In this document: in pieces, positions 1 through 64,000 of the stretch | How positions within the stretch are numbered: position 1 is the first letter of the stretch | Layout: every line of letters begins with the position of its first letter | DNA from: Bacteroidales bacterium | GTDB taxonomy: Bacteria > Bacteroidota > Bacteroidia > Bacteroidales > JAADJA01 | Assembly: GCA_026984135.1 (NCBI GenBank) | Contig: JALSSR010000090.1 | Location: 2,451 to 66,450, forward strand | Direction: 5' to 3' | Length of the DNA: 64,000 nt | The notes under the pieces: generated by a model | What the model saw: only the letters and a program-made list of their open reading frames with translations | What the model was told of the DNA's origin: nothing | The model's database searches: none | Translations under genes and position numbers: made by a program

Positions 1-2481
1 AATTTCGGTGCTTATACAGTTTCTTTAACTGCTACTAATGCTTACGGAAGTAATACGAATACTAAAACCGATTACATCCACGTAGGACAGCCCGGCCTAT
101 GGAAAGGGGGTTGGAATCAAAACCCCACCGACTGGGACACAAAGCAAAACTGGGAAAACGGAGAAGTGCCACTTGCAACCACCAATGTCTCAATAACGGG
201 AGCTGCTATTTACTGGCCTGTTAAATTCGGAAACCTTACCGTAGGAACCGATTGCAACAGCTTAAATATGGGCAGTGGGATTACCGAATTGACCGTTACC
301 GGCGACCTTACAATTCAGGCGGGTAAAACCTTTTATGTTGACCCTTCCGGTACGGCTACAATTAAAGTTGCTGGTAATTGGACAGCAACAGGTACTTTTA
401 CACCCGGAGCAAGTACTGTGGAATTTTACGGGAACACAAACTGTACAACCAGTGGACCATCGGGAACTATGACAATTTTTAGTGATAGTTTTGAAAGTGC
501 CTCGGGTTGGACATTATCAGGTGAATTTGAAATAGGGAATCCAGGTGGATTAGGTGGTTCTGCACATGGTAATCCCGATCCTAATTCCGCTTATTCGGGT
601 ACCGGTGTCCTTGGTGTGGATTTAACCGGACTGGGAGCTAATAACGGTGATTATGAACCTAGTTTGGGCATTAGGGCTTATCAAGCAGTTTCACCCACTA
701 TAAATTGTTCGGGATTTACAAATGTTTCAATGAATTTTCAAAGATATCTGAATGTAGAACAAAATTCATACGATCATGCATATATTGACATTAGCAATGA
801 TAACGGTTCTTCTTGGACAAATATCTGGGCAAATGGAAGTTCAACAATTACAGATGCTTCCTGGAGCTTACAAACCATAAATATTTCAGCTTATGCAGAT
901 AATCAGGCACAGGTAAAAATAAGATTTTGTATTGGAGCAACTGATGGAAGCTGGCAATATAGCGGCTGGAACATTGATGATTTTCAACTTACCGGAAACG
1001 GTTCTTTTCCGGCAGTATTCAATAACCTGACAATAAAAAAATCCAACGCCCTTGTCTCCACTAACAGTAATGTAGATGTACAACAGGCATTTATAATTGA
1101 ACCGGGAGCATACTTTACAAACTCAACGGGTAATACTTTTAATGTTTTCGGTAATGCCCTGTTTATGGCCGATCCGGGTGGAATGGCTTCATTCATAGAT
1201 AACGGAACAAGTAATTTCTCCAATCCACCGCAGGTACAGTTGTTTTTGGCTGACGGTACCCCTGGTTCGTGGCATTTCCTGTCATCTCCCGTTACGGGAG
1301 CACAATCGGGTCTCTTCACAGGGACATATCTTTATTGGTTTGACGAAACACAGGATAAGTGGGTTAATATTGTTCCTCAGAACGTAACCTTAAACACAAT
1401 GCAAGGCTATTCCAATTGGGTTCCCAACGGAACTCCCGGGTTTGTTACTTTCCAGGGACCCTTACATAACGGACCGTATTCCATATCTCTAACAAACAGT
1501 AATACAGCTAACTCTCCCGGCTGGAACCTTGTCGGTAACCCCTATCCCTCATCATTGGACTGGGATGCGACAGGCTGGACAAAAAACAATATGGATAACA
1601 CAATATACTATTACAGCGGAAACAACGGCGGTTTGAGTAACTATCATTATTATGTGGGCTCGGGAACAGCACCTTATACAGGCGTGGCGGTAAATGACGG
1701 TACCAATGAAATTCCGCCGTTACAAGGATTCTTTGTTCACGCAACCTCCAACGGAACACTCGGTGTATCGAACAGTCAAAGAATACACAGCAATCAGTCT
1801 TATTATAAGGAGGATACTGATTACCCCATAATACGCATTCTTGCCGAAGGAGACGGACTTAAAGACGAAAGCGTTATAAGATTTCTTGACGGATCTACGG
1901 ATGAGTTCGATGGCGATTACGATGCTTTCAAACTGTTTGCCGATAATTATCCTCAGGTTTACACTCTGACACCTTCGGGAACGGAGCTTGCCATCAGCAC
2001 ACTTCCGGAAATAACCGAAGACCTGGTAGTGCCGGTATCCTTTAATGCACCTGCCGAAGGAACATACACTTTCACTTTCACTGAAATTGCAAACTTTGAT
2101 CAACAGGGTGACCTCTACCTTGAAGACCTCCTGACAGGTGATATTCAGAAAGTTAATGAGAATACGATTTACACTTTCGACCATTCACCGCTGAACGATG
2201 ATAACAGATTCCTGCTCCACTTCAGCAATCCGCTCGGAGTAGAAGAAAATGACGGCAACAACATATCCATACATTCATATAACAATGTTGTTTATGTAAA
2301 CCGTCCTGCAAACTTCACGGGCACCGTCACGATATACGATATGCTCGGACAGCAAATAACCTCACAAAAAGCCGAAGGAGAAGGAATGACAACCATTCCC
2401 GTAACCAACGGAACAGGTTATTACGTTGTAAAAGTACAATCGGACAATAAACTGGTAACACGCAAAGTGTTCATCAGATAG
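1..2481 (+). CDS. T9SS-secreted surface protein, 5' end outside the window (PKD tail, MAM/jelly-roll-like domain, family-specific C-terminal region, Por/T9SS type-A CTD)
   Basis: Frame 1 is open from nt 1. It reads NFGAYTVSLTATNAYGSNTNTKTDYIHV, the end of a PKD domain, with the same motif as in the 11402 gene. The listed GTG start at 166 is therefore internal. The last ~72 aa (2263-2478, ...TGYYVVKVQSDNKLVTRKVFIR) fit the T9SS CTD pattern. The C-terminal half is paralogous to the 3240 and 7440 genes. Confidence 0.85.
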   Translation, partial: NFGAYTVSLTATNAYGSNTNTKTDYIHVGQPGLWKGGWNQNPTDWDTKQNWENGEVPLATTNVSITGAAIYWPVKFGNLTVGTDCNSLNMGSGITELTVTGDLTIQAGKTFYVDPSGTATIKVAGNWTATGTFTPGASTVEFYGNTNCTTSGPSGTMTIFSDSFESASGWTLSGEFEIGNPGGLGGSAHGNPDPNSAYSGTGVLGVDLTGLGANNGDYEPSLGIRAYQAVSPTINCSGFTNVSMNFQRYLNVEQNSYDHAYIDISNDNGSSWTNIWANGSSTITDASWSLQTINISAYADNQAQVKIRFCIGATDGSWQYSGWNIDDFQLTGNGSFPAVFNNLTIKKSNALVSTNSNVDVQQAFIIEPGAYFTNSTGNTFNVFGNALFMADPGGMASFIDNGTSNFSNPPQVQLFLADGTPGSWHFLSSPVTGAQSGLFTGTYLYWFDETQDKWVNIVPQNVTLNTMQGYSNWVPNGTPGFVTFQGPLHNGPYSISLTNSNTANSPGWNLVGNPYPSSLDWDATGWTKNNMDNTIYYYSGNNGGLSNYHYYVGSGTAPYTGVAVNDGTNEIPPLQGFFVHATSNGTLGVSNSQRIHSNQSYYKEDTDYPIIRILAEGDGLKDESVIRFLDGSTDEFDGDYDAFKLFADNYPQVYTLTPSGTELAISTLPEITEDLVVPVSFNAPAEGTYTFTFTEIANFDQQGDLYLEDLLTGDIQKVNENTIYTFDHSPLNDDNRFLLHFSNPLGVEENDGNNISIHSYNNVVYVNRPANFTGTVTIYDMLGQQITSQKAEGEGMTTIPVTNGTGYYVVKVQSDNKLVTRKVFIR

Positions 2482-2509
2482 TAATTGAGTGTGTTTCATA
2501 TTAAAAAAA

Positions 2510-2535
2510 GCCCTCCAATCATCGGAGGGCTTTTG
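2510..2535 (+). terminator. Rho-independent terminator of the first gene
   Basis: The stem is GCCCTCC (2510-2516) paired with GGAGGGC (2524-2530). It is followed by TTTTG and preceded by an A-run. Confidence 0.7.
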
Positions 2536-2703
2536 CATTACTTGTGTTTTTATAGGCTGTGTCCGTTCAGTACCGCCGCGAGAACAACCCGCCGTCATTG
2601 CAAACAAATGCCGGGCACGTGCGCCGGCGTAAAACAATCCGTTAGAATTTAGGGCTGCCGACATTGTCCGCCAAAGCTCGAAGAGCGACGGCGGACCGTT
2701 ATT

Positions 2704-3068
2704 TGCCGACTGCCGACTGAGTGCCGAACATTGCAGACTAATTTGCTACCCGTAAAATAAATATCACGCAGCGACGCAACGACGCAGCGTTTTTGTAAAA
2801 TGTTTTTAACGTTTATTTCCGACTGAAGATGCCGACCTTCGGTCGAGCATGCACGAAGCGAAGCTTCGGCACTGCCGACTGAAGACTGAGTGCCGAACAT
2901 TTCAGACTAATTTGCTACCCGTAAAATAAATATCACGCGGCGACGCAACGACGCAGCGTTTTTGTAAAAATGTTTTTAACGATTATTTCCGACTGATGAC
3001 TGCCAACTGAAGACTGCCGATACCGACCTCCGGTCGAGCATGCACGAAGCAAAGCTTCGGCACTGCCG
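2704..3068. repeat. Two tandem copies of a ~169-bp GC-rich structured unit, plus a short TGCCGACTG(A) micro-repeat
   Basis: CTGAGTGCCGAACAT starts at 2717 and again at 2886. Copy 2 carries a ~20-nt insertion. Each unit is bounded by the 9-nt inverted repeat AGTGCCGAA...TTCGGCACT and contains the hairpins CGACC-TTC/TCC-GGTCG and CGAAGC-GAA/AAA-GCTTCG. Confidence 0.8.
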
Positions 3069-3081
3069 CTTAAAAATAATT

Positions 3082-3112
3082 TTTGCTGTTTCAAATTATT
3101 GTTATAAATTTG
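3082..3112 (+). promoter_or_regulatory. Bacteroidota sigma-A type promoter (-33 TTTG / -7 TAAATTTG)
   Basis: TTTG lies at 3082-3085. After a 19-nt spacer, TAAATTTG lies at 3105-3112, 128 nt upstream of the ATG at 3240. Confidence 0.45.
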
Positions 3113-3239
3113 CATATTAATTATCAAACCTTAACTTGATATTGCTGTTCTTTTTTACAAATGAAACATTTTAATAAAATTAAAGTATAATCGGCGATAT
3201 GGAATAATGTATAATTAGTAATCAATTAAAATAGTTATT

Positions 3240-6200
3240 ATGAAAAAAGTATTATCATTGCTTATGGGAGTTTTGATCAGTGTTATGGTATTTGGCCAGA
3301 CACAGATCTATTTTGACAATTTTGAGACTCCGCCCTATAACGTGCCCGGTAAATTATCGGCACAAAATCCCGACTGGGTCACCTGGGACAATCTGCCGGG
3401 TACAGACCAGGATGCAGACATCTCAAATCTTTACAGCCATAACGGTTCGCAGTCCGTTCAAATTAATACGGACAACGGAACCGACAACGATGTTGTGTTT
3501 GTCACAAAATCAAAAACAGCAGGATTTTACAAGATTGGGTTCTATATGTATGTCCCCACCGGTAAATCCGCCTATTTTAATATTCAACAGGAATTTGACC
3601 CTTCTACATCAACTTATGCCTGGGGTATGCAGGTCTATTTCAGGGTTAACGGAACCACACAGGTTGATGCAGGCGGACAGGGTGCTGCAAGTCCCAATTA
3701 CACGCAAAATACCTGGATATACAATGAGGTATTTGTTGATCTTGACAATGATTATGCAGAATACTATCTTGATAATCAGTTTGTTGTTTCCTGGCAATTC
3801 AGTACCGGTTGGAACGGAAACGGCAATACCAATCAACTTGCAGGTATTGACCTTTATGCCTGGAATCAAAATAACGGTACTGCCGAAAGTTATGTTGACG
3901 ACTTCAACTTTATCCAGCTAAAAGCACCTGAAAACCTTTCTTATACTTTATATGGAAACGATGTTAACCTGACCTGGGACACACCGCCCACAAAAGCATT
4001 GGCAGGATTTATTATTTATCGCGACGGTGCACCCATTGACACGGTACCCACAAACATTTATACGGATGCCGACAGGGATGCAGGCACTTACAACTATTAT
4101 GTAACCGCATTATATGAGGACGGAGTTGAGAATCCGGATGAATCGGGTACCTCAAATACGGTAACGGCAACTGTTGACTTCTATAATTTTGAAGACGGTA
4201 CTGCCGGAACCGACCAGGTTGCCTGCTATTACGGATTACCCTGGAATACCTGGGACAACAATCCCTGCTCAATTACGGATGCATATATTGTTTCGACACA
4301 GGCTTACAGTGGTTCCAATTCAGTAGAGGTTACAGGCAGCACCGACCTCGTTTATGATGCCGGAAATGTAACAAGCGGTACATACAAACTTAGTTTTTAT
4401 ATGTACATCCCTACCGGTAATAAAGGATACTTTAATGTTCTGCAAGAGTTTGACCCTCAAAACAGCAATTACTCGTGGGGTATGCAGGTAACATTGGAAA
4501 ACGGTACGGCCACGGTTGATGCCGACGGCCAGGCTTCAGCTACTTACACATACTCACCGGACACCTGGGGATATCAGGAGTTATTTGTTAACCTTGATAT
4601 TGATACCGCATATTACTATTTCAACAGTTCTCTTGTTAAAAGTTGGAAATGGAGTAAAGGCACATTCGGAAATAACAATCTGAATCAACTCGGCGGTGTT
4701 GACTTTTATGCTCTTGACGGTGCCACAAACGGACTGTATTATTTTGATGATTATAGCATTTCGGAAGTTATTCCTCCTTCAAATCTATCCTATTCACTTG
4801 TTTCAACAAATATTAACCTTACATGGGATGCACCTGCAAACTCAAAGTTACCTTTATTGGGATATAATGTTTACAGGGATAATGTTAAAATAAACACATC
4901 TGTTGTTACTTCCGAGGCTTATACCGATGCAAATATGGCTGCAGGAACTTACAGCTACTATGTAACAGCCGTTTATGACGACGGTGCACAGGCTGATGAC
5001 GAGTCAGGACCTTCAAATACGGTTACCGTGGGTATCGGATATCAAAATACTCTTGATTTTGACGGAGTCAATGACTATGTAAAGCTACCAAATACGACGG
5101 ATATCAATACAAGCACGACACCATATACCGACAGGACGGTGGAAGTATGGTTTTATGCCGCCGATGTTAATAAAACGACAAAGCAGGTTATTTATGAAGA
5201 AGGAGGTGGAACAAGAGGTTTGAACATATACCTTGACGGCGGAAGACTTTATGTCGGCGGATGGAACAAGCCGAGTTCCGAAACAAACTGGGCACCGGGA
5301 ACATATCTCTACACAAGTACGGTATCTTCCAACAGATGGCATCATGTAACTTTAAGGCTTGAGAATGGAACCGGTTCCGTTCAGCCTGATAAATTCAAAG
5401 GATTCCTTGATGGTACTGAATTTGGCTCGGGTAGCGGTTCTCAACTATATAAACACGGTGGTGATGTTTGCATAGGTAGAAGCGGTGGAACAAATTTTCA
5501 TGACCTAAACAACGCCGGTACAGGCTATTTTTTCGAAGGCAAAATTGATGAAGTGCGTATTTGGAATGAAGCCCGTACGGTTCAGCAGATACGTGATGAT
5601 ATGTACAGAGAACTTGTTGATCCCGTATCCGAAACAAATCTTGCAGCTTATTACCAATTTAATCAAAATGCAGGTACTTCTTTGCCCGACAACTCTTCGA
5701 CAGCACATAACGGTACTTTAAACAATATGGACCCTGCAACAGACTGGGTTTCCTCTACAGCACCAATTCCTTATTATACAGTTCAAAACGGTAACTGGAC
5801 AACAGATGCTACCTGGGCTACAGGTCAGATGGCTCCTGTAAATGACTGGTCAAGAGTAATCATTGATCATAACGTTGTTTTGGATTTCAATCAGGGACTT
5901 TACGACCTTGTTATAAACGGCGGAGCTTCATTATCGGTTGATCCGGGTTACGGTTTAACAATGAATGGTGATATTGCAAACTATGCCGGTACTACAGGAC
6001 TTGTTCTTAAAGCCGATGCTACGGGTATGGGACAACTTATTCACAGTACTGCAGGTGTGGAAGCTACCGTTGAGGAGTATCTCAGTTCACAGCAATGGCA
6101 TTACGTTTCTTCACCCATCACCAATGCAACTATTGAGACTTACTTTAACATCTACCTGATGACTTTTAACGAGCCTACAGGTTCCTGGACATATCTTGTA

Positions 6201-7286
6201 AATCCGGTAACAACACCAATGAATACCGGACAAGGATATGCCGCCTGGGCATCCAATGCACTGACGGGAAATACCACAGTCAACTATGAAGGCAGTCTTA
6301 ATACGGGAGATATTACCTATTCGTCACTTGATTATACACCTATCAGTAATAATACGGGTTATAATCTGGTCGGTAATCCTTTCCCAAGTTCTTTGGAATG
6401 GAACAGCAACTGGACAACAAATAATGTTGATGCAACAGCCTATTTCTGGGACGGTTCTCAAAATGTTAACTGGAATGCCAATACGGGAATGGGAACCGCT
6501 TCAAGCGGAATGATACCTCCGACTCAAGGATTTGTCGTTATGGCTAATGCTTCCGGTGCCAGTTTTACATTCCCTCAAAGTGAAAGAAAGATAGGAACGC
6601 AATCTTTCTATAAAGATGCTTCTGCTATTTCCCAAAGTGTTTCTTTGAAGGTTGACGGTAACGGTTATTCCGATAAAATTATTATTGGATTTGCAGATGA
6701 TGCAACCGACTTGTTCGACCATAATTATGATGCTTACGATTTGAAAGGTATTCAGGAAGCCCCACAACTCTATACTATCGGTGATGTTGAATATTCCGTA
6801 AATATTTTGAATTCACAATCGGATGATATTGTGATTCCCGTTGGACTTGATGTAGGGGCAGAAGGAATCTATTCTTTGAGAGTTTCCGACATTGAAGGTT
6901 TTGATGGGAATAGCATTATCATTGAGGATTTAAAAGAAAATACCTTTACAGAACTTGGAGTTGATGATGTTTATAACTTCACCATTGATCCCAATGATAA
7001 TTCACACCGTTTCAATGTCCATTTCAAAGCAGGTTCAGCAGGTGTTGATGATAATATTGTTTCCGGTGTTTCTATCTACTCATTCGAAAATACCGTTTAT
7101 ATTAACAAGCCTGCAGACTTTACAGGTGTGGTAACCGTATTCAATATGATGGGACAGGAAATTTTAAACTCTAAGGCTTCTGCCGGAACAATGATTGATT
7201 TTAAAGTTACCGATGGTACGGGATATTATGTGGTTAAGCTACAGTCCGGTAACAGCCTTGTAACCAAGAAGGTATTTATCAAATAA
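3240..7286 (+). CDS. T9SS-secreted surface protein: duplicated jelly-roll + Fn3-like unit, LamG (Laminin_G_3-like) domain, family C-terminal region, Por CTD
   Basis: The signal peptide is MKKVLSLLMGVLISVMVFGQ. The LamG-like stretch is LDFDGVNDYV...WHHVTLRLENG...GKIDEVRIWNEART. The CTD spans 7068-7283 (...TGYYVVKLQSGNSLVTKKVFIK). Confidence 0.9.
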   Translation: MKKVLSLLMGVLISVMVFGQTQIYFDNFETPPYNVPGKLSAQNPDWVTWDNLPGTDQDADISNLYSHNGSQSVQINTDNGTDNDVVFVTKSKTAGFYKIGFYMYVPTGKSAYFNIQQEFDPSTSTYAWGMQVYFRVNGTTQVDAGGQGAASPNYTQNTWIYNEVFVDLDNDYAEYYLDNQFVVSWQFSTGWNGNGNTNQLAGIDLYAWNQNNGTAESYVDDFNFIQLKAPENLSYTLYGNDVNLTWDTPPTKALAGFIIYRDGAPIDTVPTNIYTDADRDAGTYNYYVTALYEDGVENPDESGTSNTVTATVDFYNFEDGTAGTDQVACYYGLPWNTWDNNPCSITDAYIVSTQAYSGSNSVEVTGSTDLVYDAGNVTSGTYKLSFYMYIPTGNKGYFNVLQEFDPQNSNYSWGMQVTLENGTATVDADGQASATYTYSPDTWGYQELFVNLDIDTAYYYFNSSLVKSWKWSKGTFGNNNLNQLGGVDFYALDGATNGLYYFDDYSISEVIPPSNLSYSLVSTNINLTWDAPANSKLPLLGYNVYRDNVKINTSVVTSEAYTDANMAAGTYSYYVTAVYDDGAQADDESGPSNTVTVGIGYQNTLDFDGVNDYVKLPNTTDINTSTTPYTDRTVEVWFYAADVNKTTKQVIYEEGGGTRGLNIYLDGGRLYVGGWNKPSSETNWAPGTYLYTSTVSSNRWHHVTLRLENGTGSVQPDKFKGFLDGTEFGSGSGSQLYKHGGDVCIGRSGGTNFHDLNNAGTGYFFEGKIDEVRIWNEARTVQQIRDDMYRELVDPVSETNLAAYYQFNQNAGTSLPDNSSTAHNGTLNNMDPATDWVSSTAPIPYYTVQNGNWTTDATWATGQMAPVNDWSRVIIDHNVVLDFNQGLYDLVINGGASLSVDPGYGLTMNGDIANYAGTTGLVLKADATGMGQLIHSTAGVEATVEEYLSSQQWHYVSSPITNATIETYFNIYLMTFNEPTGSWTYLVNPVTTPMNTGQGYAAWASNALTGNTTVNYEGSLNTGDITYSSLDYTPISNNTGYNLVGNPFPSSLEWNSNWTTNNVDATAYFWDGSQNVNWNANTGMGTASSGMIPPTQGFVVMANASGASFTFPQSERKIGTQSFYKDASAISQSVSLKVDGNGYSDKIIIGFADDATDLFDHNYDAYDLKGIQEAPQLYTIGDVEYSVNILNSQSDDIVIPVGLDVGAEGIYSLRVSDIEGFDGNSIIIEDLKENTFTELGVDDVYNFTIDPNDNSHRFNVHFKAGSAGVDDNIVSGVSIYSFENTVYINKPADFTGVVTVFNMMGQEILNSKASAGTMIDFKVTDGTGYYVVKLQSGNSLVTKKVFIK

Positions 7287-7330
7287 ACCGGTTTGGACAG
7301 TTCTTTTTTTAAAGAGAGAATTTATAATCA

Positions 7331-7365
7331 AAAAAACGTTGCGAAATTTCGCAACGTTTTTTTTT
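7331..7365 (+). terminator. Rho-independent (bidirectional-looking) terminator
   Basis: A perfect 24-nt palindrome, AACGTTGCGAAATTTCGCAACGTT (7335-7358), is flanked by an A-run and a T-run. Confidence 0.8.
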
Positions 7366-7393
7366 GATTTGCGTTAAAAATTCACTATCTTTG
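7363..7393 (+). promoter_or_regulatory. Promoter (-33 TTTG / -7 TATCTTTG)
   Basis: TTTG lies at 7363-7366. After a 19-nt spacer, TATCTTTG lies at 7386-7393. The ATG at 7440 is 47 nt downstream. Confidence 0.55.
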
Positions 7394-7439
7394 CACAAAA
7401 CCCTAAAAATAAATTGTTAAACCTTTAAATAAAATAACA

Positions 7440-10400
7440 ATGAAAAAAATCTATTTTATTTTGTTTTTTGTACTGTTTGCTTTTATAAGTAACGGACAGG
7501 TAACCATTTGGACTGAAGACTTCAGTTATCCAAGTGATGTAACTACAGGTCAGGGAAATCCTGCAATCACAACGTGGAACGCCGACGGACCGTCTTCCGT
7601 ATGGTTTTCAAATGCGTATATCAAAGTTAATAGCAGTACCGATGTTCTTGAAGGGAAAAGAACAACCGGAAGTAATTTTTTCGGGTCGTGGGATGTCGAA
7701 AATTGGGAGACCGATTCGGGTGATCCCATTGAGATTTCAGGTTATTATGACGTTTCCGTATCCATTGACCTGTCATCCGCCGTTGACGGAACAAATGACT
7801 ATATGCAGGTACAATACAGCCTCGACGGTAACTCAAACTGGGTTAACTTTCCCGGCTCACCTTTCAATGGTAACTTTGGAACGGTAACCACAACAGCATC
7901 AGGACTTAACGGTAATTTGCTATATTTGAAAATCAGGATGCATAATGATGCGACAACCGATTATTATTATGCCGATAACATTGTAGTTACAGGATATCAG
8001 TTGCCCCCGAAAACCGACTTTTATGCCGACTTATTGTTTGCCGATATAAACCAAACCGTAACATTAACAGATGCATCTACAAACAGCCCTACAAACTGGA
8101 CATGGTTCTTTTCAGGACCCGGAAACGTGACTTACGTTAACGGTACCAATTCGAACTCTCAAAATCCGCAAGTACAATTCGACACCTACGGTTTTTATAC
8201 CGTGTCACTTGTCACAAATACCGGTAATGAGTCCAAAACCGACTATATTGACATTGTTCACACTTATAATATGGGGAACACTACGGAAACAACATGTTCC
8301 GGTTTGTTTTACGATTCGGGAGGCCCCAACGGCGATTATTCTCCTGCAGAGGATTATGTTATGACATTTTTACCCTCAACCGCAGGTGCAAAACTGGAAA
8401 TAACTTTCAACTATTTCGATGTTGAACAATATTATACCATATTTGGGATAGAATTCGGTTCTTACCTTGAAATATTTGACGGGACAAATACATCGGCGCC
8501 TCAAATAGGCGGAAAGTATTTCGGGTCCAATTCACCCGGAACGGTTTCGGCAACCAATTCGCAAGGTGCTTTAACATTCAGATTTAATTCTGTCAACAGT
8601 TTGAATCAAAAGCCCGGTTGGGAAGCATCCATTAATTGTGTTCAGCCTGCCGAAAATGACTTTTGTGCTGATGCCACACCCATCAACGAGGTTACTAATC
8701 TTCCTTTCAGTACACTTGCTGCTACGCAAAGCGGAGTGAATCCCGGTTGCGGCGGTACCGACCCCGTGGATATCTGGTACGCATATACTGCAACTGTTAG
8801 CGGAGATGCAACATTCGACCTTTGCGGCAGTGAGTTTGACACGCGAATTGCCGTTTGGGATAATTGCGGTGGAAATTTACTCGCCTGTAATGATGATGAT
8901 TGCGGATATCAGTCTGCTGTCAACTTGCCTGTAACTATGGGTACAACATATTACGTTCAGGTCGGCGGTTATAATGATGATACCGGAAATGGTGATCTCA
9001 CTATTAATGTTATTGGCGAAGATCAGAATACACTGGACTTTAACGGTACGAATCAATATGTAAGTATTGGCAATTCCTCCGACATTAATACAGGTGGCCC
9101 CTATTCCGACAGAACAATAGAAGCCTGGTTTTATGCACAGGATGTTACCAAATCCGCAAAACAGGTTATCTTTGAGGAAGGAGGCGCCACAAGAGGATTT
9201 AATATTTATATTTACAGCGGGTCATTGTATGTCGGAGGTTGGAACAGAGACAACAATCAGGTTTTATGGACAGGAACATATCTTTCAACAAATACGATAT
9301 CCTCTCAAAGATGGCACCATGTTACTTTAAGACTTGAAAACGGAACCAACACGGTTGGAGCGGATAAGTTCAAAGGCTATCTTGACGGTGTTGAATTCGG
9401 TTCGGGTGACGGTGCCGCAGTGTATGCACATGGTGGAAATATCAGAGTAGGAATGAACGGTAGTACTCGTTTTCATGACGGAAACGATAACTCGGAAGGA
9501 GAATATTTTGAAGGCTATATTGAAGAATTAAGGATTTGGAATGAGGCAAGAACACTTTCCGACATTCGAAACGATATGTATCGCGAACTTCCTTATCCGA
9601 CATCGGAGGCTAATCTTGTCTGTTATTTTAAATTCAATCAAAGCAGCGGTACTTCCGTTCCGGATGAATCAATTAGCGGTAATCCGGGAACAACCCACAA
9701 TATGAACAATTCAAACTGGGTTGCTTCTACGGCACCCATTCCTTACGCCTCCGTTCAGCCCGGAAACTGGGATACCGATGTTACCTGGAATACGGGTCAA
9801 ATGTCACCTTTCAACGACTGGGCAAGAGTTATTGTTAATGATGCGGTTACTTTAAATCAGGATCAGGTATTGAAAGGATTGATAATAAATAGTACGGGAG
9901 CCTTGACTGTAGATGCGGGAAAACATCTTACAATGGACGGTAATTTGACAAACAGTGCCGGAACACTTGGCCTTGTTTTGAAAGCCGATGCATCGGGAAT
10001 GGCTTCCCTTATCCATAATAATACAGGTGTGGAAGCTACCGTTGAGCAACACTTCTCTCCAAGTGCATGGCATTTGGTTTCATCACCTCTGACAAATACA
10101 ATATCCGAGGATTATGTGGGAATATATTTATACTCCTGGTCCGAAGCGGATTCATCGTTTTCAAACATTGTTACAACATTGTATCCTCTGGAACCTACTC
10201 ACGGTTATTATGCATGGGCAACCGGCAGTGCAGCCGATGTTCAGTTTCAAGGCACATTGAATTCGGGTGATATGCCTGTTAACTGGATGACTTACACTCC
10301 GCAGGGCTATTCAAAACAGGATGGCTGGAACCTCGCAGGAAATCCATATCCGTCAGGATTGAAATGGGATAATACCTGGTCGCAAACTAATCTCGACCCG

Positions 10401-11276
10401 ACTGTTTATGTGGCTGATTATGCAGGTTCGGGAAGTTGGATATCATATAATTATAATACCGGTATTGGTTCCCTTCCTAACGGTGAAATACCACCGACAC
10501 AGGGATTCTATGTGAAGGCAAATGCAGCTTCACCTTCAATGACAATTCCCAACAGTGCAAGGGTTCACACTGCGAACGGGTTTTATAAAAGCGGTGAGAT
10601 AAATGATGGTATGTTTACTATTAAAATAACGGGAGATGCAAACAATTATTCGGATCAACTTTATATTGGAATAAATGATGAAACAACGGATAATTTTGAC
10701 AACCTGTACGATGCATACAAAATTATGGGACTTAACGAAGCACCGCAAATTTATGCTTATGATAAGGAAACAAAATTCTCCATTGACCTGTTCCCCGATT
10801 TTACAGGTAACAAACTGATACCTCTTGGAGTTAGAACGGGTGTTCCTGCGCTTTATACTTTCCATTTCGAAAATATTGAAAACTTCAATCGGGATATTGA
10901 AGTTTATCTTGAAGATAAAGAAAATGGTAATTTGGTTAATTTAAGAGAAAATCAGGAATACACCTTTAGCACTACTAATACTGAAGTTAACGAATCAAGG
11001 TTTGTATTACATTTGAAGAATGGTTCAATGGGTGTTGATGATGATGTTATCCCGACAGTTGTTAATATTTACTCTTATAAAGATAATATTTATGTACAGG
11101 CACCGGCAGACTTTAACGGGGATGTTTCCATATTTAATATGATGGGACAGGAAGTAGTCAAGACAAAAGCTGCAGGAACCTTAACAACATTAAATGTTAC
11201 GAACGGCACAGGATATTATGTTGTGAAAGTTTTATCCGACAACCAACTGATAACACATAAAGTGTTTATTCGATAG
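7440..11276 (+). CDS. T9SS-secreted surface protein: N-terminal jelly-roll-like domain, PKD, CUB-like domain, Cys-rich domain, LamG, family C-terminal region, Por CTD
   Basis: The signal peptide is MKKIYFILFFVLFAFISNGQ. The PKD stretch is DFYADLLFADINQTVTLTD...YTVSLV. The CUB-like stretch is TTCSGLFYDSGGPNGDY...GWEASINC. The LamG domain is ~60% identical to that of the 3240 gene. The CTD spans 11061-11273. Confidence 0.9.
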   Translation: MKKIYFILFFVLFAFISNGQVTIWTEDFSYPSDVTTGQGNPAITTWNADGPSSVWFSNAYIKVNSSTDVLEGKRTTGSNFFGSWDVENWETDSGDPIEISGYYDVSVSIDLSSAVDGTNDYMQVQYSLDGNSNWVNFPGSPFNGNFGTVTTTASGLNGNLLYLKIRMHNDATTDYYYADNIVVTGYQLPPKTDFYADLLFADINQTVTLTDASTNSPTNWTWFFSGPGNVTYVNGTNSNSQNPQVQFDTYGFYTVSLVTNTGNESKTDYIDIVHTYNMGNTTETTCSGLFYDSGGPNGDYSPAEDYVMTFLPSTAGAKLEITFNYFDVEQYYTIFGIEFGSYLEIFDGTNTSAPQIGGKYFGSNSPGTVSATNSQGALTFRFNSVNSLNQKPGWEASINCVQPAENDFCADATPINEVTNLPFSTLAATQSGVNPGCGGTDPVDIWYAYTATVSGDATFDLCGSEFDTRIAVWDNCGGNLLACNDDDCGYQSAVNLPVTMGTTYYVQVGGYNDDTGNGDLTINVIGEDQNTLDFNGTNQYVSIGNSSDINTGGPYSDRTIEAWFYAQDVTKSAKQVIFEEGGATRGFNIYIYSGSLYVGGWNRDNNQVLWTGTYLSTNTISSQRWHHVTLRLENGTNTVGADKFKGYLDGVEFGSGDGAAVYAHGGNIRVGMNGSTRFHDGNDNSEGEYFEGYIEELRIWNEARTLSDIRNDMYRELPYPTSEANLVCYFKFNQSSGTSVPDESISGNPGTTHNMNNSNWVASTAPIPYASVQPGNWDTDVTWNTGQMSPFNDWARVIVNDAVTLNQDQVLKGLIINSTGALTVDAGKHLTMDGNLTNSAGTLGLVLKADASGMASLIHNNTGVEATVEQHFSPSAWHLVSSPLTNTISEDYVGIYLYSWSEADSSFSNIVTTLYPLEPTHGYYAWATGSAADVQFQGTLNSGDMPVNWMTYTPQGYSKQDGWNLAGNPYPSGLKWDNTWSQTNLDPTVYVADYAGSGSWISYNYNTGIGSLPNGEIPPTQGFYVKANAASPSMTIPNSARVHTANGFYKSGEINDGMFTIKITGDANNYSDQLYIGINDETTDNFDNLYDAYKIMGLNEAPQIYAYDKETKFSIDLFPDFTGNKLIPLGVRTGVPALYTFHFENIENFNRDIEVYLEDKENGNLVNLRENQEYTFSTTNTEVNESRFVLHLKNGSMGVDDDVIPTVVNIYSYKDNIYVQAPADFNGDVSIFNMMGQEVVKTKAAGTLTTLNVTNGTGYYVVKVLSDNQLITHKVFIR

Positions 11277-11301
11277 TTATAAAGTATTGCCTTTAAATAA
11301 G

Positions 11302-11335
11302 ATGCTTCCGTAATATTTTGCGGAAGCATTTTTTA
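11302..11335 (+). terminator. Rho-independent terminator
   Basis: ATGCTTCCG (11302-11310) pairs with CGGAAGCAT (11321-11329) and is followed by TTTTTAT. The hairpin lies inside the 5' extension of listed ORF 11318. Confidence 0.75.
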
Positions 11336-11351
11336 TATTCAGAAAATTGCA

Positions 11352-11359
11352 TATCTTTG
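11352..11359 (+). promoter_or_regulatory. -7 promoter box TATCTTTG
   Basis: This is an exact TAnnTTTG match 43 nt upstream of the ATG at 11402. I found no clean -33 TTTG. Confidence 0.45.
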
Positions 11360-11401
11360 CAGCGAAAATCATATATTAACAAATTATTAAAAATCAAACG
11401 T

Positions 11402-14400
11402 ATGAAAAATTATTTTCTATTCTTTGTTTTTATTTTCGGGCTACTGTCAAATTTGGGTTATTCTCAAAAAACCAATAAAAAGTTTGATGAACAGGTAGAT
11501 ACCCGTAGAGATAATATGGGTTATTGGATGAAAAAGGCGGAAGAAGGTCTTATCCCATTCAATCCCAAAATACCGTTAAGACCTGCCATATACAATGGCA
11601 GTACCATAAAAGCAGCCGGTGTAAAATCGGTTAATTCCGTTGACGTACCGGTTACAAGTCAAACCGATGTTACTCAAAGCGAAAATTCCGTTTTTGTTGA
11701 TCCCAACGACTTTAACTATATTCTGAACTCCAACAATTCAACGGGTTGGAGTGGCGGTAGTGCCGGCACACTTTACGGCGCGGATTATTTGCAATCGGCT
11801 GACGGAGGTGCAACTTTCGGAGGAAGTGTTCAGGGGGCAGGCGGAAGTAATTCCGGAGACCCTGCCGCGGCCATTAACCTTAGCGGTCGTCAGTTTGTAG
11901 GTTATATTTCATCAAGCGGCGGAATGGGAGTTTCATATTCCGATAACGGTTCGTCCTGGACAGCCAAAACGGTTTACAGTACCGGAAATCAGGATAAAAA
12001 CCATCTTTGGGTTGATAATAGTTCCACAAGTCCTTACGAGGGAAACCTTTACAATGTCTGGACGGACTTCAGCGGAGGTGCCAATGATAGGGAAATTCTT
12101 TTTTCAAGATCAACAGATAACGGCAATACGTGGTCATCAGCTATTAATATCAGTTCTGCCGTAAATGCCGGAAGTCATAATCAGGGTGTTAATGTTCAGA
12201 CAGGTCCCAACGGGGAGGTATATGTTGTGTGGGCAATTTATGACAGTTGGCCATCCGACGAAACAGCACTCGGATTTGCAAAATCAACCGACGGCGGTGC
12301 CACTTTTGCACCTGCAACACGCATTATTTCAAATATCAAAGGAATTCGCAACTCCGCCGTTTCAAAAAATCACCGTGTTAATTCCTTTCCCTCAATGGCT
12401 GTTGATATCAGCGGTGGTGGAAATAATGGAAATATTTACATCGTTTGGACGAATGTCGGAGTACCCGGAACAAACACCGGAACAAACCGTAGCGTTTATA
12501 TGATCCGTTCAACAAACGGTGGTACATCGTGGTCAACACCTGTTAGGGTTAATCAAGGACCTAATGTTGACGGTAAAGAGGCATATATGCCTTGGATTAC
12601 TTGTGACCCCGAAACCGGAACCATAGCAACGGTTTTTTATGACGACAGAAATACAAGTAGCTCCTCTTGTGAAGCTTTTTCCGCCTATTCACTTGATGCG
12701 GGAAATACCTGGACCGATTTTGTAGTTAGTGATGTTTCGTTTACACCTGCTCCAATCCCGGGCCTTGCAAGCGGCTATATGGGAGACTACCTTGGAATTA
12801 CTTCAAAAGCCGGAGTTATTTATCCCTGTTGGACCGATAATAGAGGCGGTATATATATGACCTACGTTTCTCCTTACTTTTTAGGTTTGAATGCTGCTTT
12901 CACAGCCGATGCAACGGAAGTTTGTACCGGGACTTCGGTTACTTTCAGCGATATGTCAACAGGAAGTCCCACATCCTGGTCATGGAGCTTCCCGGGAGGT
13001 TCGCCGTCAAGTTATAACGGACAAAATCCTCCGGCAATAACTTATTCTACTCCGGGGACCTATGATGTTACACTTACCGTTTCGGACGGTACGGGTAGCG
13101 ATACGGAGGTAAAAACGGGTTATATAACCGTGAAAAATGTTATTGCAGACTTTTCGGGAACACCCACAACTGTTGTTGTCGGTAATACGGTGACTTTTAC
13201 TGATAATTCGAGTTGTAATCCCACATCCTGGAGCTGGTCCTTCCCGGGAGGAACACCATCATCCTACAACGGACAAAATCCTCCGGCAATACAATATGAT
13301 ACGGAGGGCATTTATGATGTTTCGCTTACGGTTACAAAAGGCTCGGATTCAGATACAAAGACATATACCGGTTATATAAATGTTGTTCCGCCGGAATTCA
13401 ATATGACTAATGGAACCGTAACAACTTGTATGGGCAACTTTTACGATTCTCAGGGACCAACTGCAAACTATAATAACAATGAAGATTTTACAATGACTTT
13501 CTATCCTGCTACTTCGGGAAGTTTTATAAGGATGACATTTAATGAGTTTTCTGTTGAAAGTAGTTACGATTATCTATACATCTATGACGGAGAAAACACT
13601 TCTGCAACACAGATAGGTACCTACACAGGTAACACATCACCCGGAACAGTGACGGCAACCAATGCGGCAGGTGCCTTGACATTCAGGTTTACATCCGACG
13701 GTAGTGTAACTTATCCCGGCTGGTCGGCAAGCATTAGTTGTTATTCAAATACATCTCCTCCGATTGCCGATTTCTCCGCTTCAACTACAAGTCCCGCAAT
13801 AAATACGGATGTTGTATTTACGGATCTTTCGCAAAATATGCCGACCTCCTGGAGTTGGAGTTTCACTCCTTCTTCAACGGTTGTTTTTGTTAACGGTACG
13901 AATGCCAACTCGCAAAATCCTGAAGTTCAGTTTACCGCTACGGGACTTTATACTGTCAGCCTTACCGCAACCAATGCTTACGGAAGCGATACACAAACAA
14001 AAACAGACTATATTAATGCAATAACTTGTTCATATTGTGCTGTTTCTTCAACTGTTGCGGATGAAGAATGGATTAGTAATGTGCTTTTTAATACGATAGA
14101 CAATTCCGTTAATACAACCGACGGTTATGAGGATTTCACATATATCTCAACGGATATTATCCCGGGAAATACCTATACGGCAACAGTTTCGGTCGGATCA
14201 ACGGGAAGTTGGACCGAGTATTATGCAATATTCATTGATTGGAATCAAAACTGTGATTTTACCGATGCAGGCGAAAGTTACGACCTCGGTTCTGCCAGTG
14301 GACCAAATTCCCTTTCAACGGACATTACCGTTCCCAACGACGCTTTGGGAGGCGCGACAAGAATGAGGGTTATAATCAGATTCAACTCTGCTCCAACGTC

Positions 14401-15130
14401 TTGTGAATCATTTTATTATGGGCAGGTTGAGGATTATACGGTAAATATTGTCAGAGATCTCGACCTTGATGTTAAGGTGTTTCTTGAAGGACCGTATAAC
14501 GGAACCGATTTGAATACCGATCTTAATTCAATATTGCCTCTATCACAACCTTTTTCAGGCTTCCCTTGGTTCTATAGCGGAACCGAGAGTGTTGCGACAG
14601 TACCTAACGGAGATATTGTTGACTGGGTGCTTGTTGATATTCGTGACGCAGCCGATGCTGCTTCGGCCACGCCTGCAACAAGTATAGGTATGCAGGCCGC
14701 ATTCCTGAGAAACGACGGTAAAATAGTCGGTCTGGACGGCGATCCTGTTATATCTTTCTCAAATGCATCCGTTGCTAACAATCTTTTTGTTGTCGTTTTC
14801 CCGCGTAATCACGTTCCGGTAATTTCCGGAAATGCCGTTACACAAACAGGCGGTGTTTATACTTACGATTTTTCAACGGCTGCCGGTCAGGCTCTTGGCG
14901 GAGCCAACGGTCATAAAGACCTTGGCGGTGGTGTATGGGGAATGTTCTCCGGTAATTCCAACGGTGATTACAATGTAAACGATGCCGACAAGGATACAAA
15001 CTGGAAAAGCGAAGCCGGTATGTCGGGTTATCTCTCTTCGGATGTCAATATGGACGGAGAATCCAATAATGTTGACAAAAATGATATGTGGGTGCCCAAT
15101 AACGGCAAATCAAGCCAGGTGCCGCAATAA
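11402..15130 (+). CDS. Secreted BNR/Asp-box beta-propeller protein (sialidase-superfamily-like) with 2 PKD, CUB-like, PKD and GEVED domains and an unnamed dockerin-like C-terminal module
   Basis: I place the start at M29 of the listed ORF (MKNYFLFFVFIFGLLSNLGYSQ), because the TTG at 11318 lies within the upstream terminator. Asp-boxes include SADGGATF, SDNGSSWT, STDNGNTWS, STDGGATF, STNGGTSWS and SLDAGNTWT. The GEVED motif is YGQVEDYTVNI. No Por CTD is present and the protein ends ...NNGKSSQVPQ. Confidence 0.88.
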   Translation: MKNYFLFFVFIFGLLSNLGYSQKTNKKFDEQVDTRRDNMGYWMKKAEEGLIPFNPKIPLRPAIYNGSTIKAAGVKSVNSVDVPVTSQTDVTQSENSVFVDPNDFNYILNSNNSTGWSGGSAGTLYGADYLQSADGGATFGGSVQGAGGSNSGDPAAAINLSGRQFVGYISSSGGMGVSYSDNGSSWTAKTVYSTGNQDKNHLWVDNSSTSPYEGNLYNVWTDFSGGANDREILFSRSTDNGNTWSSAINISSAVNAGSHNQGVNVQTGPNGEVYVVWAIYDSWPSDETALGFAKSTDGGATFAPATRIISNIKGIRNSAVSKNHRVNSFPSMAVDISGGGNNGNIYIVWTNVGVPGTNTGTNRSVYMIRSTNGGTSWSTPVRVNQGPNVDGKEAYMPWITCDPETGTIATVFYDDRNTSSSSCEAFSAYSLDAGNTWTDFVVSDVSFTPAPIPGLASGYMGDYLGITSKAGVIYPCWTDNRGGIYMTYVSPYFLGLNAAFTADATEVCTGTSVTFSDMSTGSPTSWSWSFPGGSPSSYNGQNPPAITYSTPGTYDVTLTVSDGTGSDTEVKTGYITVKNVIADFSGTPTTVVVGNTVTFTDNSSCNPTSWSWSFPGGTPSSYNGQNPPAIQYDTEGIYDVSLTVTKGSDSDTKTYTGYINVVPPEFNMTNGTVTTCMGNFYDSQGPTANYNNNEDFTMTFYPATSGSFIRMTFNEFSVESSYDYLYIYDGENTSATQIGTYTGNTSPGTVTATNAAGALTFRFTSDGSVTYPGWSASISCYSNTSPPIADFSASTTSPAINTDVVFTDLSQNMPTSWSWSFTPSSTVVFVNGTNANSQNPEVQFTATGLYTVSLTATNAYGSDTQTKTDYINAITCSYCAVSSTVADEEWISNVLFNTIDNSVNTTDGYEDFTYISTDIIPGNTYTATVSVGSTGSWTEYYAIFIDWNQNCDFTDAGESYDLGSASGPNSLSTDITVPNDALGGATRMRVIIRFNSAPTSCESFYYGQVEDYTVNIVRDLDLDVKVFLEGPYNGTDLNTDLNSILPLSQPFSGFPWFYSGTESVATVPNGDIVDWVLVDIRDAADAASATPATSIGMQAAFLRNDGKIVGLDGDPVISFSNASVANNLFVVVFPRNHVPVISGNAVTQTGGVYTYDFSTAAGQALGGANGHKDLGGGVWGMFSGNSNGDYNVNDADKDTNWKSEAGMSGYLSSDVNMDGESNNVDKNDMWVPNNGKSSQVPQ
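14456..15130 (+). repeat. Copy A of a ~675-bp dispersed direct repeat encoding the shared C-terminal module
   Basis: It aligns by eye with 18269-18943. The last ~285 nt differ at only 7 positions. Confidence 0.9.
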
Positions 15131-15156
15131 AATTCTCAGACTTTTATAATTTAAAA

Positions 15157-15189
15157 GCGCTTCGATAAATTCACGGAGCGCTTTTTTTT
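15157..15189 (+). terminator. Rho-independent terminator
   Basis: GCGCTTCG (15157-15164) pairs with CGGAGCGC (15174-15181), including one G-U pair. It is followed by T8. Confidence 0.7.
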
Positions 15190-15191
15190 AT

Positions 15192-15199
15192 TAGTTTTG
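15192..15199 (+). promoter_or_regulatory. -7 promoter box TAGTTTTG
   Basis: This is an exact TAnnTTTG match 46 nt upstream of the ATG at 15245. It overlaps the TTG that the ORF track used as the start (15197). Confidence 0.45.
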
Positions 15200-15244
15200 C
15201 AAAAACAATCTCAAATATTAGTATTTATCACAAAACAAAAAACT

Positions 15245-18200
15245 ATGAAAAAGTTATTCTTTTTAATCTGGATATTGATCCCTGTAGCATTGTTTGCTCA
15301 GCCATGGATGAATACTCTTCCTCAAGACAAAATTGAAAAGGGCGATCTTACATTTTATGAAATACAAAAAGCTTTTAATGACTATTGGGAGCCGTTTAAT
15401 GTTAAAGATGGATATTATTATGTTAACGGTGAAAAGATAAAAGCCGGCGGCTGGAAACAGTTTAAAAGGTGGGAATGGTATTGGGAAACGCGTGTTGATC
15501 CCAAGACCGGGGCTTTCCCGAGGACAACGGCCTGGGAAGAGTTTCAAAAGTATTTGAAAAAATATCCGGGGGCTAAAAGTCCGTCCGGTAACTGGACAAG
15601 TTTGGGACCTTCTTCAACTTCCGGAGGTTATGCCGGACTCGGCCGTCTTAATTGTGTTGCTTTCCGTCCGGGCGACAATAATACTATATATGTGGGGGCT
15701 CCTGCCGGTGGTATCTGGAAATCAACGAACGGAGGCTCTTCCTGGACACCCATAGGTGACAACAATGCCTCTATTGGTGTTAGTGATATTGTAGTTGTGG
15801 CCGGTGCGACACCTGCTTCCGATATAATCTATATTGCAACGGGTGACAGAGATCATTTCGATACAAAATCCGTTGGGGTCCTTAAATCCACAGACGGTGG
15901 CACAACATGGTCAACAACGGGACTTTCTTTTACTGCAAGTCAGGGGAAAAGAGTAAGCCGTCTATTAATGGATCCGGCCAACACAAATATTTTATATGCT
16001 GCTACTTCGGATGGTGTTTTTAAAACTACTAACGCCGGTGCTAATTGGTCTAATATTTATGGAATATCATTTATTGATATGGAATTTAAACCGGAAAGCA
16101 GCAGTTATATTTACGGATCAAATACTTATGGAGATATTTACAGATCCACAAATGCAGGTTCAAGCTGGTCGCAGGTATTAAGTACATCATTGAACAGAAC
16201 ACAAATTGCCGTTTCGTTAAATAATCCCGGTATCGTCTATGCAGTTATGGGCAATTCCAGTAGTGGTCTCGGTGCGATTTATAAGTCAACCGACAGCGGA
16301 AGTTCTTTTTCTTTGGTTTATTCTCCGGGATTGAATATCCTCGGCTGGAATTGCGACGGAAGCGGGTCGGGAGGTCAAGCGTGGTATGACCTGTGTATTG
16401 CTTCGGACCCCAACAATGCAAATATTGTATTTGTGGGCGGTGTAAATACCTGGAAATCATCTAATGGCGGAGCCTCCTGGAATATTAGCAATCACTGGTC
16501 AAGCACCTGCGGTGGTTCTGCAACTAATGTACACGCCGATAAGCACTTTTTGGCATATCAAAACGGGACATCTACTCTTTTTGAATGTAATGACGGCGGA
16601 CTCTATAAAACCTCAAACGCTGGTTCAAACTGGACTCACCTCGGAAGCGGACTTGTTGTAAGCCAAATCTACCGGATAGGTGTTGCACAAACGGTTGCAA
16701 CGGATGTTGTTTGCGGCTTACAGGATAACGGAACAAAAAATATTTCAGGTTCAACATGGGATGATGTTCTTGGTGGTGACGGAATGGATTGTGCCGTTGA
16801 TTATACAAATGCCAATACCCAATATGGCGAGTACTACAACGGTGCTATGAGAAGAACAACCAATCACTGGTTTTCAACAACGGATATAACCGGGGGATTG
16901 TCGGGCTCGGCAGCCTGGGTTACACCTTATGTAATTGATCCCGGAAACCATAATACTCTTTATGTGGGATATCAGGATATTTTCAAATCAACAAATCAGG
17001 GAAGTTCATGGACAAAGATCAGCAACTGGAACGGGAATACTTTAAGATCAGTTGCAGTTGCTCCTTCAAACTCTAATTATATTTATACCGCCACTTCATA
17101 TACTTTATATCGTACGACAAACGGCGGAACATCCTGGACAGACATTACGGGTAGCCTTCCCACAGGTTCAGCCTCAATAACTTGGATTTCCGTTAAAGAT
17201 AATGACCCCAATACCATCTGGGTTTCTATGGGGCAATTTAACTCTTACGGAGTTTATCAAAGTACTAACGGAGGTGCATCATGGACGAATATATCTCCGG
17301 GATTGCCTGCAATACCGGTTAACTGTGTTGTTCAAAATAAACTGAACAATTCACAGATAGAGTTGTATGCGGCTACGGATGCCGGAGTTTATTATAAGTC
17401 GGGATCCGCAAACTGGCAGCTATTCAGTACGGGGCTGCCCAATGTTGTTGTTGATGAGATTGAGATATACTATAATCCTTCGGTACCCGCAAACAGTAAG
17501 CTACGAGCAGGCACATTCGGAAGGGGCCTTTGGGAATCCGACCTCTATACTGCTGCAGCCGCTCCCGTCGCTGACTTTTCGGCCTCACCCACAACCGTAG
17601 GTGTCAACCAAACCGTTATATTTACAGATTTGTCCACAAATACTCCAACATATTGGCATTGGTCTTTTAGCGGACCCGGTAATGCCGTTTTTGTGGACGG
17701 GACAAATGCAAATTCAACAAATCCTCATGTTCAGTTTGATGCAATGGGATCTTATACGGTATCACTTTATGTCTCAAACTCACTTGGTAATGATACGGAA
17801 ACCAAGACGGATTATATTAATGTTTCCGTAAATTATTGTACCCCTACATATAGTACCGGAACAGGTTATGGAGACTATATTTCCCTTGTCCAACTCGGTG
17901 ATATAAACAATTCCACGGGAGCACTTTCATCACCATACTATTTTTATTACGATAATTTGGTAACCGATTTGGCAGTCGGAACAGCTTATTCGATAACATT
18001 AAGTGCAGGTACCTATTCAAGTGGAAATAATATTTCGGTTTGGATTGACTTTAATCATGACGGAAGTTTTGATCCTTCTGAGAAACTTGGTAATGTAACA
18101 CTCGGAGCAACACCTGAAACAGGAACCATTGATTTTACGGTTCCTTCAAATTCAGCTGAAGGCATTACAAGAATGCGCGTTCGGGAAGTATGGAACAATA

Positions 18201-18943
18201 CAACTTTTAATCCTTGCAATAATTATGAATATGGTGAGGCTGAGGATTATAATATAAATATCATTCGTGACCTTGACCTTGATGTTAAAGTTTTTCTCGA
18301 AGGCCCGTACAACGGTACGGATATGAATACTGCTGTCAATTCTATTTTACCTCTTGCTCAACCGTTTTCGGGAAGTCCATGGAATTACTCCGGTTCGGAA
18401 AGTGTAAGCTCAATACCCGGTAGCGATATTGTTGACTGGGTGCTTGTTGATATTCGTGACGCATCAAATGCAGCTTTGGCTACGCCTGCAACAAGTATAG
18501 GTATGCAGGCCGCATTTTTGAGAAACGACGGTAAAATAGTCGGTCTGAACGGCGATCCTGTTATATCTTTCTCAAATACATCCGTTGCCAACAACCTTTT
18601 TGTTGTCATTTTCCCGCGTAACCATGTTCCGGTAATTTCCGGAAATGCCGTTATAAAAACAGGCGGTGTTTATACGTACGATTTTTCAACGGCTGCCGGT
18701 CAGGCTCTTGGCGGAGCCAACGGTCATAAAGACCTTGGCGGTGGTGTATGGGGAATGTTCTCCGGTAATTCCAACGGTGATTACAATGTAAATGATGCCG
18801 ACAAGGATACCAACTGGAAAAGCGAAGCGGGTATGTCGGGTTATCTCTCTTCGGATGTCAATATGGATGGAGAATCCAATAATGTTGACAAAAATGATAT
18901 GTGGGTGCCCAATAACGGCAAATCAAGTCAGGTGCCGCAATAG
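15245..18943 (+). CDS. Secreted multi-BNR (Sortilin/VPS10- or GH74-like double beta-propeller) protein with PKD and GEVED domains and the same dockerin-like C-terminal module
   Basis: I place the start at M17 (MKKLFFLIWILIPVALFAQ). There are at least 10 S-T-N/D-G-G-x-S/T-W repeats, such as KSTNGGSSWTPI and KSTDGGTTWSTT. The PKD stretch is ADFSASPTTVGVNQTVIFTD. The GEVED motif is YGEAEDYNINI. The protein ends ...NNGKSSQVPQ. Confidence 0.88.
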   Translation: MKKLFFLIWILIPVALFAQPWMNTLPQDKIEKGDLTFYEIQKAFNDYWEPFNVKDGYYYVNGEKIKAGGWKQFKRWEWYWETRVDPKTGAFPRTTAWEEFQKYLKKYPGAKSPSGNWTSLGPSSTSGGYAGLGRLNCVAFRPGDNNTIYVGAPAGGIWKSTNGGSSWTPIGDNNASIGVSDIVVVAGATPASDIIYIATGDRDHFDTKSVGVLKSTDGGTTWSTTGLSFTASQGKRVSRLLMDPANTNILYAATSDGVFKTTNAGANWSNIYGISFIDMEFKPESSSYIYGSNTYGDIYRSTNAGSSWSQVLSTSLNRTQIAVSLNNPGIVYAVMGNSSSGLGAIYKSTDSGSSFSLVYSPGLNILGWNCDGSGSGGQAWYDLCIASDPNNANIVFVGGVNTWKSSNGGASWNISNHWSSTCGGSATNVHADKHFLAYQNGTSTLFECNDGGLYKTSNAGSNWTHLGSGLVVSQIYRIGVAQTVATDVVCGLQDNGTKNISGSTWDDVLGGDGMDCAVDYTNANTQYGEYYNGAMRRTTNHWFSTTDITGGLSGSAAWVTPYVIDPGNHNTLYVGYQDIFKSTNQGSSWTKISNWNGNTLRSVAVAPSNSNYIYTATSYTLYRTTNGGTSWTDITGSLPTGSASITWISVKDNDPNTIWVSMGQFNSYGVYQSTNGGASWTNISPGLPAIPVNCVVQNKLNNSQIELYAATDAGVYYKSGSANWQLFSTGLPNVVVDEIEIYYNPSVPANSKLRAGTFGRGLWESDLYTAAAAPVADFSASPTTVGVNQTVIFTDLSTNTPTYWHWSFSGPGNAVFVDGTNANSTNPHVQFDAMGSYTVSLYVSNSLGNDTETKTDYINVSVNYCTPTYSTGTGYGDYISLVQLGDINNSTGALSSPYYFYYDNLVTDLAVGTAYSITLSAGTYSSGNNISVWIDFNHDGSFDPSEKLGNVTLGATPETGTIDFTVPSNSAEGITRMRVREVWNNTTFNPCNNYEYGEAEDYNINIIRDLDLDVKVFLEGPYNGTDMNTAVNSILPLAQPFSGSPWNYSGSESVSSIPGSDIVDWVLVDIRDASNAALATPATSIGMQAAFLRNDGKIVGLNGDPVISFSNTSVANNLFVVIFPRNHVPVISGNAVIKTGGVYTYDFSTAAGQALGGANGHKDLGGGVWGMFSGNSNGDYNVNDADKDTNWKSEAGMSGYLSSDVNMDGESNNVDKNDMWVPNNGKSSQVPQ
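18269..18943 (+). repeat. Copy B of the ~675-bp dispersed direct repeat
   Basis: See 14456-15130. Both copies encode an identical 94-aa terminal peptide. Confidence 0.9.
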
Positions 18944-18963
18944 TTTACTTTATTTGAAAATAG

Positions 18964-18995
18964 AGGTATTTATATTGAAAAAACAAAATACCTTT
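18964..18995 (+). terminator. Possible AT-rich terminator hairpin
   Basis: AGGTATTT (18964-18971) pairs with AAATACCT (18985-18992) and is followed by TTT. The loop is 13 nt. Confidence 0.35.
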
Positions 18996-19048
18996 TAAGT
19001 AGCTTTGATTTTTTTTAAGTTGTATGAAAAGTTGTGTGATTTGTATTT

Positions 19049-21040
19049 ATGATAAAAGTTTTTTTCGTTAAATTTGTTTCATTTGTGTTATTAGTTTGCA
19101 TTTCGTTGTATTCGTTCGCAAACAAAAATAGCAAAGTTGGTATATATGATTCCATTGACTCTTTATTGATAAAAGCCGATAAATTTACAACAGAAAATGT
19201 TGATTCCGCATTTTTTTATGCTGATCAGGCCTTGCACCAGGCCACTGAGGCAGATTATCAGGAAGCACGGATGAAAGCATTGCTCTTTCTCGGTAATCTT
19301 GACTTGAAAAACAATAAACCGGAAGATGCATTAGTCAGATTTAACAAGATACTTTATTATGCGAAACAACTTAATGATCCTAAATATTATTTGGCAATGG
19401 CATATGCCGGAATAGGAAGTGTATATCATGCTTATGCTGAGAATATCAAGGCAATTACCTATTTTGACAGTGCTAAATTAACACTAACTAATGAGTATTA
19501 TGAAAAATATATTGCAAAAATATTAAATGAAAAAGGAAATACATATACATCATTAAGTAAATATGAAAAGGCAAACAAATGTTTTCTCGAAGCATTGAAA
19601 TATGCCGAAAAAAAAAGTGACACAATTATGCTCTCAACTGTTCTGATAAACCTTGCCAGTTTAAACAGAAATATTGACCGATATGATAAAGCCCAGGAAT
19701 ATTATGACCGGGCTCTGAAATATTGCGAACTTCTAAATGACAAAGAAGGCATTGCCATAATATACCAAAATAAAGCTAACATTTTTTCCGATAAAAGCAA
19801 CTATCAAAAAGCTATGCACTATTATCTTTTTGCAAAACGGATAAGGGATAAGCAAAGAATTGCAGATAAAAATTATGCAACATTGATTTCTAATATCGGC
19901 TTAAACTATGCGGAACAGTTTATTTTTGACAGTGCCTTGTATTATTTTAACAAATCATTGGAAGTTAGTGAGGCTGTTAAGGATACCTTTGGAATAGCAG
20001 ATACAAAGATAGTTATTGGTGCGGTGCTACTGGAACAAAAGAAATACGGTGAAGCATTATCAAATATAAAGGAAGGTATGAAAATTGCCCGTAAAATAGG
20101 TGCAATTTATGAATACTCGAACGGGATTAAATTTTTGATACGCTATGACACTCTAACAAATAATTACAAAAAAGCTTTTATGCTTCAAAACGAATACCAT
20201 ATCCTGATGGATAGTATCAATAATGTTGAACGGGTAAATAATATCAATGAATTAAACATAAAGTATGAAACAGAGAAAAAGGAACAACAAATAAGCTTAT
20301 TGAAAGCGGAAAACAAACTTGGTCAATATGAATTAAAGCAAAAGGCAATTCAACGAAACTGGATGATCCTCTTTTTTATCATTACCTTACTTGTAATCGT
20401 TATAATATATCATTACTATAAAAAAGCAAAAAAGGATAAGGCAAAGATTGAACTGTTACAGCGCGAAATACACCATAGGGTAAAAAACAATTTAAGCATT
20501 ATTAAACGGCTTGTTGTCGTTGCAAAACAAAACACGGAAGACACCGGAATTCACTCCCAACTTGACGAACTCACAAATCGAATCGAAAGTATAAGTAAAG
20601 TACATAGCCAACTCTACCGAAAAAAAGACATTACAAGAATAGACTTGAAAGACTATATTAGCGAACTATGTAATGACATTTCTCGGTCTTTCAATAAGAA
20701 AGATTTTGAATTAATTCTAAGTTTAGAGGAAACTATCGTATTGCCATTTGACAAAGTCATACCCCTAGGACTGATTGTCAATGAACTTGTTACAAATGCT
20801 TATAAATATGCTAAGACTGCCAATAGCAAGTCTGTTATTAGTGTTTTGGTGATGAAAAAAGACGGTTTACTGACATTAAAGATTTCTGATAACGGTTCCG
20901 GATTTCCAAAGAATTTGAATCTATCTACCGTAAAATCTTACGGAATGAAAATGGTAAACGGATTGACGCATCAACTTAACGGAAAAATAAGTTTGATAAA
21001 TAAAAACGGTGCTTCTGTTGAAATAAATTTCCCCATATAA
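19049..21040 (+). CDS. TPR-repeat sensor histidine kinase (HisKA_2-type phosphoacceptor + HATPase_c)
   Basis: The protein has an N-terminal signal or anchor, about 400 aa of TPR-like repeats, and one TM helix (WMILFFIITLLVIVIIYHYY). The H-box is EIHHRVKNNLSII. The ATPase motifs are NELVTNAYKYA and ISDNGSGFP. Confidence 0.85.
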   Translation: MIKVFFVKFVSFVLLVCISLYSFANKNSKVGIYDSIDSLLIKADKFTTENVDSAFFYADQALHQATEADYQEARMKALLFLGNLDLKNNKPEDALVRFNKILYYAKQLNDPKYYLAMAYAGIGSVYHAYAENIKAITYFDSAKLTLTNEYYEKYIAKILNEKGNTYTSLSKYEKANKCFLEALKYAEKKSDTIMLSTVLINLASLNRNIDRYDKAQEYYDRALKYCELLNDKEGIAIIYQNKANIFSDKSNYQKAMHYYLFAKRIRDKQRIADKNYATLISNIGLNYAEQFIFDSALYYFNKSLEVSEAVKDTFGIADTKIVIGAVLLEQKKYGEALSNIKEGMKIARKIGAIYEYSNGIKFLIRYDTLTNNYKKAFMLQNEYHILMDSINNVERVNNINELNIKYETEKKEQQISLLKAENKLGQYELKQKAIQRNWMILFFIITLLVIVIIYHYYKKAKKDKAKIELLQREIHHRVKNNLSIIKRLVVVAKQNTEDTGIHSQLDELTNRIESISKVHSQLYRKKDITRIDLKDYISELCNDISRSFNKKDFELILSLEETIVLPFDKVIPLGLIVNELVTNAYKYAKTANSKSVISVLVMKKDGLLTLKISDNGSGFPKNLNLSTVKSYGMKMVNGLTHQLNGKISLINKNGASVEINFPI

Positions 21041-21043
21041 ATA

Positions 21044-21071
21044 TTTGGTTCTTACAAATTTGATAACTTTG
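21044..21071 (+). promoter_or_regulatory. Possible promoter for the response-regulator gene (-33 TTTG / -7 TAACTTTG)
   Basis: TAACTTTG lies at 21064-21071, 32 nt upstream of the ATG at 21103. TTTG lies at 21044-21047, which gives a short 16-nt spacer. Confidence 0.4.
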
Positions 21072-21102
21072 CAACAGCAACAAGTAAGTGTAAATCTTTA
21101 TT

Positions 21103-21870
21103 ATGGTAGAAAAACATATTCTTATTGTCGAAGATGAGTGGATAATATATGATGAGCTTGCTTCTTTTTTGTCGGATAAAGGCTATGCGGTAGCTCCTTA
21201 TACAAAGAGTTACGATGAAGCAATAACACAAATCAAGAAAGAAATGCCCGATATAGCGTTATTGGACATTCATTTGGAAGGCGATAAAGACGGGATTGAC
21301 CTGGGCGAAATATTATCCTCAAAATTTGGCATTCCTTTTATCTATCTCTCCGCATATTCTGACGATATTATAGTAAATCGTGCACGCCGGACAAACCCAA
21401 ACACTTTTTTAATCAAAACAAAACCCGACATAGATAAAGAACAATTGCACGTCACTATTAAAATGGCTTTTAACAAGAAAAACAGCGACATACAAAAAAA
21501 TAAAGAAGGAATATTTGCTTATACTGATTATTATCGTGAAGCAAATGAAAATGCAGCAAATGACCTAATTAAAATATTGCTGCGTTTTGATGATATTCTT
21601 TGGATTGAGACAGATGTTTCAAAACGAAACTACTTGGTGCTGAATGCTGCCGGCAATAAAAAGGCATATTTACGAAATTCCCTTTCAACAATCATAGAAA
21701 GATTACCTTTCTATTTCGTAAGAATCAACAATTCAACAATCATTAACCTGAAAAAAGTAGAAGGAAAGATAAACCATTCTTCCTTTAAGATAAATGATAT
21801 TAATTTTACAATTAAATCCAAATATTCTAATAATGTCCTTAGCATTTTACATAAGCTATATTACGAATAA
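21103..21870 (+). CDS. Response regulator, REC + LytTR DNA-binding domain
   Basis: The REC domain reads ILIVEDEWII...DIALLDIHL...FIYLSAYSD. The LytTR-like C-terminus reads LRFDDILWIETDVSKRNYLVL...FVRINNSTIINLKKV. Confidence 0.85.
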   Translation: MVEKHILIVEDEWIIYDELASFLSDKGYAVAPYTKSYDEAITQIKKEMPDIALLDIHLEGDKDGIDLGEILSSKFGIPFIYLSAYSDDIIVNRARRTNPNTFLIKTKPDIDKEQLHVTIKMAFNKKNSDIQKNKEGIFAYTDYYREANENAANDLIKILLRFDDILWIETDVSKRNYLVLNAAGNKKAYLRNSLSTIIERLPFYFVRINNSTIINLKKVEGKINHSSFKINDINFTIKSKYSNNVLSILHKLYYE

Positions 21871-21998
21871 ATAGACTTTATTATTTTAAAATAAATCCCG
21901 AGAATATCAATATTTATCCCATAAAATTAACATGTTTGCACGTTTGCTTTTTATCTAATAAAGATATTTACACTTTTGCCTATTAAAATATCTTTTTT

Positions 21999-23270
21999 AT
22001 GAAAAAATTTACTTTAGCTTTTCTCATTTGTACTTTATTAGGTGTGGGACAAATTTCATTCTCACAAGTCAGTATTTCTACCGACGGTTCACAGCCGCAT
22101 GCATCGGCTATGCTGGATGTCAAGAGTTCCGACAAGGGCCTTTTGATACCCCGCTTGACCACCGCCGAGATAGAGGCTATTTATCTGCCTGCGGATGGTT
22201 TGCAGGTTTACAATACAGATGAAGGCAAACTCTACATTTTTGTATTGGGCGAATATGAATGGAAAGAGGTGAGCTATGCCACCGGCAACATACAACCAAA
22301 TGCAACTTATACTATAGGTACTGGTGGGAGTTGTGACAATACGGTAGTTCACGGGGTGTATTATGTAAGTGTTTTGCTTAAACCTTACAACTATGTTACC
22401 ATAGAGGTTAATGTGAGTACACTCGGACAATATACGATAATGACGGATACCATAAACGGATATAGCTTTTATGGTAGTGGGATTTTCACTTCTACCGGTC
22501 CACAAAATATTGATTTGGCAGCAAACGATATTCCGGCAGCCGCACAAACAGATACTTTTACCGCAACGGCAATAAACGGAACGGGTACTTGCTCTTTTCA
22601 AGTAAGTCCAGTGGTATCTCCAACATTTTTATGCGGTATGCAGTTTCAAGACCCACGAGACGGACAAATGTACAATACCGTGGAAATTGGTACACAATGT
22701 TGGATGGCTGAAAATATGAATATTGGGACAATGATTAATTCATTTACCGGAGGGACAAACGGTAACGGGGAGCAAACGGACAATGGAACTATCGAAAAAT
22801 GGTGTTATGACAACAATGCATCCAATTGCGATACCTACGGTGGTTTGTATCATTGGAATGAAGCGATGCAATATGCTACAAGTCCAGCTTCACAAGGTAT
22901 TTGTTCGTCCGAATGGCATATCCCAACCGATAATGAGTGGAAAACTTTGGAGATGGAATTGGGAATGAGCCAAAATGATGCCAACAGTTCTGGTTGGCGC
23001 GGTACCGACGAAGGTGGAAAACTTAAAGAAACAGGAACAACACATTGGTGGTCACCGAATACCGGTGCAACAAATTCAAGCGGATTTACAACACTACCGG
23101 GAGGTGGTGGTAATGTTAATGGATTTACTACAATTGGGCAAGAAGCAAAATATTGGGTGTCTGAATATCCAAATTTCAGAAGCTTAAAATATGATAATTC
23201 AATGATTAATCGATCCCACACTTCCATAAGCGGCGGACAGGCACGTAGTGTCCGCTGTATAAAAAATTAA
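21999..23270 (+). CDS. Secreted protein with a Fibrobacter succinogenes major paralogous (FISUMP, TIGR02145-like) domain
   Basis: The signal peptide is MKKFTLAFLICTLLGVGQISFSQ. The FISUMP hallmarks are DPRDGQMYNTVEIGTQCWMAENMN, YGGLYHWNEAM, WHIPTDNEWKTLE, GGKLKETGTTHW and ARSVRCIKN. Confidence 0.85.
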   Translation: MKKFTLAFLICTLLGVGQISFSQVSISTDGSQPHASAMLDVKSSDKGLLIPRLTTAEIEAIYLPADGLQVYNTDEGKLYIFVLGEYEWKEVSYATGNIQPNATYTIGTGGSCDNTVVHGVYYVSVLLKPYNYVTIEVNVSTLGQYTIMTDTINGYSFYGSGIFTSTGPQNIDLAANDIPAAAQTDTFTATAINGTGTCSFQVSPVVSPTFLCGMQFQDPRDGQMYNTVEIGTQCWMAENMNIGTMINSFTGGTNGNGEQTDNGTIEKWCYDNNASNCDTYGGLYHWNEAMQYATSPASQGICSSEWHIPTDNEWKTLEMELGMSQNDANSSGWRGTDEGGKLKETGTTHWWSPNTGATNSSGFTTLPGGGGNVNGFTTIGQEAKYWVSEYPNFRSLKYDNSMINRSHTSISGGQARSVRCIKN

Positions 23271-23304
23271 AATTCACACAAACAAATAATAAAAAACAAA
23301 CAAA

Positions 23305-26300
23305 ATGAAAAAACTTTTACATTTTACGTCAATGGCGATTGTGTTTGCCGTTATGTTTTCGGGCTTGGATGTTTTTGCCCAAACTCCCATTTCAGGGACC
23401 TTTGCAACCGACAGTACGCTGTCATTGGCACAAAGCCCTTATGTGGTTACGGGAAATATTACTATCCCCGATACGGTTACGCTAACTGTTGAGGATAATG
23501 TAGTTGTGCAATTTAACAGCAGTAGGAGCCTGACAATTTACGGTGATCTTATTGCCGATAACGCTACTTTTACATCTTCCTCCGGTAGCCCCGGTCCCGG
23601 TAGTTGGAACTATATATATTTCGGGAGTAGCTCCCACAGTGCCTCGGCCACGATAAACAATTGTACCTTTGAATATGCAAGGGGCATGATCATCACAAAT
23701 GGGACAATCAATATCAACGGCTCCACAATCGAAAACTTTTATTATAATGCTATTGAATGTTACGACACACTGAACTTGGTTTCATCCGACATTAACCTAC
23801 CTACTTACCACAGCTCTTATGGTAACGGTATTTTAGCCGGTGCAAATTCTGTAGTTGACTTGGAAACGGTAAGTATAACAGGTTGCAAGTACTCAATACA
23901 GTTATCGGATGTTTCTTCAAAAGTTACGGTTTCGAATAATTCAGTACTATCCGGTGCACAATACGAGGCAATCAGGAATTATGGCGAACTGACAATATCA
24001 AATACAGACATTTCCAATACAGGTAACAACTATACTGCTATTTATTGCTATACAAACTCAACTGCTAACCTCAATAATATAAATATCGGGCAATGCGGAT
24101 ATGGTATCCGGACCCAGGCAAATACAATGGTAACGATTGAAAACTCAACCATTGTTGGGGCTTATAATTATGCAATATATGCAAATGGTGATATAACAGC
24201 ATCAAATATAGATATTGACATGGCTACTTATCCCAATGGCGGAACCGGCTTTTATGCACTGGGTAATTCTATTTGCGACCTCGACCATATAAATATCCTG
24301 AATTGTTCTTACGGCTTTTATTTTAGCGGAAATACAACTATAACTGTTGATACAGCGACAATAACAAATGTCTATAATTATGGCATTTACACTGCGGGAT
24401 TCACTACCCTTAATTCTGTTAACATTGATATGACAGGATATAATACCAACGATGAATACGGATACGGTGTTTATTGCATCGGCGGAACTTTAACCGCCGA
24501 TAATATTGAAGTGATAAACGGGAATACCGGACTTGCCATGAACAATGATTATGGTACTCCTGATGTTTCATTTTCCAATGCTAACTTAACTCAAAATATA
24601 TGGCCGGTCCGCTATAAAAACGAGGCAAAACTGGAACTATCAGGCACAAACAACTTTTCGGGAAATGACCGGGAAGCATTTTATGTGCAGTTCCAAAATG
24701 TATATGATACTATAACATTCCCTTCTGTTAACATGCCATATTGGTTTTATTCATATTTTTATGTACGTGAAACCGGAAAACTTACCATAGGTTCAAATAA
24801 TATTTTAAAACCGAATAATTATTTTTATGTTTACGGCACTTTAATAGCCGATGCCGCACCCGGTGAACATATCTATTTCACTTCCCGGTACGATGACAAC
24901 TGGGGGGGCGATACAAATGATGATGGCCCGGCAACTTCCCCGGCACCGGGAAACTGGACAGGTATCCTGTTCTTAGACAACAGTAAAGACACAGAATGTG
25001 TCCTTGATAATTGCAAAATCAGATATGCCTCTTATGGTGTTTATACCGACAATGCCAGTCCCGAAATAGATAGTTGCAATTTTTCGTTTAACAATTACGG
25101 GGCGTATTTTCAGGGTGATTCCGATCCGGTATTTACCAACAATATAATCGGCTCGAGCGAACAAGTGCCCATTGCAATGTCATTTGAAGCAGATCCTGTT
25201 TTCCTGAACAATGAGTTTTCTTTTTCCGACAACGAATATGATGCCATCGGTTTAATTGGAGGCACTATGACCAATGATGCCGTTATCAAAAAAAGAAATG
25301 TAACGGGAATACCCAACGTTACCTATTTGATGTTGGATAATATTACGATTCCCGACACACTTACCCTCACAATAGAAAAAGGGGTAGTGATAAAAGCATA
25401 CCACAATTCCAATAATTACAGAAATATTATTGTAAACGGAACATTGATAGCGAATGGAACCGCCGACAGCCTGATAGTTTTTACCTCGGTAAAAGACGAC
25501 AATCATGGAAACCCGAATGATACCAACAAAGACGGTACGGCAACCTACCCCGCAAAAGGTGATTGGGGGGGGATTGTTTTTGCATCGGGCAGCAGTAACT
25601 CCGTGATGAACTATTGTGTGGTTAACTATGCAAATATAAATAATGCTCCTTCTTATTACGGCCAGAGTGTAACCGGATATGCCATTTCAATAATAAACGC
25701 AAACCCGACAATCAGTAATTGCGAGATAAAAGATGTGAGCAGGGGCATTGGCTGCTTTCAGGTTTCCGACCCTGTTCTTTCCGACAATGAAATTATAAAT
25801 ACGGATTACACACCTTTTTCCGTTTCAAGCACTTCCAACCCCGTGTTTTCGGGAAATGTATTTACCAATACCGGACAGACGGGACTGGGCCTTATTGGTG
25901 GCACTTTGAGCATAAACGGCACCATTGCAAAACGTGATGTTGGGGGATATTCCAATATAACATATGTCCTGCAAAATAGCATTACCGTTGATGGCGGCAC
26001 CTACCTCGATATTGAACCGGGGGTTGTTATAAAATCCAATGGACAGGGATTTGCCGTAAACGGAGGTTTTCGGGCAATAGGAACCGAAACCGAAAGGATA
26101 GTGCTTACATCCATTCGCGACGACAACTATGGCAACCCAACAGACACCAATAACGATGGTGCTTCGTCCACTCCTTCACCCGGACAGACAGGTTCAATTT
26201 ATTTTTATGAAACAAGCGATGATGACTATTGTAAGTTGGAGAATTTTGATTTCCTATATCCATCAGGTATATCTTGCAATAACTCCAATCCTGAATTTAA

Positions 26301-29300
26301 CAGTTCAAACATTTTATATATTAGCGGTACAGGAGTGGATTGTCAGGGTACGGCCTCACCTGTGTTAAAGCACCTTGTTATTTCAGGGGCAAGCAATACC
26401 GGTCAATATGGTATTTACTGTTCCGGCTCTGCCTCTCCGATAGTAGATACTGTAACTATTCAGAGTATGAATTATACGGATTCTAATTATGGAGGAAATG
26501 GTATTGCTTGTGCCGGTACATCTTCACCGGTATTTAATTTTGTGTCAATAGAAAACTGCCGTTTTGATCCAATAAAAATGTCCCTTTTATCAAACCCCAC
26601 ATTTAATGATATTAGTTTTATTGCAAATGGCAGTAGTGGTATCCGGTTGCTTGAGGGTTATTTAAATAGCGATGCATATCTGCCACAGCGCAGTATAGCA
26701 GGAATAACAAATATCGCCTATATTATTAATGCACTAACAATTGCGCAAAATGTAACTTTGACGGTTGAGCCAGGAGTAGTTTTTAAAGTAGATGCTAAGT
26801 CAGGGTATCATAATACTTATGACCAAATTGATATAATGGGTACATTTATTTGTGAAGGGGAAGAAAATAATAAAATTATTTTTACTTCTATTAAAGATGA
26901 TTCTGCCGGAGGTGATACCAATAATGATGGTAATGCTTCTTCACCGGCCAAAGGGGATTGGGAAGGACTAAGATTTTATAGTACGGCCACTGATCCGGCA
27001 AATATTGTAAAACATTGCGAAATAAGATATGCAGGAAATTCGCCTAACACATATGAATCACCTTGGTATTATAATGGCTATAATTCAGGTTCGGTTAAAA
27101 TCTTGAACGTTAACCCCAAAATTGACTCGTGTTCAATTGAACTTTCGGAAACTACCGCCTTCGGTATCTTTGGTACAGCATCGCCAACCATTTCAAACAA
27201 CAATATATACAATATTGATGGTTACCCAATTTATATGGATATGTTCTCGGATCCGGTTTTTAGTAACAACACCGTATTAAATGTAGGCGGGATGGCCTTG
27301 CAAATAAGAAACCAGAACTATTCCGTTTCCGATACGATCCCCCAAAGGAATTTTGCGGGATACAATAATATTACCTATTACGGCGGTGGCGGCACCATTG
27401 CTTTCGGTACAACTTTGACCATCCCGGAAGGGGTCATATTTAAAGAGGCTAATTTTACAGTAAGAGGTAAGATAAATGTTCTTGGTACGGAAACAAACCC
27501 GGTAGTTTTCACACGTCTTGAAGACGATGATTTCGGAAATCCGCAAGACACTCAACAAAATGGATACACAACACCTTCGCCATCAGGAACCGGCTTTACT
27601 TTCTATGATGAAAGCGATGATGCAAGTATTATTAATAATGCCATAATCCGTTATAAATCAACAGGGATTAGTATGACGAGTGCCTCGCCACAGATTACAA
27701 ATGTTTATTTTGAACATTTTAGTAACAGCAACAATACCTATGGTCTTGGCTTATCCCTAAATGGCGTTTCAAATCCAATCCTCGACAATTGCACATTTAA
27801 TGATACCCATATCCCTTTTTCTACTTCAATCCTATCGTACCCCGCTTCTACACTTAATAATGTTCTGACCGGAAATACCTGGAAAGCTATCCGGATAAAC
27901 AACGAAACACTTACCCAGGATGTAACATTGCCAAAAAGAAATTATGCAGGGATAAATAATATACCATACATATTTAGCGGTTATTCAATCGGAACAAGTG
28001 CTACATTAACAATAGAGCCGGGTGTAGTGTTAAAATTTAAAGACAATGCAAGCATCAATGTTTACAAAGGCTTTATTGCAGTAGGAGGTTCCACACCCGA
28101 CAGCACCATAGTTTTCACAAGCTATAAAGATGATTTTTATGGAGGAGATACTAATTCGGACAGTATAGCTACTATCCCATCATATACGGATTGGAATGGA
28201 ATTGTTTTTCAAAACGAATCGCTTGACCCATTATGTCAGTTAGAACATTGCGTTTTTAAATATGCAGGATATTATCAAACCTACGAACAAAACAGACTAG
28301 GTGCAATAAGAACTTACAGTGCAAGCCCTACTATCCAACACTGCTCCTTTACCGATAATTACTATGGAATTATTTTAAGCGGTGCATCAGACCCAGCGGT
28401 AAACAATTGCGATTTTGATAACATCCAATACAAAGCCATCAACAACCTTGACCAGACCTTTACCATAAATGCCGAATACAACTGGTGGGGCGATAATTCA
28501 GGTCCCGAACATACGGGCAACCCCGGCGGTACGGGCCAGGAAGTCTCCGATGGTGTGGATTATATTCCCTGGCTTGCCAACGGTACGGCAAACCCTGTAA
28601 TGGGCGATGTTAGCCTCAACGGTGCAATACAGGCTTATGATGCTTCATTGATTTTGTTTTATGTAGTTGACCCTGTAAACCACCCGTTGAATGCCACCCA
28701 GCAACTTGTGGCCGAAACCAGTGGGAACGGTAGTATAACTTCTTATGATGCTGCACTGATATTGCAATATGTTGTTGGTATTATAGATTATTTTCCGGCA
28801 GAGTTAGAAAGCATTATTCCTCCAAAAATCCCCGAAGGACAACTTAACATCGGAAACAATTCTGCAACTCTCGGAGAAGAATTTACTGTACCACTTATTA
28901 TTTCCAATATTTCGGATGCAATTTCATTACAAATTGATTTGGGATTCGATTCCGAATTATTGGAAGTTACTAATATTGAGACAACCGCACCTCAAATGAC
29001 CTCAAATAGCGGATTTGATAATCAATCAGGTCAAATAAAACTTGCTTTTGCCGGGTATGATAATATTGAGTCAAATTTAACAATTGCAAATATAACTTTT
29101 AAAGTTGTTGGAAATGTTACAGGCACTATTTTAACACCCGTTATTATTAATGAGTTTATAGCAAATGAAACAGATTTAACAGAAAATTCAAATCCGGGAT
29201 TAATTGAAATCTCCGGACTCGCAACAGGTTTGGATAACACGCAATCATCCAATCAAATTTCGTATTTAAACATCTTTCCAAATCCTTTTAAGGAATCGAC

Positions 29301-29526
29301 AAACATACAATTTTCTCTGAAAGAAAATAATGATGTTACTATTGTGGTGTACAATATTACAGGTCAAATGATCTATAATATAACAAAAAAATATAATACC
29401 GGTATTCACACTTTTGAATGGAAAGGAATGGATAATAAAGGCAAAAGACTTGAAAGCGGATTTTATTTTATAAAAGTTTCATCAGGGAATGATGTAAAAA
29501 TTAATAAAATACAAATTTTGCAATAA
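23305..29526 (+). CDS. Giant (2073 aa) secreted right-handed beta-helix repeat protein with six repeated modules, a dockerin-like domain, a cohesin-like domain and a Por/T9SS CTD
   Basis: A signal peptide is present. A motif of the form FTSxKDDxxGGDTNxDGxxxxPxxGDWxGIxF recurs six times between ~24860 and ~28210. Dockerin, cohesin and CTD are listed as separate features or coordinates. The CTD spans 29257-29523 (LNIFPNPFKE...GFYFIKVSSGNDVKINKIQILQ). Confidence 0.9.
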   Translation: MKKLLHFTSMAIVFAVMFSGLDVFAQTPISGTFATDSTLSLAQSPYVVTGNITIPDTVTLTVEDNVVVQFNSSRSLTIYGDLIADNATFTSSSGSPGPGSWNYIYFGSSSHSASATINNCTFEYARGMIITNGTININGSTIENFYYNAIECYDTLNLVSSDINLPTYHSSYGNGILAGANSVVDLETVSITGCKYSIQLSDVSSKVTVSNNSVLSGAQYEAIRNYGELTISNTDISNTGNNYTAIYCYTNSTANLNNINIGQCGYGIRTQANTMVTIENSTIVGAYNYAIYANGDITASNIDIDMATYPNGGTGFYALGNSICDLDHINILNCSYGFYFSGNTTITVDTATITNVYNYGIYTAGFTTLNSVNIDMTGYNTNDEYGYGVYCIGGTLTADNIEVINGNTGLAMNNDYGTPDVSFSNANLTQNIWPVRYKNEAKLELSGTNNFSGNDREAFYVQFQNVYDTITFPSVNMPYWFYSYFYVRETGKLTIGSNNILKPNNYFYVYGTLIADAAPGEHIYFTSRYDDNWGGDTNDDGPATSPAPGNWTGILFLDNSKDTECVLDNCKIRYASYGVYTDNASPEIDSCNFSFNNYGAYFQGDSDPVFTNNIIGSSEQVPIAMSFEADPVFLNNEFSFSDNEYDAIGLIGGTMTNDAVIKKRNVTGIPNVTYLMLDNITIPDTLTLTIEKGVVIKAYHNSNNYRNIIVNGTLIANGTADSLIVFTSVKDDNHGNPNDTNKDGTATYPAKGDWGGIVFASGSSNSVMNYCVVNYANINNAPSYYGQSVTGYAISIINANPTISNCEIKDVSRGIGCFQVSDPVLSDNEIINTDYTPFSVSSTSNPVFSGNVFTNTGQTGLGLIGGTLSINGTIAKRDVGGYSNITYVLQNSITVDGGTYLDIEPGVVIKSNGQGFAVNGGFRAIGTETERIVLTSIRDDNYGNPTDTNNDGASSTPSPGQTGSIYFYETSDDDYCKLENFDFLYPSGISCNNSNPEFNSSNILYISGTGVDCQGTASPVLKHLVISGASNTGQYGIYCSGSASPIVDTVTIQSMNYTDSNYGGNGIACAGTSSPVFNFVSIENCRFDPIKMSLLSNPTFNDISFIANGSSGIRLLEGYLNSDAYLPQRSIAGITNIAYIINALTIAQNVTLTVEPGVVFKVDAKSGYHNTYDQIDIMGTFICEGEENNKIIFTSIKDDSAGGDTNNDGNASSPAKGDWEGLRFYSTATDPANIVKHCEIRYAGNSPNTYESPWYYNGYNSGSVKILNVNPKIDSCSIELSETTAFGIFGTASPTISNNNIYNIDGYPIYMDMFSDPVFSNNTVLNVGGMALQIRNQNYSVSDTIPQRNFAGYNNITYYGGGGTIAFGTTLTIPEGVIFKEANFTVRGKINVLGTETNPVVFTRLEDDDFGNPQDTQQNGYTTPSPSGTGFTFYDESDDASIINNAIIRYKSTGISMTSASPQITNVYFEHFSNSNNTYGLGLSLNGVSNPILDNCTFNDTHIPFSTSILSYPASTLNNVLTGNTWKAIRINNETLTQDVTLPKRNYAGINNIPYIFSGYSIGTSATLTIEPGVVLKFKDNASINVYKGFIAVGGSTPDSTIVFTSYKDDFYGGDTNSDSIATIPSYTDWNGIVFQNESLDPLCQLEHCVFKYAGYYQTYEQNRLGAIRTYSASPTIQHCSFTDNYYGIILSGASDPAVNNCDFDNIQYKAINNLDQTFTINAEYNWWGDNSGPEHTGNPGGTGQEVSDGVDYIPWLANGTANPVMGDVSLNGAIQAYDASLILFYVVDPVNHPLNATQQLVAETSGNGSITSYDAALILQYVVGIIDYFPAELESIIPPKIPEGQLNIGNNSATLGEEFTVPLIISNISDAISLQIDLGFDSELLEVTNIETTAPQMTSNSGFDNQSGQIKLAFAGYDNIESNLTIANITFKVVGNVTGTILTPVIINEFIANETDLTENSNPGLIEISGLATGLDNTQSSNQISYLNIFPNPFKESTNIQFSLKENNDVTIVVYNITGQMIYNITKKYNTGIHTFEWKGMDNKGKRLESGFYFIKVSSGNDVKINKIQILQ
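28603..28782 (+). other. Dockerin-like duplicated segment within the giant protein
   Basis: The two segments are GDVSLNGAIQAYDASLILFYVV ... SGNGSITSYDAALILQYVVGI. Each is a Ca-loop followed by a helix. Confidence 0.6.
28840..29217 (+). other. Cohesin-like domain within the giant protein
   Basis: The sequence is QLNIGNNSATLGEEFTVPLIISNISDAISLQIDLGFDSELLEV...GQIKLAFAG...IANITFKVVGNVTG...GLIEISG. This fits the cohesin sequence pattern by eye. Confidence 0.55.
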
Positions 29527-29616
29527 GTATTTGTGAGTAATAACACCTTTAGACTCTTTGCTTTTGTTGCGTTCACCTTACCGGAAAGTGGAGGGTCAAG
29601 GTAAAAAACAAAAAAT

Positions 29617-31998
29617 ATGAAAAAATACTTTATATTGATTTTTGGAGCCTTCTTATTCGGGAATATAATTTACGCCTCTGATATTCAGGTTCGTATTCCG
29701 GACACAACTTGTGCTGTCGGTGATACAATACTAATTCCTGTTTATGTTGATAGTACTTTGACCGGAGAAAACGTTTATTCTTATCAGTTACAGCTGCAAT
29801 TCAATTCAGGATATATAAATCCTGTTGATATTATTATTGCAGGTACAATGACTAACTCCTGGGGCACACCTATATATAACGCAACTCAAAATAAAATTAC
29901 CATTGCGGCAGCAGGAACATCAGTTCTTTCAGGAACAGGGATTTTGTGTTATATTAAATTTAAGACGGTTACATCCGGCGGAACCTATATTAACTTTACT
30001 TCTTCTCAATACAATTTTTTTAATGAAGGCGAACCCTCTATGATTACTGATAATGGTTATATTTCTATCTCATCTTTGCCAAATCCGTACATTACCGTTA
30101 CACCAAACTCAGGATTAATAACAAAAGGTGAAACATTACAATTGTATGTAAGCGGAGGTACAGCACCATATTCATGGTCGGTAACAAACCCTTCGGTCGC
30201 CAGTATTTCCAGTACAGGATTGCTGACCGCTACTGCACACGGTTTTACAAAAGTAGTGGCTGAAGATGCAGCCGGCATAATTGACACAACAAATTCGGAT
30301 ATCGAGATAAGAGCTTTTGAGCTTTCGGTACACGATACTACCGCATGGCAAGGCAGCAATATCAGTATTCCTGTTTATGTTACCGACTTGACAGGATTGG
30401 ATGTGATTTCTGGATTTTTCCGTATTACCTTCAACCAAAACATCTTGGTCCCCGTAACTTACGAAACTGCCGGGACTTTACTGGAAACATCGTCAAATGT
30501 GGTTTACAACAATTCTTCACAAGGGGAGATTTCAATTGCCTTTGCAGGGACAACTTCCTTGTCGGGAAGTGGTGTGCTGCTATATTTGAATTTTGATGTT
30601 TCGGCCTCATACTCCGGCAGTACATGGCTGAATTTTTATGATGTAAGTTTCAATGAAGGGCTTTTGGGAAATTCTGACAATGGATATTTTTCCACGATCA
30701 ATTTCTCTAATATAACGGTTTCGCCTTCTTATGCAACACTTATTGCCGGCGAAACACTTCAGTTTTCGGCAAGCGGAGGGATTGCCCCCCATATTTGGTC
30801 AACCTCAAACAGCATAGTTGCAACTATTGATGAAAGCGGTTTACTTACTGCCCATAGAAGCGGGACCGTCCAGGTAATTGCTACCGATCAGGTAGGGGCT
30901 TCGGGTAGCAGTGGCAATATTACCGTTTACGACACTTATGTTACGATACCGGATGCTGAGGCAATTTTGAATTCGCAGTTTGATTTGCCTGTGTTGATAG
31001 GTGATTTACCTGCAGGGGAGCAAATCAGTGGTATCGAGGGCACAATTTCGTTCAGGTCGCCGGAGTTGACCGCCATTGATATAATAACCGAAGGAACCCT
31101 CTCGGAAGGTTGGACATTTGCAAAAATGTCATCGGGTAATTCTATCATTTTTGCAGGAGCAGGTACTAACCAATTTGATACGGCAGGAGTAATGTTTAAA
31201 GTAAGATTCCAGCTCAATCCTGAATTAACAACCAATGAATATGCTTATGTAAATATTACAGATTTAACTTTGAGTGAAGGTATTCCTTTACCAAAAATCA
31301 CAAATGGAAGTATTACAGGCAGAGCAGGATTCTACATAAATATTAAAACTAATCTTCAAGGTAGTTTCATTAATTCTGAAATGAGAACATCTTTAAATCC
31401 TCAATATGTTCCTAATTATCAACCCTATAATTCCAATCCATGGTATTATTATGGGAATGAACATTTCAGTTATTCTCCTATTAATGCCGTAGATTGGGTA
31501 CTTGTAGAACTAAGAGAAACTGCCGGTGATGTCTCAACGGCTACTACGTCTACACGTATTGCTCGAAAAGCGGCTTTATTGACAAAGAACGGAAATATTA
31601 CAGCACTTGACGGATATAGTAATCTGTTGTTCTCAAGTAGTGTTTCCGATAGTCTTTTTGTTGTTATTTGGCACCGCAATCATTTGCCTGTCATATCTTC
31701 TCAGGCATTAACTTTATCAGGCGGCATTTACACCTATGACTTTACAACAGACAGTACAAAGGCATACGGAGGAACTGCTGCTCAAACAGAATTGATACCG
31801 GGAATTTGGGGCATATATTCGGGTGATGCCAATGCAGACGGGACTATTGATAATAGTGATTATTTGCTTTGGAAAACGGATGCGGGTAAAAGCGGATATA
31901 TGCCAACGGATTTCAATCTTAACGGTGAAACGGAGAATGTTGATAAAAACAACAAATGGTATATGAATAAAGGTAAAACCAGCCAAGTACCGGAATAA
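29617..31998 (+). CDS. Scaffoldin-like secreted protein: cohesin - Big_2 - cohesin - Big_2 - cohesin - shared dockerin-like C-terminal module
   Basis: The signal peptide is MKKYFILIFGAFLFGNIIYA. Cohesin-like segments lie at ~29680-30069, 30301-30700 and 30919-31320. Big_2-like segments are ITVTPNSGLITKGETLQLYVSGG...LLTATAHG and ITVSPSYATLIAGETLQFSASGG...LLTAHRSG. The protein ends ...NKGKTSQVPE. Confidence 0.85.
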   Translation: MKKYFILIFGAFLFGNIIYASDIQVRIPDTTCAVGDTILIPVYVDSTLTGENVYSYQLQLQFNSGYINPVDIIIAGTMTNSWGTPIYNATQNKITIAAAGTSVLSGTGILCYIKFKTVTSGGTYINFTSSQYNFFNEGEPSMITDNGYISISSLPNPYITVTPNSGLITKGETLQLYVSGGTAPYSWSVTNPSVASISSTGLLTATAHGFTKVVAEDAAGIIDTTNSDIEIRAFELSVHDTTAWQGSNISIPVYVTDLTGLDVISGFFRITFNQNILVPVTYETAGTLLETSSNVVYNNSSQGEISIAFAGTTSLSGSGVLLYLNFDVSASYSGSTWLNFYDVSFNEGLLGNSDNGYFSTINFSNITVSPSYATLIAGETLQFSASGGIAPHIWSTSNSIVATIDESGLLTAHRSGTVQVIATDQVGASGSSGNITVYDTYVTIPDAEAILNSQFDLPVLIGDLPAGEQISGIEGTISFRSPELTAIDIITEGTLSEGWTFAKMSSGNSIIFAGAGTNQFDTAGVMFKVRFQLNPELTTNEYAYVNITDLTLSEGIPLPKITNGSITGRAGFYINIKTNLQGSFINSEMRTSLNPQYVPNYQPYNSNPWYYYGNEHFSYSPINAVDWVLVELRETAGDVSTATTSTRIARKAALLTKNGNITALDGYSNLLFSSSVSDSLFVVIWHRNHLPVISSQALTLSGGIYTYDFTTDSTKAYGGTAAQTELIPGIWGIYSGDANADGTIDNSDYLLWKTDAGKSGYMPTDFNLNGETENVDKNNKWYMNKGKTSQVPE
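31330..31995 (+). other. Third, diverged copy of the shared C-terminal module
   Basis: The sequence VDWVLVELRE...ALLTKNGNITALDG...LFVVIWHRNHLPVIS...GGIYTYDFT...GIWGIYSGDANADGTIDNSD...DFNLNGETENVDKNN...GKTSQVPE aligns along its length with 14456-15127 and 18269-18940. Confidence 0.75.
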
Positions 31999-32027
31999 AC
32001 GAACGGTTAATGAAAAGGAAGGAATGA

Positions 32028-32050
32028 GGGGGCAATATTTTGCCCCTTTT
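32028..32050. terminator. Terminator between the convergent scaffoldin-like gene and gltS
   Basis: GGGGCAA (32029-32035) pairs with TTGCCCC (32040-32046) and is followed by TTTT. Confidence 0.7.
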
Positions 32051-32129
32051 ACCTTTTATAGCAATTTTCATATAACTTTATCAATAGATTAACCTTTAAA
32101 ATGTAACCGGTCAATTAATAGATAAATAT

Positions 32130-33332
32130 TTACCCGAGCCACATTAAAATAATATTAATCACAACCGCATTGCTAACCTGAATTATAAAAGCTCCCACAA
32201 TCGGGATTACGGCAAAGGCAACCGGTGAGGGTCCGTGTTCTTTAGTTACGGCAGCCATATTTGCCATTGCAGTTGGAGTGGCTCCCATTGCCGAGCCAAT
32301 ATATCCGGCTGATATTACTGCCGCCGTATAATCTCTTCCCAAAACCCTGAATATTATAAATACGGAGAACAGAAGTATTGCAATTGTTTGCAAAAGCAAA
32401 CTTACTATAATAAACAAGGATTCCGACCCCAATTCCCAGAATTTCAGAGCCATCATAGCCATAGCCAGAAACAGTCCCAAACTTAAATCCGACGTGATGG
32501 CCAACGTTGGAGAATGTGCGGGACAATTCAATTTCGGAATGAGTAACGGGATAAGGTTGGCCAGGATAACTCCTCCCAGCATACAGGTGGCAAAAAGCGG
32601 AAGAGTGAAATTTACATATTCCAGAAGATTATGAATATAGATGCCTATACCGATAGATAGAGCAAGAATCAGTAATACTTTTAATATTGAATTGTAGTCA
32701 ATAACAGGATTTTTCCCATGTTTAGTGCCGATTGTTATTTCACCCTCCGTATCATCGGGCTTAAGATTGTACTTTTTAATCAGGAATTTTGCAACCGGGC
32801 CGCCCAACACACCTCCTATAATTAATCCGAATGTTGCGGATATCATCCCTATTTCCATAGCGTTGGTAATAGAGAATTTTTCGTTTATGATAGGTGCCCA
32901 GGAAACGATATTTCCGTGCCCGCCTTGCAGGGCAGCCGATCCTGCGAGTACACCGGTAACAGGATTAACATTAAATAGTTTTGCAATAAAAATACCGATG
33001 TAATTTTGCAGAAAGATATAAGCAACGGCAAAAAGTGTCAGTATTAGAAGTGTTTTGCCTCCTTTTAAAATACTTTTAATCTCCGTTGACATTCCTATTG
33101 CAGTAAAGAAAACAATGAGCAGAATATCACGATAATGTTTTGAAAATTCTATATTTATGTGAAACAACAGATAAAGAAGCCCGAAAAACAAAGAAGCCAC
33201 AAGACCGCCGGTGACGGGCTCCGGAATGTTGTATTTGCGTAAGACATCTATCTTCCTGTTGATGTATTTTCCGAGGAAAAGTACCAGGATTGCCGCTACT
33301 ATCGTTTGTCTTGAATCGAGATTCAGTACCAT
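32130..33332 (-). CDS. gltS: Sodium/glutamate symporter GltS
   Basis: This is a 400-aa polytopic membrane protein. Its N-terminus, LDSRQTIVAAILVLFLGKYINRKIDVLRKYNIPEPVTGGL, matches the GltS family pattern. Confidence 0.85.
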   Translation of the reverse strand: MVLNLDSRQTIVAAILVLFLGKYINRKIDVLRKYNIPEPVTGGLVASLFFGLLYLLFHINIEFSKHYRDILLIVFFTAIGMSTEIKSILKGGKTLLILTLFAVAYIFLQNYIGIFIAKLFNVNPVTGVLAGSAALQGGHGNIVSWAPIINEKFSITNAMEIGMISATFGLIIGGVLGGPVAKFLIKKYNLKPDDTEGEITIGTKHGKNPVIDYNSILKVLLILALSIGIGIYIHNLLEYVNFTLPLFATCMLGGVILANLIPLLIPKLNCPAHSPTLAITSDLSLGLFLAMAMMALKFWELGSESLFIIVSLLLQTIAILLFSVFIIFRVLGRDYTAAVISAGYIGSAMGATPTAMANMAAVTKEHGPSPVAFAVIPIVGAFIIQVSNAVVINIILMWLG

Positions 33333-33334
33333 TA

Positions 33335-34513
33335 TTACAAGAACTTTAACGGTGATATGAGACCAATCATAATATTACCGGTATTATAGTCCTTAAAAGT
33401 AAATTCGGGACGTGATTTGGCATAATCGGAATATTTATAATAGCGTCCCACATATCCCAGAAAGAACTTAAAATCAAAGTCTTCCCACGGGAAATATTCA
33501 ATTGTGGGAATAAAACTGTAAACAGTCCTGAATCTGTCTTCGGTTTTTAGCGGGTCAAGGTCATCTTTCCAGTCGGCAAAATCAACAAAAGCATCCAGAC
33601 ATAAATGCCATTTTTTATTGAATTTATAAGTTGCACGAACCCAATGGCTTTGATAAAGAGTGTTTTTGACAGCATAATTATACAGATTGTCGGGTATTTC
33701 ATCGCTTATTATACCTGTTCTGTCAATGCCTTCCTGACTTATTTTGTAGTCGTAAGCCAAATCGAAATGCTTTGATTTAAACTGGTTACCGAGTGCTATA
33801 TAATTTTTTCCGTAATTTTTTGCTTCGGTAAAATATGAATACGACCAGATTGTGGAAATCTTTCCGCCCCAGAAACTTCCTCTCCAGTTAAAGACAAAAG
33901 CAAGAGGAGCTTTAGAGGCAACAACGTCGGGAACCGTATCATATATATCATCAAATGATCCTGTTCTGGAGTTGAGAATCTGGAATCCGAAATTATGATT
34001 GTCATTGACTTTGAAGTGTAACTCGGCGCCTGTCAGGAAATTATCAGCCATCTCGATGATGTCGGAATAGACATAGATATCAATCGGATTCAGGTCAAAT
34101 TCAATTCCTCCCCAGTCGGCATAAGTCTTCCCAAGTGTAAGCTTCCATTTGTCGCTTAAAGTAAATACGAGGTAAGCAAAATCAACACCTTTGATGATTT
34201 TATCAATGGATTGGGGTTCAAATGTGCTTGTGAAACGATGACGAAAACGGAAATAAATGTTTTTATGAAGATAGCCTTTTATTTCCATTCTGAATTGCTC
34301 AAATTTGAATTTTGAGCCCATATATTCCCCGTTCGTAAAATCATTTCTGAATGCCAGTTGAGTATTGGCAAACATATCAATATTACGAAGCAAGTTTTGC
34401 TTATCTTCGGGAATTATGCTTCTATAGGTTATATTATCATCCGATTGCATTTGCTGGGCTTTGCCCAGGCTCAAAATACTCAAAAATACGATTAATAATA
34501 GTTTTGATTTCAT
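33335..34513 (-). CDS. Outer-membrane beta-barrel porin (OprO/P-like)
   Basis: The signal peptide is MKSKLLLIVFLSILSLGKAQ. The body has alternating amphipathic strands rich in aromatic residues, ending ...SPLKFL. The gene lies 2 nt upstream of gltS. Confidence 0.6.
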   Translation of the reverse strand: MKSKLLLIVFLSILSLGKAQQMQSDDNITYRSIIPEDKQNLLRNIDMFANTQLAFRNDFTNGEYMGSKFKFEQFRMEIKGYLHKNIYFRFRHRFTSTFEPQSIDKIIKGVDFAYLVFTLSDKWKLTLGKTYADWGGIEFDLNPIDIYVYSDIIEMADNFLTGAELHFKVNDNHNFGFQILNSRTGSFDDIYDTVPDVVASKAPLAFVFNWRGSFWGGKISTIWSYSYFTEAKNYGKNYIALGNQFKSKHFDLAYDYKISQEGIDRTGIISDEIPDNLYNYAVKNTLYQSHWVRATYKFNKKWHLCLDAFVDFADWKDDLDPLKTEDRFRTVYSFIPTIEYFPWEDFDFKFFLGYVGRYYKYSDYAKSRPEFTFKDYNTGNIMIGLISPLKFL

Positions 34514-34537
34514 AATTTTTATTTAATAGGGTCACTA

Positions 34538-35611
34538 TCAATAATCAATGAAAAGTTGCTGTAATTCCTCTCTGGTTCTGTTTTTATCCTGTTGCAATGC
34601 AAGCATAAGCAGTATCCGTGCTTTTTGGGGGTTAAGCTCATCGGATGCAATTGTTCCGTACTTTTCATCATCAACCTCACCATGGATAAGAACAGCACCG
34701 GTAGGGACTCTTGCGCTACGAACCACAGGGATACCTTTTTCGGTTGCTCTTTTTGCCGCTTCCAGTGTTGCAGTTGTCATATTTCCGTCTCCGACACCAG
34801 CCACAACAATGCCTTTTGCTCCGGCTTTAACCATTATGTCAATAAGGTCGGGAGACATATCAGCACAACCATAGACAATATCAACACGCGGCAGACTTTT
34901 GATGCCGTCGGCAGAAAACCGGCTTTTTGTAGTATTTAAACCGTGAGGATAGTGATAAAAAGTAACCTCCCCGAAATTAACATCACCAAGTTGACCGTGC
35001 ATAGGAGCTTCAAAAGTTTCAACATTTGTAGTATTCATTTTCGTTACCGAGTGTGCACCAAAGATTTTATCGTTCATAACAACCATAACTCCGTGGTCTT
35101 TTGATTCGGGTGAAGCTGCAACTGCAACTGCATTGTAAAGGTTAAGAGGCCCTTCGGCACTTAGTGCGGTGGACGGACGCATAGAGCCGGTTAAAACAAC
35201 AGGCTTATTGCTTTTTACAACAAGGTTTAGAAAATAGGCGGTTTCTTCCTGTGTGTCGGTACCGTGTGTAATAACAATACCGTCAACGTCGCCAGCAAGC
35301 AACTCATTGATACGGTTTGCGAGATCAAGCCATATTTTCACACTCATATCCTGTGAACCCACATTTGAAATTTGTTCGCCTGACAAGTCGGCAAGTTTAC
35401 GGATATTAGGCACGGCATCAATCATAGATTCAATGGTAACCTTTCCGGATGTGTAAGAAGACCCGGTTGAACTTTCACCGGAACCTGCTATTGTGCCTCC
35501 GGTTGCCAGAATAATGACCTTGGGAAGTTTTTTCTCCTGCGAAAAACCGTTTTGAATAAATGCAAAAAGTAAAACTGAAATAAATGCGAAATTAAAAATT
35601 TGTTTTTTCAT
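34538..35611 (-). CDS. ansB: Periplasmic L-asparaginase, type II
   Basis: A signal peptide is present. The motifs are ILATGGTIAGSG and ITHGTDTQEETAYFLNL. Confidence 0.9.
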   Translation of the reverse strand: MKKQIFNFAFISVLLFAFIQNGFSQEKKLPKVIILATGGTIAGSGESSTGSSYTSGKVTIESMIDAVPNIRKLADLSGEQISNVGSQDMSVKIWLDLANRINELLAGDVDGIVITHGTDTQEETAYFLNLVVKSNKPVVLTGSMRPSTALSAEGPLNLYNAVAVAASPESKDHGVMVVMNDKIFGAHSVTKMNTTNVETFEAPMHGQLGDVNFGEVTFYHYPHGLNTTKSRFSADGIKSLPRVDIVYGCADMSPDLIDIMVKAGAKGIVVAGVGDGNMTTATLEAAKRATEKGIPVVRSARVPTGAVLIHGEVDDEKYGTIASDELNPQKARILLMLALQQDKNRTREELQQLFIDY

Positions 35612-35641
35612 TTTATTGATATTTTTAAAGTTAATAAATTA

Positions 35642-37126
35642 TTATTTGTTATTATATTTTGCTTTGTCAAGTCTTGTCAGGTTTTCTACCGAAAAAATCT
35701 CCTTTATCTGCTCTTCGGTCAGAAGTTTCTTTTCACGAACAAGCTCCAATATTCCTTTTCCCGTTTCCTTTGCCTCTTTGGCCAGTTCGTCGCCGACATG
35801 ATGTCCCAAAACAGGATTCAATGCAGTAACAATACCGATTGTTGTCTCCAGATTCTTTTTATCGGTATCCTCATTAACTGTGATTCCGTCAATACAATCT
35901 TCGCGGAATGTTTTCATGGTGTTTGTTAAAAGTTTTTGTGATTCGAAGATTGTAAGCCCCACAACAGGTTCATAGGCATTAAGCTGTAAGTCGCCATCGG
36001 AAGCGGAAATATTTACCGTAACATCATTCCCGACAACACGATAGCTAACGAGAGCCATTAATTCGGGGATTACGGGATTTACTTTACCCGGCATAATTGA
36101 TGACCCGGGTTGCCTTGGTGGAAGATTGATTTCAAAAATTCCGTTTCGCGGACCCGAAGATAGAATGATAAGGTCGTTGGAAATCTTTGAAAGTGTTGTG
36201 GCCAAAGTTTTTAGTGCCGATGAATAGACCACAAAGCCATGTAAACTTGATGTTGCAGCGATAAGATCGTCAGCATTTGTAAGGTCGTATCCCGTTATCT
36301 CACGCAAATTTTTAATAATAAACTCCTGATAACCGTCAGGGGTGTTCAACCCCGTACCTATTGCGGTACCACCCATATTTAAAACTTCCAATGATTTTGC
36401 GGCATTGTCAAGATTATCAATTTCCCAATCTATCATAGAGGCGTACGAATAAAATTCCTGTCCCACGGTCATAGGTACGGCATCCTGAAATTCTGTCCGC
36501 CCCATCTTAACAACTTCAAGATATTTGCTTCCAAGTTTTTCAAAAGATTTTTTAAGCCGGGTCATTTCGGCTTTCAACTTATCGTGTTGAAGCAGCATAG
36601 TCAGTTTCAGTGCAGTTGGGTATGTGTCGTTGGTTGACTGCGACATATTTATATCATCATTCGGAGATATTTTTTCATAATCTCCTTTTTTATATCCGGC
36701 GAGTTCCAGAGCTCTGTTGGCGATAACCTCATTGGCATTCATATTTGCCGAAGTCCCCGCACCACCCTGATAAAGGTCTATTTTAAACTGGTCAAGTAAT
36801 TTTCCGTCAATCAGGTCCTGACAGGCGGGTTCTATCATTTTCAACTTTTCCGGCTTCATTTTTCCGGCTTCCGTATTGGCACGCGCGGTAGCCAGCTTAA
36901 TCATACCCCAGGCTTTCATAAAATCGGGATAATCATTGATATATTGTCCCGATATTTTAAAATTTTGCATTGCGCGTGCAGCCTGTGCCCCGTAGTATGC
37001 ATCGGCAGGTACTTTGATGTCGCCGAGAAGATCGGTTTCCGTACGAAACTCCTGTGTCTGTAGAGTACCGCTTATCATAATAAAAAGCAGTATTAATCCG
37101 GAAATAAGTTGTAATTGTTTTTTCAT
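35642..37126 (-). CDS. aspA: Aspartate ammonia-lyase (fumarase/aspartase family)
   Basis: The sequence TETDLLGDIKVPADAYYGAQAARAMQNF aligns with the aspartase N-terminus. The GSSIMPGKVNP signature is present. I trimmed the start from the listed 37291 to the ATG at 37126 (MKKQLQL...). An ATG at 37078 is an alternative start. Confidence 0.85.
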   Translation of the reverse strand: MKKQLQLISGLILLFIMISGTLQTQEFRTETDLLGDIKVPADAYYGAQAARAMQNFKISGQYINDYPDFMKAWGMIKLATARANTEAGKMKPEKLKMIEPACQDLIDGKLLDQFKIDLYQGGAGTSANMNANEVIANRALELAGYKKGDYEKISPNDDINMSQSTNDTYPTALKLTMLLQHDKLKAEMTRLKKSFEKLGSKYLEVVKMGRTEFQDAVPMTVGQEFYSYASMIDWEIDNLDNAAKSLEVLNMGGTAIGTGLNTPDGYQEFIIKNLREITGYDLTNADDLIAATSSLHGFVVYSSALKTLATTLSKISNDLIILSSGPRNGIFEINLPPRQPGSSIMPGKVNPVIPELMALVSYRVVGNDVTVNISASDGDLQLNAYEPVVGLTIFESQKLLTNTMKTFREDCIDGITVNEDTDKKNLETTIGIVTALNPVLGHHVGDELAKEAKETGKGILELVREKKLLTEEQIKEIFSVENLTRLDKAKYNNK

Positions 37127-37156
37127 AATTATTTTAGTTAAGGTTACCATCAGCAG

Positions 37157-37164
37157 CAAAGTTA
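37157..37164 (-). promoter_or_regulatory. -7 box TAACTTTG for the aspA-ansB-porin-gltS operon
   Basis: The + strand reads CAAAGTTA, which is TAACTTTG on the - strand. It lies 31 nt upstream of the ATG at 37126. Confidence 0.45.
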
Positions 37165-37326
37165 ACAATAAATTGTTTGTAAAAACAAAAGAAAATAAAA
37201 ATACTGTTACTACCCGGCACGTGTAAGTAGATAAAAAATCATTAGATAATAATTTTCTAATAAGAAGTATGACTGAGTAGTAACATTTCATTTCTATGTT
37301 TTTAAGATTTCACGTTAATTATTTAT

Positions 37327-37334
37327 TATCTTTG
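37327..37334 (+). promoter_or_regulatory. -7 box TATCTTTG
   Basis: This is an exact TAnnTTTG match 31 nt upstream of the ATG at 37365. Confidence 0.5.
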
Positions 37335-37364
37335 TGAATAGTTTTAACCCTAAAAAATAAAATT

Positions 37365-38057
37365 ATGACAAACATTATTTCAGAAGCAATTTCAGCCGTT
37401 AAAAATTGGTGGTTGTTTCTAATTCTCGGTATCCTTTTGGTTTTGGGCGGCTTTTGGGTTACCCGGACACCTGTTGAAAGTTATCTTGCCCTCTCAATGG
37501 TTTTTGTTGCCCTGATTTTGATAAACGGAATTATGCAAACAGTATTCTCTATTACAAACAGAGAAGCTATTAAAGGATGGGGATGGTACTTAACAGGTGG
37601 TATTTTTGAAATTCTGGTTGGTATTTTCCTCTGGAGCTACCCGGCCATTTCAATGGTTATTTTGCCATTTGTTGTCGGATTCTGGCTGCTCTTCAGAGGC
37701 ATCTCCGTAATTGCCTTCTCCACAGATCTTAAAGACTTAAAGATCAAAGGATGGGGATGGATACTTACATTGGGGATACTTTTAACAATTATGTCCTTTT
37801 TTATGGTAATGGACCCTGTCTTTGGAGCTTTCAATTTGATTTTCTTAACCTCTTTTGCCTTGATATTTATGGGAGTCGCATATATAATGTTTTCTTTTAA
37901 GCTGAAATCCATAAAATCAAAAACAATTGATGTTGCAAAAAATCTTAATCTTGGAATAGGTGATCTGAAACAAGAAGTGTTGGATAATCTTAAAGAAGCT
38001 TCACAGGAGACAAAAGACAAGATTGGTAAAATGTTTGATAATTACGATAATAGGTAG
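37365..38057 (+). CDS. HdeD/DUF308-family membrane protein
   Basis: The protein has six predicted TM helices with the repeated W-x-L/F-x-L-G-I-L...G pattern (NWWLFLILGILLVLGGFWV). Confidence 0.7.
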   Translation: MTNIISEAISAVKNWWLFLILGILLVLGGFWVTRTPVESYLALSMVFVALILINGIMQTVFSITNREAIKGWGWYLTGGIFEILVGIFLWSYPAISMVILPFVVGFWLLFRGISVIAFSTDLKDLKIKGWGWILTLGILLTIMSFFMVMDPVFGAFNLIFLTSFALIFMGVAYIMFSFKLKSIKSKTIDVAKNLNLGIGDLKQEVLDNLKEASQETKDKIGKMFDNYDNR

Positions 38058-38119
38058 TGTTTAATGGCGGCTATTCATTTTTTTAGTACCGCATTTTAAT
38101 AAGAATTACAAGGAAATAA

Positions 38120-38160
38120 AACAGAGGTAATATAAAAGATAAATTGCCTCTGTTATTTTT
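38120..38160 (+). terminator. Rho-independent terminator between convergent genes
   Basis: AACAGAGG(TAAT) at 38120 pairs with (ATTG)CCTCTGTT ending at 38154. It is followed by ATTTTT. Confidence 0.65.
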
Positions 38161-38185
38161 GTTATACCAAACCTATGCAAAAACA

Positions 38186-40413
38186 TTATTTTTTAACATC
38201 ATCAAGCTGCATCTCTTCTTTCTTTTGAGCATTCTCAGGCTTGATGGATGTATGCCTGTTTTTGACAATATTCATCTCGTCAATAAGCCGTGTTGCACCC
38301 GCATATTTGTCAATTATGAACAAAACGTAACGGATATCAACTGATATTGTGCGTTGCAATTCGGGTTCAAAGGCAATATCACCGCTCATTGCTTCCCAGT
38401 TACCGTCAAAGGCAATACCGATAAGCTCACCATATCCGTTCATCACCGGACTACCCGAGTTGCCTCCTGTAATGTCGAGATTTGAAATAAAACAGGTGTG
38501 CATTCTGCCGTCCTCCCCGTAAATGCCATAGTCCTTAGCTTCGTAAAGTTCCTTTAATTTCGGAGGAACAACAAATTCCCAGTTGTCAGGGTCTTCTTTT
38601 TCCATCACACCCTTAAGTGTAGTGTAATAGTCATAAAAGACTGCATCCGCCGGATAATACGGAAATACTTGTCCGTAAGTCATTCTCATAGTGAAGTTGG
38701 CATCGGGATAGAATTTTTTATCGGGTTCCATTTCGCGCAAACCCGCAATGAAAAGCCTGTTACCTTTATCCAGTTTATCGTAAGCTTTACTGAGAATTTT
38801 ACTGTAATTACCGTAATAATAATCCGTAAAAGCTTTATACAGCTTATAGGCAGGGTCTTTTTCTATTTTTTTTGCCGATGGTTTCTCTATCAAAGCATCA
38901 ACTTTTTCCGGTGTTGTAAAAACGGATTTGTCAAAGACGTAATCGGCATATTTTCCGAAATCGTTTTTGTATTTGGACGCAATCTCTTTTAAGTAGGGAG
39001 GTTGTTGGTCTTCCGGAACGTTTTTGTGATACATTTCAAGCATTGCGGCAAGCAGTTTGCGGTCGGTGGGTTCATTATAGTTTTTAAAATGTCTTTCTTC
39101 CCGTTTTTTAAGTAAGAAATGGTTTTATCCACTTTTTCCCGATCCACCTCTTTCTTCGAGAGCTGATATGCCAGATTTGAAAAATTATTTGCAAATCCGG
39201 GCAATTCGCTTCCCCGCTGAATGGCTTCTCTGAGGTAAATTCTTGCCAGTTCATATTTTTCTATGGTTGAATAGGCATCGCTTATTATCTTTAAAACATC
39301 ACCGTATTTTTCTTTTCTTGCATTGTCGGCATCAACCCAATCGCTGAATCTGTTTTCCAGTTCAACCTTTTTGTCGTAAACGTGAAGGCGTTTCAGCCCT
39401 TTTGTCTGTCCAATGTAATATTTCCAGTAGTTTGAAGTACCGGCATATTTTGATGCATATTTAATTCTTACTGCCGGGTCGGCCTGCATATCGGCAAGCA
39501 TAATTTTCAGTTTCTTATCCCTGATGGTAACAATGGTATTATTTGAAATATCAAGGGCAAGTTTTATTCCGAAAGAGGTCATATATCTTTCGGTGCTGCC
39601 AGGATAACCGAGTATCATAGCAAAATCACCTTCGTGGACACCTGCAACCGAAATAGGTAGAGAGTGTTTGGGTTTCAACGGAACATTATCTTCGGAATAG
39701 GGTGCGGGATTACCGTCTTTATCGGCATAAACCCTGAACATGGAAAAGTCGCCAGTATGCCGGGGCCACATCCAGTTGTCGGTATCGGCACCGAACTTAC
39801 CTATTGAGGAGGGAGGAGCACCTACTAATCTTATATCTGTAAAAACCTCATAAACAAAGAGATAAAACTCATTGCCTTCAAAAAAGCTGCGGACGGATGC
39901 CGTATAGTGTGTGCCGTCTGTAGCTTCGCCGGTTATCTCCTTTGAGATTTTTCTTACAGCCTTCCACCTTGAATCTTCGCTCATAGTGTCGCTGAGAACT
40001 TCTTGTACACGCTTGGTTACATCTTCAATCCTTACCAGAAAAGTTGCCTTTAGCCCGGGGTTCGGAAGCTCATCGGCTAAAGTTTCAGCCCAAAAACCGT
40101 TTGTGAGGTAATCATGTTCCAGAGATGAATGAGCCTGTATGGAACTGTACCCGCAATGGTGGTTCGTTAGCAGTAATCCCTGATCGGAAATGATCTCGCT
40201 TGTACAACCGCCACCGAAAATAGCAACGGCATCTTTTAAACTTGAATGGTTGATGCTGTAAATTTCTTCGGGTGTAAGATGTAACCCCTCTTTTTGCATA
40301 TCAACATAATTCAGTCTTTCGATAAAAATGGGAAGCCACATTCCCTCGTCGGCTTTCGTCATTGGAGCAAGTCCAAGAACCAAAGCAGTTAAAATAAGTA
40401 AAGTCTTTTTCAT
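38186..40413 (-). pseudogene. S46-family dipeptidyl-peptidase (DPP7/DPP11-like) split by a 1-nt frameshift in a homopolymer
   Basis: ORFs 38989-40458 and 38186-39043 are the N- and C-terminal parts of one ~740-aa protein. The N-terminal part has the signal peptide MKKTLLILTALVLGLAPMTKA followed by DEGMWLP and LLTNHHCG. The C-terminal part has TGGNSGSPV. The two frames can be joined only within 39090-39120, which contains a T6 run (39104-39109). Confidence 0.8.
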
Positions 40414-40465
40414 TTGAATATTATTTTGATTAGTTAATAAGATTTTACAATAAAACAACTATCCG

Positions 40466-41557
40466 TTATACAAACTCCTCACCCTTTTCAACCTTTACCG
40501 CGTTCACCATTTCTCTTATGCTCTGTTCGTCGCGTTTACGGCAAATAAGAAGTATGTCGTCATTTTCCACAACAATATAATCATCAAGCCCCTGCAAAAC
40601 AATGAGTTTGTTTTCAGGCATATTTACAATGCTGTTCTTTGTGTCGAATGTCATTACATTTTTTCCAATAATTGCATTGTTGTCATTATCTTTTTCTCTT
40701 ATCTCGAACAGCGAGCCCCAGGTACCAAGGTCGGACCATCCGAAATCAGATGCCAGAACATAAACATTGGTTGCCTTTTCCATAACTCCGTAATCAATGG
40801 AGATGTTTTTGCATACGGGATATGCCTTGTCAATAAATTCCTGCTCTTTATCAGTGTTGTAAATGCCTTTACCCTCCTTAAATATGGAATCTACCTCAGG
40901 TAAATGATTTTTGAAGGCTTTTAGGATAGTTTTTGCCGACCAGATAAAAATCCCGGAATTCCATAGAAAATCACCGCTGTCCAAGAACTTGACGGCAAGA
41001 TCATAATCGGGTTTTTCGGTAAATGTTTTTACTTTCCTGATCCTTTTGTCCTGTTCAAAAGGGTTGGAATCCTCAAACTGTATATATCCGTAACCTGTTT
41101 CCGGTCTTGACGGGGTAATACCGAGAGTAAGCAGCCAATCGTTATCGGCTGTGGCATTTAAGGCCGAAAGGATAACATCCGTAAAGGTATCCTCTTTCAA
41201 AATAATATGGTCAGAAGGTGCAACAACGATATTTGCTTCCGGATTTGACTCGTTTATTTTATAAACCGCATAGGCTATTGCCGGAGCGGTATTTCGGCGC
41301 ATCGGTTCGCACAGTACCTGATTGTTCGTAAATCCTTCAAGCTGTTCAAGAACCATCTCACGGTATATCTCATTTGTAACAATGAGAATGTTTTCCCTCG
41401 GACAAATTTTCAGAAAGCGGTCAACCGTCTGTTGAATCAGTGTTTTTCCCGTTCCGAGAATGTCAATGAATTGTTTCGGGTGTGAAGTGCGGCTCATAGG
41501 CCAGAATCTGGCTCCGATGCCTCCTGCCATTATAACACAGTAATTATTCTTGTTCAT
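40466..41557 (-). CDS. Mannose-1-phosphate guanylyltransferase (nucleotidyltransferase only, no PMI domain)
   Basis: MNKNNYCVIMAGGIGARFWPMSRTSHPKQF is the typical N-terminus. I place the start at the ATG at 41557, which avoids overlap with the upstream gene. Confidence 0.8.
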   Translation of the reverse strand: MNKNNYCVIMAGGIGARFWPMSRTSHPKQFIDILGTGKTLIQQTVDRFLKICPRENILIVTNEIYREMVLEQLEGFTNNQVLCEPMRRNTAPAIAYAVYKINESNPEANIVVAPSDHIILKEDTFTDVILSALNATADNDWLLTLGITPSRPETGYGYIQFEDSNPFEQDKRIRKVKTFTEKPDYDLAVKFLDSGDFLWNSGIFIWSAKTILKAFKNHLPEVDSIFKEGKGIYNTDKEQEFIDKAYPVCKNISIDYGVMEKATNVYVLASDFGWSDLGTWGSLFEIREKDNDNNAIIGKNVMTFDTKNSIVNMPENKLIVLQGLDDYIVVENDDILLICRKRDEQSIREMVNAVKVEKGEEFV

Positions 41558-41576
41558 ATTTCTGTATATTTTAAAT

Positions 41577-42182
41577 TTATTTTTCAATAATTTCAACGGT
41601 CATTAGAGGGCTGACAAGATAAATCCTGCCATCATCAAAACGTTTGCATCGAAAACGTTTTCTCAGTTTTTTTTGTTTCTGAAATATAATTCCATTGTAA
41701 ATTTTAAAAACCGCTCCCTCGGGAAGATCTTCAAGAACGGTTTCATTCCGGTGCCGATTATACTTTTTCAGCACCCGCACTAAATTAGTATCAATTCGTG
41801 ACGATTTTTTGAAAAATTCAATAAGTGCCTCTCTTATCTCCTCAGGAAATATATTTTCATTGTCAATAAAGACCTGCATTAAAGTTTTAAATTCCGTTTT
41901 CCACTCTTTGCCATGCGGTTTCACCTTTCCCTTATACTTTTCCCAGGTGACGAGATGTGCAAATTCGTGAACAAAAGTAATTAAAAAGTGATACTTATTC
42001 AAGTCGTGATTTACAGATATGGAGTGATGTCTTTGGCGCAACGGCGGCCTGTAGTCTCCCAACTTCGATACTCTGCTTTTGCTGATGGAGAATTTCAGGT
42101 TATGTTGCCCTATCCAGTCAAGAATAACAGGAACCGATTCCTCGGGAAGGTATTTGAGTAAAATATCTTTATCCGACTTCAT
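41577..42182 (-). CDS. SprT-like zinc metalloprotease-domain protein
   Basis: The protein is ~200 aa and contains the HExxH motif in FVHEFAHLVTW. Confidence 0.65.
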   Translation of the reverse strand: MKSDKDILLKYLPEESVPVILDWIGQHNLKFSISKSRVSKLGDYRPPLRQRHHSISVNHDLNKYHFLITFVHEFAHLVTWEKYKGKVKPHGKEWKTEFKTLMQVFIDNENIFPEEIREALIEFFKKSSRIDTNLVRVLKKYNRHRNETVLEDLPEGAVFKIYNGIIFQKQKKLRKRFRCKRFDDGRIYLVSPLMTVEIIEK

Positions 42183-42336
42183 AAATCAAATAATTATCAG
42201 ATAATTTGTTATCATTAATACTGAATTCAGGGCATTCGCGACATTTCTTGTTTGCCTTGCGAGTAGATGAGCAGGAGGTAAAAAAACCGGCAGTTAAAAG
42301 TATTATAACCAATAGAATATTAAATCTGTTTTTCAC
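42169..42336 (-). CDS. Possible 55-aa lipoprotein (below the ORF-track size cutoff, GTG start)
   Basis: My manual translation gives VKNRFNILLVIILLTAGFFTSCSSTRKANKKCRECPEFSINDNKLSDNYLIYEVG. It has a lipobox-like FFTSC. The stop overlaps the first codons of the SprT-like gene. Confidence 0.35.
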   Translation of the reverse strand: MKNRFNILLVIILLTAGFFTSCSSTRKANKKCRECPEFSINDNKLSDNYLIYEVG

Positions 42337-42456
42337 GTTATTTGTTTTTAAAAGAAACCGCTAAAATACGGAATTATTGTTTTTTATAAGTTGTTATTTA
42401 CTTTTTTTTAATTGATTACAGAATAATATTTAATTTCGCAAAAGAAATGTAATGGA

Positions 42457-43191
42457 ATGTTGAGCAGATTCGGGAAATATATTTTGTTGATGATTCAGGT
42501 TATTCGACGACCTGAAAAGGGTAGTGTTTATCGCAGTCAACTGATAACGGAGATACAAAGTCTTGGTGTCGAATCGCTTGGTATTGTTGCAATTATCTCC
42601 TTGTTTATGGGTGCCGTCGTTGCCATTCAAACATCATATAATATTGACAACCCCTTAATTCCGGTATCAACAATCGGTTTTACGGTTCGTCAATCCGTTA
42701 TCCTTGAATTTGCGCCTACTATTATAAGCCTTATACTTGCCGGAAAGGTCGGCTCCCGTATTGCCTCCGAGATCGGAACGATGCGGGTTACCGAGCAGAT
42801 TGATGCACTTGAGATAATGGGCATAAATCCTGCCAACCATTTGATTTTTCCTAAGGTTACCGCAGCAATGCTCATAAATCCGGTATTGATAATTTTGAGT
42901 ATGTATTTCGGAATAATCGGAGGCTGGCTTGTTGCTGTTTTTACTGACCTTTATACTGTGAATGAATTTATATACGGTATAAGATGTTGTTTTGAAGGAT
43001 ACAGTATTTTCTATGCATTGATAAAAACGGTGGTTTTTGCATTTCTAATTACATCTATTTCCGGATTTGAAGGTTTTATTGTAAAGGGAGGTGCCGTTGA
43101 AGTCGGTGCTGCAAGTACACGAGCTGTGGTTTGGAGCAGTATTATGATAATACTCTTTAATCTTATACTTACTCAATTGTTGCTGTCGTAA
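42457..43191 (+). CDS. mlaE: MlaE-family ABC transporter permease
   Basis: This 244-aa membrane protein has the pattern SLGIVAIISLFMGAVVAIQT...VTEQIDALEIMGINP, typical of MlaE/Ttg2B. Confidence 0.8.
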   Translation: MLSRFGKYILLMIQVIRRPEKGSVYRSQLITEIQSLGVESLGIVAIISLFMGAVVAIQTSYNIDNPLIPVSTIGFTVRQSVILEFAPTIISLILAGKVGSRIASEIGTMRVTEQIDALEIMGINPANHLIFPKVTAAMLINPVLIILSMYFGIIGGWLVAVFTDLYTVNEFIYGIRCCFEGYSIFYALIKTVVFAFLITSISGFEGFIVKGGAVEVGAASTRAVVWSSIMIILFNLILTQLLLS

Positions 43192-43203
43192 AAAAAATAA
43201 CTG

Positions 43204-43971
43204 ATGGTTGAAGCATTACATATATCAAAATCGTTCGGAGATAATCAGGTTTTAAAGGATATTACCGTTAAGTTTGAAAAAGGTAAAACGAACTTGATAA
43301 TAGGACAGAGCGGATCGGGAAAAACCGTCCTGATGAAATGCCTGGTGGGATTGTATGAGGTTGATGAAGGTCATATTGTTTTTGATGACAGGGACTTTTC
43401 AGCAATGACTTTCAAAGAGAGAAAAAAGATCAGGCAAGAGATAGGAATGCTTTTTCAGGGAGGAGCATTGTTTGATTCGATGAACGTTCAGGAGAATATA
43501 ATGTTTCCGCTTACAATGTTCACGGATCAGACGCTTGAAGAGAAGCTGGAAAGAGTGAACTTCTGCCTCAAATGGGTAAATCTTGAAAATGAGAATAAGC
43601 TATATCCGGCCGAACTTAGCGGTGGTATGACAAAAAGAGTTGCCATTGCCCGTGCCATTGCCCTGAATCCCAAATATCTTTTTTGTGATGAACCCAACTC
43701 AGGACTCGACCCCCATACTTCCGGTGTTATTGACGATCTTATCAGTAAACTGACCGAGGAATTTCAAATTACTACAATCGTTAATACACATGATATGAAT
43801 TCCGTAATTAAAATCGGGGATACCATTTCATTTATCTACCAAGGGCAACTTTGGTGGAGCGGGGATAAAACTCAAATTCTTGATGCCGATAATAAGGAAC
43901 TGAATGAATTCGTTTTTGATACGGAACTTACAAAAAGATTGAAAAAACACAGAGCGAAAAAGATAAAATAG
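43204..43971 (+). CDS. mlaF: MlaF-like ABC transporter ATP-binding protein
   Basis: Walker A is GQSGSGKT, the ABC signature is LSGGMTKRV, and Walker B is LFCDEP. Confidence 0.8.
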   Translation: MVEALHISKSFGDNQVLKDITVKFEKGKTNLIIGQSGSGKTVLMKCLVGLYEVDEGHIVFDDRDFSAMTFKERKKIRQEIGMLFQGGALFDSMNVQENIMFPLTMFTDQTLEEKLERVNFCLKWVNLENENKLYPAELSGGMTKRVAIARAIALNPKYLFCDEPNSGLDPHTSGVIDDLISKLTEEFQITTIVNTHDMNSVIKIGDTISFIYQGQLWWSGDKTQILDADNKELNEFVFDTELTKRLKKHRAKKIK

Positions 43972-44017
43972 CATTCTTACATTTGATTGTTTTGTTTAGT
44001 ATGTTAATATAAAGAAT

Positions 44018-44563
44018 ATGAATTACATTGATATAATAATAGCTATACCTATGGTCTGGCTTGGATTTACAGGATTCAGGAAAGGTTTTATCGTTGAGCT
44101 ATTCTCACTCGCGGCACTTGTGGTCGGTATTTATGCAGCGGTTTATTTTTCGGATTATGCAGCACGGTTCTTAATCGAAAACTTTGCAATGAACGAAGAT
44201 TATGTGCCGATAATTTCATTTATTATAACATTTATCGGAGTAGTTATTATCGTTTACTTTGTTGGTAAATTACTTGAAAAACTGGTTAATATGGTTGCTC
44301 TCGGTGTCCTGAACAAGTTGGGAGGTGCTGCATTCGGCATATTGAAAGCAGCGGTTTTCCTGAGTATTGTCATAATGCTTATAAACAGTCTTGACAATAA
44401 ATGGATACCGAAAGAGAAAAAGAAAGAGTCCGTTTTATATGCTCCCGTTGCGGGAATAGCCCCATTATTGTGGAATAAACTTGAAGAACTGGATATCAAT
44501 AAATCAACTTTTGAAAAGTGGAAAGAGAAAGGAAAGGAGATCATTGAGGGAGAGGATGAGTAG
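44018..44563 (+). CDS. cvpA: CvpA-family membrane protein
   Basis: The N-terminus MNYIDIIIAIPMVWLGFTGFRKGFIVELFSLAALVVG, with four TM helices, fits the CvpA pattern. Confidence 0.7.
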   Translation: MNYIDIIIAIPMVWLGFTGFRKGFIVELFSLAALVVGIYAAVYFSDYAARFLIENFAMNEDYVPIISFIITFIGVVIIVYFVGKLLEKLVNMVALGVLNKLGGAAFGILKAAVFLSIVIMLINSLDNKWIPKEKKKESVLYAPVAGIAPLLWNKLEELDINKSTFEKWKEKGKEIIEGEDE

Positions 44564-44630
44564 TAATTTAACGACCTGTAAAACACTCACCAACAATAAT
44601 TAAATATTGCACTAATTTCCGGAACCGACG

Positions 44631-45785
44631 TTAAACCGCTTCCTCAAATGCTTTTGCTGTTTTTTCGGGTGTTGACCTTAGCAAAGTCGCGTTTATCTTC
44701 ATCTTAAATCCGTTGAAAGACTTGTCGGGAGCAGGGATCAATATATCCCTTTTTTTAAGATTGTCCCTGAACTTTTCTCTGTCGGGAATATCCGTGTATA
44801 GTTTGAAAACGTTTGTCCCGTTGGGAATCCTTTCTATTTTAAAGGTTGAATTCTTTTCAAGCAGCCCAAACAGTTGTTCCGCCTGTTTTACCGATTGTGA
44901 GTAATCATCCGAAAAGGAGTCGAGATAATGATTAGCCACTGCAGCAAAGGGCCAAACCTGCGGCATTCCGCCTCCGAACATTCTTCTCACATGAAACAGA
45001 TTCTTTGTGAACTCTTTGGGGCCTGCCAAAACAGCTCCCGAAGCGGCATTGAAGTCCTTATAAAGTGAAACGTAAACAGTATCGAACATGGATGCAAAGT
45101 CCGACGGACTCTTCCCCGAGTGCACACAGGCGTTGAACATCCTTGCCCCGTCGAGGTGCATCTTAATACCTTTTTCCTTGGCATACGACGCGATGGTTTT
45201 CATCATCTCAAAGTCAAACATCTCATTGTCCTTTCTACGTACCGGTGATTCAATGGAGATCACACCTACACCTGTTTTAACTCTGCCGTTTTCCGTCTGT
45301 TCCACTACATTTTTTACATCGTCAAGCGTAAATGTAGCTTTGTTTCGGGCTATCGGAATCAGGTTCAGTCCGCTCAGTTTTTGGGCACAGTCACCCGAGT
45401 CGTTGTAAAGATGGCTTTCGGCTTGTACTATCACCCTGTCGTTTTTGCCTGATAATTCCCTGACAGCAATATGATTAGCCAGTGTTCCCGTAGGCATAAA
45501 AACGGCACTCTCTTTCCCGAGAATTTCAGCCATTCGTTTTTCGAGTTTTTCAACAATCCCGAAGCGGGAATAGCTGTCGGATTTGATACCCTCTCTCACT
45601 ACTATTTCATCCAATAGTGTCGAATATTCCTTTGGTGTCAGGTCAAGACCGTCACGTGTAAATTTAACCGTTTTCCACTCTTTCTCCACCTCAAAACTCT
45701 GATGTTTTCCGGCAAAACCGGAAAGGGGTGTTGTTACTGCAAACGCTGCCGCACTACTTGCTTTGATAAAATCTCTTCGTTTCAT
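44631..45785 (-). CDS. PLP-dependent threonine aldolase / beta-eliminating-lyase family protein with a Tat-type signal
   Basis: The N-terminus is MKRRDFIKASSAAAFAVTTPLSGFAG, a twin-arginine motif. FMPTGTLANHIA and VSLYKDFNAASGAVLAG resemble threonine aldolase motifs. Confidence 0.7.
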   Translation of the reverse strand: MKRRDFIKASSAAAFAVTTPLSGFAGKHQSFEVEKEWKTVKFTRDGLDLTPKEYSTLLDEIVVREGIKSDSYSRFGIVEKLEKRMAEILGKESAVFMPTGTLANHIAVRELSGKNDRVIVQAESHLYNDSGDCAQKLSGLNLIPIARNKATFTLDDVKNVVEQTENGRVKTGVGVISIESPVRRKDNEMFDFEMMKTIASYAKEKGIKMHLDGARMFNACVHSGKSPSDFASMFDTVYVSLYKDFNAASGAVLAGPKEFTKNLFHVRRMFGGGMPQVWPFAAVANHYLDSFSDDYSQSVKQAEQLFGLLEKNSTFKIERIPNGTNVFKLYTDIPDREKFRDNLKKRDILIPAPDKSFNGFKMKINATLLRSTPEKTAKAFEEAV

Positions 45786-45787
45786 AT

Positions 45788-48061
45788 TTAATCTCCGTGA
45801 GGTTTAAGTACAGGTAATTTTTTGCTGTTTTTCAGGTATTTGTCAAACCACTTTTTAATCATTTCGTACTGTTCTTTTTTAAATTCCGTCAGTCCGTGGT
45901 CACCGCCTTCGAACATTACAAGGCGGTAGGGGACTTTTTCTTTTTGGAAAGCCAGAGCCATATTCAGCGACTCTTCAGGCATCACGCGCCAGTCGGCTGT
46001 TCCGTGAAGCAATAGAACAGGTGTTGTTTTGCAAATTTCATTCACACGCGTTATCGCCGACCTTACAGAGAGCAAAGAATCCTTATACTCCCAATAATCC
46101 GGCATCAACTCACTGTAAACCCACGCCTCCATTTCATTTCCTCTGTTTTCGTTCATCATACGCAGGTCAGCGGCACCGCCTACAACCACGGCAGCTTTAA
46201 AACGGCAGGTGTGCATCATTGCAAGATATGTCATCATTCCGCCGCGGCTTCTTCCGTATATCCCTATTTTTGAAGTGTCAACATTAGGAAGCGATTCAAG
46301 CAATGGAATCAGGTTAAGTACATCATCCACATCTGCGCCGCCGAACTCCTCTTTTCCTTCTCCACCGTCATTTCCACGATACTGACTTCCTATGACCACA
46401 TATCCCCAACTAGCAACTCTTGCAAGCAGTTTGGCCATCTTTTTCGGGTTTAGCTTTGCAAATTCACGATTACCCCCGCGGTTATAAATTATTGCAGGGT
46501 GTTTCTTCCTGTCGTTGGGATAAGCAAGGTACGCCTTTACCTTCAAACCGTCGCTGACATAATAGAGTTCTTCGGTAATTACTTTGTCAAGATATTTGAA
46601 ACCGGATTTTAACATCCTTTCACCTGCGACTTTTGTTTCAACGGCATTCACAACGGCCGTATCCGCGAAGATATCCATCGGCTGCCTTGAAATGATCATC
46701 CCGTCCGGATCGTCAGAATAATCCGTTTTTCCCTTAAGCAATTTTTCTCTGTTAATGATTTTTCCATTACTGATCAGTATGGAGATCTTCCACGTATTTT
46801 CAAGGTTTTCCAGCGGATTTTTATCCAGTATCAAAATGTCGGGCTCAAATCCTTTTTCGATACTACCTGTTTTCCAGCGGAAAGCATCCGCAAAATTTGT
46901 AGTGGCTGCAGCCAGCACTTCCCGGTTAGAGAGGCCGATGCGATGAAGTAACTCAAGTTCCGTGTGAAGTGAAATCCCAGGCATTGTACCCCAAACATCC
47001 GTTGCACTACCTGCAAGGTAGCGACAACCTGCTTTTCTGTAAACAGACTCTATTTTTAGTTCCTGCCGAGCCATTGCAGTGTAATTCTTTTGCACATCTT
47101 CAGAATAGTCGTGTTTTCCGGTGCTTTTATCAACGGGATTATTGATGTATTTTGCCTTGATAATCCCTGCGACGGGTTTGAGCCAGGGATTACTGCTTCC
47201 CGGCAGGTCGGCATACAGAAGGCTCATTGTAGGCATTAAATAAGAGTGTGAAGAAGCAAGAATCTTTGCGTGTTCTTTCAAAGCCTTGTCGGAGGTATCA
47301 AGGCTGTACAAATACCGGTAATACTTCCATTTAGGACTGTTGAGGTCATCGCTGAAGGGATGAGCGGCAACCGCTTTTCTCATCTCCGGCGGGGCTACAT
47401 CAAGTGAATAGCGGGTGGTGTGTACAAATGCATCAACTCCGTATTCACAACCTTGCTGATAGCTTGTAAACCCAAGTTCTCCAATGGTTCCCATATTAAA
47501 CCGGCGGGCACTGTCAACCAATAACTTAACCTGTTCAGATCTCAATTCATATTTGAGCAGGGCAATCTTGTATTTCTCTTCATAAAGCTTTCTCAAATCA
47601 AAAAGCTGCGATGAATCCGGTTTGGGAAAATCGCCAACGGATTCAAGCATATAAAAATCGGGTGAGGGATCGGCAAAATAGAAAAATGGTCCCCTTCTGC
47701 CTCCTTCCACTCCTATTATCGTTGTAATGCCCGAGTAGAGAAAAGCATTGGCATAAGCCTGATTGTTCATCACGGCAAAACCGTCAATGAGTCCGGGCAT
47801 TATATATTTTCCGGAAGCGTCAATAACTTTGGCACCTGTCGGAAATTTATTCCTGTCTGAAAGCCTTCCCACTTCCAAAATCGAATCCCCGGAATAGATA
47901 ATATAACCCTCCTTAATATCCTTTCCGGTCTTGCCGTTACCCGAAAGGTCAATGATGATTCCTCCTTTAACAATAGTAATATCGGACTGTTGAGGTTTGT
48001 TTCTTATGCAGGAAAACAGTAGCAAGAAAAGCGGAATAACGTAGATAAATATCTTTCTCAT
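45788..48061 (-). CDS. Lipoprotein fusion: amidohydrolase-like domain + S9 (prolyl oligopeptidase/alpha-beta hydrolase) domain
   Basis: I place the start at M35 (MRKIFIYVIPLFLLLFSC, lipobox). The N-terminal half has the PGLIDG... amidohydrolase-like fold motif. The C-terminal half has GRSRGG (GxSxGG), HGTADWRV and GGDHGL. Confidence 0.75.
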   Translation of the reverse strand: MRKIFIYVIPLFLLLFSCIRNKPQQSDITIVKGGIIIDLSGNGKTGKDIKEGYIIYSGDSILEVGRLSDRNKFPTGAKVIDASGKYIMPGLIDGFAVMNNQAYANAFLYSGITTIIGVEGGRRGPFFYFADPSPDFYMLESVGDFPKPDSSQLFDLRKLYEEKYKIALLKYELRSEQVKLLVDSARRFNMGTIGELGFTSYQQGCEYGVDAFVHTTRYSLDVAPPEMRKAVAAHPFSDDLNSPKWKYYRYLYSLDTSDKALKEHAKILASSHSYLMPTMSLLYADLPGSSNPWLKPVAGIIKAKYINNPVDKSTGKHDYSEDVQKNYTAMARQELKIESVYRKAGCRYLAGSATDVWGTMPGISLHTELELLHRIGLSNREVLAAATTNFADAFRWKTGSIEKGFEPDILILDKNPLENLENTWKISILISNGKIINREKLLKGKTDYSDDPDGMIISRQPMDIFADTAVVNAVETKVAGERMLKSGFKYLDKVITEELYYVSDGLKVKAYLAYPNDRKKHPAIIYNRGGNREFAKLNPKKMAKLLARVASWGYVVIGSQYRGNDGGEGKEEFGGADVDDVLNLIPLLESLPNVDTSKIGIYGRSRGGMMTYLAMMHTCRFKAAVVVGGAADLRMMNENRGNEMEAWVYSELMPDYWEYKDSLLSVRSAITRVNEICKTTPVLLLHGTADWRVMPEESLNMALAFQKEKVPYRLVMFEGGDHGLTEFKKEQYEMIKKWFDKYLKNSKKLPVLKPHGD

Positions 48062-48187
48062 ATTATCATCATTAATGGATATAGAGCACGAAAGTAGTAA
48101 AATATCGGGAAATTTCTTGGTTATATTTGAAATTATTAATAATATTGCTGTCGAAAAAAACAATCAATCCTTTAGATTTATCAACTT

Positions 48188-50239
48188 ATGAAAAACTTAT
48201 CACTTTACAGAATTTTTCATCTCTGTTTACTTTTAATTATCGCTTTCGATTCATATTCCCAAAAGGAGCCTATGAAATTTGGAAAGATTGACCAAAACAA
48301 TCTGAAAATGACCGTGTATGAAGCGGATACAAATGCGGGTGCGGTAATATTATTTGATTTTGGAAAGACTTACTTTGAATATAATGAAAGTTTGGGCAGG
48401 TTCCAACTTCATTTTGACAGACACGTAAGGGTAAAAATATTTGATAAAAAAGAGTACGGCTGGGCCGACTGGTCAATTCCCCTCAGGATTTCGGGTTCAA
48501 GTGTTGAGAAGCTATCGGAGCTGAAAGGTGTAACATTTAATCTGGAGAACGGGAAGACTGAGAAATCAAAATTATCGGGGAAAAATATTTATGACGAAGA
48601 TGTTCACGAATATCTTAAACGTACAAAATTTGCAATGCCAAACGTTAAAGAAGGCTCCATTATTGATATAAAATATTCCATAACTTCCGACCTGATTTAC
48701 TATATTCACGACTGGTATTTTCAGTATGATATACCTGTAATGTGGAGTGAATATACCGTTGAAATTCCGGAATATTATATTTTTAAAAAAATCGTTAGCG
48801 GTTACGTGCCGATGAGCGTTTATGAAAATGAGACAAAGCAGGATAAAGTTGTACTTCGGGAAAAAGTTAGAACAGGGGGACAGGGATTCTCAACAGCACA
48901 AACACATTATAGTACATCGGAAGTTGAGTTTCAAAAAGAGTATTACCACTTTATAGCTAAGGATGTTCCTGCATTTATTGAGGAGCAGCCAATGACTTCA
49001 AAAGAGAACTATATTAGCAAGGCTGAATTTGAACTGTCAATGATTAAACCCGGATATGGTACTTTGTCCGATTATTCTACATCCTGGAAAGCTATTAACA
49101 AAACATTGCTGAACAATACCTATTTTGGTGCTAAAATAAAAAGTGGCGGGGGTTTTCTGAAAGATGAGGTTGAAAGGATTATGTCCGAATACCCTGATGA
49201 GAAATCAAGAATGGAGGCGGCATATTCTTTCATAAAAAACCGTATGGAATGGGATGGCTTTGATTCGAAATATATAAACACCTCTCTTAAGGATGCATAC
49301 GGTAAAAAGACCGGTAACAGCGCCGATATTAATCTGATGCTGGTTTTGATGCTGCGAAAACTTGGAATTGATTCCGATCCTGTGATTTTAAAAACCAGAG
49401 ATGAAGGGTTTATACGCGAAGATTATCCTACCCTTTTCGGTATTAATTTTGTTATTGCCAGTGCATTGATTGATTCTGCAAGAATATTGATGGATGCCAC
49501 AACCGGATTTTTGCCTTGTGGAATGCTGCCGATAAGAGATTTGAATAAAAAAGGAAGGCTTATATCCGAAACCAAACCCGGATGGGTTGACCTTAAACCT
49601 GCCTCCGGTTATAAATTCCTCTCAATGAATACCATTACAATGGATGAAACCGGAACCTTTACAGGCTCTATACAAAGATCATATCAGGGTTATGCGGCTT
49701 ATGATGTCAGACAAAAACTAAGCGGTTACAATAATAATGATGAATATATTGCCGAAGTTGAGGATAAAAATGAAGGATTGAAAATCAACAGTTATAAAAT
49801 TGAAAATGTTGATGATTTGACAAAGCCCGTTAAAGAAAAGTTTGAAGTTACAATATCTGATCAGGCGGAAGATGCAGGCAATATGATATATTTCAATCCT
49901 TTGTTTTATCAGGCAATAACCGAAAATCCTTTCAAACTGAAGAAACGTGTTTATCCCGTTGAATATCCCTATAAAAAAGACCTTACTCTTATGCTGAACT
50001 TCACTGTTCCCGAAGGTTATAGAGTTGAAGAGGTGCCTGAAAACGCAGTTGTTAAATTGCCTGAAAATGGTGGTATATTTATTTACAAAATTACAAAAAT
50101 GGGGCAGATACTTCAGGTATTAACAAAACTGAAAATTACAAAGGAAATGTTTGTTCCTGAAGATTACGAATCGCTGAAAGAGTTTTACAATATCATTATT
50201 GCTAAGCATGCGGAGCAGATTGTGCTTGTTAAAGAATAA
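48188..50239 (+). CDS. DUF3857 / transglutaminase-like domain protein (catalytic Cys not conserved)
   Basis: A signal peptide is present. It is paralogous in layout to the next gene. At the position of the TGase core it reads GNSADINLMLVLMLRKLGI. Confidence 0.65.
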   Translation: MKNLSLYRIFHLCLLLIIAFDSYSQKEPMKFGKIDQNNLKMTVYEADTNAGAVILFDFGKTYFEYNESLGRFQLHFDRHVRVKIFDKKEYGWADWSIPLRISGSSVEKLSELKGVTFNLENGKTEKSKLSGKNIYDEDVHEYLKRTKFAMPNVKEGSIIDIKYSITSDLIYYIHDWYFQYDIPVMWSEYTVEIPEYYIFKKIVSGYVPMSVYENETKQDKVVLREKVRTGGQGFSTAQTHYSTSEVEFQKEYYHFIAKDVPAFIEEQPMTSKENYISKAEFELSMIKPGYGTLSDYSTSWKAINKTLLNNTYFGAKIKSGGGFLKDEVERIMSEYPDEKSRMEAAYSFIKNRMEWDGFDSKYINTSLKDAYGKKTGNSADINLMLVLMLRKLGIDSDPVILKTRDEGFIREDYPTLFGINFVIASALIDSARILMDATTGFLPCGMLPIRDLNKKGRLISETKPGWVDLKPASGYKFLSMNTITMDETGTFTGSIQRSYQGYAAYDVRQKLSGYNNNDEYIAEVEDKNEGLKINSYKIENVDDLTKPVKEKFEVTISDQAEDAGNMIYFNPLFYQAITENPFKLKKRVYPVEYPYKKDLTLMLNFTVPEGYRVEEVPENAVVKLPENGGIFIYKITKMGQILQVLTKLKITKEMFVPEDYESLKEFYNIIIAKHAEQIVLVKE

Positions 50240-50243
50240 GAGT

Positions 50244-52145
50244 ATGGTAAGATATTGCATTCTTCTTTTTCTTTTTCTTCCATCATATCTGATTGGCAGT
50301 GAATCTGTTTATCCTGTCTTTGAGATACCGGACACACTTCTGAAAAATGCAAATGCAGTAATCAGAAACAGTGAAATATCCTATGATATAATTTCGGATC
50401 ATAAAGTTAATATGCATATCGTAAATGCGATTACCATTTTAAATAAAAATGGTGATGATTACTCCAAATTTATTGCCTTCTACAATAAAAATATAAAAAT
50501 AGGTTATATCGGGATCAAAATATATGATTTTTCAGGTAAATATATAAAAAGAGCAACAGCTTCCGAGATTTACGACCAAAGTATAATTTCCGGCTTTTCG
50601 TTGTATGAAGATAACAGAGTTAAAATGTACGATCCCAACGTGTCGAAATACCCTTACACAGTTGTTTTTACATATAATTATACTTTCGACGGAATAGTAT
50701 ATTATCCTGAATGGATGCCCCAGAGGTATAATGATGTTTCGGTTATGACAGCTTCGTTAAAGGTTACAACAGGCAAAAATACCGGAATACGGTATTATGC
50801 AAAAAATTTTAACGGTGAACCTGAAATTGATAGCTTAAAAGGTAAAATTCAATATATTTGGAGAGTTGGCTCCTTACCGGCTTCCGGCAAGGAACCATAT
50901 AGCCCTCCTGCCGGCGAATACCGGCCGGTGGTTTATCTTGCACCGGCAAATTTTTCCTATGAAGGGTACGACGGGGATATGAACTCGTGGAAAGACTTCG
51001 GGTTGTGGGTTGATAAGCTTTTGAAAAAAAGAAATGACCTTCCTGAAGAGAGCGTACAAAAAATAAAAGATCTGGTAGCTTCAACCACGGATACCATTGA
51101 AAAGATCCGGCTAATATACAAGTATGTTCAGGAAAATACGCGTTATGTCAGTATTCAGCTTGGGATAGGTGGATTTCAGCCCTTTAAAACATCAACGGTT
51201 GATAAGGTAGGATACGGTGACTGTAAGGCGCTTTCGTTTTATACAAAGTCGTTGCTTGAAGCGGCTGGTATAAAAGCCAATTACACGCTTGTCAATGCCG
51301 GAGCCGGGAAACCGGAAATAATTAAGGATTTCCCTTCCCAGCAATTCAATCACGTTATTCTGAATGTACCGGTTAAAGATGACACAATATGGCTCGAATG
51401 TACCAATCAGGAGATGCCCTTCGGGTTTCTCGGCGATTTTACCGACAGCAGGTATGTTTTGAATATTTCGGACAAAGGCGGGGAACTGATCCGTACACCG
51501 GGCTATCCGCAGAAGCAAAACCAAAAAAACTGTTTTGCGCAAATGAAAACCGGTAGTGATGGTGATATCCGCGGAAAAATTGTGTTGACAATGAAAGGTC
51601 TTATGTATGACGAGGTTTTCGGATTTGTCCACGATGATGCGAGGGAACAAAAAAAATGGCTGCATAAAAATCTGGATATCCCGGAGTTTGATATCCTGGA
51701 TTTTCAAATAACCCAAAGCGGCGAAAGAATACCACAGGCCAAAATAACTATTGACTTGAAAGTACCGCGATATTGTTCGGTTACGGGAAAACGAATGTTC
51801 CTGCCGCTTAATATGGTTGACAAATTAAAAGAAATACCCAAAGATGATGACAAGAGAAATACCGATATTTGGCTTAAGCGCTCTTTCATAGTCTCCGATA
51901 CCGTGATCTTTGATCTACCCCCGGGTTATCATCCCGAACATATTCCCGAAGCAAAATCTTTCAAATCAACCTTTGGTGAATATTCGTGCAAAACCGTTGC
52001 CGATAGCGGTAAAGTGGTCTATTTACGGACCTTTAAAGTCAACAAAGGATTATACCCCAAGGAATTGTATCCCGAATTTAAAGATTTTTACAGAAAAGTG
52101 GTCAAAAGCGATAAAGCTAAACTGGTGTTGAAGAAAACCGAATAG
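50244..52145 (+). CDS. DUF3857 / transglutaminase-like / DUF3858-type protein (Cys present)
   Basis: I place the start at M16 (MVRYCILLFLFLPSYLIG). The TGase core motif is GYGDCKALSFYTKSLLEAAGI, followed by FNHVIL. Confidence 0.7.
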   Translation: MVRYCILLFLFLPSYLIGSESVYPVFEIPDTLLKNANAVIRNSEISYDIISDHKVNMHIVNAITILNKNGDDYSKFIAFYNKNIKIGYIGIKIYDFSGKYIKRATASEIYDQSIISGFSLYEDNRVKMYDPNVSKYPYTVVFTYNYTFDGIVYYPEWMPQRYNDVSVMTASLKVTTGKNTGIRYYAKNFNGEPEIDSLKGKIQYIWRVGSLPASGKEPYSPPAGEYRPVVYLAPANFSYEGYDGDMNSWKDFGLWVDKLLKKRNDLPEESVQKIKDLVASTTDTIEKIRLIYKYVQENTRYVSIQLGIGGFQPFKTSTVDKVGYGDCKALSFYTKSLLEAAGIKANYTLVNAGAGKPEIIKDFPSQQFNHVILNVPVKDDTIWLECTNQEMPFGFLGDFTDSRYVLNISDKGGELIRTPGYPQKQNQKNCFAQMKTGSDGDIRGKIVLTMKGLMYDEVFGFVHDDAREQKKWLHKNLDIPEFDILDFQITQSGERIPQAKITIDLKVPRYCSVTGKRMFLPLNMVDKLKEIPKDDDKRNTDIWLKRSFIVSDTVIFDLPPGYHPEHIPEAKSFKSTFGEYSCKTVADSGKVVYLRTFKVNKGLYPKELYPEFKDFYRKVVKSDKAKLVLKKTE

Positions 52146-52191
52146 GACGGTGGATATGAAATGTTATTTACGGATTTCCCGGTATATTTAA

Positions 52192-52199
52192 TATTTTTG
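52192..52199 (+). promoter_or_regulatory. -7 box TATTTTTG
   Basis: This is an exact TAnnTTTG match 33 nt upstream of the ATG at 52232. Confidence 0.4.
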
Positions 52200-52231
52200 T
52201 ATTTTTATAATTAACTTTTAAATCTTGAATT

Positions 52232-53089
52232 ATGAATGTTAAATCAATCAATTATACACTTATAATATTGATTATTAGTGTATTGAGTTTGTCTGTTGCA
52301 TACTCTCAAAGTTCACAAATAGGTCCCAATGAGGTAGGTAACGAGTTTTGGGGCTTCAAGTTCGTACCTCCACAAGGCTGGGTGTATCAGGTTGAGTCAG
52401 ACGGTATTTATTTGGGGCATAATACCATAGCAGGACTAATTTATGTAATGCCACATCACACCGGCAATATTTCGGAAATGAAACAGGAGATGCAACAAGG
52501 TTTACAGGAAGAAGGAACATATCTCACCCCCTCGGGAAATATAAGTTCGATGAATGAGAATACGCTGACAGCCGATTATAAAGGCTATGTTGACGGTACC
52601 GAAGCAAAAGCCAAAGGGTTTGGAGTGCTTTCTCCCTATGGAGGAGGTGCATACATTTTAGCTGTTAGTACTCCCGCTATGTTGAGTGACGATTTGATAA
52701 ATGCGGCTAAAACAATTGTAAAAAGAATGAAATTCATAAAGACGGAGTCAACAGAGCTGACAAGTCATTTTGTGGGCAAATGGACAACCTACACGAAAAA
52801 TACCACAACGGAGATTTATCTTTATCCAAACGGCACCTACTCCGATTCTTACGAGGCGGCATATTCCGGAAACCTTGGTGGCGGCGGAAACTGGGGTAAT
52901 GCTAATCAAAGCGGCGGAAACGGCAGATGGAGTGTGAAAGGTAATCTGGAAAGCGGTAAAATTATGATAACAACATCATCGGGTGAGCAGTATATTTATG
53001 ATTATCGGGTTCACGTTGAGAACGGACAAACATATTATGGCGAATATTGGTTTAACGGAACTCTATATTCCAAATCGGGAATAGAATGA
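52232..53089 (+). CDS. Secreted hypothetical protein
   Basis: The signal peptide is MNVKSINYTLIILIISVLSLSVAYSQ. I recognised no family. Confidence 0.6.
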   Translation: MNVKSINYTLIILIISVLSLSVAYSQSSQIGPNEVGNEFWGFKFVPPQGWVYQVESDGIYLGHNTIAGLIYVMPHHTGNISEMKQEMQQGLQEEGTYLTPSGNISSMNENTLTADYKGYVDGTEAKAKGFGVLSPYGGGAYILAVSTPAMLSDDLINAAKTIVKRMKFIKTESTELTSHFVGKWTTYTKNTTTEIYLYPNGTYSDSYEAAYSGNLGGGGNWGNANQSGGNGRWSVKGNLESGKIMITTSSGEQYIYDYRVHVENGQTYYGEYWFNGTLYSKSGIE

Positions 53090-53248
53090 TTATTACGCGA
53101 TATTATTATCCCATTTCCAAAATTATCCTATAATTTCGAGACGGGTATAATAAAATTATCAAAAAGGTATTATGAACTTTGATAAAACGAAACATTAACA
53201 ACAAACAAAAAACGACTGAATAGCAATAAAATACAAAATCACAAATAG

Positions 53249-54190
53249 ATGAAAATAACAGACCTTTTCAATATCGAATATCCCGTTATTCAGGGCGGGA
53301 TGATTTGGTGCAGCGGCTGGGAACTGGCTTCTGCCGTTAGCAATGCCGGAGGTCTCGGCTTGATAGGTTCCGGGTCAATGTATCCTGAGGTTCTTCGTGA
53401 GCATATTGTAAAATGTAAGGCTGCAACAAATAATCCGTTCGGAGTGAATGTACCGCTTTTATATCCTCAAACGGACGAGCACATTAAAATAATAATTGAA
53501 GAAGGAGTGAAAATCGTATTTACGTCGGCCGGTAATCCGAAAAAATATACATCATTTTTAAAAGAAAACGGCATTACGGTAGTTCATGTGGTTGCCAATG
53601 TGAAGTTTGCAAAAAAATGTGAGGAGGCGGGTGTTGACGCAGTTGTTGCCGAAGGTTTTGAAGCCGGCGGACATAACGGTTTTGAGGAGACAACCACAAT
53701 GGCACTCATACCGCAGGTTCGCAAAGCCGTTTCCCTTCCTTTGATAGCCGCAGGAGGGATAGGTACGGGCAGGACAATGCTTGCGGCTATGGCTCTCGGC
53801 GCCGACGGTGTACAGATAGGAAGCCGCTTTGTGGCTTCGGAAGAGTCTTCAGCTCATCCGGCATTTAAAAAGGCTGTTATAGAAGCAGGCGACGGCGACA
53901 CAAAACTTGCATTGAAAAAACTGGTGCCTGTTAGACTCATCAAAAATGAGTTCTTTAACAGAATCAGCGAGGCCGAAAACAACGGAGCATCACGTGATGA
54001 GCTTATGGAGATGCTTGGCAAAGGTCGTGCTAAACTGGGAATGTTTCAGGGGGATGTTGATGAAGGTGAACTCGAAATCGGACAAATATCCGGATTGATT
54101 GATGAAATAAAACCCGCAGGAAAGATAATTGAAGAAATAATGGAAGAATTTGAACTTGCAAAAAAATATATGTGTGAGTTTAATTTATAG
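53249..54190 (+). CDS. NMO-family FMN oxidoreductase (nitronate monooxygenase / FabK-like enoyl-ACP reductase)
   Basis: The motifs are YPVIQGGM, AEGFEAGGH, AAGGIGTG and GADGVQIGSRF. Confidence 0.75.
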   Translation: MKITDLFNIEYPVIQGGMIWCSGWELASAVSNAGGLGLIGSGSMYPEVLREHIVKCKAATNNPFGVNVPLLYPQTDEHIKIIIEEGVKIVFTSAGNPKKYTSFLKENGITVVHVVANVKFAKKCEEAGVDAVVAEGFEAGGHNGFEETTTMALIPQVRKAVSLPLIAAGGIGTGRTMLAAMALGADGVQIGSRFVASEESSAHPAFKKAVIEAGDGDTKLALKKLVPVRLIKNEFFNRISEAENNGASRDELMEMLGKGRAKLGMFQGDVDEGELEIGQISGLIDEIKPAGKIIEEIMEEFELAKKYMCEFNL

Positions 54191-54310
54191 TTCGTTCTTT
54201 ATTTTTTTTAACTCATAAAACCATAACTGTTTACGGCAAAACCACCTACTATAAGGTATCTGACCCCGTAATTATTAAGAGCCGCTAATGTTTCCGTATA
54301 AAAGTCAAAG

Positions 54311-54499
54311 CTATTCATTGGTAAGTGTAAAATTTGTCTCCTCGGGTAATACCCCGTTTTCATACTGTATGCGTACCATAATCTCCGATAGTTGGCAGGT
54401 TATAAAAAAACGTTCTTCATCGGAAAGACGCCTGAATGCTTCACGCATTGCCGATTCATCCTCCGAAAATCCCGTTGATATTTCTATTTCTTTTTCCAA
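54311..54499 (-). CDS. Possible small hypothetical protein (62 aa, TTG start)
   Basis: The composition is protein-like (MEKEIEISTGFSEDESAMREAFRRLSDEERFF...). A - strand TAAATTTG box lies at 54519-54526, 20 nt upstream. The ORF competes with an implausible + strand ORF. Confidence 0.35.
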   Translation of the reverse strand: MEKEIEISTGFSEDESAMREAFRRLSDEERFFITCQLSEIMVRIQYENGVLPEETNFTLTNE

Positions 54500-54539
54500 A
54501 ATTACCTGTATTTCTTTGCAAATTTACTTGTTTTTTAAA

Positions 54540-54547
54540 TATCTTTG
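54540..54547 (+). promoter_or_regulatory. -7 box TATCTTTG
   Basis: This is an exact TAnnTTTG match 44 nt upstream of the ATG at 54591. Confidence 0.45.
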
Positions 54548-54590
54548 CTGACGGATAAACCTTAATTTTTTATCATCGTATGAAATAGAG

Positions 54591-55166
54591 ATGAAATATT
54601 ATGCCGTTTTTATATCATTATTTGTTTTTACACTGGCATCCTATTCTCAGAGTACCGGTGAGAGCGGTATGGAATCATCTTACAAAAACCACTTACAAAT
54701 GGAGCCCGGCTTTCGCTTTTCGGAGAATTACCCTTATCCGGTTTCCGTTATTACCACTTATCAGCGGCAGGTTTTGACAACAAAGGATTTTTCACTTGAT
54801 TTTCTTGTAGGCTCCGGAATTATTAATTCGTATGATTGTCATGCATATTTTTGTCCGGATATCAGGACGGGCATTATGTTTGTTTATCACATAAAAAACC
54901 GTCACAGAATTTACGCAAGTATAATAAATGATTTTTCAAAAGATGTTTACGGTAAAATAAAAGCAGGGTACAGTTTTAATTTTGTTAAAAAGGCTTTTCT
55001 TTCTTTATCTTTTGAAAACTATATTTGGCAATACTCACAAGAACATTACGACGATTATGTTGATGAGAATGGCGATTATATTGAAACGTATAAAGTAACA
55101 TATAATAATTGGTATTGGGATATCACTTTATTTTCCGTACATTTCGGAATAGGATTAAATTTTTAG
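54591..55166 (+). CDS. Small secreted protein, possibly an outer-membrane beta-barrel
   Basis: The signal peptide is MKYYAVFISLFVFTLASYSQ. The body has aromatic-rich alternating strands. The C-terminus is ...VHFGIGLNF. Confidence 0.55.
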   Translation: MKYYAVFISLFVFTLASYSQSTGESGMESSYKNHLQMEPGFRFSENYPYPVSVITTYQRQVLTTKDFSLDFLVGSGIINSYDCHAYFCPDIRTGIMFVYHIKNRHRIYASIINDFSKDVYGKIKAGYSFNFVKKAFLSLSFENYIWQYSQEHYDDYVDENGDYIETYKVTYNNWYWDITLFSVHFGIGLNF

Positions 55167-55167
55167 A

Positions 55168-55778
55168 ATGAGAAATCTTTTTTTTACCATATTGATTTTT
55201 TCACTTTTTATTTCCATTTCTTTTTCACAGGAAATTTCGCAACCTGCAGATACGCTGCAACATAAAAAAACCCAAAAATTGAACATTCCATGGCATTTTT
55301 GCCGGTTATGGGTTTCGATTATACCTTGGCATATCAGCAATCAAAGCATCTCGGATTCGGTTTTTCAGTAAGATACGGGTTGACAGGTGAATTGATAATC
55401 ACCCATCCTTCACTGATAAGTTTTCAACATTGTCAAGAATATGTTATTGACGATTATTCAATCTTTACTTCGCCAAGGGTAAAATCCTATGTTCCTTTAC
55501 TCGGATTATCAATGTTTTACAGAAATTATTTTGTTAAAAACGTGTATATGGATGCAGGGATTATAGCTTCGGTGGGATATTCTTCGGTAGATAGTAAAAC
55601 TATTACGGACTTCACAAAGATTTACGGAGGATATTTATCAATTAACTATGGATTTGATAAGATAAAATTCGGACAGGAATTTCAGATTGCCGCATTTGAC
55701 ACTGATTATATCTCGCCAAATGGCAAAAGGAAACCGCTATTTTTATTCATTCCGTTAATAATTCGTATTAGTTTGTAA
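55168..55778 (+). pseudogene. Small secreted beta-barrel-like protein split by a 1-nt frameshift in an A7 run
   Basis: ORF 55168-55371 carries only the signal peptide (MRNLFFTILIFSLFISISFSQ). ORF 55290-55778 carries the body. The second frame is open from 55266. One extra A in the run at 55264-55270 would fuse them, giving ...LQHKKNPKIEHSMAFLPV.... Confidence 0.6.
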
Positions 55779-55786
55779 ATTTTTTC

Positions 55787-55794
55787 TAAATTTG
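55787..55794 (+). promoter_or_regulatory. -7 box TAAATTTG
   Basis: This is an exact TAnnTTTG match 44 nt upstream of the ATG at 55838. Confidence 0.45.
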
Positions 55795-55837
55795 GCCTCA
55801 ATTTTTAAATTGTTTCATTTTCCAAATTTATCTAATT

Positions 55838-56980
55838 ATGAATTTTGAATTTACCGAAGAGCAGTTGATGATCCGTGATGCTGCCAGAGATTTTGCTCAA
55901 AGAGAATTATTGTCGGATGTTATCGAAAGAGATACAAATGCCATATTCCCTACTAAACATGTTAAGACTATGGCCGAATTGGGGTTTCTGGGAATGATGG
56001 TTGATCCCAAGTATAGCGGAGCCGGGATGGATACCATAGCCTATGTTCTGGCAATGGAAGAGATTTCCAAAGCCGATGCGTCGGCAGCAGTAATAATGTC
56101 GGTAAACAATTCGCTGGTTTGTTACGGTATATCAAAATACTGTAATGAAGCTCAAAAAGAGAAGTACCTTCCACCCCTGGCAACAGGTGAAAAGATTGGA
56201 GCATTTCTGCTTTCGGAGCCGGAGGCGGGCTCCGACGCCACTCACCAGCATACCACCGCTGAAGATAAAGGAGATTATTATCTTGTTAACGGAACTAAAA
56301 ACTGGATTACCAATGCCAATTCGGCTTCAACATATATTGTTATTGCACAAACTCATCCCGAAAAAAGACACCACGGTATAAATGCTTTTCTGATTGAAAA
56401 AGATACTCCGGGAATTTCGCTGGGACCCCACGAAGATAAGATGGGTATGCGTAGCTCCGATACCCATTCGGTTATGTTTACCGATGTTAAAATCCCTAAA
56501 GAGAACAGAATAGGTGAAGATGGCTTCGGGTTTAAGTTTGCTATGAAAGCACTTGAAGCGGGTCGTATTGGAATTGCCGCCCAGGCTCTCGGACTTGCCT
56601 CCGGCGCACTCGAAAGGTCGGTTCAATACTCAAAAGAGAGGAAAGCTTTCGGAACCGAAATAGCAAATCATCAATCCGTTGCATTCAAACTTTCGGATAT
56701 GGCCGTGAAAGTCGAAAATGCCAGAAACCTTTGCCTGAAAGCAGCCTGGCTCAAAGATAACGGAAAACCTTTCGCTCTTGCAAGTTCTATGGCAAAACAA
56801 TATGCAGCCGATATTGCAATGGAAGTTACCACCGAAGCCGTTCAGATACACGGAGGATACGGATATGTTAAGGAATACCACGTCGAAAGACTTATGCGCG
56901 AAGCCAAACTGACACAAATCTATGAAGGTACTTCCGAAATTCAGAAGATCGTTATTTCAAGGTCTTTGCTTAGAGATTAA
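55838..56980 (+). CDS. Short-chain (butyryl-CoA type) acyl-CoA dehydrogenase
   Basis: The 380-aa protein contains FLLSEPEAGSD, NGTKNWITN and QIHGGYGY...RLMREAKLTQIYEGTSEIQ. Confidence 0.88.
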   Translation: MNFEFTEEQLMIRDAARDFAQRELLSDVIERDTNAIFPTKHVKTMAELGFLGMMVDPKYSGAGMDTIAYVLAMEEISKADASAAVIMSVNNSLVCYGISKYCNEAQKEKYLPPLATGEKIGAFLLSEPEAGSDATHQHTTAEDKGDYYLVNGTKNWITNANSASTYIVIAQTHPEKRHHGINAFLIEKDTPGISLGPHEDKMGMRSSDTHSVMFTDVKIPKENRIGEDGFGFKFAMKALEAGRIGIAAQALGLASGALERSVQYSKERKAFGTEIANHQSVAFKLSDMAVKVENARNLCLKAAWLKDNGKPFALASSMAKQYAADIAMEVTTEAVQIHGGYGYVKEYHVERLMREAKLTQIYEGTSEIQKIVISRSLLRD

Positions 56981-57016
56981 TTTTTAAAATTATTGAAAAG
57001 ATATCATTAAAAAGAC

Positions 57017-57024
57017 TATTTTTG
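57017..57024 (+). promoter_or_regulatory. -7 box TATTTTTG ahead of vapB
   Basis: This is an exact TAnnTTTG match 17 nt upstream of the ATG at 57041. Confidence 0.35.
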
Positions 57025-57040
57025 TATCAAACTTGAATAA

Positions 57041-57277
57041 ATGGCTTTTGATACAGTTGAAATAAATAATATTTCGGATTATCAGGAAATAAAAATACCT
57101 GACGGATATAAAATTGAGGATAATAAAGCATATATCAAAAAAGTTGGTAATGTTTTATATATTATTCCTTATCACGATCCCTGGCAGCCTATGATCGAAA
57201 GTCTGGATGGATTTTCCGAGGACTTTATGGAATCGCGCAATCAGCCAAATAATCAAAAGAGAGAAACATTGGATTGA
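57041..57277 (+). CDS. vapB: VapB/VagC (MvpA-like) AbrB-fold type II antitoxin
   Basis: The 78-aa protein has the C-terminal pattern W...FSEDFMESRNQPNNQKRETL, which matches the VagC/MvpA tail (W...ADFM..R.QP..Q.RE). Confidence 0.7.
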   Translation: MAFDTVEINNISDYQEIKIPDGYKIEDNKAYIKKVGNVLYIIPYHDPWQPMIESLDGFSEDFMESRNQPNNQKRETLD

Positions 57278-57296
57278 GGTATCTTTAAGTCTTTCA

Positions 57297-57377
57297 GCTA
57301 TTTTGGTAACAAATAACGTTAAAGAATTTAAGAGAGTTCCTAATTTGGAAATTGAGAATTGGATTAATATTAATTAA
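57297..57377 (+). pseudogene. vapC: 3' remnant (last ~26 codons) of a VapC PIN-domain toxin gene
   Basis: The translation AILVTNNVKEFKRVPNLEIENWININ* matches the VapC/MvpT C-terminus (LIIVTNNTREFERVGGLRTEDW). There is no start codon and no PIN N-terminal region upstream. Confidence 0.65.
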
Positions 57378-57390
57378 AAAATTAACAAAT

Positions 57391-58140
57391 ATGAAAATAC
57401 TGATTTGTATAAGCAATGTACCTGACACCACAACCAAGATCAGATTTGTTGACGACAACACCAAATTTGATGTCAATGGTGTTCAGTGGATAATCAATCC
57501 GTGGGACGAGCTTGCTTTGACACGTGCCCTTGAACTGAAAGAGGCTTCGGGCGGTGCAATTGAGAAAGTTACGGTTATAACCGTAGGACCCAAAAGTGTT
57601 GAGCCTACAATTAGAAAAGCGCTGGCAATAGGTGCCGATGATGCCATTAGGGTTGACGCCGAAACCGAGGATGCCTACGAAGTGGCAAATCTGATTGCGG
57701 AAGCTGTAAAAGATATGGGCTACGATATCATAATCTCCGGAATCGAATCCAGCGATTACAACGGCTCTGCCGTGGGTGGTATGGTTGCCGAATTTCTCGA
57801 ACTACCTTCCGTATCCGCTGTTTCTTCATTAAATATTGAGGACGGCAATGTTGTAATTAAACGTGAAATTGACGGAGGTTCCGAGATTGTTACAACACCG
57901 GTTCCGTTTGTAGCTATCGTTCAAAAAGGTATTGCAATAGAACCCCGTATCCCTTCTATGAGAGGGATTATGATGGCGCGCAAAAAGCCTTTGAATGTTG
58001 TTGAGCCTGCCGCTGCTTCGCCCATGACTGAGTATGTAAATTATGAGTTGCCTCCTGCAAAAGCAGCCTGCAAAATAATTGATGCCGAGAATGTTAAGGA
58101 GCTTGTGACTCTTTTGCACACGGAAGCTAAGGTAATTTAA
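57391..58140 (+). CDS. etfB: Electron transfer flavoprotein, beta subunit
   Basis: I place the start at M14 of the listed ORF (MKILICISNVPDTTTKIRF...INPWDELALTRALELKE). Confidence 0.9.
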   Translation: MKILICISNVPDTTTKIRFVDDNTKFDVNGVQWIINPWDELALTRALELKEASGGAIEKVTVITVGPKSVEPTIRKALAIGADDAIRVDAETEDAYEVANLIAEAVKDMGYDIIISGIESSDYNGSAVGGMVAEFLELPSVSAVSSLNIEDGNVVIKREIDGGSEIVTTPVPFVAIVQKGIAIEPRIPSMRGIMMARKKPLNVVEPAAASPMTEYVNYELPPAKAACKIIDAENVKELVTLLHTEAKVI

Positions 58141-58169
58141 AAGTAATAATAATTAAAATTAAAGAAATC

Positions 58170-59144
58170 ATGTCAGTTTTAATATATACGGAAAATTGGG
58201 ACGGGAAATTCAAAAAATTGAGCTTTGAGCTTGTTTCCTATGCCCGCGAAATTGCAAAAATATTAGGAACCGGAACGGTTGCCCTCTCAATAGGAAATGT
58301 TGATGATGAAGAATTAAAAAAATTAGCTCTTTACGGTGCCGATAAAATCTTAAAAGTTGAAGATGACAGAGTTAAAAACCTTGATAATTCCGTTTATACT
58401 TCCATTATCGCACAAGCAGTGGAAAAAGAGGATGCAAACGTGATTGTCCTGGCACATAATAATGTTGGAAAGGCAATCGCTCCGAGGTTATCGGTAAGAT
58501 TGAAAGCGGCACTTGCATCGGGAGTTACGGCTTTGCCGTCATCAACAGACCCGTTTATTGTTAAGAAAAAGGTTTTTACGGGAAAAGCTTTTGCAAATGT
58601 TAAGTTAAATTCGGATAAAAAAGTTCTTACACTTGCACAAAACTCATTTGGTATTTCCGAAGGTGCAGGTAAGGGTGAAATAGAAACTTTCTCTCCGGAA
58701 TTGGCTGATGGCTACTTTACTACAGAAGTGAAAGATGTAACAAAAGTTACCGGAAAAGTATTACTCACCGATGCCGAGATAGTTGTCTCGGGTGGCCGTG
58801 GAATGAAAGGTCCGGAAAACTGGGGTCCCATTGAAGAACTTGCCGGGCTTCTTGGAGCTGCAACTGCCTGTTCACGACCTGTTTCGGACGAAGGTTGGAG
58901 ACCGCATAGCGAGCATACGGGTCAAACCGGAAAAATAATTGCTCCCAATCTTTATATTGCCGCCGGTATTTCGGGTGCCATTCAGCATCTTGCGGGAGTT
59001 AGCTCCTCAAAAGTTATTGTTGCTATCAATACCGATAAGGATGCCCCCATCTTTGAGGCTGCCGACTACGGTATTGTCGGTGATGCGATGAAAGTTCTTC
59101 CTGCAATGGTTGAGGCTGTTAAAGAGCTTAAAGCGGATGGATAA
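58170..59144 (+). CDS. etfA: Electron transfer flavoprotein, alpha subunit
   Basis: The FAD-binding C-terminus reads VVSGGRGM...CSRPVSDEGW...QTGKIIAPNLYIAAGISGAIQHLAG. Confidence 0.9.
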   Translation: MSVLIYTENWDGKFKKLSFELVSYAREIAKILGTGTVALSIGNVDDEELKKLALYGADKILKVEDDRVKNLDNSVYTSIIAQAVEKEDANVIVLAHNNVGKAIAPRLSVRLKAALASGVTALPSSTDPFIVKKKVFTGKAFANVKLNSDKKVLTLAQNSFGISEGAGKGEIETFSPELADGYFTTEVKDVTKVTGKVLLTDAEIVVSGGRGMKGPENWGPIEELAGLLGAATACSRPVSDEGWRPHSEHTGQTGKIIAPNLYIAAGISGAIQHLAGVSSSKVIVAINTDKDAPIFEAADYGIVGDAMKVLPAMVEAVKELKADG

Positions 59145-59156
59145 TGAAATATTTTT

Positions 59157-59202
59157 CTATGTGGCAAGTGCCTCACGATAAGTGCGGAAGCTTGTCACAT
59201 AG
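59157..59202. terminator. Hairpin between convergent etfA and the TonB-dependent receptor gene
   Basis: CTATGTGGCAAG (59157-59168) pairs with CTTGTCACATAG (59191-59202). The stem is 12 bp with one G-U pair and a 22-nt loop. Confidence 0.5.
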
Positions 59203-59204
59203 AA

Positions 59205-61532
59205 TTAAAAGTAAAAGTTAACCCCCAGGCTCGGCATTATGGGAAGTTGGTAAATCTTTTCTCCCGAAATCCTGTCAACATAGAAAATGTTTTCCCTGTT
59301 TAAAAGGTTTGTTATACTTGCATTGATCTCAAGTTTTGTATGAGCGGAGAAAGTAAATGTTTTTTTAGCTCCAATGTCAAGACGGTAATATGAAGGCAAT
59401 TGTCCGGTATTCAGGTCTCCATACAAGATTCCAAGGTCTTCGTTTGTTGTTGTATAATCTGTATAGATGCCGTTGGGGAATGTATTTTGAGGATAAAATC
59501 CCTGCGTTAGTGTAAAAGGGAATCCCGAACCGTAATTCCACCTTGCATTTACCTCCCAGTCATATTTTGCCCCGATTCTGTAAGAAAAGATCAGGTTGAT
59601 ATTATGCCTTCTGTCGAAATTAGGTCTGTATTCATATAAAGAGCCGTCTTCCTGTTCATACCTTCTCACAACATATCCCAATGAGTAAACAGCCCATACA
59701 TAAAGTCTCTTATAATCATATTTTAAGGTAAAATCAGTACCGGCAGAATACCCGTTTTCAATTATAAAATCTTTTACGTATATATCCTCTGCATCCGGGA
59801 ACTCGTTTTCATCAAATAATTTTTGCCTGTTTATATTTGTCAGTTGCGGGAAATTTTTGAAGTACCCTTCAATATTAATGGTAACACTTCTCGAAATATC
59901 ATATTCCATACCCAAAATAGCATGTTGCGATTTTTGTAACTTGTGGGTCAGTTCTTTACCGTTAAAAGTCTTTGGAATATTTTCAGGACCTGACAGAAAA
60001 CCGTAAAAAAGGTTTACAACATCTCTGTCGGAGGTAGCGGCTATGAGGTTTTGAGAGTAAAGGCCTCCTGCAAATTTCAGGCGAAAGTTATCGGTGACAT
60101 TGTATTTCAGCGCCAGGCGGGGCTCTATGGCACCATTGGATAAGGATGCATACCACTGAAATCGTAAACTCGGCTCTATCAACCATTTCCCGGCTGTCTT
60201 CTTATATTTCACAAAAGCCCCTATCTCCGTAGTATTCTCGGTGTAATTTATTTTTGTTCCAATGGAGTTAAAAAAGAAATAATCGGTTTTAAATCCTGAA
60301 ATCTCCACACCGTACTTTATTGCATCTTTTCCTATGAAGTAACTAAAATCGAAACCAAGGTTAAATCCGTTTATGGAGCTTGTGCGTGCAGGTTTGCCTG
60401 TCTCTTCCAATGATATTTTGTAATCGGAGTAAGCAAGGTGTCCTTCAATCAGAACAGGAGATTTTCCGGGAATGACCAGAAAGTTCATGCCACCGCCGTA
60501 TGATTTCCAATTATAATCGGCTAATGCACGATAATGATCAACCTTATCATTGAAATTAAATCCGAAAATATTTATATTACTTCCGTTGGATCCCGAAAGC
60601 GATATTTTACCGTAAAGGTCGGTATAGTTAAAAGGAAGACCGTCTTTATTTGCATACTCGTAAAAAACCTTTGAACTTTGTTCGAGGTAAGAGTTTTTTG
60701 CAGAAAAGATGAAAGATGAACTTCCTCCCTTGCCTTCTTTCTGTTTACTGATGGGGCCTTCGATCAGTATATTTGCACCAAAGGTGCTCGCACCAACTTT
60801 ACCGGCAAATCGCGTTTTATTTCCGCTTCTTGTCGTGATATCCATTACCGAAGATATCCTTCCGCCGTATTCCGCACCGAAACCGCCGGTATAAACATCG
60901 GCATTCCTAAGTATCTCGGTGTCGAAGACTGAGAAAAGCCCGATAGAGTGAAACGGATTGTAGATAGTCATACCGTCGAGCAGAACTTTGTTTTGTATGG
61001 GAGTGCCTCCGCGAATATATAACTGCCCTCCCTGGTCGCCTGTGAAAATAACTCCTGGAACGACTTGCAGATATTGGGCAAAATCGGGTTGCCCGCCGAC
61101 AGAGGGTAATTGTTTTATCTGTTTCGGCGAAATCTTAATAACGGATGTGTTTGTCTCTGTTCTTGCTTCCTGACGGGAAGCTGACACCTGAACCTGATCC
61201 AGAGTGTATGCCCCCTTATTGAGATATAACTTTTTCGTAACTATTTCATCGGCTTTCAGTGTGATGTCCTGCTTCAATGTGTCGAATCCCAGATAGGTTA
61301 CCATAAGAGTATATTTCCCCGGAGGAATTTTTGATATGGCAAAATAACCGTTGACATCGGTTGCGGCTCCATGGGTTGTTTTATACAAATATACATTTGT
61401 AAATATTACGGCTTCTCCGGTCTCTTTCTCGTAAACAAAACCTCTTACCGTGGCATACTGCGAAAATACACTTTGTAGTGATGATACCGAATAAACTAAT
61501 ATTAGAAATATAAGAAAACGTTTTATTTTCAT
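59205..61532 (-). CDS. TonB-dependent receptor (CarboxypepD_reg-like + plug + 22-strand barrel)
   Basis: A signal peptide is present. The N-terminal region reads VRGFVYEKETGEAVIFTNVYL...GKYTLMVTYLGF. The plug motif is LLDGMTIYNPFH. The terminus is ...SLGVNFYF. The start is ambiguous between M1, M4 and M6 (61547/61538/61532). Confidence 0.88.
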   Translation of the reverse strand: MKIKRFLIFLILVYSVSSLQSVFSQYATVRGFVYEKETGEAVIFTNVYLYKTTHGAATDVNGYFAISKIPPGKYTLMVTYLGFDTLKQDITLKADEIVTKKLYLNKGAYTLDQVQVSASRQEARTETNTSVIKISPKQIKQLPSVGGQPDFAQYLQVVPGVIFTGDQGGQLYIRGGTPIQNKVLLDGMTIYNPFHSIGLFSVFDTEILRNADVYTGGFGAEYGGRISSVMDITTRSGNKTRFAGKVGASTFGANILIEGPISKQKEGKGGSSSFIFSAKNSYLEQSSKVFYEYANKDGLPFNYTDLYGKISLSGSNGSNINIFGFNFNDKVDHYRALADYNWKSYGGGMNFLVIPGKSPVLIEGHLAYSDYKISLEETGKPARTSSINGFNLGFDFSYFIGKDAIKYGVEISGFKTDYFFFNSIGTKINYTENTTEIGAFVKYKKTAGKWLIEPSLRFQWYASLSNGAIEPRLALKYNVTDNFRLKFAGGLYSQNLIAATSDRDVVNLFYGFLSGPENIPKTFNGKELTHKLQKSQHAILGMEYDISRSVTINIEGYFKNFPQLTNINRQKLFDENEFPDAEDIYVKDFIIENGYSAGTDFTLKYDYKRLYVWAVYSLGYVVRRYEQEDGSLYEYRPNFDRRHNINLIFSYRIGAKYDWEVNARWNYGSGFPFTLTQGFYPQNTFPNGIYTDYTTTNEDLGILYGDLNTGQLPSYYRLDIGAKKTFTFSAHTKLEINASITNLLNRENIFYVDRISGEKIYQLPIMPSLGVNFYF

Positions 61533-61626
61533 AAGCATTTCAATCATTGATTAAAACCGAATCTCAATGTAATGACAAAGAAAATACGGTTTTAGTTGTA
61601 ACTAAAATGCAAAGGAATGAAAAATA

Positions 61627-62544
61627 TCAATACCTTATAATTTTCAATCCCGAAACGGCAGCATCAATGTTTATAAATATCTGATTTGTTGTATCCGAGA
61701 AGTTAGGTGTTTGATAAAGGTTTTTATCAATTTTATTGAAATCATCAAAGTCAATTGATGACAAAACTGTTGTAGCTTTAACCTGACAAGCGGATTCGCG
61801 GGGTACTCTGATCTTGATTCCTGCAGCACCTGCATTAATTGTCAAGGTGGTTTTCTTCAGCGTGTTACCAAGTTTCAATTTTATTCCCGAAGCACCTCCG
61901 TCAATATCAATTTTTTCAATTTTGTGCCCTGAAAGGTCAATGTCAAGGGCTGCGGCACCGGCATCAATATCAATATCCCATACGGGTGCGGTATTCAGAG
62001 CAAGCCAGGAGTTGTTGGAATTATCGTCACCTTGAAAATGAGTTGTTGTGTTTTCTATTTTAACATAAGGTATTCCCTTTTTATTTTCGGTTGTTGCTTT
62101 GTAAATGCTGTTTCCTTTGTTTTCAAAATCAAAGAGCTTGCTCGTTGAACCGTTGATCCGGAATTTTCCGGCGGCAGCATCCAACTTAAGTTTTGCCCTT
62201 GTAATATCAGGTGAATAGTCATCGGCAAACTGTTGCTCGTTCATTTCATCTTCCTGCTCATCAACCTCTTCGGTATAGTTGTTATAGTCCCAAAATCTCC
62301 AGTGACTATGTCTGACAGGTGAAGTTACGAGTAAAATAACGGCTACTATCACGGTTAAAATTGTCAAAGACATTTTTACACTATATTTAATAGGCATAAT
62401 AGCTATACCCCAAAATATCAGCAAAAAGGGCCAAAGACTGAAAAATGATCTCCACGAAAAATAAAAGATGTCGAAATTGCGGAGAGCTACAAGACCTCCG
62501 ATAATCATCAACACAACACCCCAAAAAATATCTCTGTTTTTCAT
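61627..62544 (-). CDS. LiaF-like membrane protein (LiaI/LiaF-type TM region + toastrack/DUF2154-like repeat domain)
   Basis: The N-terminus has 3-4 TM helices (IFWGVVLMIIGGLVALRNF...). The C-terminus has beta-solenoid-like repeats (DIDIDAGAAALDIDLSG...IDIDGGASGIKLKLG...INAGAAGIKIRVP). Confidence 0.65.
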   Translation of the reverse strand: MKNRDIFWGVVLMIIGGLVALRNFDIFYFSWRSFFSLWPFLLIFWGIAIMPIKYSVKMSLTILTVIVAVILLVTSPVRHSHWRFWDYNNYTEEVDEQEDEMNEQQFADDYSPDITRAKLKLDAAAGKFRINGSTSKLFDFENKGNSIYKATTENKKGIPYVKIENTTTHFQGDDNSNNSWLALNTAPVWDIDIDAGAAALDIDLSGHKIEKIDIDGGASGIKLKLGNTLKKTTLTINAGAAGIKIRVPRESACQVKATTVLSSIDFDDFNKIDKNLYQTPNFSDTTNQIFINIDAAVSGLKIIRY

Positions 62545-62546
62545 AA

Positions 62547-63020
62547 TTATCTCTGTTTTTGGTTATAACTTTTCATAATCATTATTGCACCAATGGCAAT
62601 GAGAATAATAGGCCACAAATCTCCGAAATCAATATTCGGGACAAATCTGTCAATAAGAAATATGACTCCGAGGGTGATAAGAATCAGACCGCCCCAGATG
62701 TTACCTTCTTTATTACTTTTATCCGGCTTTGGGACTTTCTCGTCACGGTTGTAAACGGTTTCGTTGTTGAAATTTTCATTTTTGGTGTTTTCTGTTTCCA
62801 TATCATTAATATTATATGTGTTAAAGTTTGTTTTTTTTTCTTCAGGCACGGCTATCCATAAAATAATATATACCAAAAGGCCTCCGCCTCCGAAAAGTAT
62901 TGCCAGGACAAATAGAATCCTGAATATTATGGGGTCGGTATTGAAATAGTCGCCAAGACCACCGCAAACACCTGCTATTACCGAGTCGCTTTTACTTCTG
63001 TATAAATATTTTTGCTCCAT
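62547..63020 (-). CDS. PspC domain-containing membrane protein
   Basis: YRSKSDSVIAGVCGGLGDYFNTDPIIFRILFVLAILFGGGGLLVYIILWIAVPE is a canonical PspC domain. Confidence 0.85.
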   Translation of the reverse strand: MEQKYLYRSKSDSVIAGVCGGLGDYFNTDPIIFRILFVLAILFGGGGLLVYIILWIAVPEEKKTNFNTYNINDMETENTKNENFNNETVYNRDEKVPKPDKSNKEGNIWGGLILITLGVIFLIDRFVPNIDFGDLWPIILIAIGAIMIMKSYNQKQR

Positions 63021-63075
63021 TGACAGACAATTTTTATTACATTTAGCACTAATATGACGCCGTACTTTTGATGAG

Positions 63076-63091
63076 GTTACAAGGTTGTAAC
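63076..63091. promoter_or_regulatory. Perfect inverted repeat GTTACAA-GG-TTGTAAC upstream of the pspC/liaF-like pair (candidate operator)
   Basis: The 7-nt arms are exact reverse complements. The repeat lies 56-71 nt upstream of the pspC-domain start codon (63020). Confidence 0.35.
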
Positions 63092-63202
63092 AGACTTTTC
63101 GGGTAACGGCAGAGATTATCCGGCGGGTGTGAAAGTTTTAAATGGAAATTCGGAAATATCGGGTTTGGATGCAGCTCACAAAAGAAATAGTAGTTATAAT
63201 GA

Positions 63203-63238
63203 AACTGATTAGGTTTGCAAAAGCAAACCTAATCAGTT
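63203..63238 (-). terminator. Terminator hairpin downstream of icd
   Basis: AACTGATTAGGTTTGC pairs with GCAAACCTAATCAGTT around an AAAA loop, giving a perfect 16-bp stem. It begins 8 nt after the icd stop. Confidence 0.7.
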
Positions 63239-63245
63239 CTAAAGT

Positions 63246-64000
<755 letters not shown>

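Follow-up and report, generated by a model that had tools for sequence, protein, structure and literature searches.

We give roughly even credence to the reading that the locus described here encodes components of a cohesin-dockerin display system, non-cellulosomal in kind, in a T9SS-bearing Bacteroidales bacterium. Its cohesin and dockerin-type modules are genuine, and our verdict is a real variant of cohesin-dockerin display that is mostly undescribed and in which docking is predicted. Judging from structure models, the C-terminal tails that accompany it form a very large unannotated family, X-dockerin-like in fold and present on many secreted proteins.

All coordinates are positions in the window, that is, the whole 64,000-nt stretch analysed (contig JALSSR010000090.1, assembly GCA_026984135.1, an uncultured Bacteroidales bacterium). 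Seven co-directional genes, g1-g7, occupy 11402-31998, all on the + strand, and domain searches placed three further genes for T9SS-CTD proteins directly upstream. An earlier note on this DNA had assigned domains to the seven genes, and every one of these calls was confirmed.

7440-11276, + strand: g0, context gene outside 11402-31998; secreted protein with PKD, CUB, GBD and LamG_3 domains and a T9SS CTD (domain searches)
11402-15130, + strand: g1, secreted BNR/sialidase-like propeller with three PKD stretches, CUB, GEVED and an X-dockerin-like tail
15245-18943, + strand: g2, secreted BNR beta-propeller (F510_1955-like) with PKD, GEVED and an X-dockerin-like tail
19049-21040, + strand: g3, TPR sensor histidine kinase with HisKA_2 and HATPase_c (Pfam)
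21103-21870, + strand: g4, response regulator with Response_reg and a LytTR DNA-binding domain (Pfam)
21999-23270, + strand: g5, secreted FISUMP protein whose ligand-binding domain is of the C-type-lectin class
23305-29526, + strand: g6, surface protein of 2073 aa with a right-handed beta-helix and, at its end, a cassette of dockerin, cohesin and T9SS CTD
29617-31998, + strand: g7, 793-aa protein, Coh-Big_2-Coh-Big_2-Coh followed by an X-dockerin-like tail
32026-32049, + strand: terminator-like hairpin of 10 pairs just 3′ of the g7 stop (consensus scan, pattern match only)

The hairpin likely marks the end of the transcription unit. The beta-helix of g6 was recognised in seven stretches (Pfam Beta_helix, E 1.5e-44), and the end of the protein, which had been read earlier as a dockerin-like pair, a cohesin-like domain and a T9SS CTD, does consist of a dockerin-like pair, a cohesin and a T9SS CTD.

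28603-28791, + strand: g6 dockerin of canonical type, Ca loops at 28606-28641 and 28714-28749
28843-29214, + strand: g6 cohesin, beside the CTD (Pfam Cohesin 48 bits, GA 24.1)
29263-29523, + strand: g6 T9SS type A CTD (TIGR04183 46 bits, cutoff 23; Por_Secre_tail 38.9-41.6 bits)

The dockerin stays under the Pfam threshold (Dockerin_1 19.5 bits, GA 22.9), with profile positions 2-56 of 57 aligned, and matches a local HMM made from homologues at 1e-31. Precomputed Pfam annotation places PF00404, PF00963 and PF18962 together in many homologues of the cassette. The weak PDB sequence matches of the cohesin are the cohesins 2xdh, 4ums and 1g1k. We regard g6 as a candidate cell-surface anchor and its cohesin as a candidate anchoring cohesin.

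The domains of g7 are as follows.

29680-30072, + strand: Coh1, followed by a Big_2 domain
30313-30702, + strand: Coh2
30703-30909, + strand: Big_2 between Coh2 and Coh3
30934-31299, + strand: Coh3
31324-31995, + strand: g7 tail, Ca loops at 31825-31860 and 31909-31944, last residues SQVPE

The cohesin-like segments do score as cohesins in both proteins. In g7, three of them separated by Big_2 domains, the arrangement originally proposed, were found by Pfam (Cohesin 76.7 bits for the entire protein and 39.2 for Coh1 by itself; Big_2 67.2 bits) and in the AF2 prediction (pLDDT 88.6), whose Foldseek matches are the cohesins 3l8q, 4fl4, 3kcp and 6kgc. Coh3 reaches only 15.3 bits, yet tblastn relates it to Coh1 (1e-8) and its predicted fold is confident. 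The g7 core is 45-58% identical to that of orthologues in three phyla, and the protein is a candidate adaptor.

Lack of synteny in every relative had been named beforehand as a refutation, and this does not hold. A g6-type (Doc-Coh-CTD) gene lies directly upstream of a three-cohesin gene in 11 loci from Bacteroidales, Ignavibacteriales and Cloacimonetes (the window, L002/3, L004/5, L006, L007, L009, L012, L035, L087, L088 and L089). Further tail genes occur less than 10 kb from the pair in the window (two genes) and in L009, L012, L087, L088 and L089 (three genes in the last). Where g7 has its tail, some orthologues carry FN3 plus a T9SS CTD, others a dockerin module of Pfam grade, and some carry nothing; relatives without the tail retain the canonical dockerin of g6 and the three cohesins of g7. 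The two-gene g6-g7 cassette is a conserved core. Additionally, a separate type of cluster in two other genomes combines a cohesin-plus-tail protein, a Dockerin_1 beta-helix protein and cohesin-plus-CTD proteins.

These results weigh on a very improbable explanation, namely that g1-g7 are an island of unrelated secreted proteins with no joint function, in which the tail arose by local duplication and gene conversion. The DNA of g1 and g2 is indeed 95-100% identical over the last ~420 nt, indicating recent conversion, and random outside the tail; in most relatives neither the BNR genes nor the two-component system is conserved beside the g6-g7 pair, and this, like the upstream T9SS-CTD genes, also fits an island. 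However, the pair itself is kept across three phyla, tail genes recur beside it in five loci other than the window, and the g7 tail, only 43% identical to those of g1 and g2, is therefore not a local copy.

As to the two-component regulator described as embedded in the cluster, its TPR kinase and LytTR domains were confirmed, but it is not conserved at the g6-g7 pair. Of about 8 Bacteroidales genomes that have a tail-type locus, some TPR kinase was found no further than 10 kb away in the window and at loci of 2 others, and the kinase types differ among these loci. A TPR-kinase and LytTR pair like g3-g4 is found only in L087, 6.5 kb from the g7 orthologue. We regard g3 and g4 as neighbours rather than a conserved part of the system; they may control its expression. 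The FISUMP protein g5 (Fib_succ_major 124 bits, TIGR02145 126 bits), also placed in the cluster at the outset, turned out to be tied to the tail through fused domains: FISUMP comes directly after the tail in 9 representative proteins, one of them of 3xCoh-tail-FISUMP architecture, and the gene after the g7 orthologue in L089 encodes a tail-FISUMP protein. Thus g5 is a probable client or partner of the display system.

The two propeller genes end in the same kind of module as g7. Pfam identified PKD_4 (103 bits), CUB (42.9), GEVED (68.7) and BNR_2 in g1, the last at 30.7 bits, just below GA 31.4, with Asp-box repeats seen in the sequence; its signal peptide, MKNYFLFFVFIFGLLSNLGYSQ, was also read off the sequence. 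In g2, Pfam matched GEVED (71.8 bits) and PKD, and the NCBIfam F510_1955 glycosylhydrolase model NF045728 scored 112 bits, under its cutoff of 175.

14450-15127, + strand: g1 tail, beta-sandwich of ~165 aa plus a two-helix Ca-loop pair (AF2, Foldseek)
14954-14989 and 15041-15076, + strand: Ca loops of the g1 tail
18263-18940, + strand: g2 tail, 91% protein identity to the g1 tail
18767-18802 and 18854-18889, + strand: Ca loops of the g2 tail

The shared module, ~226 aa long, matches between genes of the window at tblastn E 1e-53 to 1e-151, far beyond chance. Its presence on g1, g2 and g7, with two Ca-loop-like segments, had been recognised from the start and stands at 43-91% identity. In this lineage it also forms the end of thousands of other secreted proteins. 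Pfam and NCBIfam have no model for it, and the g1 and g2 tails had no Pfam match at E≤10. Both Ca loops carry D/N at EF-hand positions 1, 3, 5, 9 and 12, and position 12 is (nearly) invariant throughout the family.

The g1 tail was predicted by AF2 with a pLDDT of 94.8 and a pTM of 0.91. The best PDB matches of this beta-sandwich with its Ca-loop pair are type II X-dockerin dyads of cellulosomal scaffoldins, which make up 9 of the 13 best Foldseek matches, including the top three (dyad matches: 4u3s_B, 4wi0_B, 3kcp_A, 2b59_B, 4fl4, 5g5d_B, 5k39_B and 5m0y_B). The alignments span 224-233 columns with a probability of 0.89-1.0 and a TM score of 0.56-0.66 on dyad-only chains; the E-values are modest (4e-3 to 6e-2).

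The sequence link to dockerins is transitive. Dockerin_1 gave nothing at E≤10 for g1 and g2 and a half-length match of 16.5 bits (E 0.0098) for g7, and hhalign of the Ca-loop region of the tail against the g6-type dockerin profile indicated no relationship (probability 2.6%). The tail HMM, however, matches the C-terminal modules of the g7 orthologues P0142, P0146, P0155, P0157 and P0170 at E 1e-13 to 1e-19, keeping the two Ca loops in register, and the matched loop pair of P0142 exceeds the Dockerin_1 threshold (27.7 vs 22.9 bits).

Unlike the X-module of CipA, the beta-sandwich of the tail is much bigger, and its invariant polar motif [WF][HP]RNH suggests that it may have a function of its own. 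It is conceivable, if rather unlikely, that only the canonical modules pair, with up to three beta-helix proteins bound per g7, and that the tail has no cohesin partner at all. It would then be a Ca-dependent glycan or envelope anchor on LPS, capsule or substrate, a lectin/CBM-like beta-sandwich stabilised by the EF-hand pair. The g6 dockerin and g7 cohesins are the only parts kept in every lineage, tail-less ones included; the invariant polar and aromatic residues (W, R, RNH, Y) resemble a binding site, and the lower Foldseek ranks include the carbohydrate-binding and adhesion beta-sandwiches 4iyk and 4jg5. The same direction is indicated by the size of the family, about 14,580 clusters with many copies per genome against few cohesins in the loci examined, and by many stand-alone proteins of ~296 aa that contain little beyond the tail. 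Nevertheless, many dockerins to few cohesins is the normal cellulosome ratio, the full-length structural matches are cohesin-binding dyads, tail and cohesin genes cluster together in two unrelated cluster types, and recurrent fusions of one to four cohesins with a following tail resemble scaffoldin architecture.

Counted against display is the finding that each of g1, g2 and g7 bears a plain signal peptide and that Pfam, NCBIfam and a local CTD HMM found no T9SS CTD in them. This leaves these proteins without another evident export route and would fit an improbable alternative in which the tail serves chiefly in export or sorting, as a new class of C-terminal signal (for T9SS or another outer-membrane route) that replaces the type A CTD, with a structural Ca-loop pair and cohesins that bind other ligands. 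In 248 of 262 family members (95%), no more than 25 aa separate the tail from the C-terminus, and its last residues are a conserved SQVP[EQNDY]. It occupies the CTD position in g7 orthologues and on homologous cargo: the domain before the CTD of g0 (aa 1042-1192) and the one before the tail in P0062 are homologous (E 7e-20). Its cargo carries domains typical of T9SS substrates (C25, PAD_porph, S8, M14, GEVED, PKD, MAM), and Por_Secre_tail is also present in only 1 of 50 tail proteins. Known T9SS CTDs, however, have to be C-terminal, and about 5% of the family have the tail at an internal position, followed by FISUMP or, in P0245, L028 and L063, by about 500 aa and a genuine T9SS CTD. Moreover, its fold resembles X-dockerin dyads, with no T9SS CTD among the top 50 PDB matches; no PorP/SprF-like partner gene is conserved beside tail genes across 79 loci; and tail genes co-cluster with cohesin genes.

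In the cohesin-dockerin display that we favour, T9SS would export g6 and the CTD would fix it to the surface, which would place its cohesin near the outer membrane, much as the SLH-anchored type II cohesin lies near the wall in Clostridium thermocellum. With Ca2+, the X-dockerin-like tails would dock onto the cohesins of g6, g7 or both and so hold g7 and the client proteins at the surface, among them the BNR propellers and probably lectin-like FISUMP proteins. The canonical dockerin of g6 most likely partners the g7 cohesins, since no other pairing is open to relatives in which g7 ends in a CTD or lacks a tail. Tail-less relatives keep both modules, and it is therefore no less probable that this contact is the conserved core. 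Together with tail-cohesin contacts, it could give a reciprocal or chained network.

The hierarchy put forward in the earlier note, with the g6 cohesin holding g7 and the g7 cohesins holding the BNR proteins, is one of several possible wirings; against it, the tails of g1/g2 and g7 belong to one family with no sign of the two distinct specificities that such an order would require. The term cellulosome-style was too strong for this locus, as no cellulase or CAZyme bearing the tail was recognised here. In general, that interpretation is partly supported and the observation underlying it is confirmed. The predicted docking modules suggest that T9SS-bearing Gram-negatives may assemble cellulosome-style protein complexes on their surface.

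The window region from 11402 to 31998, which the earlier note read as seven co-directional genes, does carry seven plus-strand genes (g1 to g7) with gaps of 34–128 nt, and nearly all of the domain calls made there by eye were borne out in HMM searches. The first five genes are:

11402-15130, + strand, g1: Asp-box repeats, BNR_2 at 30.7 bits (just below threshold), three PKD stretches, CUB and GEVED
15245-18943, + strand, g2: a BNR propeller unlike that of g1, with NCBIfam F510_1955 at 112 bits (below cutoff), PKD and GEVED
+ strand, g3: TPR-HisKA_2-HATPase kinase
+ strand, g4: receiver-LytTR regulator
21999-23270, + strand, g5: FISUMP protein

According to Pfam, g3 and g4 form a complete kinase-regulator pair. 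Three large secreted proteins directly upstream (166-2481, 3240-7286 and 7440-11276, the last of these being g0) also carry T9SS C-terminal sorting domains (CTDs) at 29.6–33.6 bits, together with MAM-like, LamG_3, CUB and GBD domains. The locus thus sits within an island of surface proteins of about 32 kb. A scan of the window for sigma-70 promoters gave background level; its consensus is ill-suited to Bacteroidota.

The sixth gene, g6, encodes a protein of 2073 aa with seven Pfam Beta_helix stretches. The cohesin-like domain and the CTD that had been assigned to it both scored well above their cutoffs (Cohesin PF00963, 48 bits against a GA of 24.1; TIGR04183, type A, 46 bits against 23). When the C-terminus was scanned alone, Dockerin_1 (PF00404) aligned over profile positions 2-56 of 57 at 19.5 bits (GA 22.9), and many homologues of the dockerin-cohesin-CTD cassette of g6 pass this threshold. 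The scaffoldin-like protein g7 (793 aa) has the predicted order of three cohesins split by Big_2 domains, Coh-Big_2-Coh-Big_2-Coh. Against a GA of 24.1, the whole protein reached 76.7 bits for PF00963 in two stretches and the first cohesin 39.2 bits; the third, taken alone, stayed below GA at 15.3 bits, matches the first in tblastn (1e-8) and has a confident predicted fold. In the AF2 model of g7 (pLDDT 88.6, pTM 0.54) all three cohesin modules are confident, and Foldseek aligned the model with the PDB cohesins 3l8q, 4fl4, 3kcp and 6kgc_A (TM 0.73 on target). As modelled, the g7 modules have the cohesin jelly-roll fold.

Both BNR proteins and g7 lack a CTD, as had been claimed, with no match in Pfam, NCBIfam or a local CTD HMM. 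They end instead in one common module of about 226 aa, referred to here as the tail. At the protein level, the tails of g1 and g2 share 91% identity, and that of g7 is 43% identical to either. In the DNA (14450-15130 in g1, 18263-18943 in g2), identity is 95–100% over the last ~420 nt and 63–87% over the first ~270 nt, falling to random just upstream and past the stop codon, a pattern that resembles recent gene conversion limited to the tail. The two Ca-loop-like segments at the end of the tail are DVNMDGESNNVD and NSNGDYNVNDAD in g1 and g2 and DANADGTIDNSD and DFNLNGETENVD in g7, all with D/N at positions 1, 3, 5, 9 and 12. Across the family, little or no variation is seen at position 12 or at the residue that opens loop 2. 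The beta-sandwich that makes up the rest of the tail contains an invariant motif, [WF][HP]RNH, which takes the form FPRNH in g1 and g2 and WHRNH in g7, as in most family members:

14798-14812, g1
18611-18625, g2
31669-31683, g7

Further W, R and Y residues are invariant elsewhere in the sandwich. The conservation of such a polar motif suggests a binding or catalytic site apart from the Ca loops.

Sequence comparisons place the tail at a distance from annotated dockerins. Isolated tails of g1 and g2 matched nothing in Pfam (E ≤ 10) or NCBIfam, and the g7 tail reached 16.5 bits against Dockerin_1 (E 0.0098), below threshold and over half of the model. When the Ca-loop region was compared by hhalign with locally built profiles for cohesin, CTD and the dockerin type of g6, probabilities stayed at or below 2.6% with only one loop aligned, so the tail and the g6 dockerin are not closely related. 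A search of PDB sequences with the tail profile returned weak, in-register matches to dockerin chains of C. cellulolyticum (2vn5_B and 2vn6_B, E 0.27–0.29); a match to adiponectin was a repeat artefact. The tail HMM also matches the C-terminal module of five g7 orthologues (P0142, P0146, P0155, P0157 and P0170; E 1e-13 to 1e-19), in alignments that span both loops and the latter half of the sandwich, and the matching segment of P0142 passes Dockerin_1 at 27.7 bits. These modules would tie the tail to Dockerin_1 by sequence, in a transitive manner only. Elsewhere in the window, a minus-strand tblastn match to residues 1-100 of the tail (50828-50508, E 0.002, 24.5% identity) is probably due to chance; it lies in no ORF of at least 150 aa and on the strand opposite to ORF 50199-52145.

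With the whole g7 model, generic multi-Ig matches swamped the Foldseek output, so the tail was modelled alone. AF2, run with an alignment of 89 sequences, folded it as one compact unit (pLDDT 94.8, pTM 0.91), a beta-sandwich followed by two EF-hand-type loops with a helix after each (residues 178-188 and 207-217). Nine of the 13 best PDB matches of this model, including the top three, were type II X-dockerin dyads of cellulosomal scaffoldins (4u3s_B, 4wi0_B, 3kcp_A, 2b59_B, 4fl4, 5g5d_B, 5k39_B and 5m0y_B among them). The alignments run end to end, with probabilities of 0.89–1.0, TM scores of 0.56–0.66 on dyad-only chains and modest E values (4e-3 to 6e-2). The model thus shows the structural hallmarks of such a dyad, namely a packed sandwich, two loop-helix units and the Ca-binding residues. 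We conclude that the tail is a divergent dyad of an X-module and a dockerin-like module, which on sequence falls outside Dockerin_1.

This module belongs to a very large family. An exhaustive profile search returned 14,580 clusters at 50% identity (E ≤ 1e-3), 4,944 of which reach E ≤ 1e-30, and the proteins that bear the tail range from 250 to 3,230 aa. GTDB species genomes hold at least 560 matches. Among the best 80 of these, almost all come from uncultured Bacteroidales or Bacteroidetes MAGs, the rest being three loci in one Chlorobiota-labelled MAG, and up to nine of the 80 loci fall in a single MAG. Of the 262 members examined, 248 have the tail no further than 25 aa from the C-terminus, and its ending, SQVP[EQNDY], is conserved. 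Fifty representative proteins carry GEVED, PKD, MAM, LamG, subtilase, gingipain C25, M14 and PPAD domains, a spectrum typical of T9SS substrates, and just one of them has a CTD beside the tail. Family-wide, the cargo consists mostly of proteases, adhesin-like domains and lectins.

Some tail proteins depart from the cargo-tail layout. There are many stand-alone proteins of about 296 aa (P0010, P0026, P0029, P0066 and P0003 among them) with a signal peptide, a small N-terminal domain and the tail; the N-terminal domain contains a conserved …SWTLGE…LTQGFQQP and has no Pfam match, and no cargo is obvious. Others (P0241, P0242, P0244) have two to five tails in tandem, P0242 being little beyond two tails. 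Matches of a local HMM of the third g7 cohesin just before some tails (e.g., P0120 and P0068) were disregarded, the HMM being contaminated by pre-tail residues of non-cohesin proteins. A conserved partner gene beside tail genes, modelled on the PorP/SprF of type B CTDs, was sought in 79 loci and none was found.

Synteny in relatives, which the earlier note had set as a check, held in part. The seven-gene set is not conserved in relatives, but the g6-g7 pair is kept in 11 loci, which makes this pair the conserved unit. The core of g7 shares 45–58% identity with proteins of Bacteroidales, Ignavibacteriales and Cloacimonetes MAGs, and in every locus read (11 in all, in some 10 genomes, namely the window, L002/3, L004/5, L006, L007, L009, L012, L035, L087, L088 and L089) the three-cohesin gene is directly preceded by a g6-type dockerin-cohesin-CTD gene. 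The C-termini of the g7 orthologues vary: they end in a tail (~793 aa), in FN3 and a T9SS CTD (~842–956 aa), in a Pfam-grade dockerin module (~765 aa) or in no extension (642 aa). Where the tail is present in these proteins, it stands in place of the CTD. Tail genes gather near the pair: L089 has three of them and the window two, and single ones are present in L009, L012, L087 and L088. In L007, from Cloacimonetes, the g6 and g7 orthologues are separated by an inserted gene (9146-9985) whose small product of 279 aa combines a cohesin with a CTD-like domain, and the g7 orthologue has no C-terminal extension.

The other neighbors of the pair differ in how they relate to it. The two-component regulator, which the earlier note had placed in the middle of the cluster, may belong to the system but is not conserved with the pair; a TPR kinase with LytTR recurs only in L087. 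Up to 10 kb from the pair, TPR kinases of some type occur in the window, in L002/3, where the kinase is a hybrid that carries an AraC domain, and in L087, where His_kinase and LytTR are present; L004-L007, L088 and L089 showed none over this distance. For FISUMP the evidence comes from fusions. In nine of the 14 family members with an internal tail, a FISUMP domain follows straight after it (eight at 108–129 bits, one at a sub-threshold 24.6 bits), and one of the fusions has the order 3xCoh-Big_2-tail-FISUMP. In L089, a tail-FISUMP gene (12631-15588) comes after the g7 orthologue. By domain architecture, such fusions link the FISUMP gene g5 (21999-23270) to the system. Cargo-tail-FISUMP proteins include, besides that of L089, P0300, P0276, P0306, P0322, P0350, P0356, P0373, P0375 and P0243. 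FISUMP domains are ligand-binding domains of the C-type-lectin class and targets of diversity-generating retroelements (PMC5758913).

Two other genomes contain a second, unrelated cluster in which a cohesin protein with a tail lies beside a beta-helix protein with Dockerin_1 and proteins that combine a cohesin with a T9SS CTD:

L090, 7226-16640: second cluster, Bacteroidales MAG
L091, 7862-16792: second cluster, another Bacteroidales MAG

It runs from a TonB-dependent receptor through Coh…CTD, Coh+tail, Beta_helix_4…Dockerin_1 and Coh…CTD to a PID_CTERM protein of 72–75 aa, with an OmpR-type regulator ahead. This cluster points the same way as the g6-g7 locus.

Among known systems, the one described here would work most like the type II cohesin/X-dockerin anchoring of Clostridium thermocellum, with a T9SS CTD replacing the SLH domain. 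In C. thermocellum and Acetivibrio cellulolyticus, the X-Doc of CipA or ScaA binds cohesins of SdbA, OlpB or ScaB (PDB 2b59, 3kcp, 4fl4, 5g5d and 4u3s). The tail resembles a type II X-dockerin in its predicted make-up, a C-terminal dyad in which a beta-sandwich packs against a Ca-binding module of two loops and two helices. Like the X-Doc of CipA it ends a multi-cohesin protein (g7), and its candidate partner g6, as in cellulosomal anchors, has a cohesin beside a surface-anchoring domain. The differences are nevertheless considerable. The host is a diderm, and anchoring would rely on a T9SS CTD rather than on SLH or sortase. The tail sandwich, with its own invariant motif, has ~165 aa compared with ~95 aa in the type II X-module, and tail sequences fail Pfam Dockerin_1. 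Tails are found on presumed clients as well as on the scaffoldin, there are no cellulases, and docking here is putative. The cellulosome-style assembly suggested earlier also lacks the expected parts. The candidate clients at the locus are BNR propellers with PKD, CUB and GEVED; no CAZyme family scored over threshold and no CBM was found on g7, so that the system is not a cellulosome.

Cohesin- and dockerin-like modules of a non-cellulosomal kind, frequently combined in one protein and with unknown partners, were reportedly described from beyond the cellulolytic Firmicutes by Peer and colleagues (2009, FEMS Microbiol Lett); the dockerin-cohesin cassette of g6 answers to this picture. Another point of comparison is offered by 'Ca. 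Stygibacter' MAGs of Cloacimonadota, for which a cellulosome-like complex of dockerin enzymes and a cohesin scaffoldin with a T9SS-type CTD was proposed (PMC8542988). That proposal was made from domains only and involves dockerins known to Pfam and a CBM-bearing scaffoldin of 3,755 aa (PMC8542988). Both cases concern cohesin-dockerin assemblies in FCB-group diderms that would be anchored by a T9SS CTD, judged from domains, and g7 orthologues with a Doc-Coh-CTD gene occur in Cloacimonetes MAGs too. In our case, however, the clients carry a distinct, unannotated X-dockerin-like tail, and the core is a compact, conserved two-gene cassette in Bacteroidales. Among the papers searched, none dealt with the tail family, the conserved pair of g6 and g7, or surface display by cohesins and dockerins in Bacteroidales.

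The mechanism we propose starts from the observed modules with their predicted folds, the conserved gene pair and the tail genes clustered near it. In T9SS type A sorting (TIGR04183/PF18962), PorU cleaves off the CTD and the cargo becomes attached to A-LPS. Like such cargo, g6, g0 and the two more distant upstream proteins carry a CTD. Export and anchoring of g6 through its CTD would place its cohesin near the outer membrane. The X-dockerin-like tails would then dock onto the cohesins of g6, of g7 or of both, and this docking may tether g7, the BNR propellers and probably FISUMP-type lectins. The canonical dockerin of g6 would in turn bind g7 cohesins, a contact proposed because no other pairing is left in relatives whose g7 carries a CTD or lacks a tail. 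The strict hierarchy of the earlier note, in which the anchored protein binds the scaffoldin and the scaffoldin displays the propellers, is one possible wiring among several.

A further, rather unlikely option is that cohesin/X-dockerin docking also mediates export, with tail proteins hitch-hiking on Coh-CTD carriers or with the tail acting as a new class of T9SS signal. In the hitch-hiking version, the CTD-adjacent cohesin of carriers such as g6 or the small Coh-CTD proteins would capture tail proteins in the periplasm and take them through the T9SS translocon as passengers. The tail does occupy the same position as a type A CTD on homologous cargo, and on the same cargo classes; for example, the domain before the CTD of g0 is homologous (E 7e-20) to the one before the tail in P0062. 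It differs from the 70–100-aa Ig-like CTD in its ~226 aa and its Ca loops, and in that it can be internal. Internal tails, before FISUMP or a distal CTD, argue against an obligately C-terminal secretion signal. Three proteins (P0245; L028 1336-5370; L063 1006-5394) have an N-terminal or central tail followed by ~500 aa and a T9SS CTD, so tail and CTD can coexist in one protein. If docking did serve export, cohesin-dockerin pairing would be both secretion adaptor and surface tether for some 14,580 protein clusters.

To our knowledge, what is understood of cohesin-dockerin assembly comes almost wholly from the cellulosomes of Gram-positive bacteria. What is new here is a very large family of C-terminal modules, present in many copies per genome in uncultured Bacteroidales and with no Pfam or NCBIfam model, together with a predicted X-dockerin-type architecture beside a pair of cohesin genes whose conservation extends over three FCB phyla. 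Should tails bind these cohesins at the cell surface, as we propose, protein engineering would have new orthogonal cohesin-dockerin pairs at its disposal, and the fate of thousands of 'hypothetical' secreted proteins from anaerobic digesters and sediments would become predictable. Type IX secretion would then gain a second, non-covalent display tier for proteases, lectins and adhesin-like proteins.
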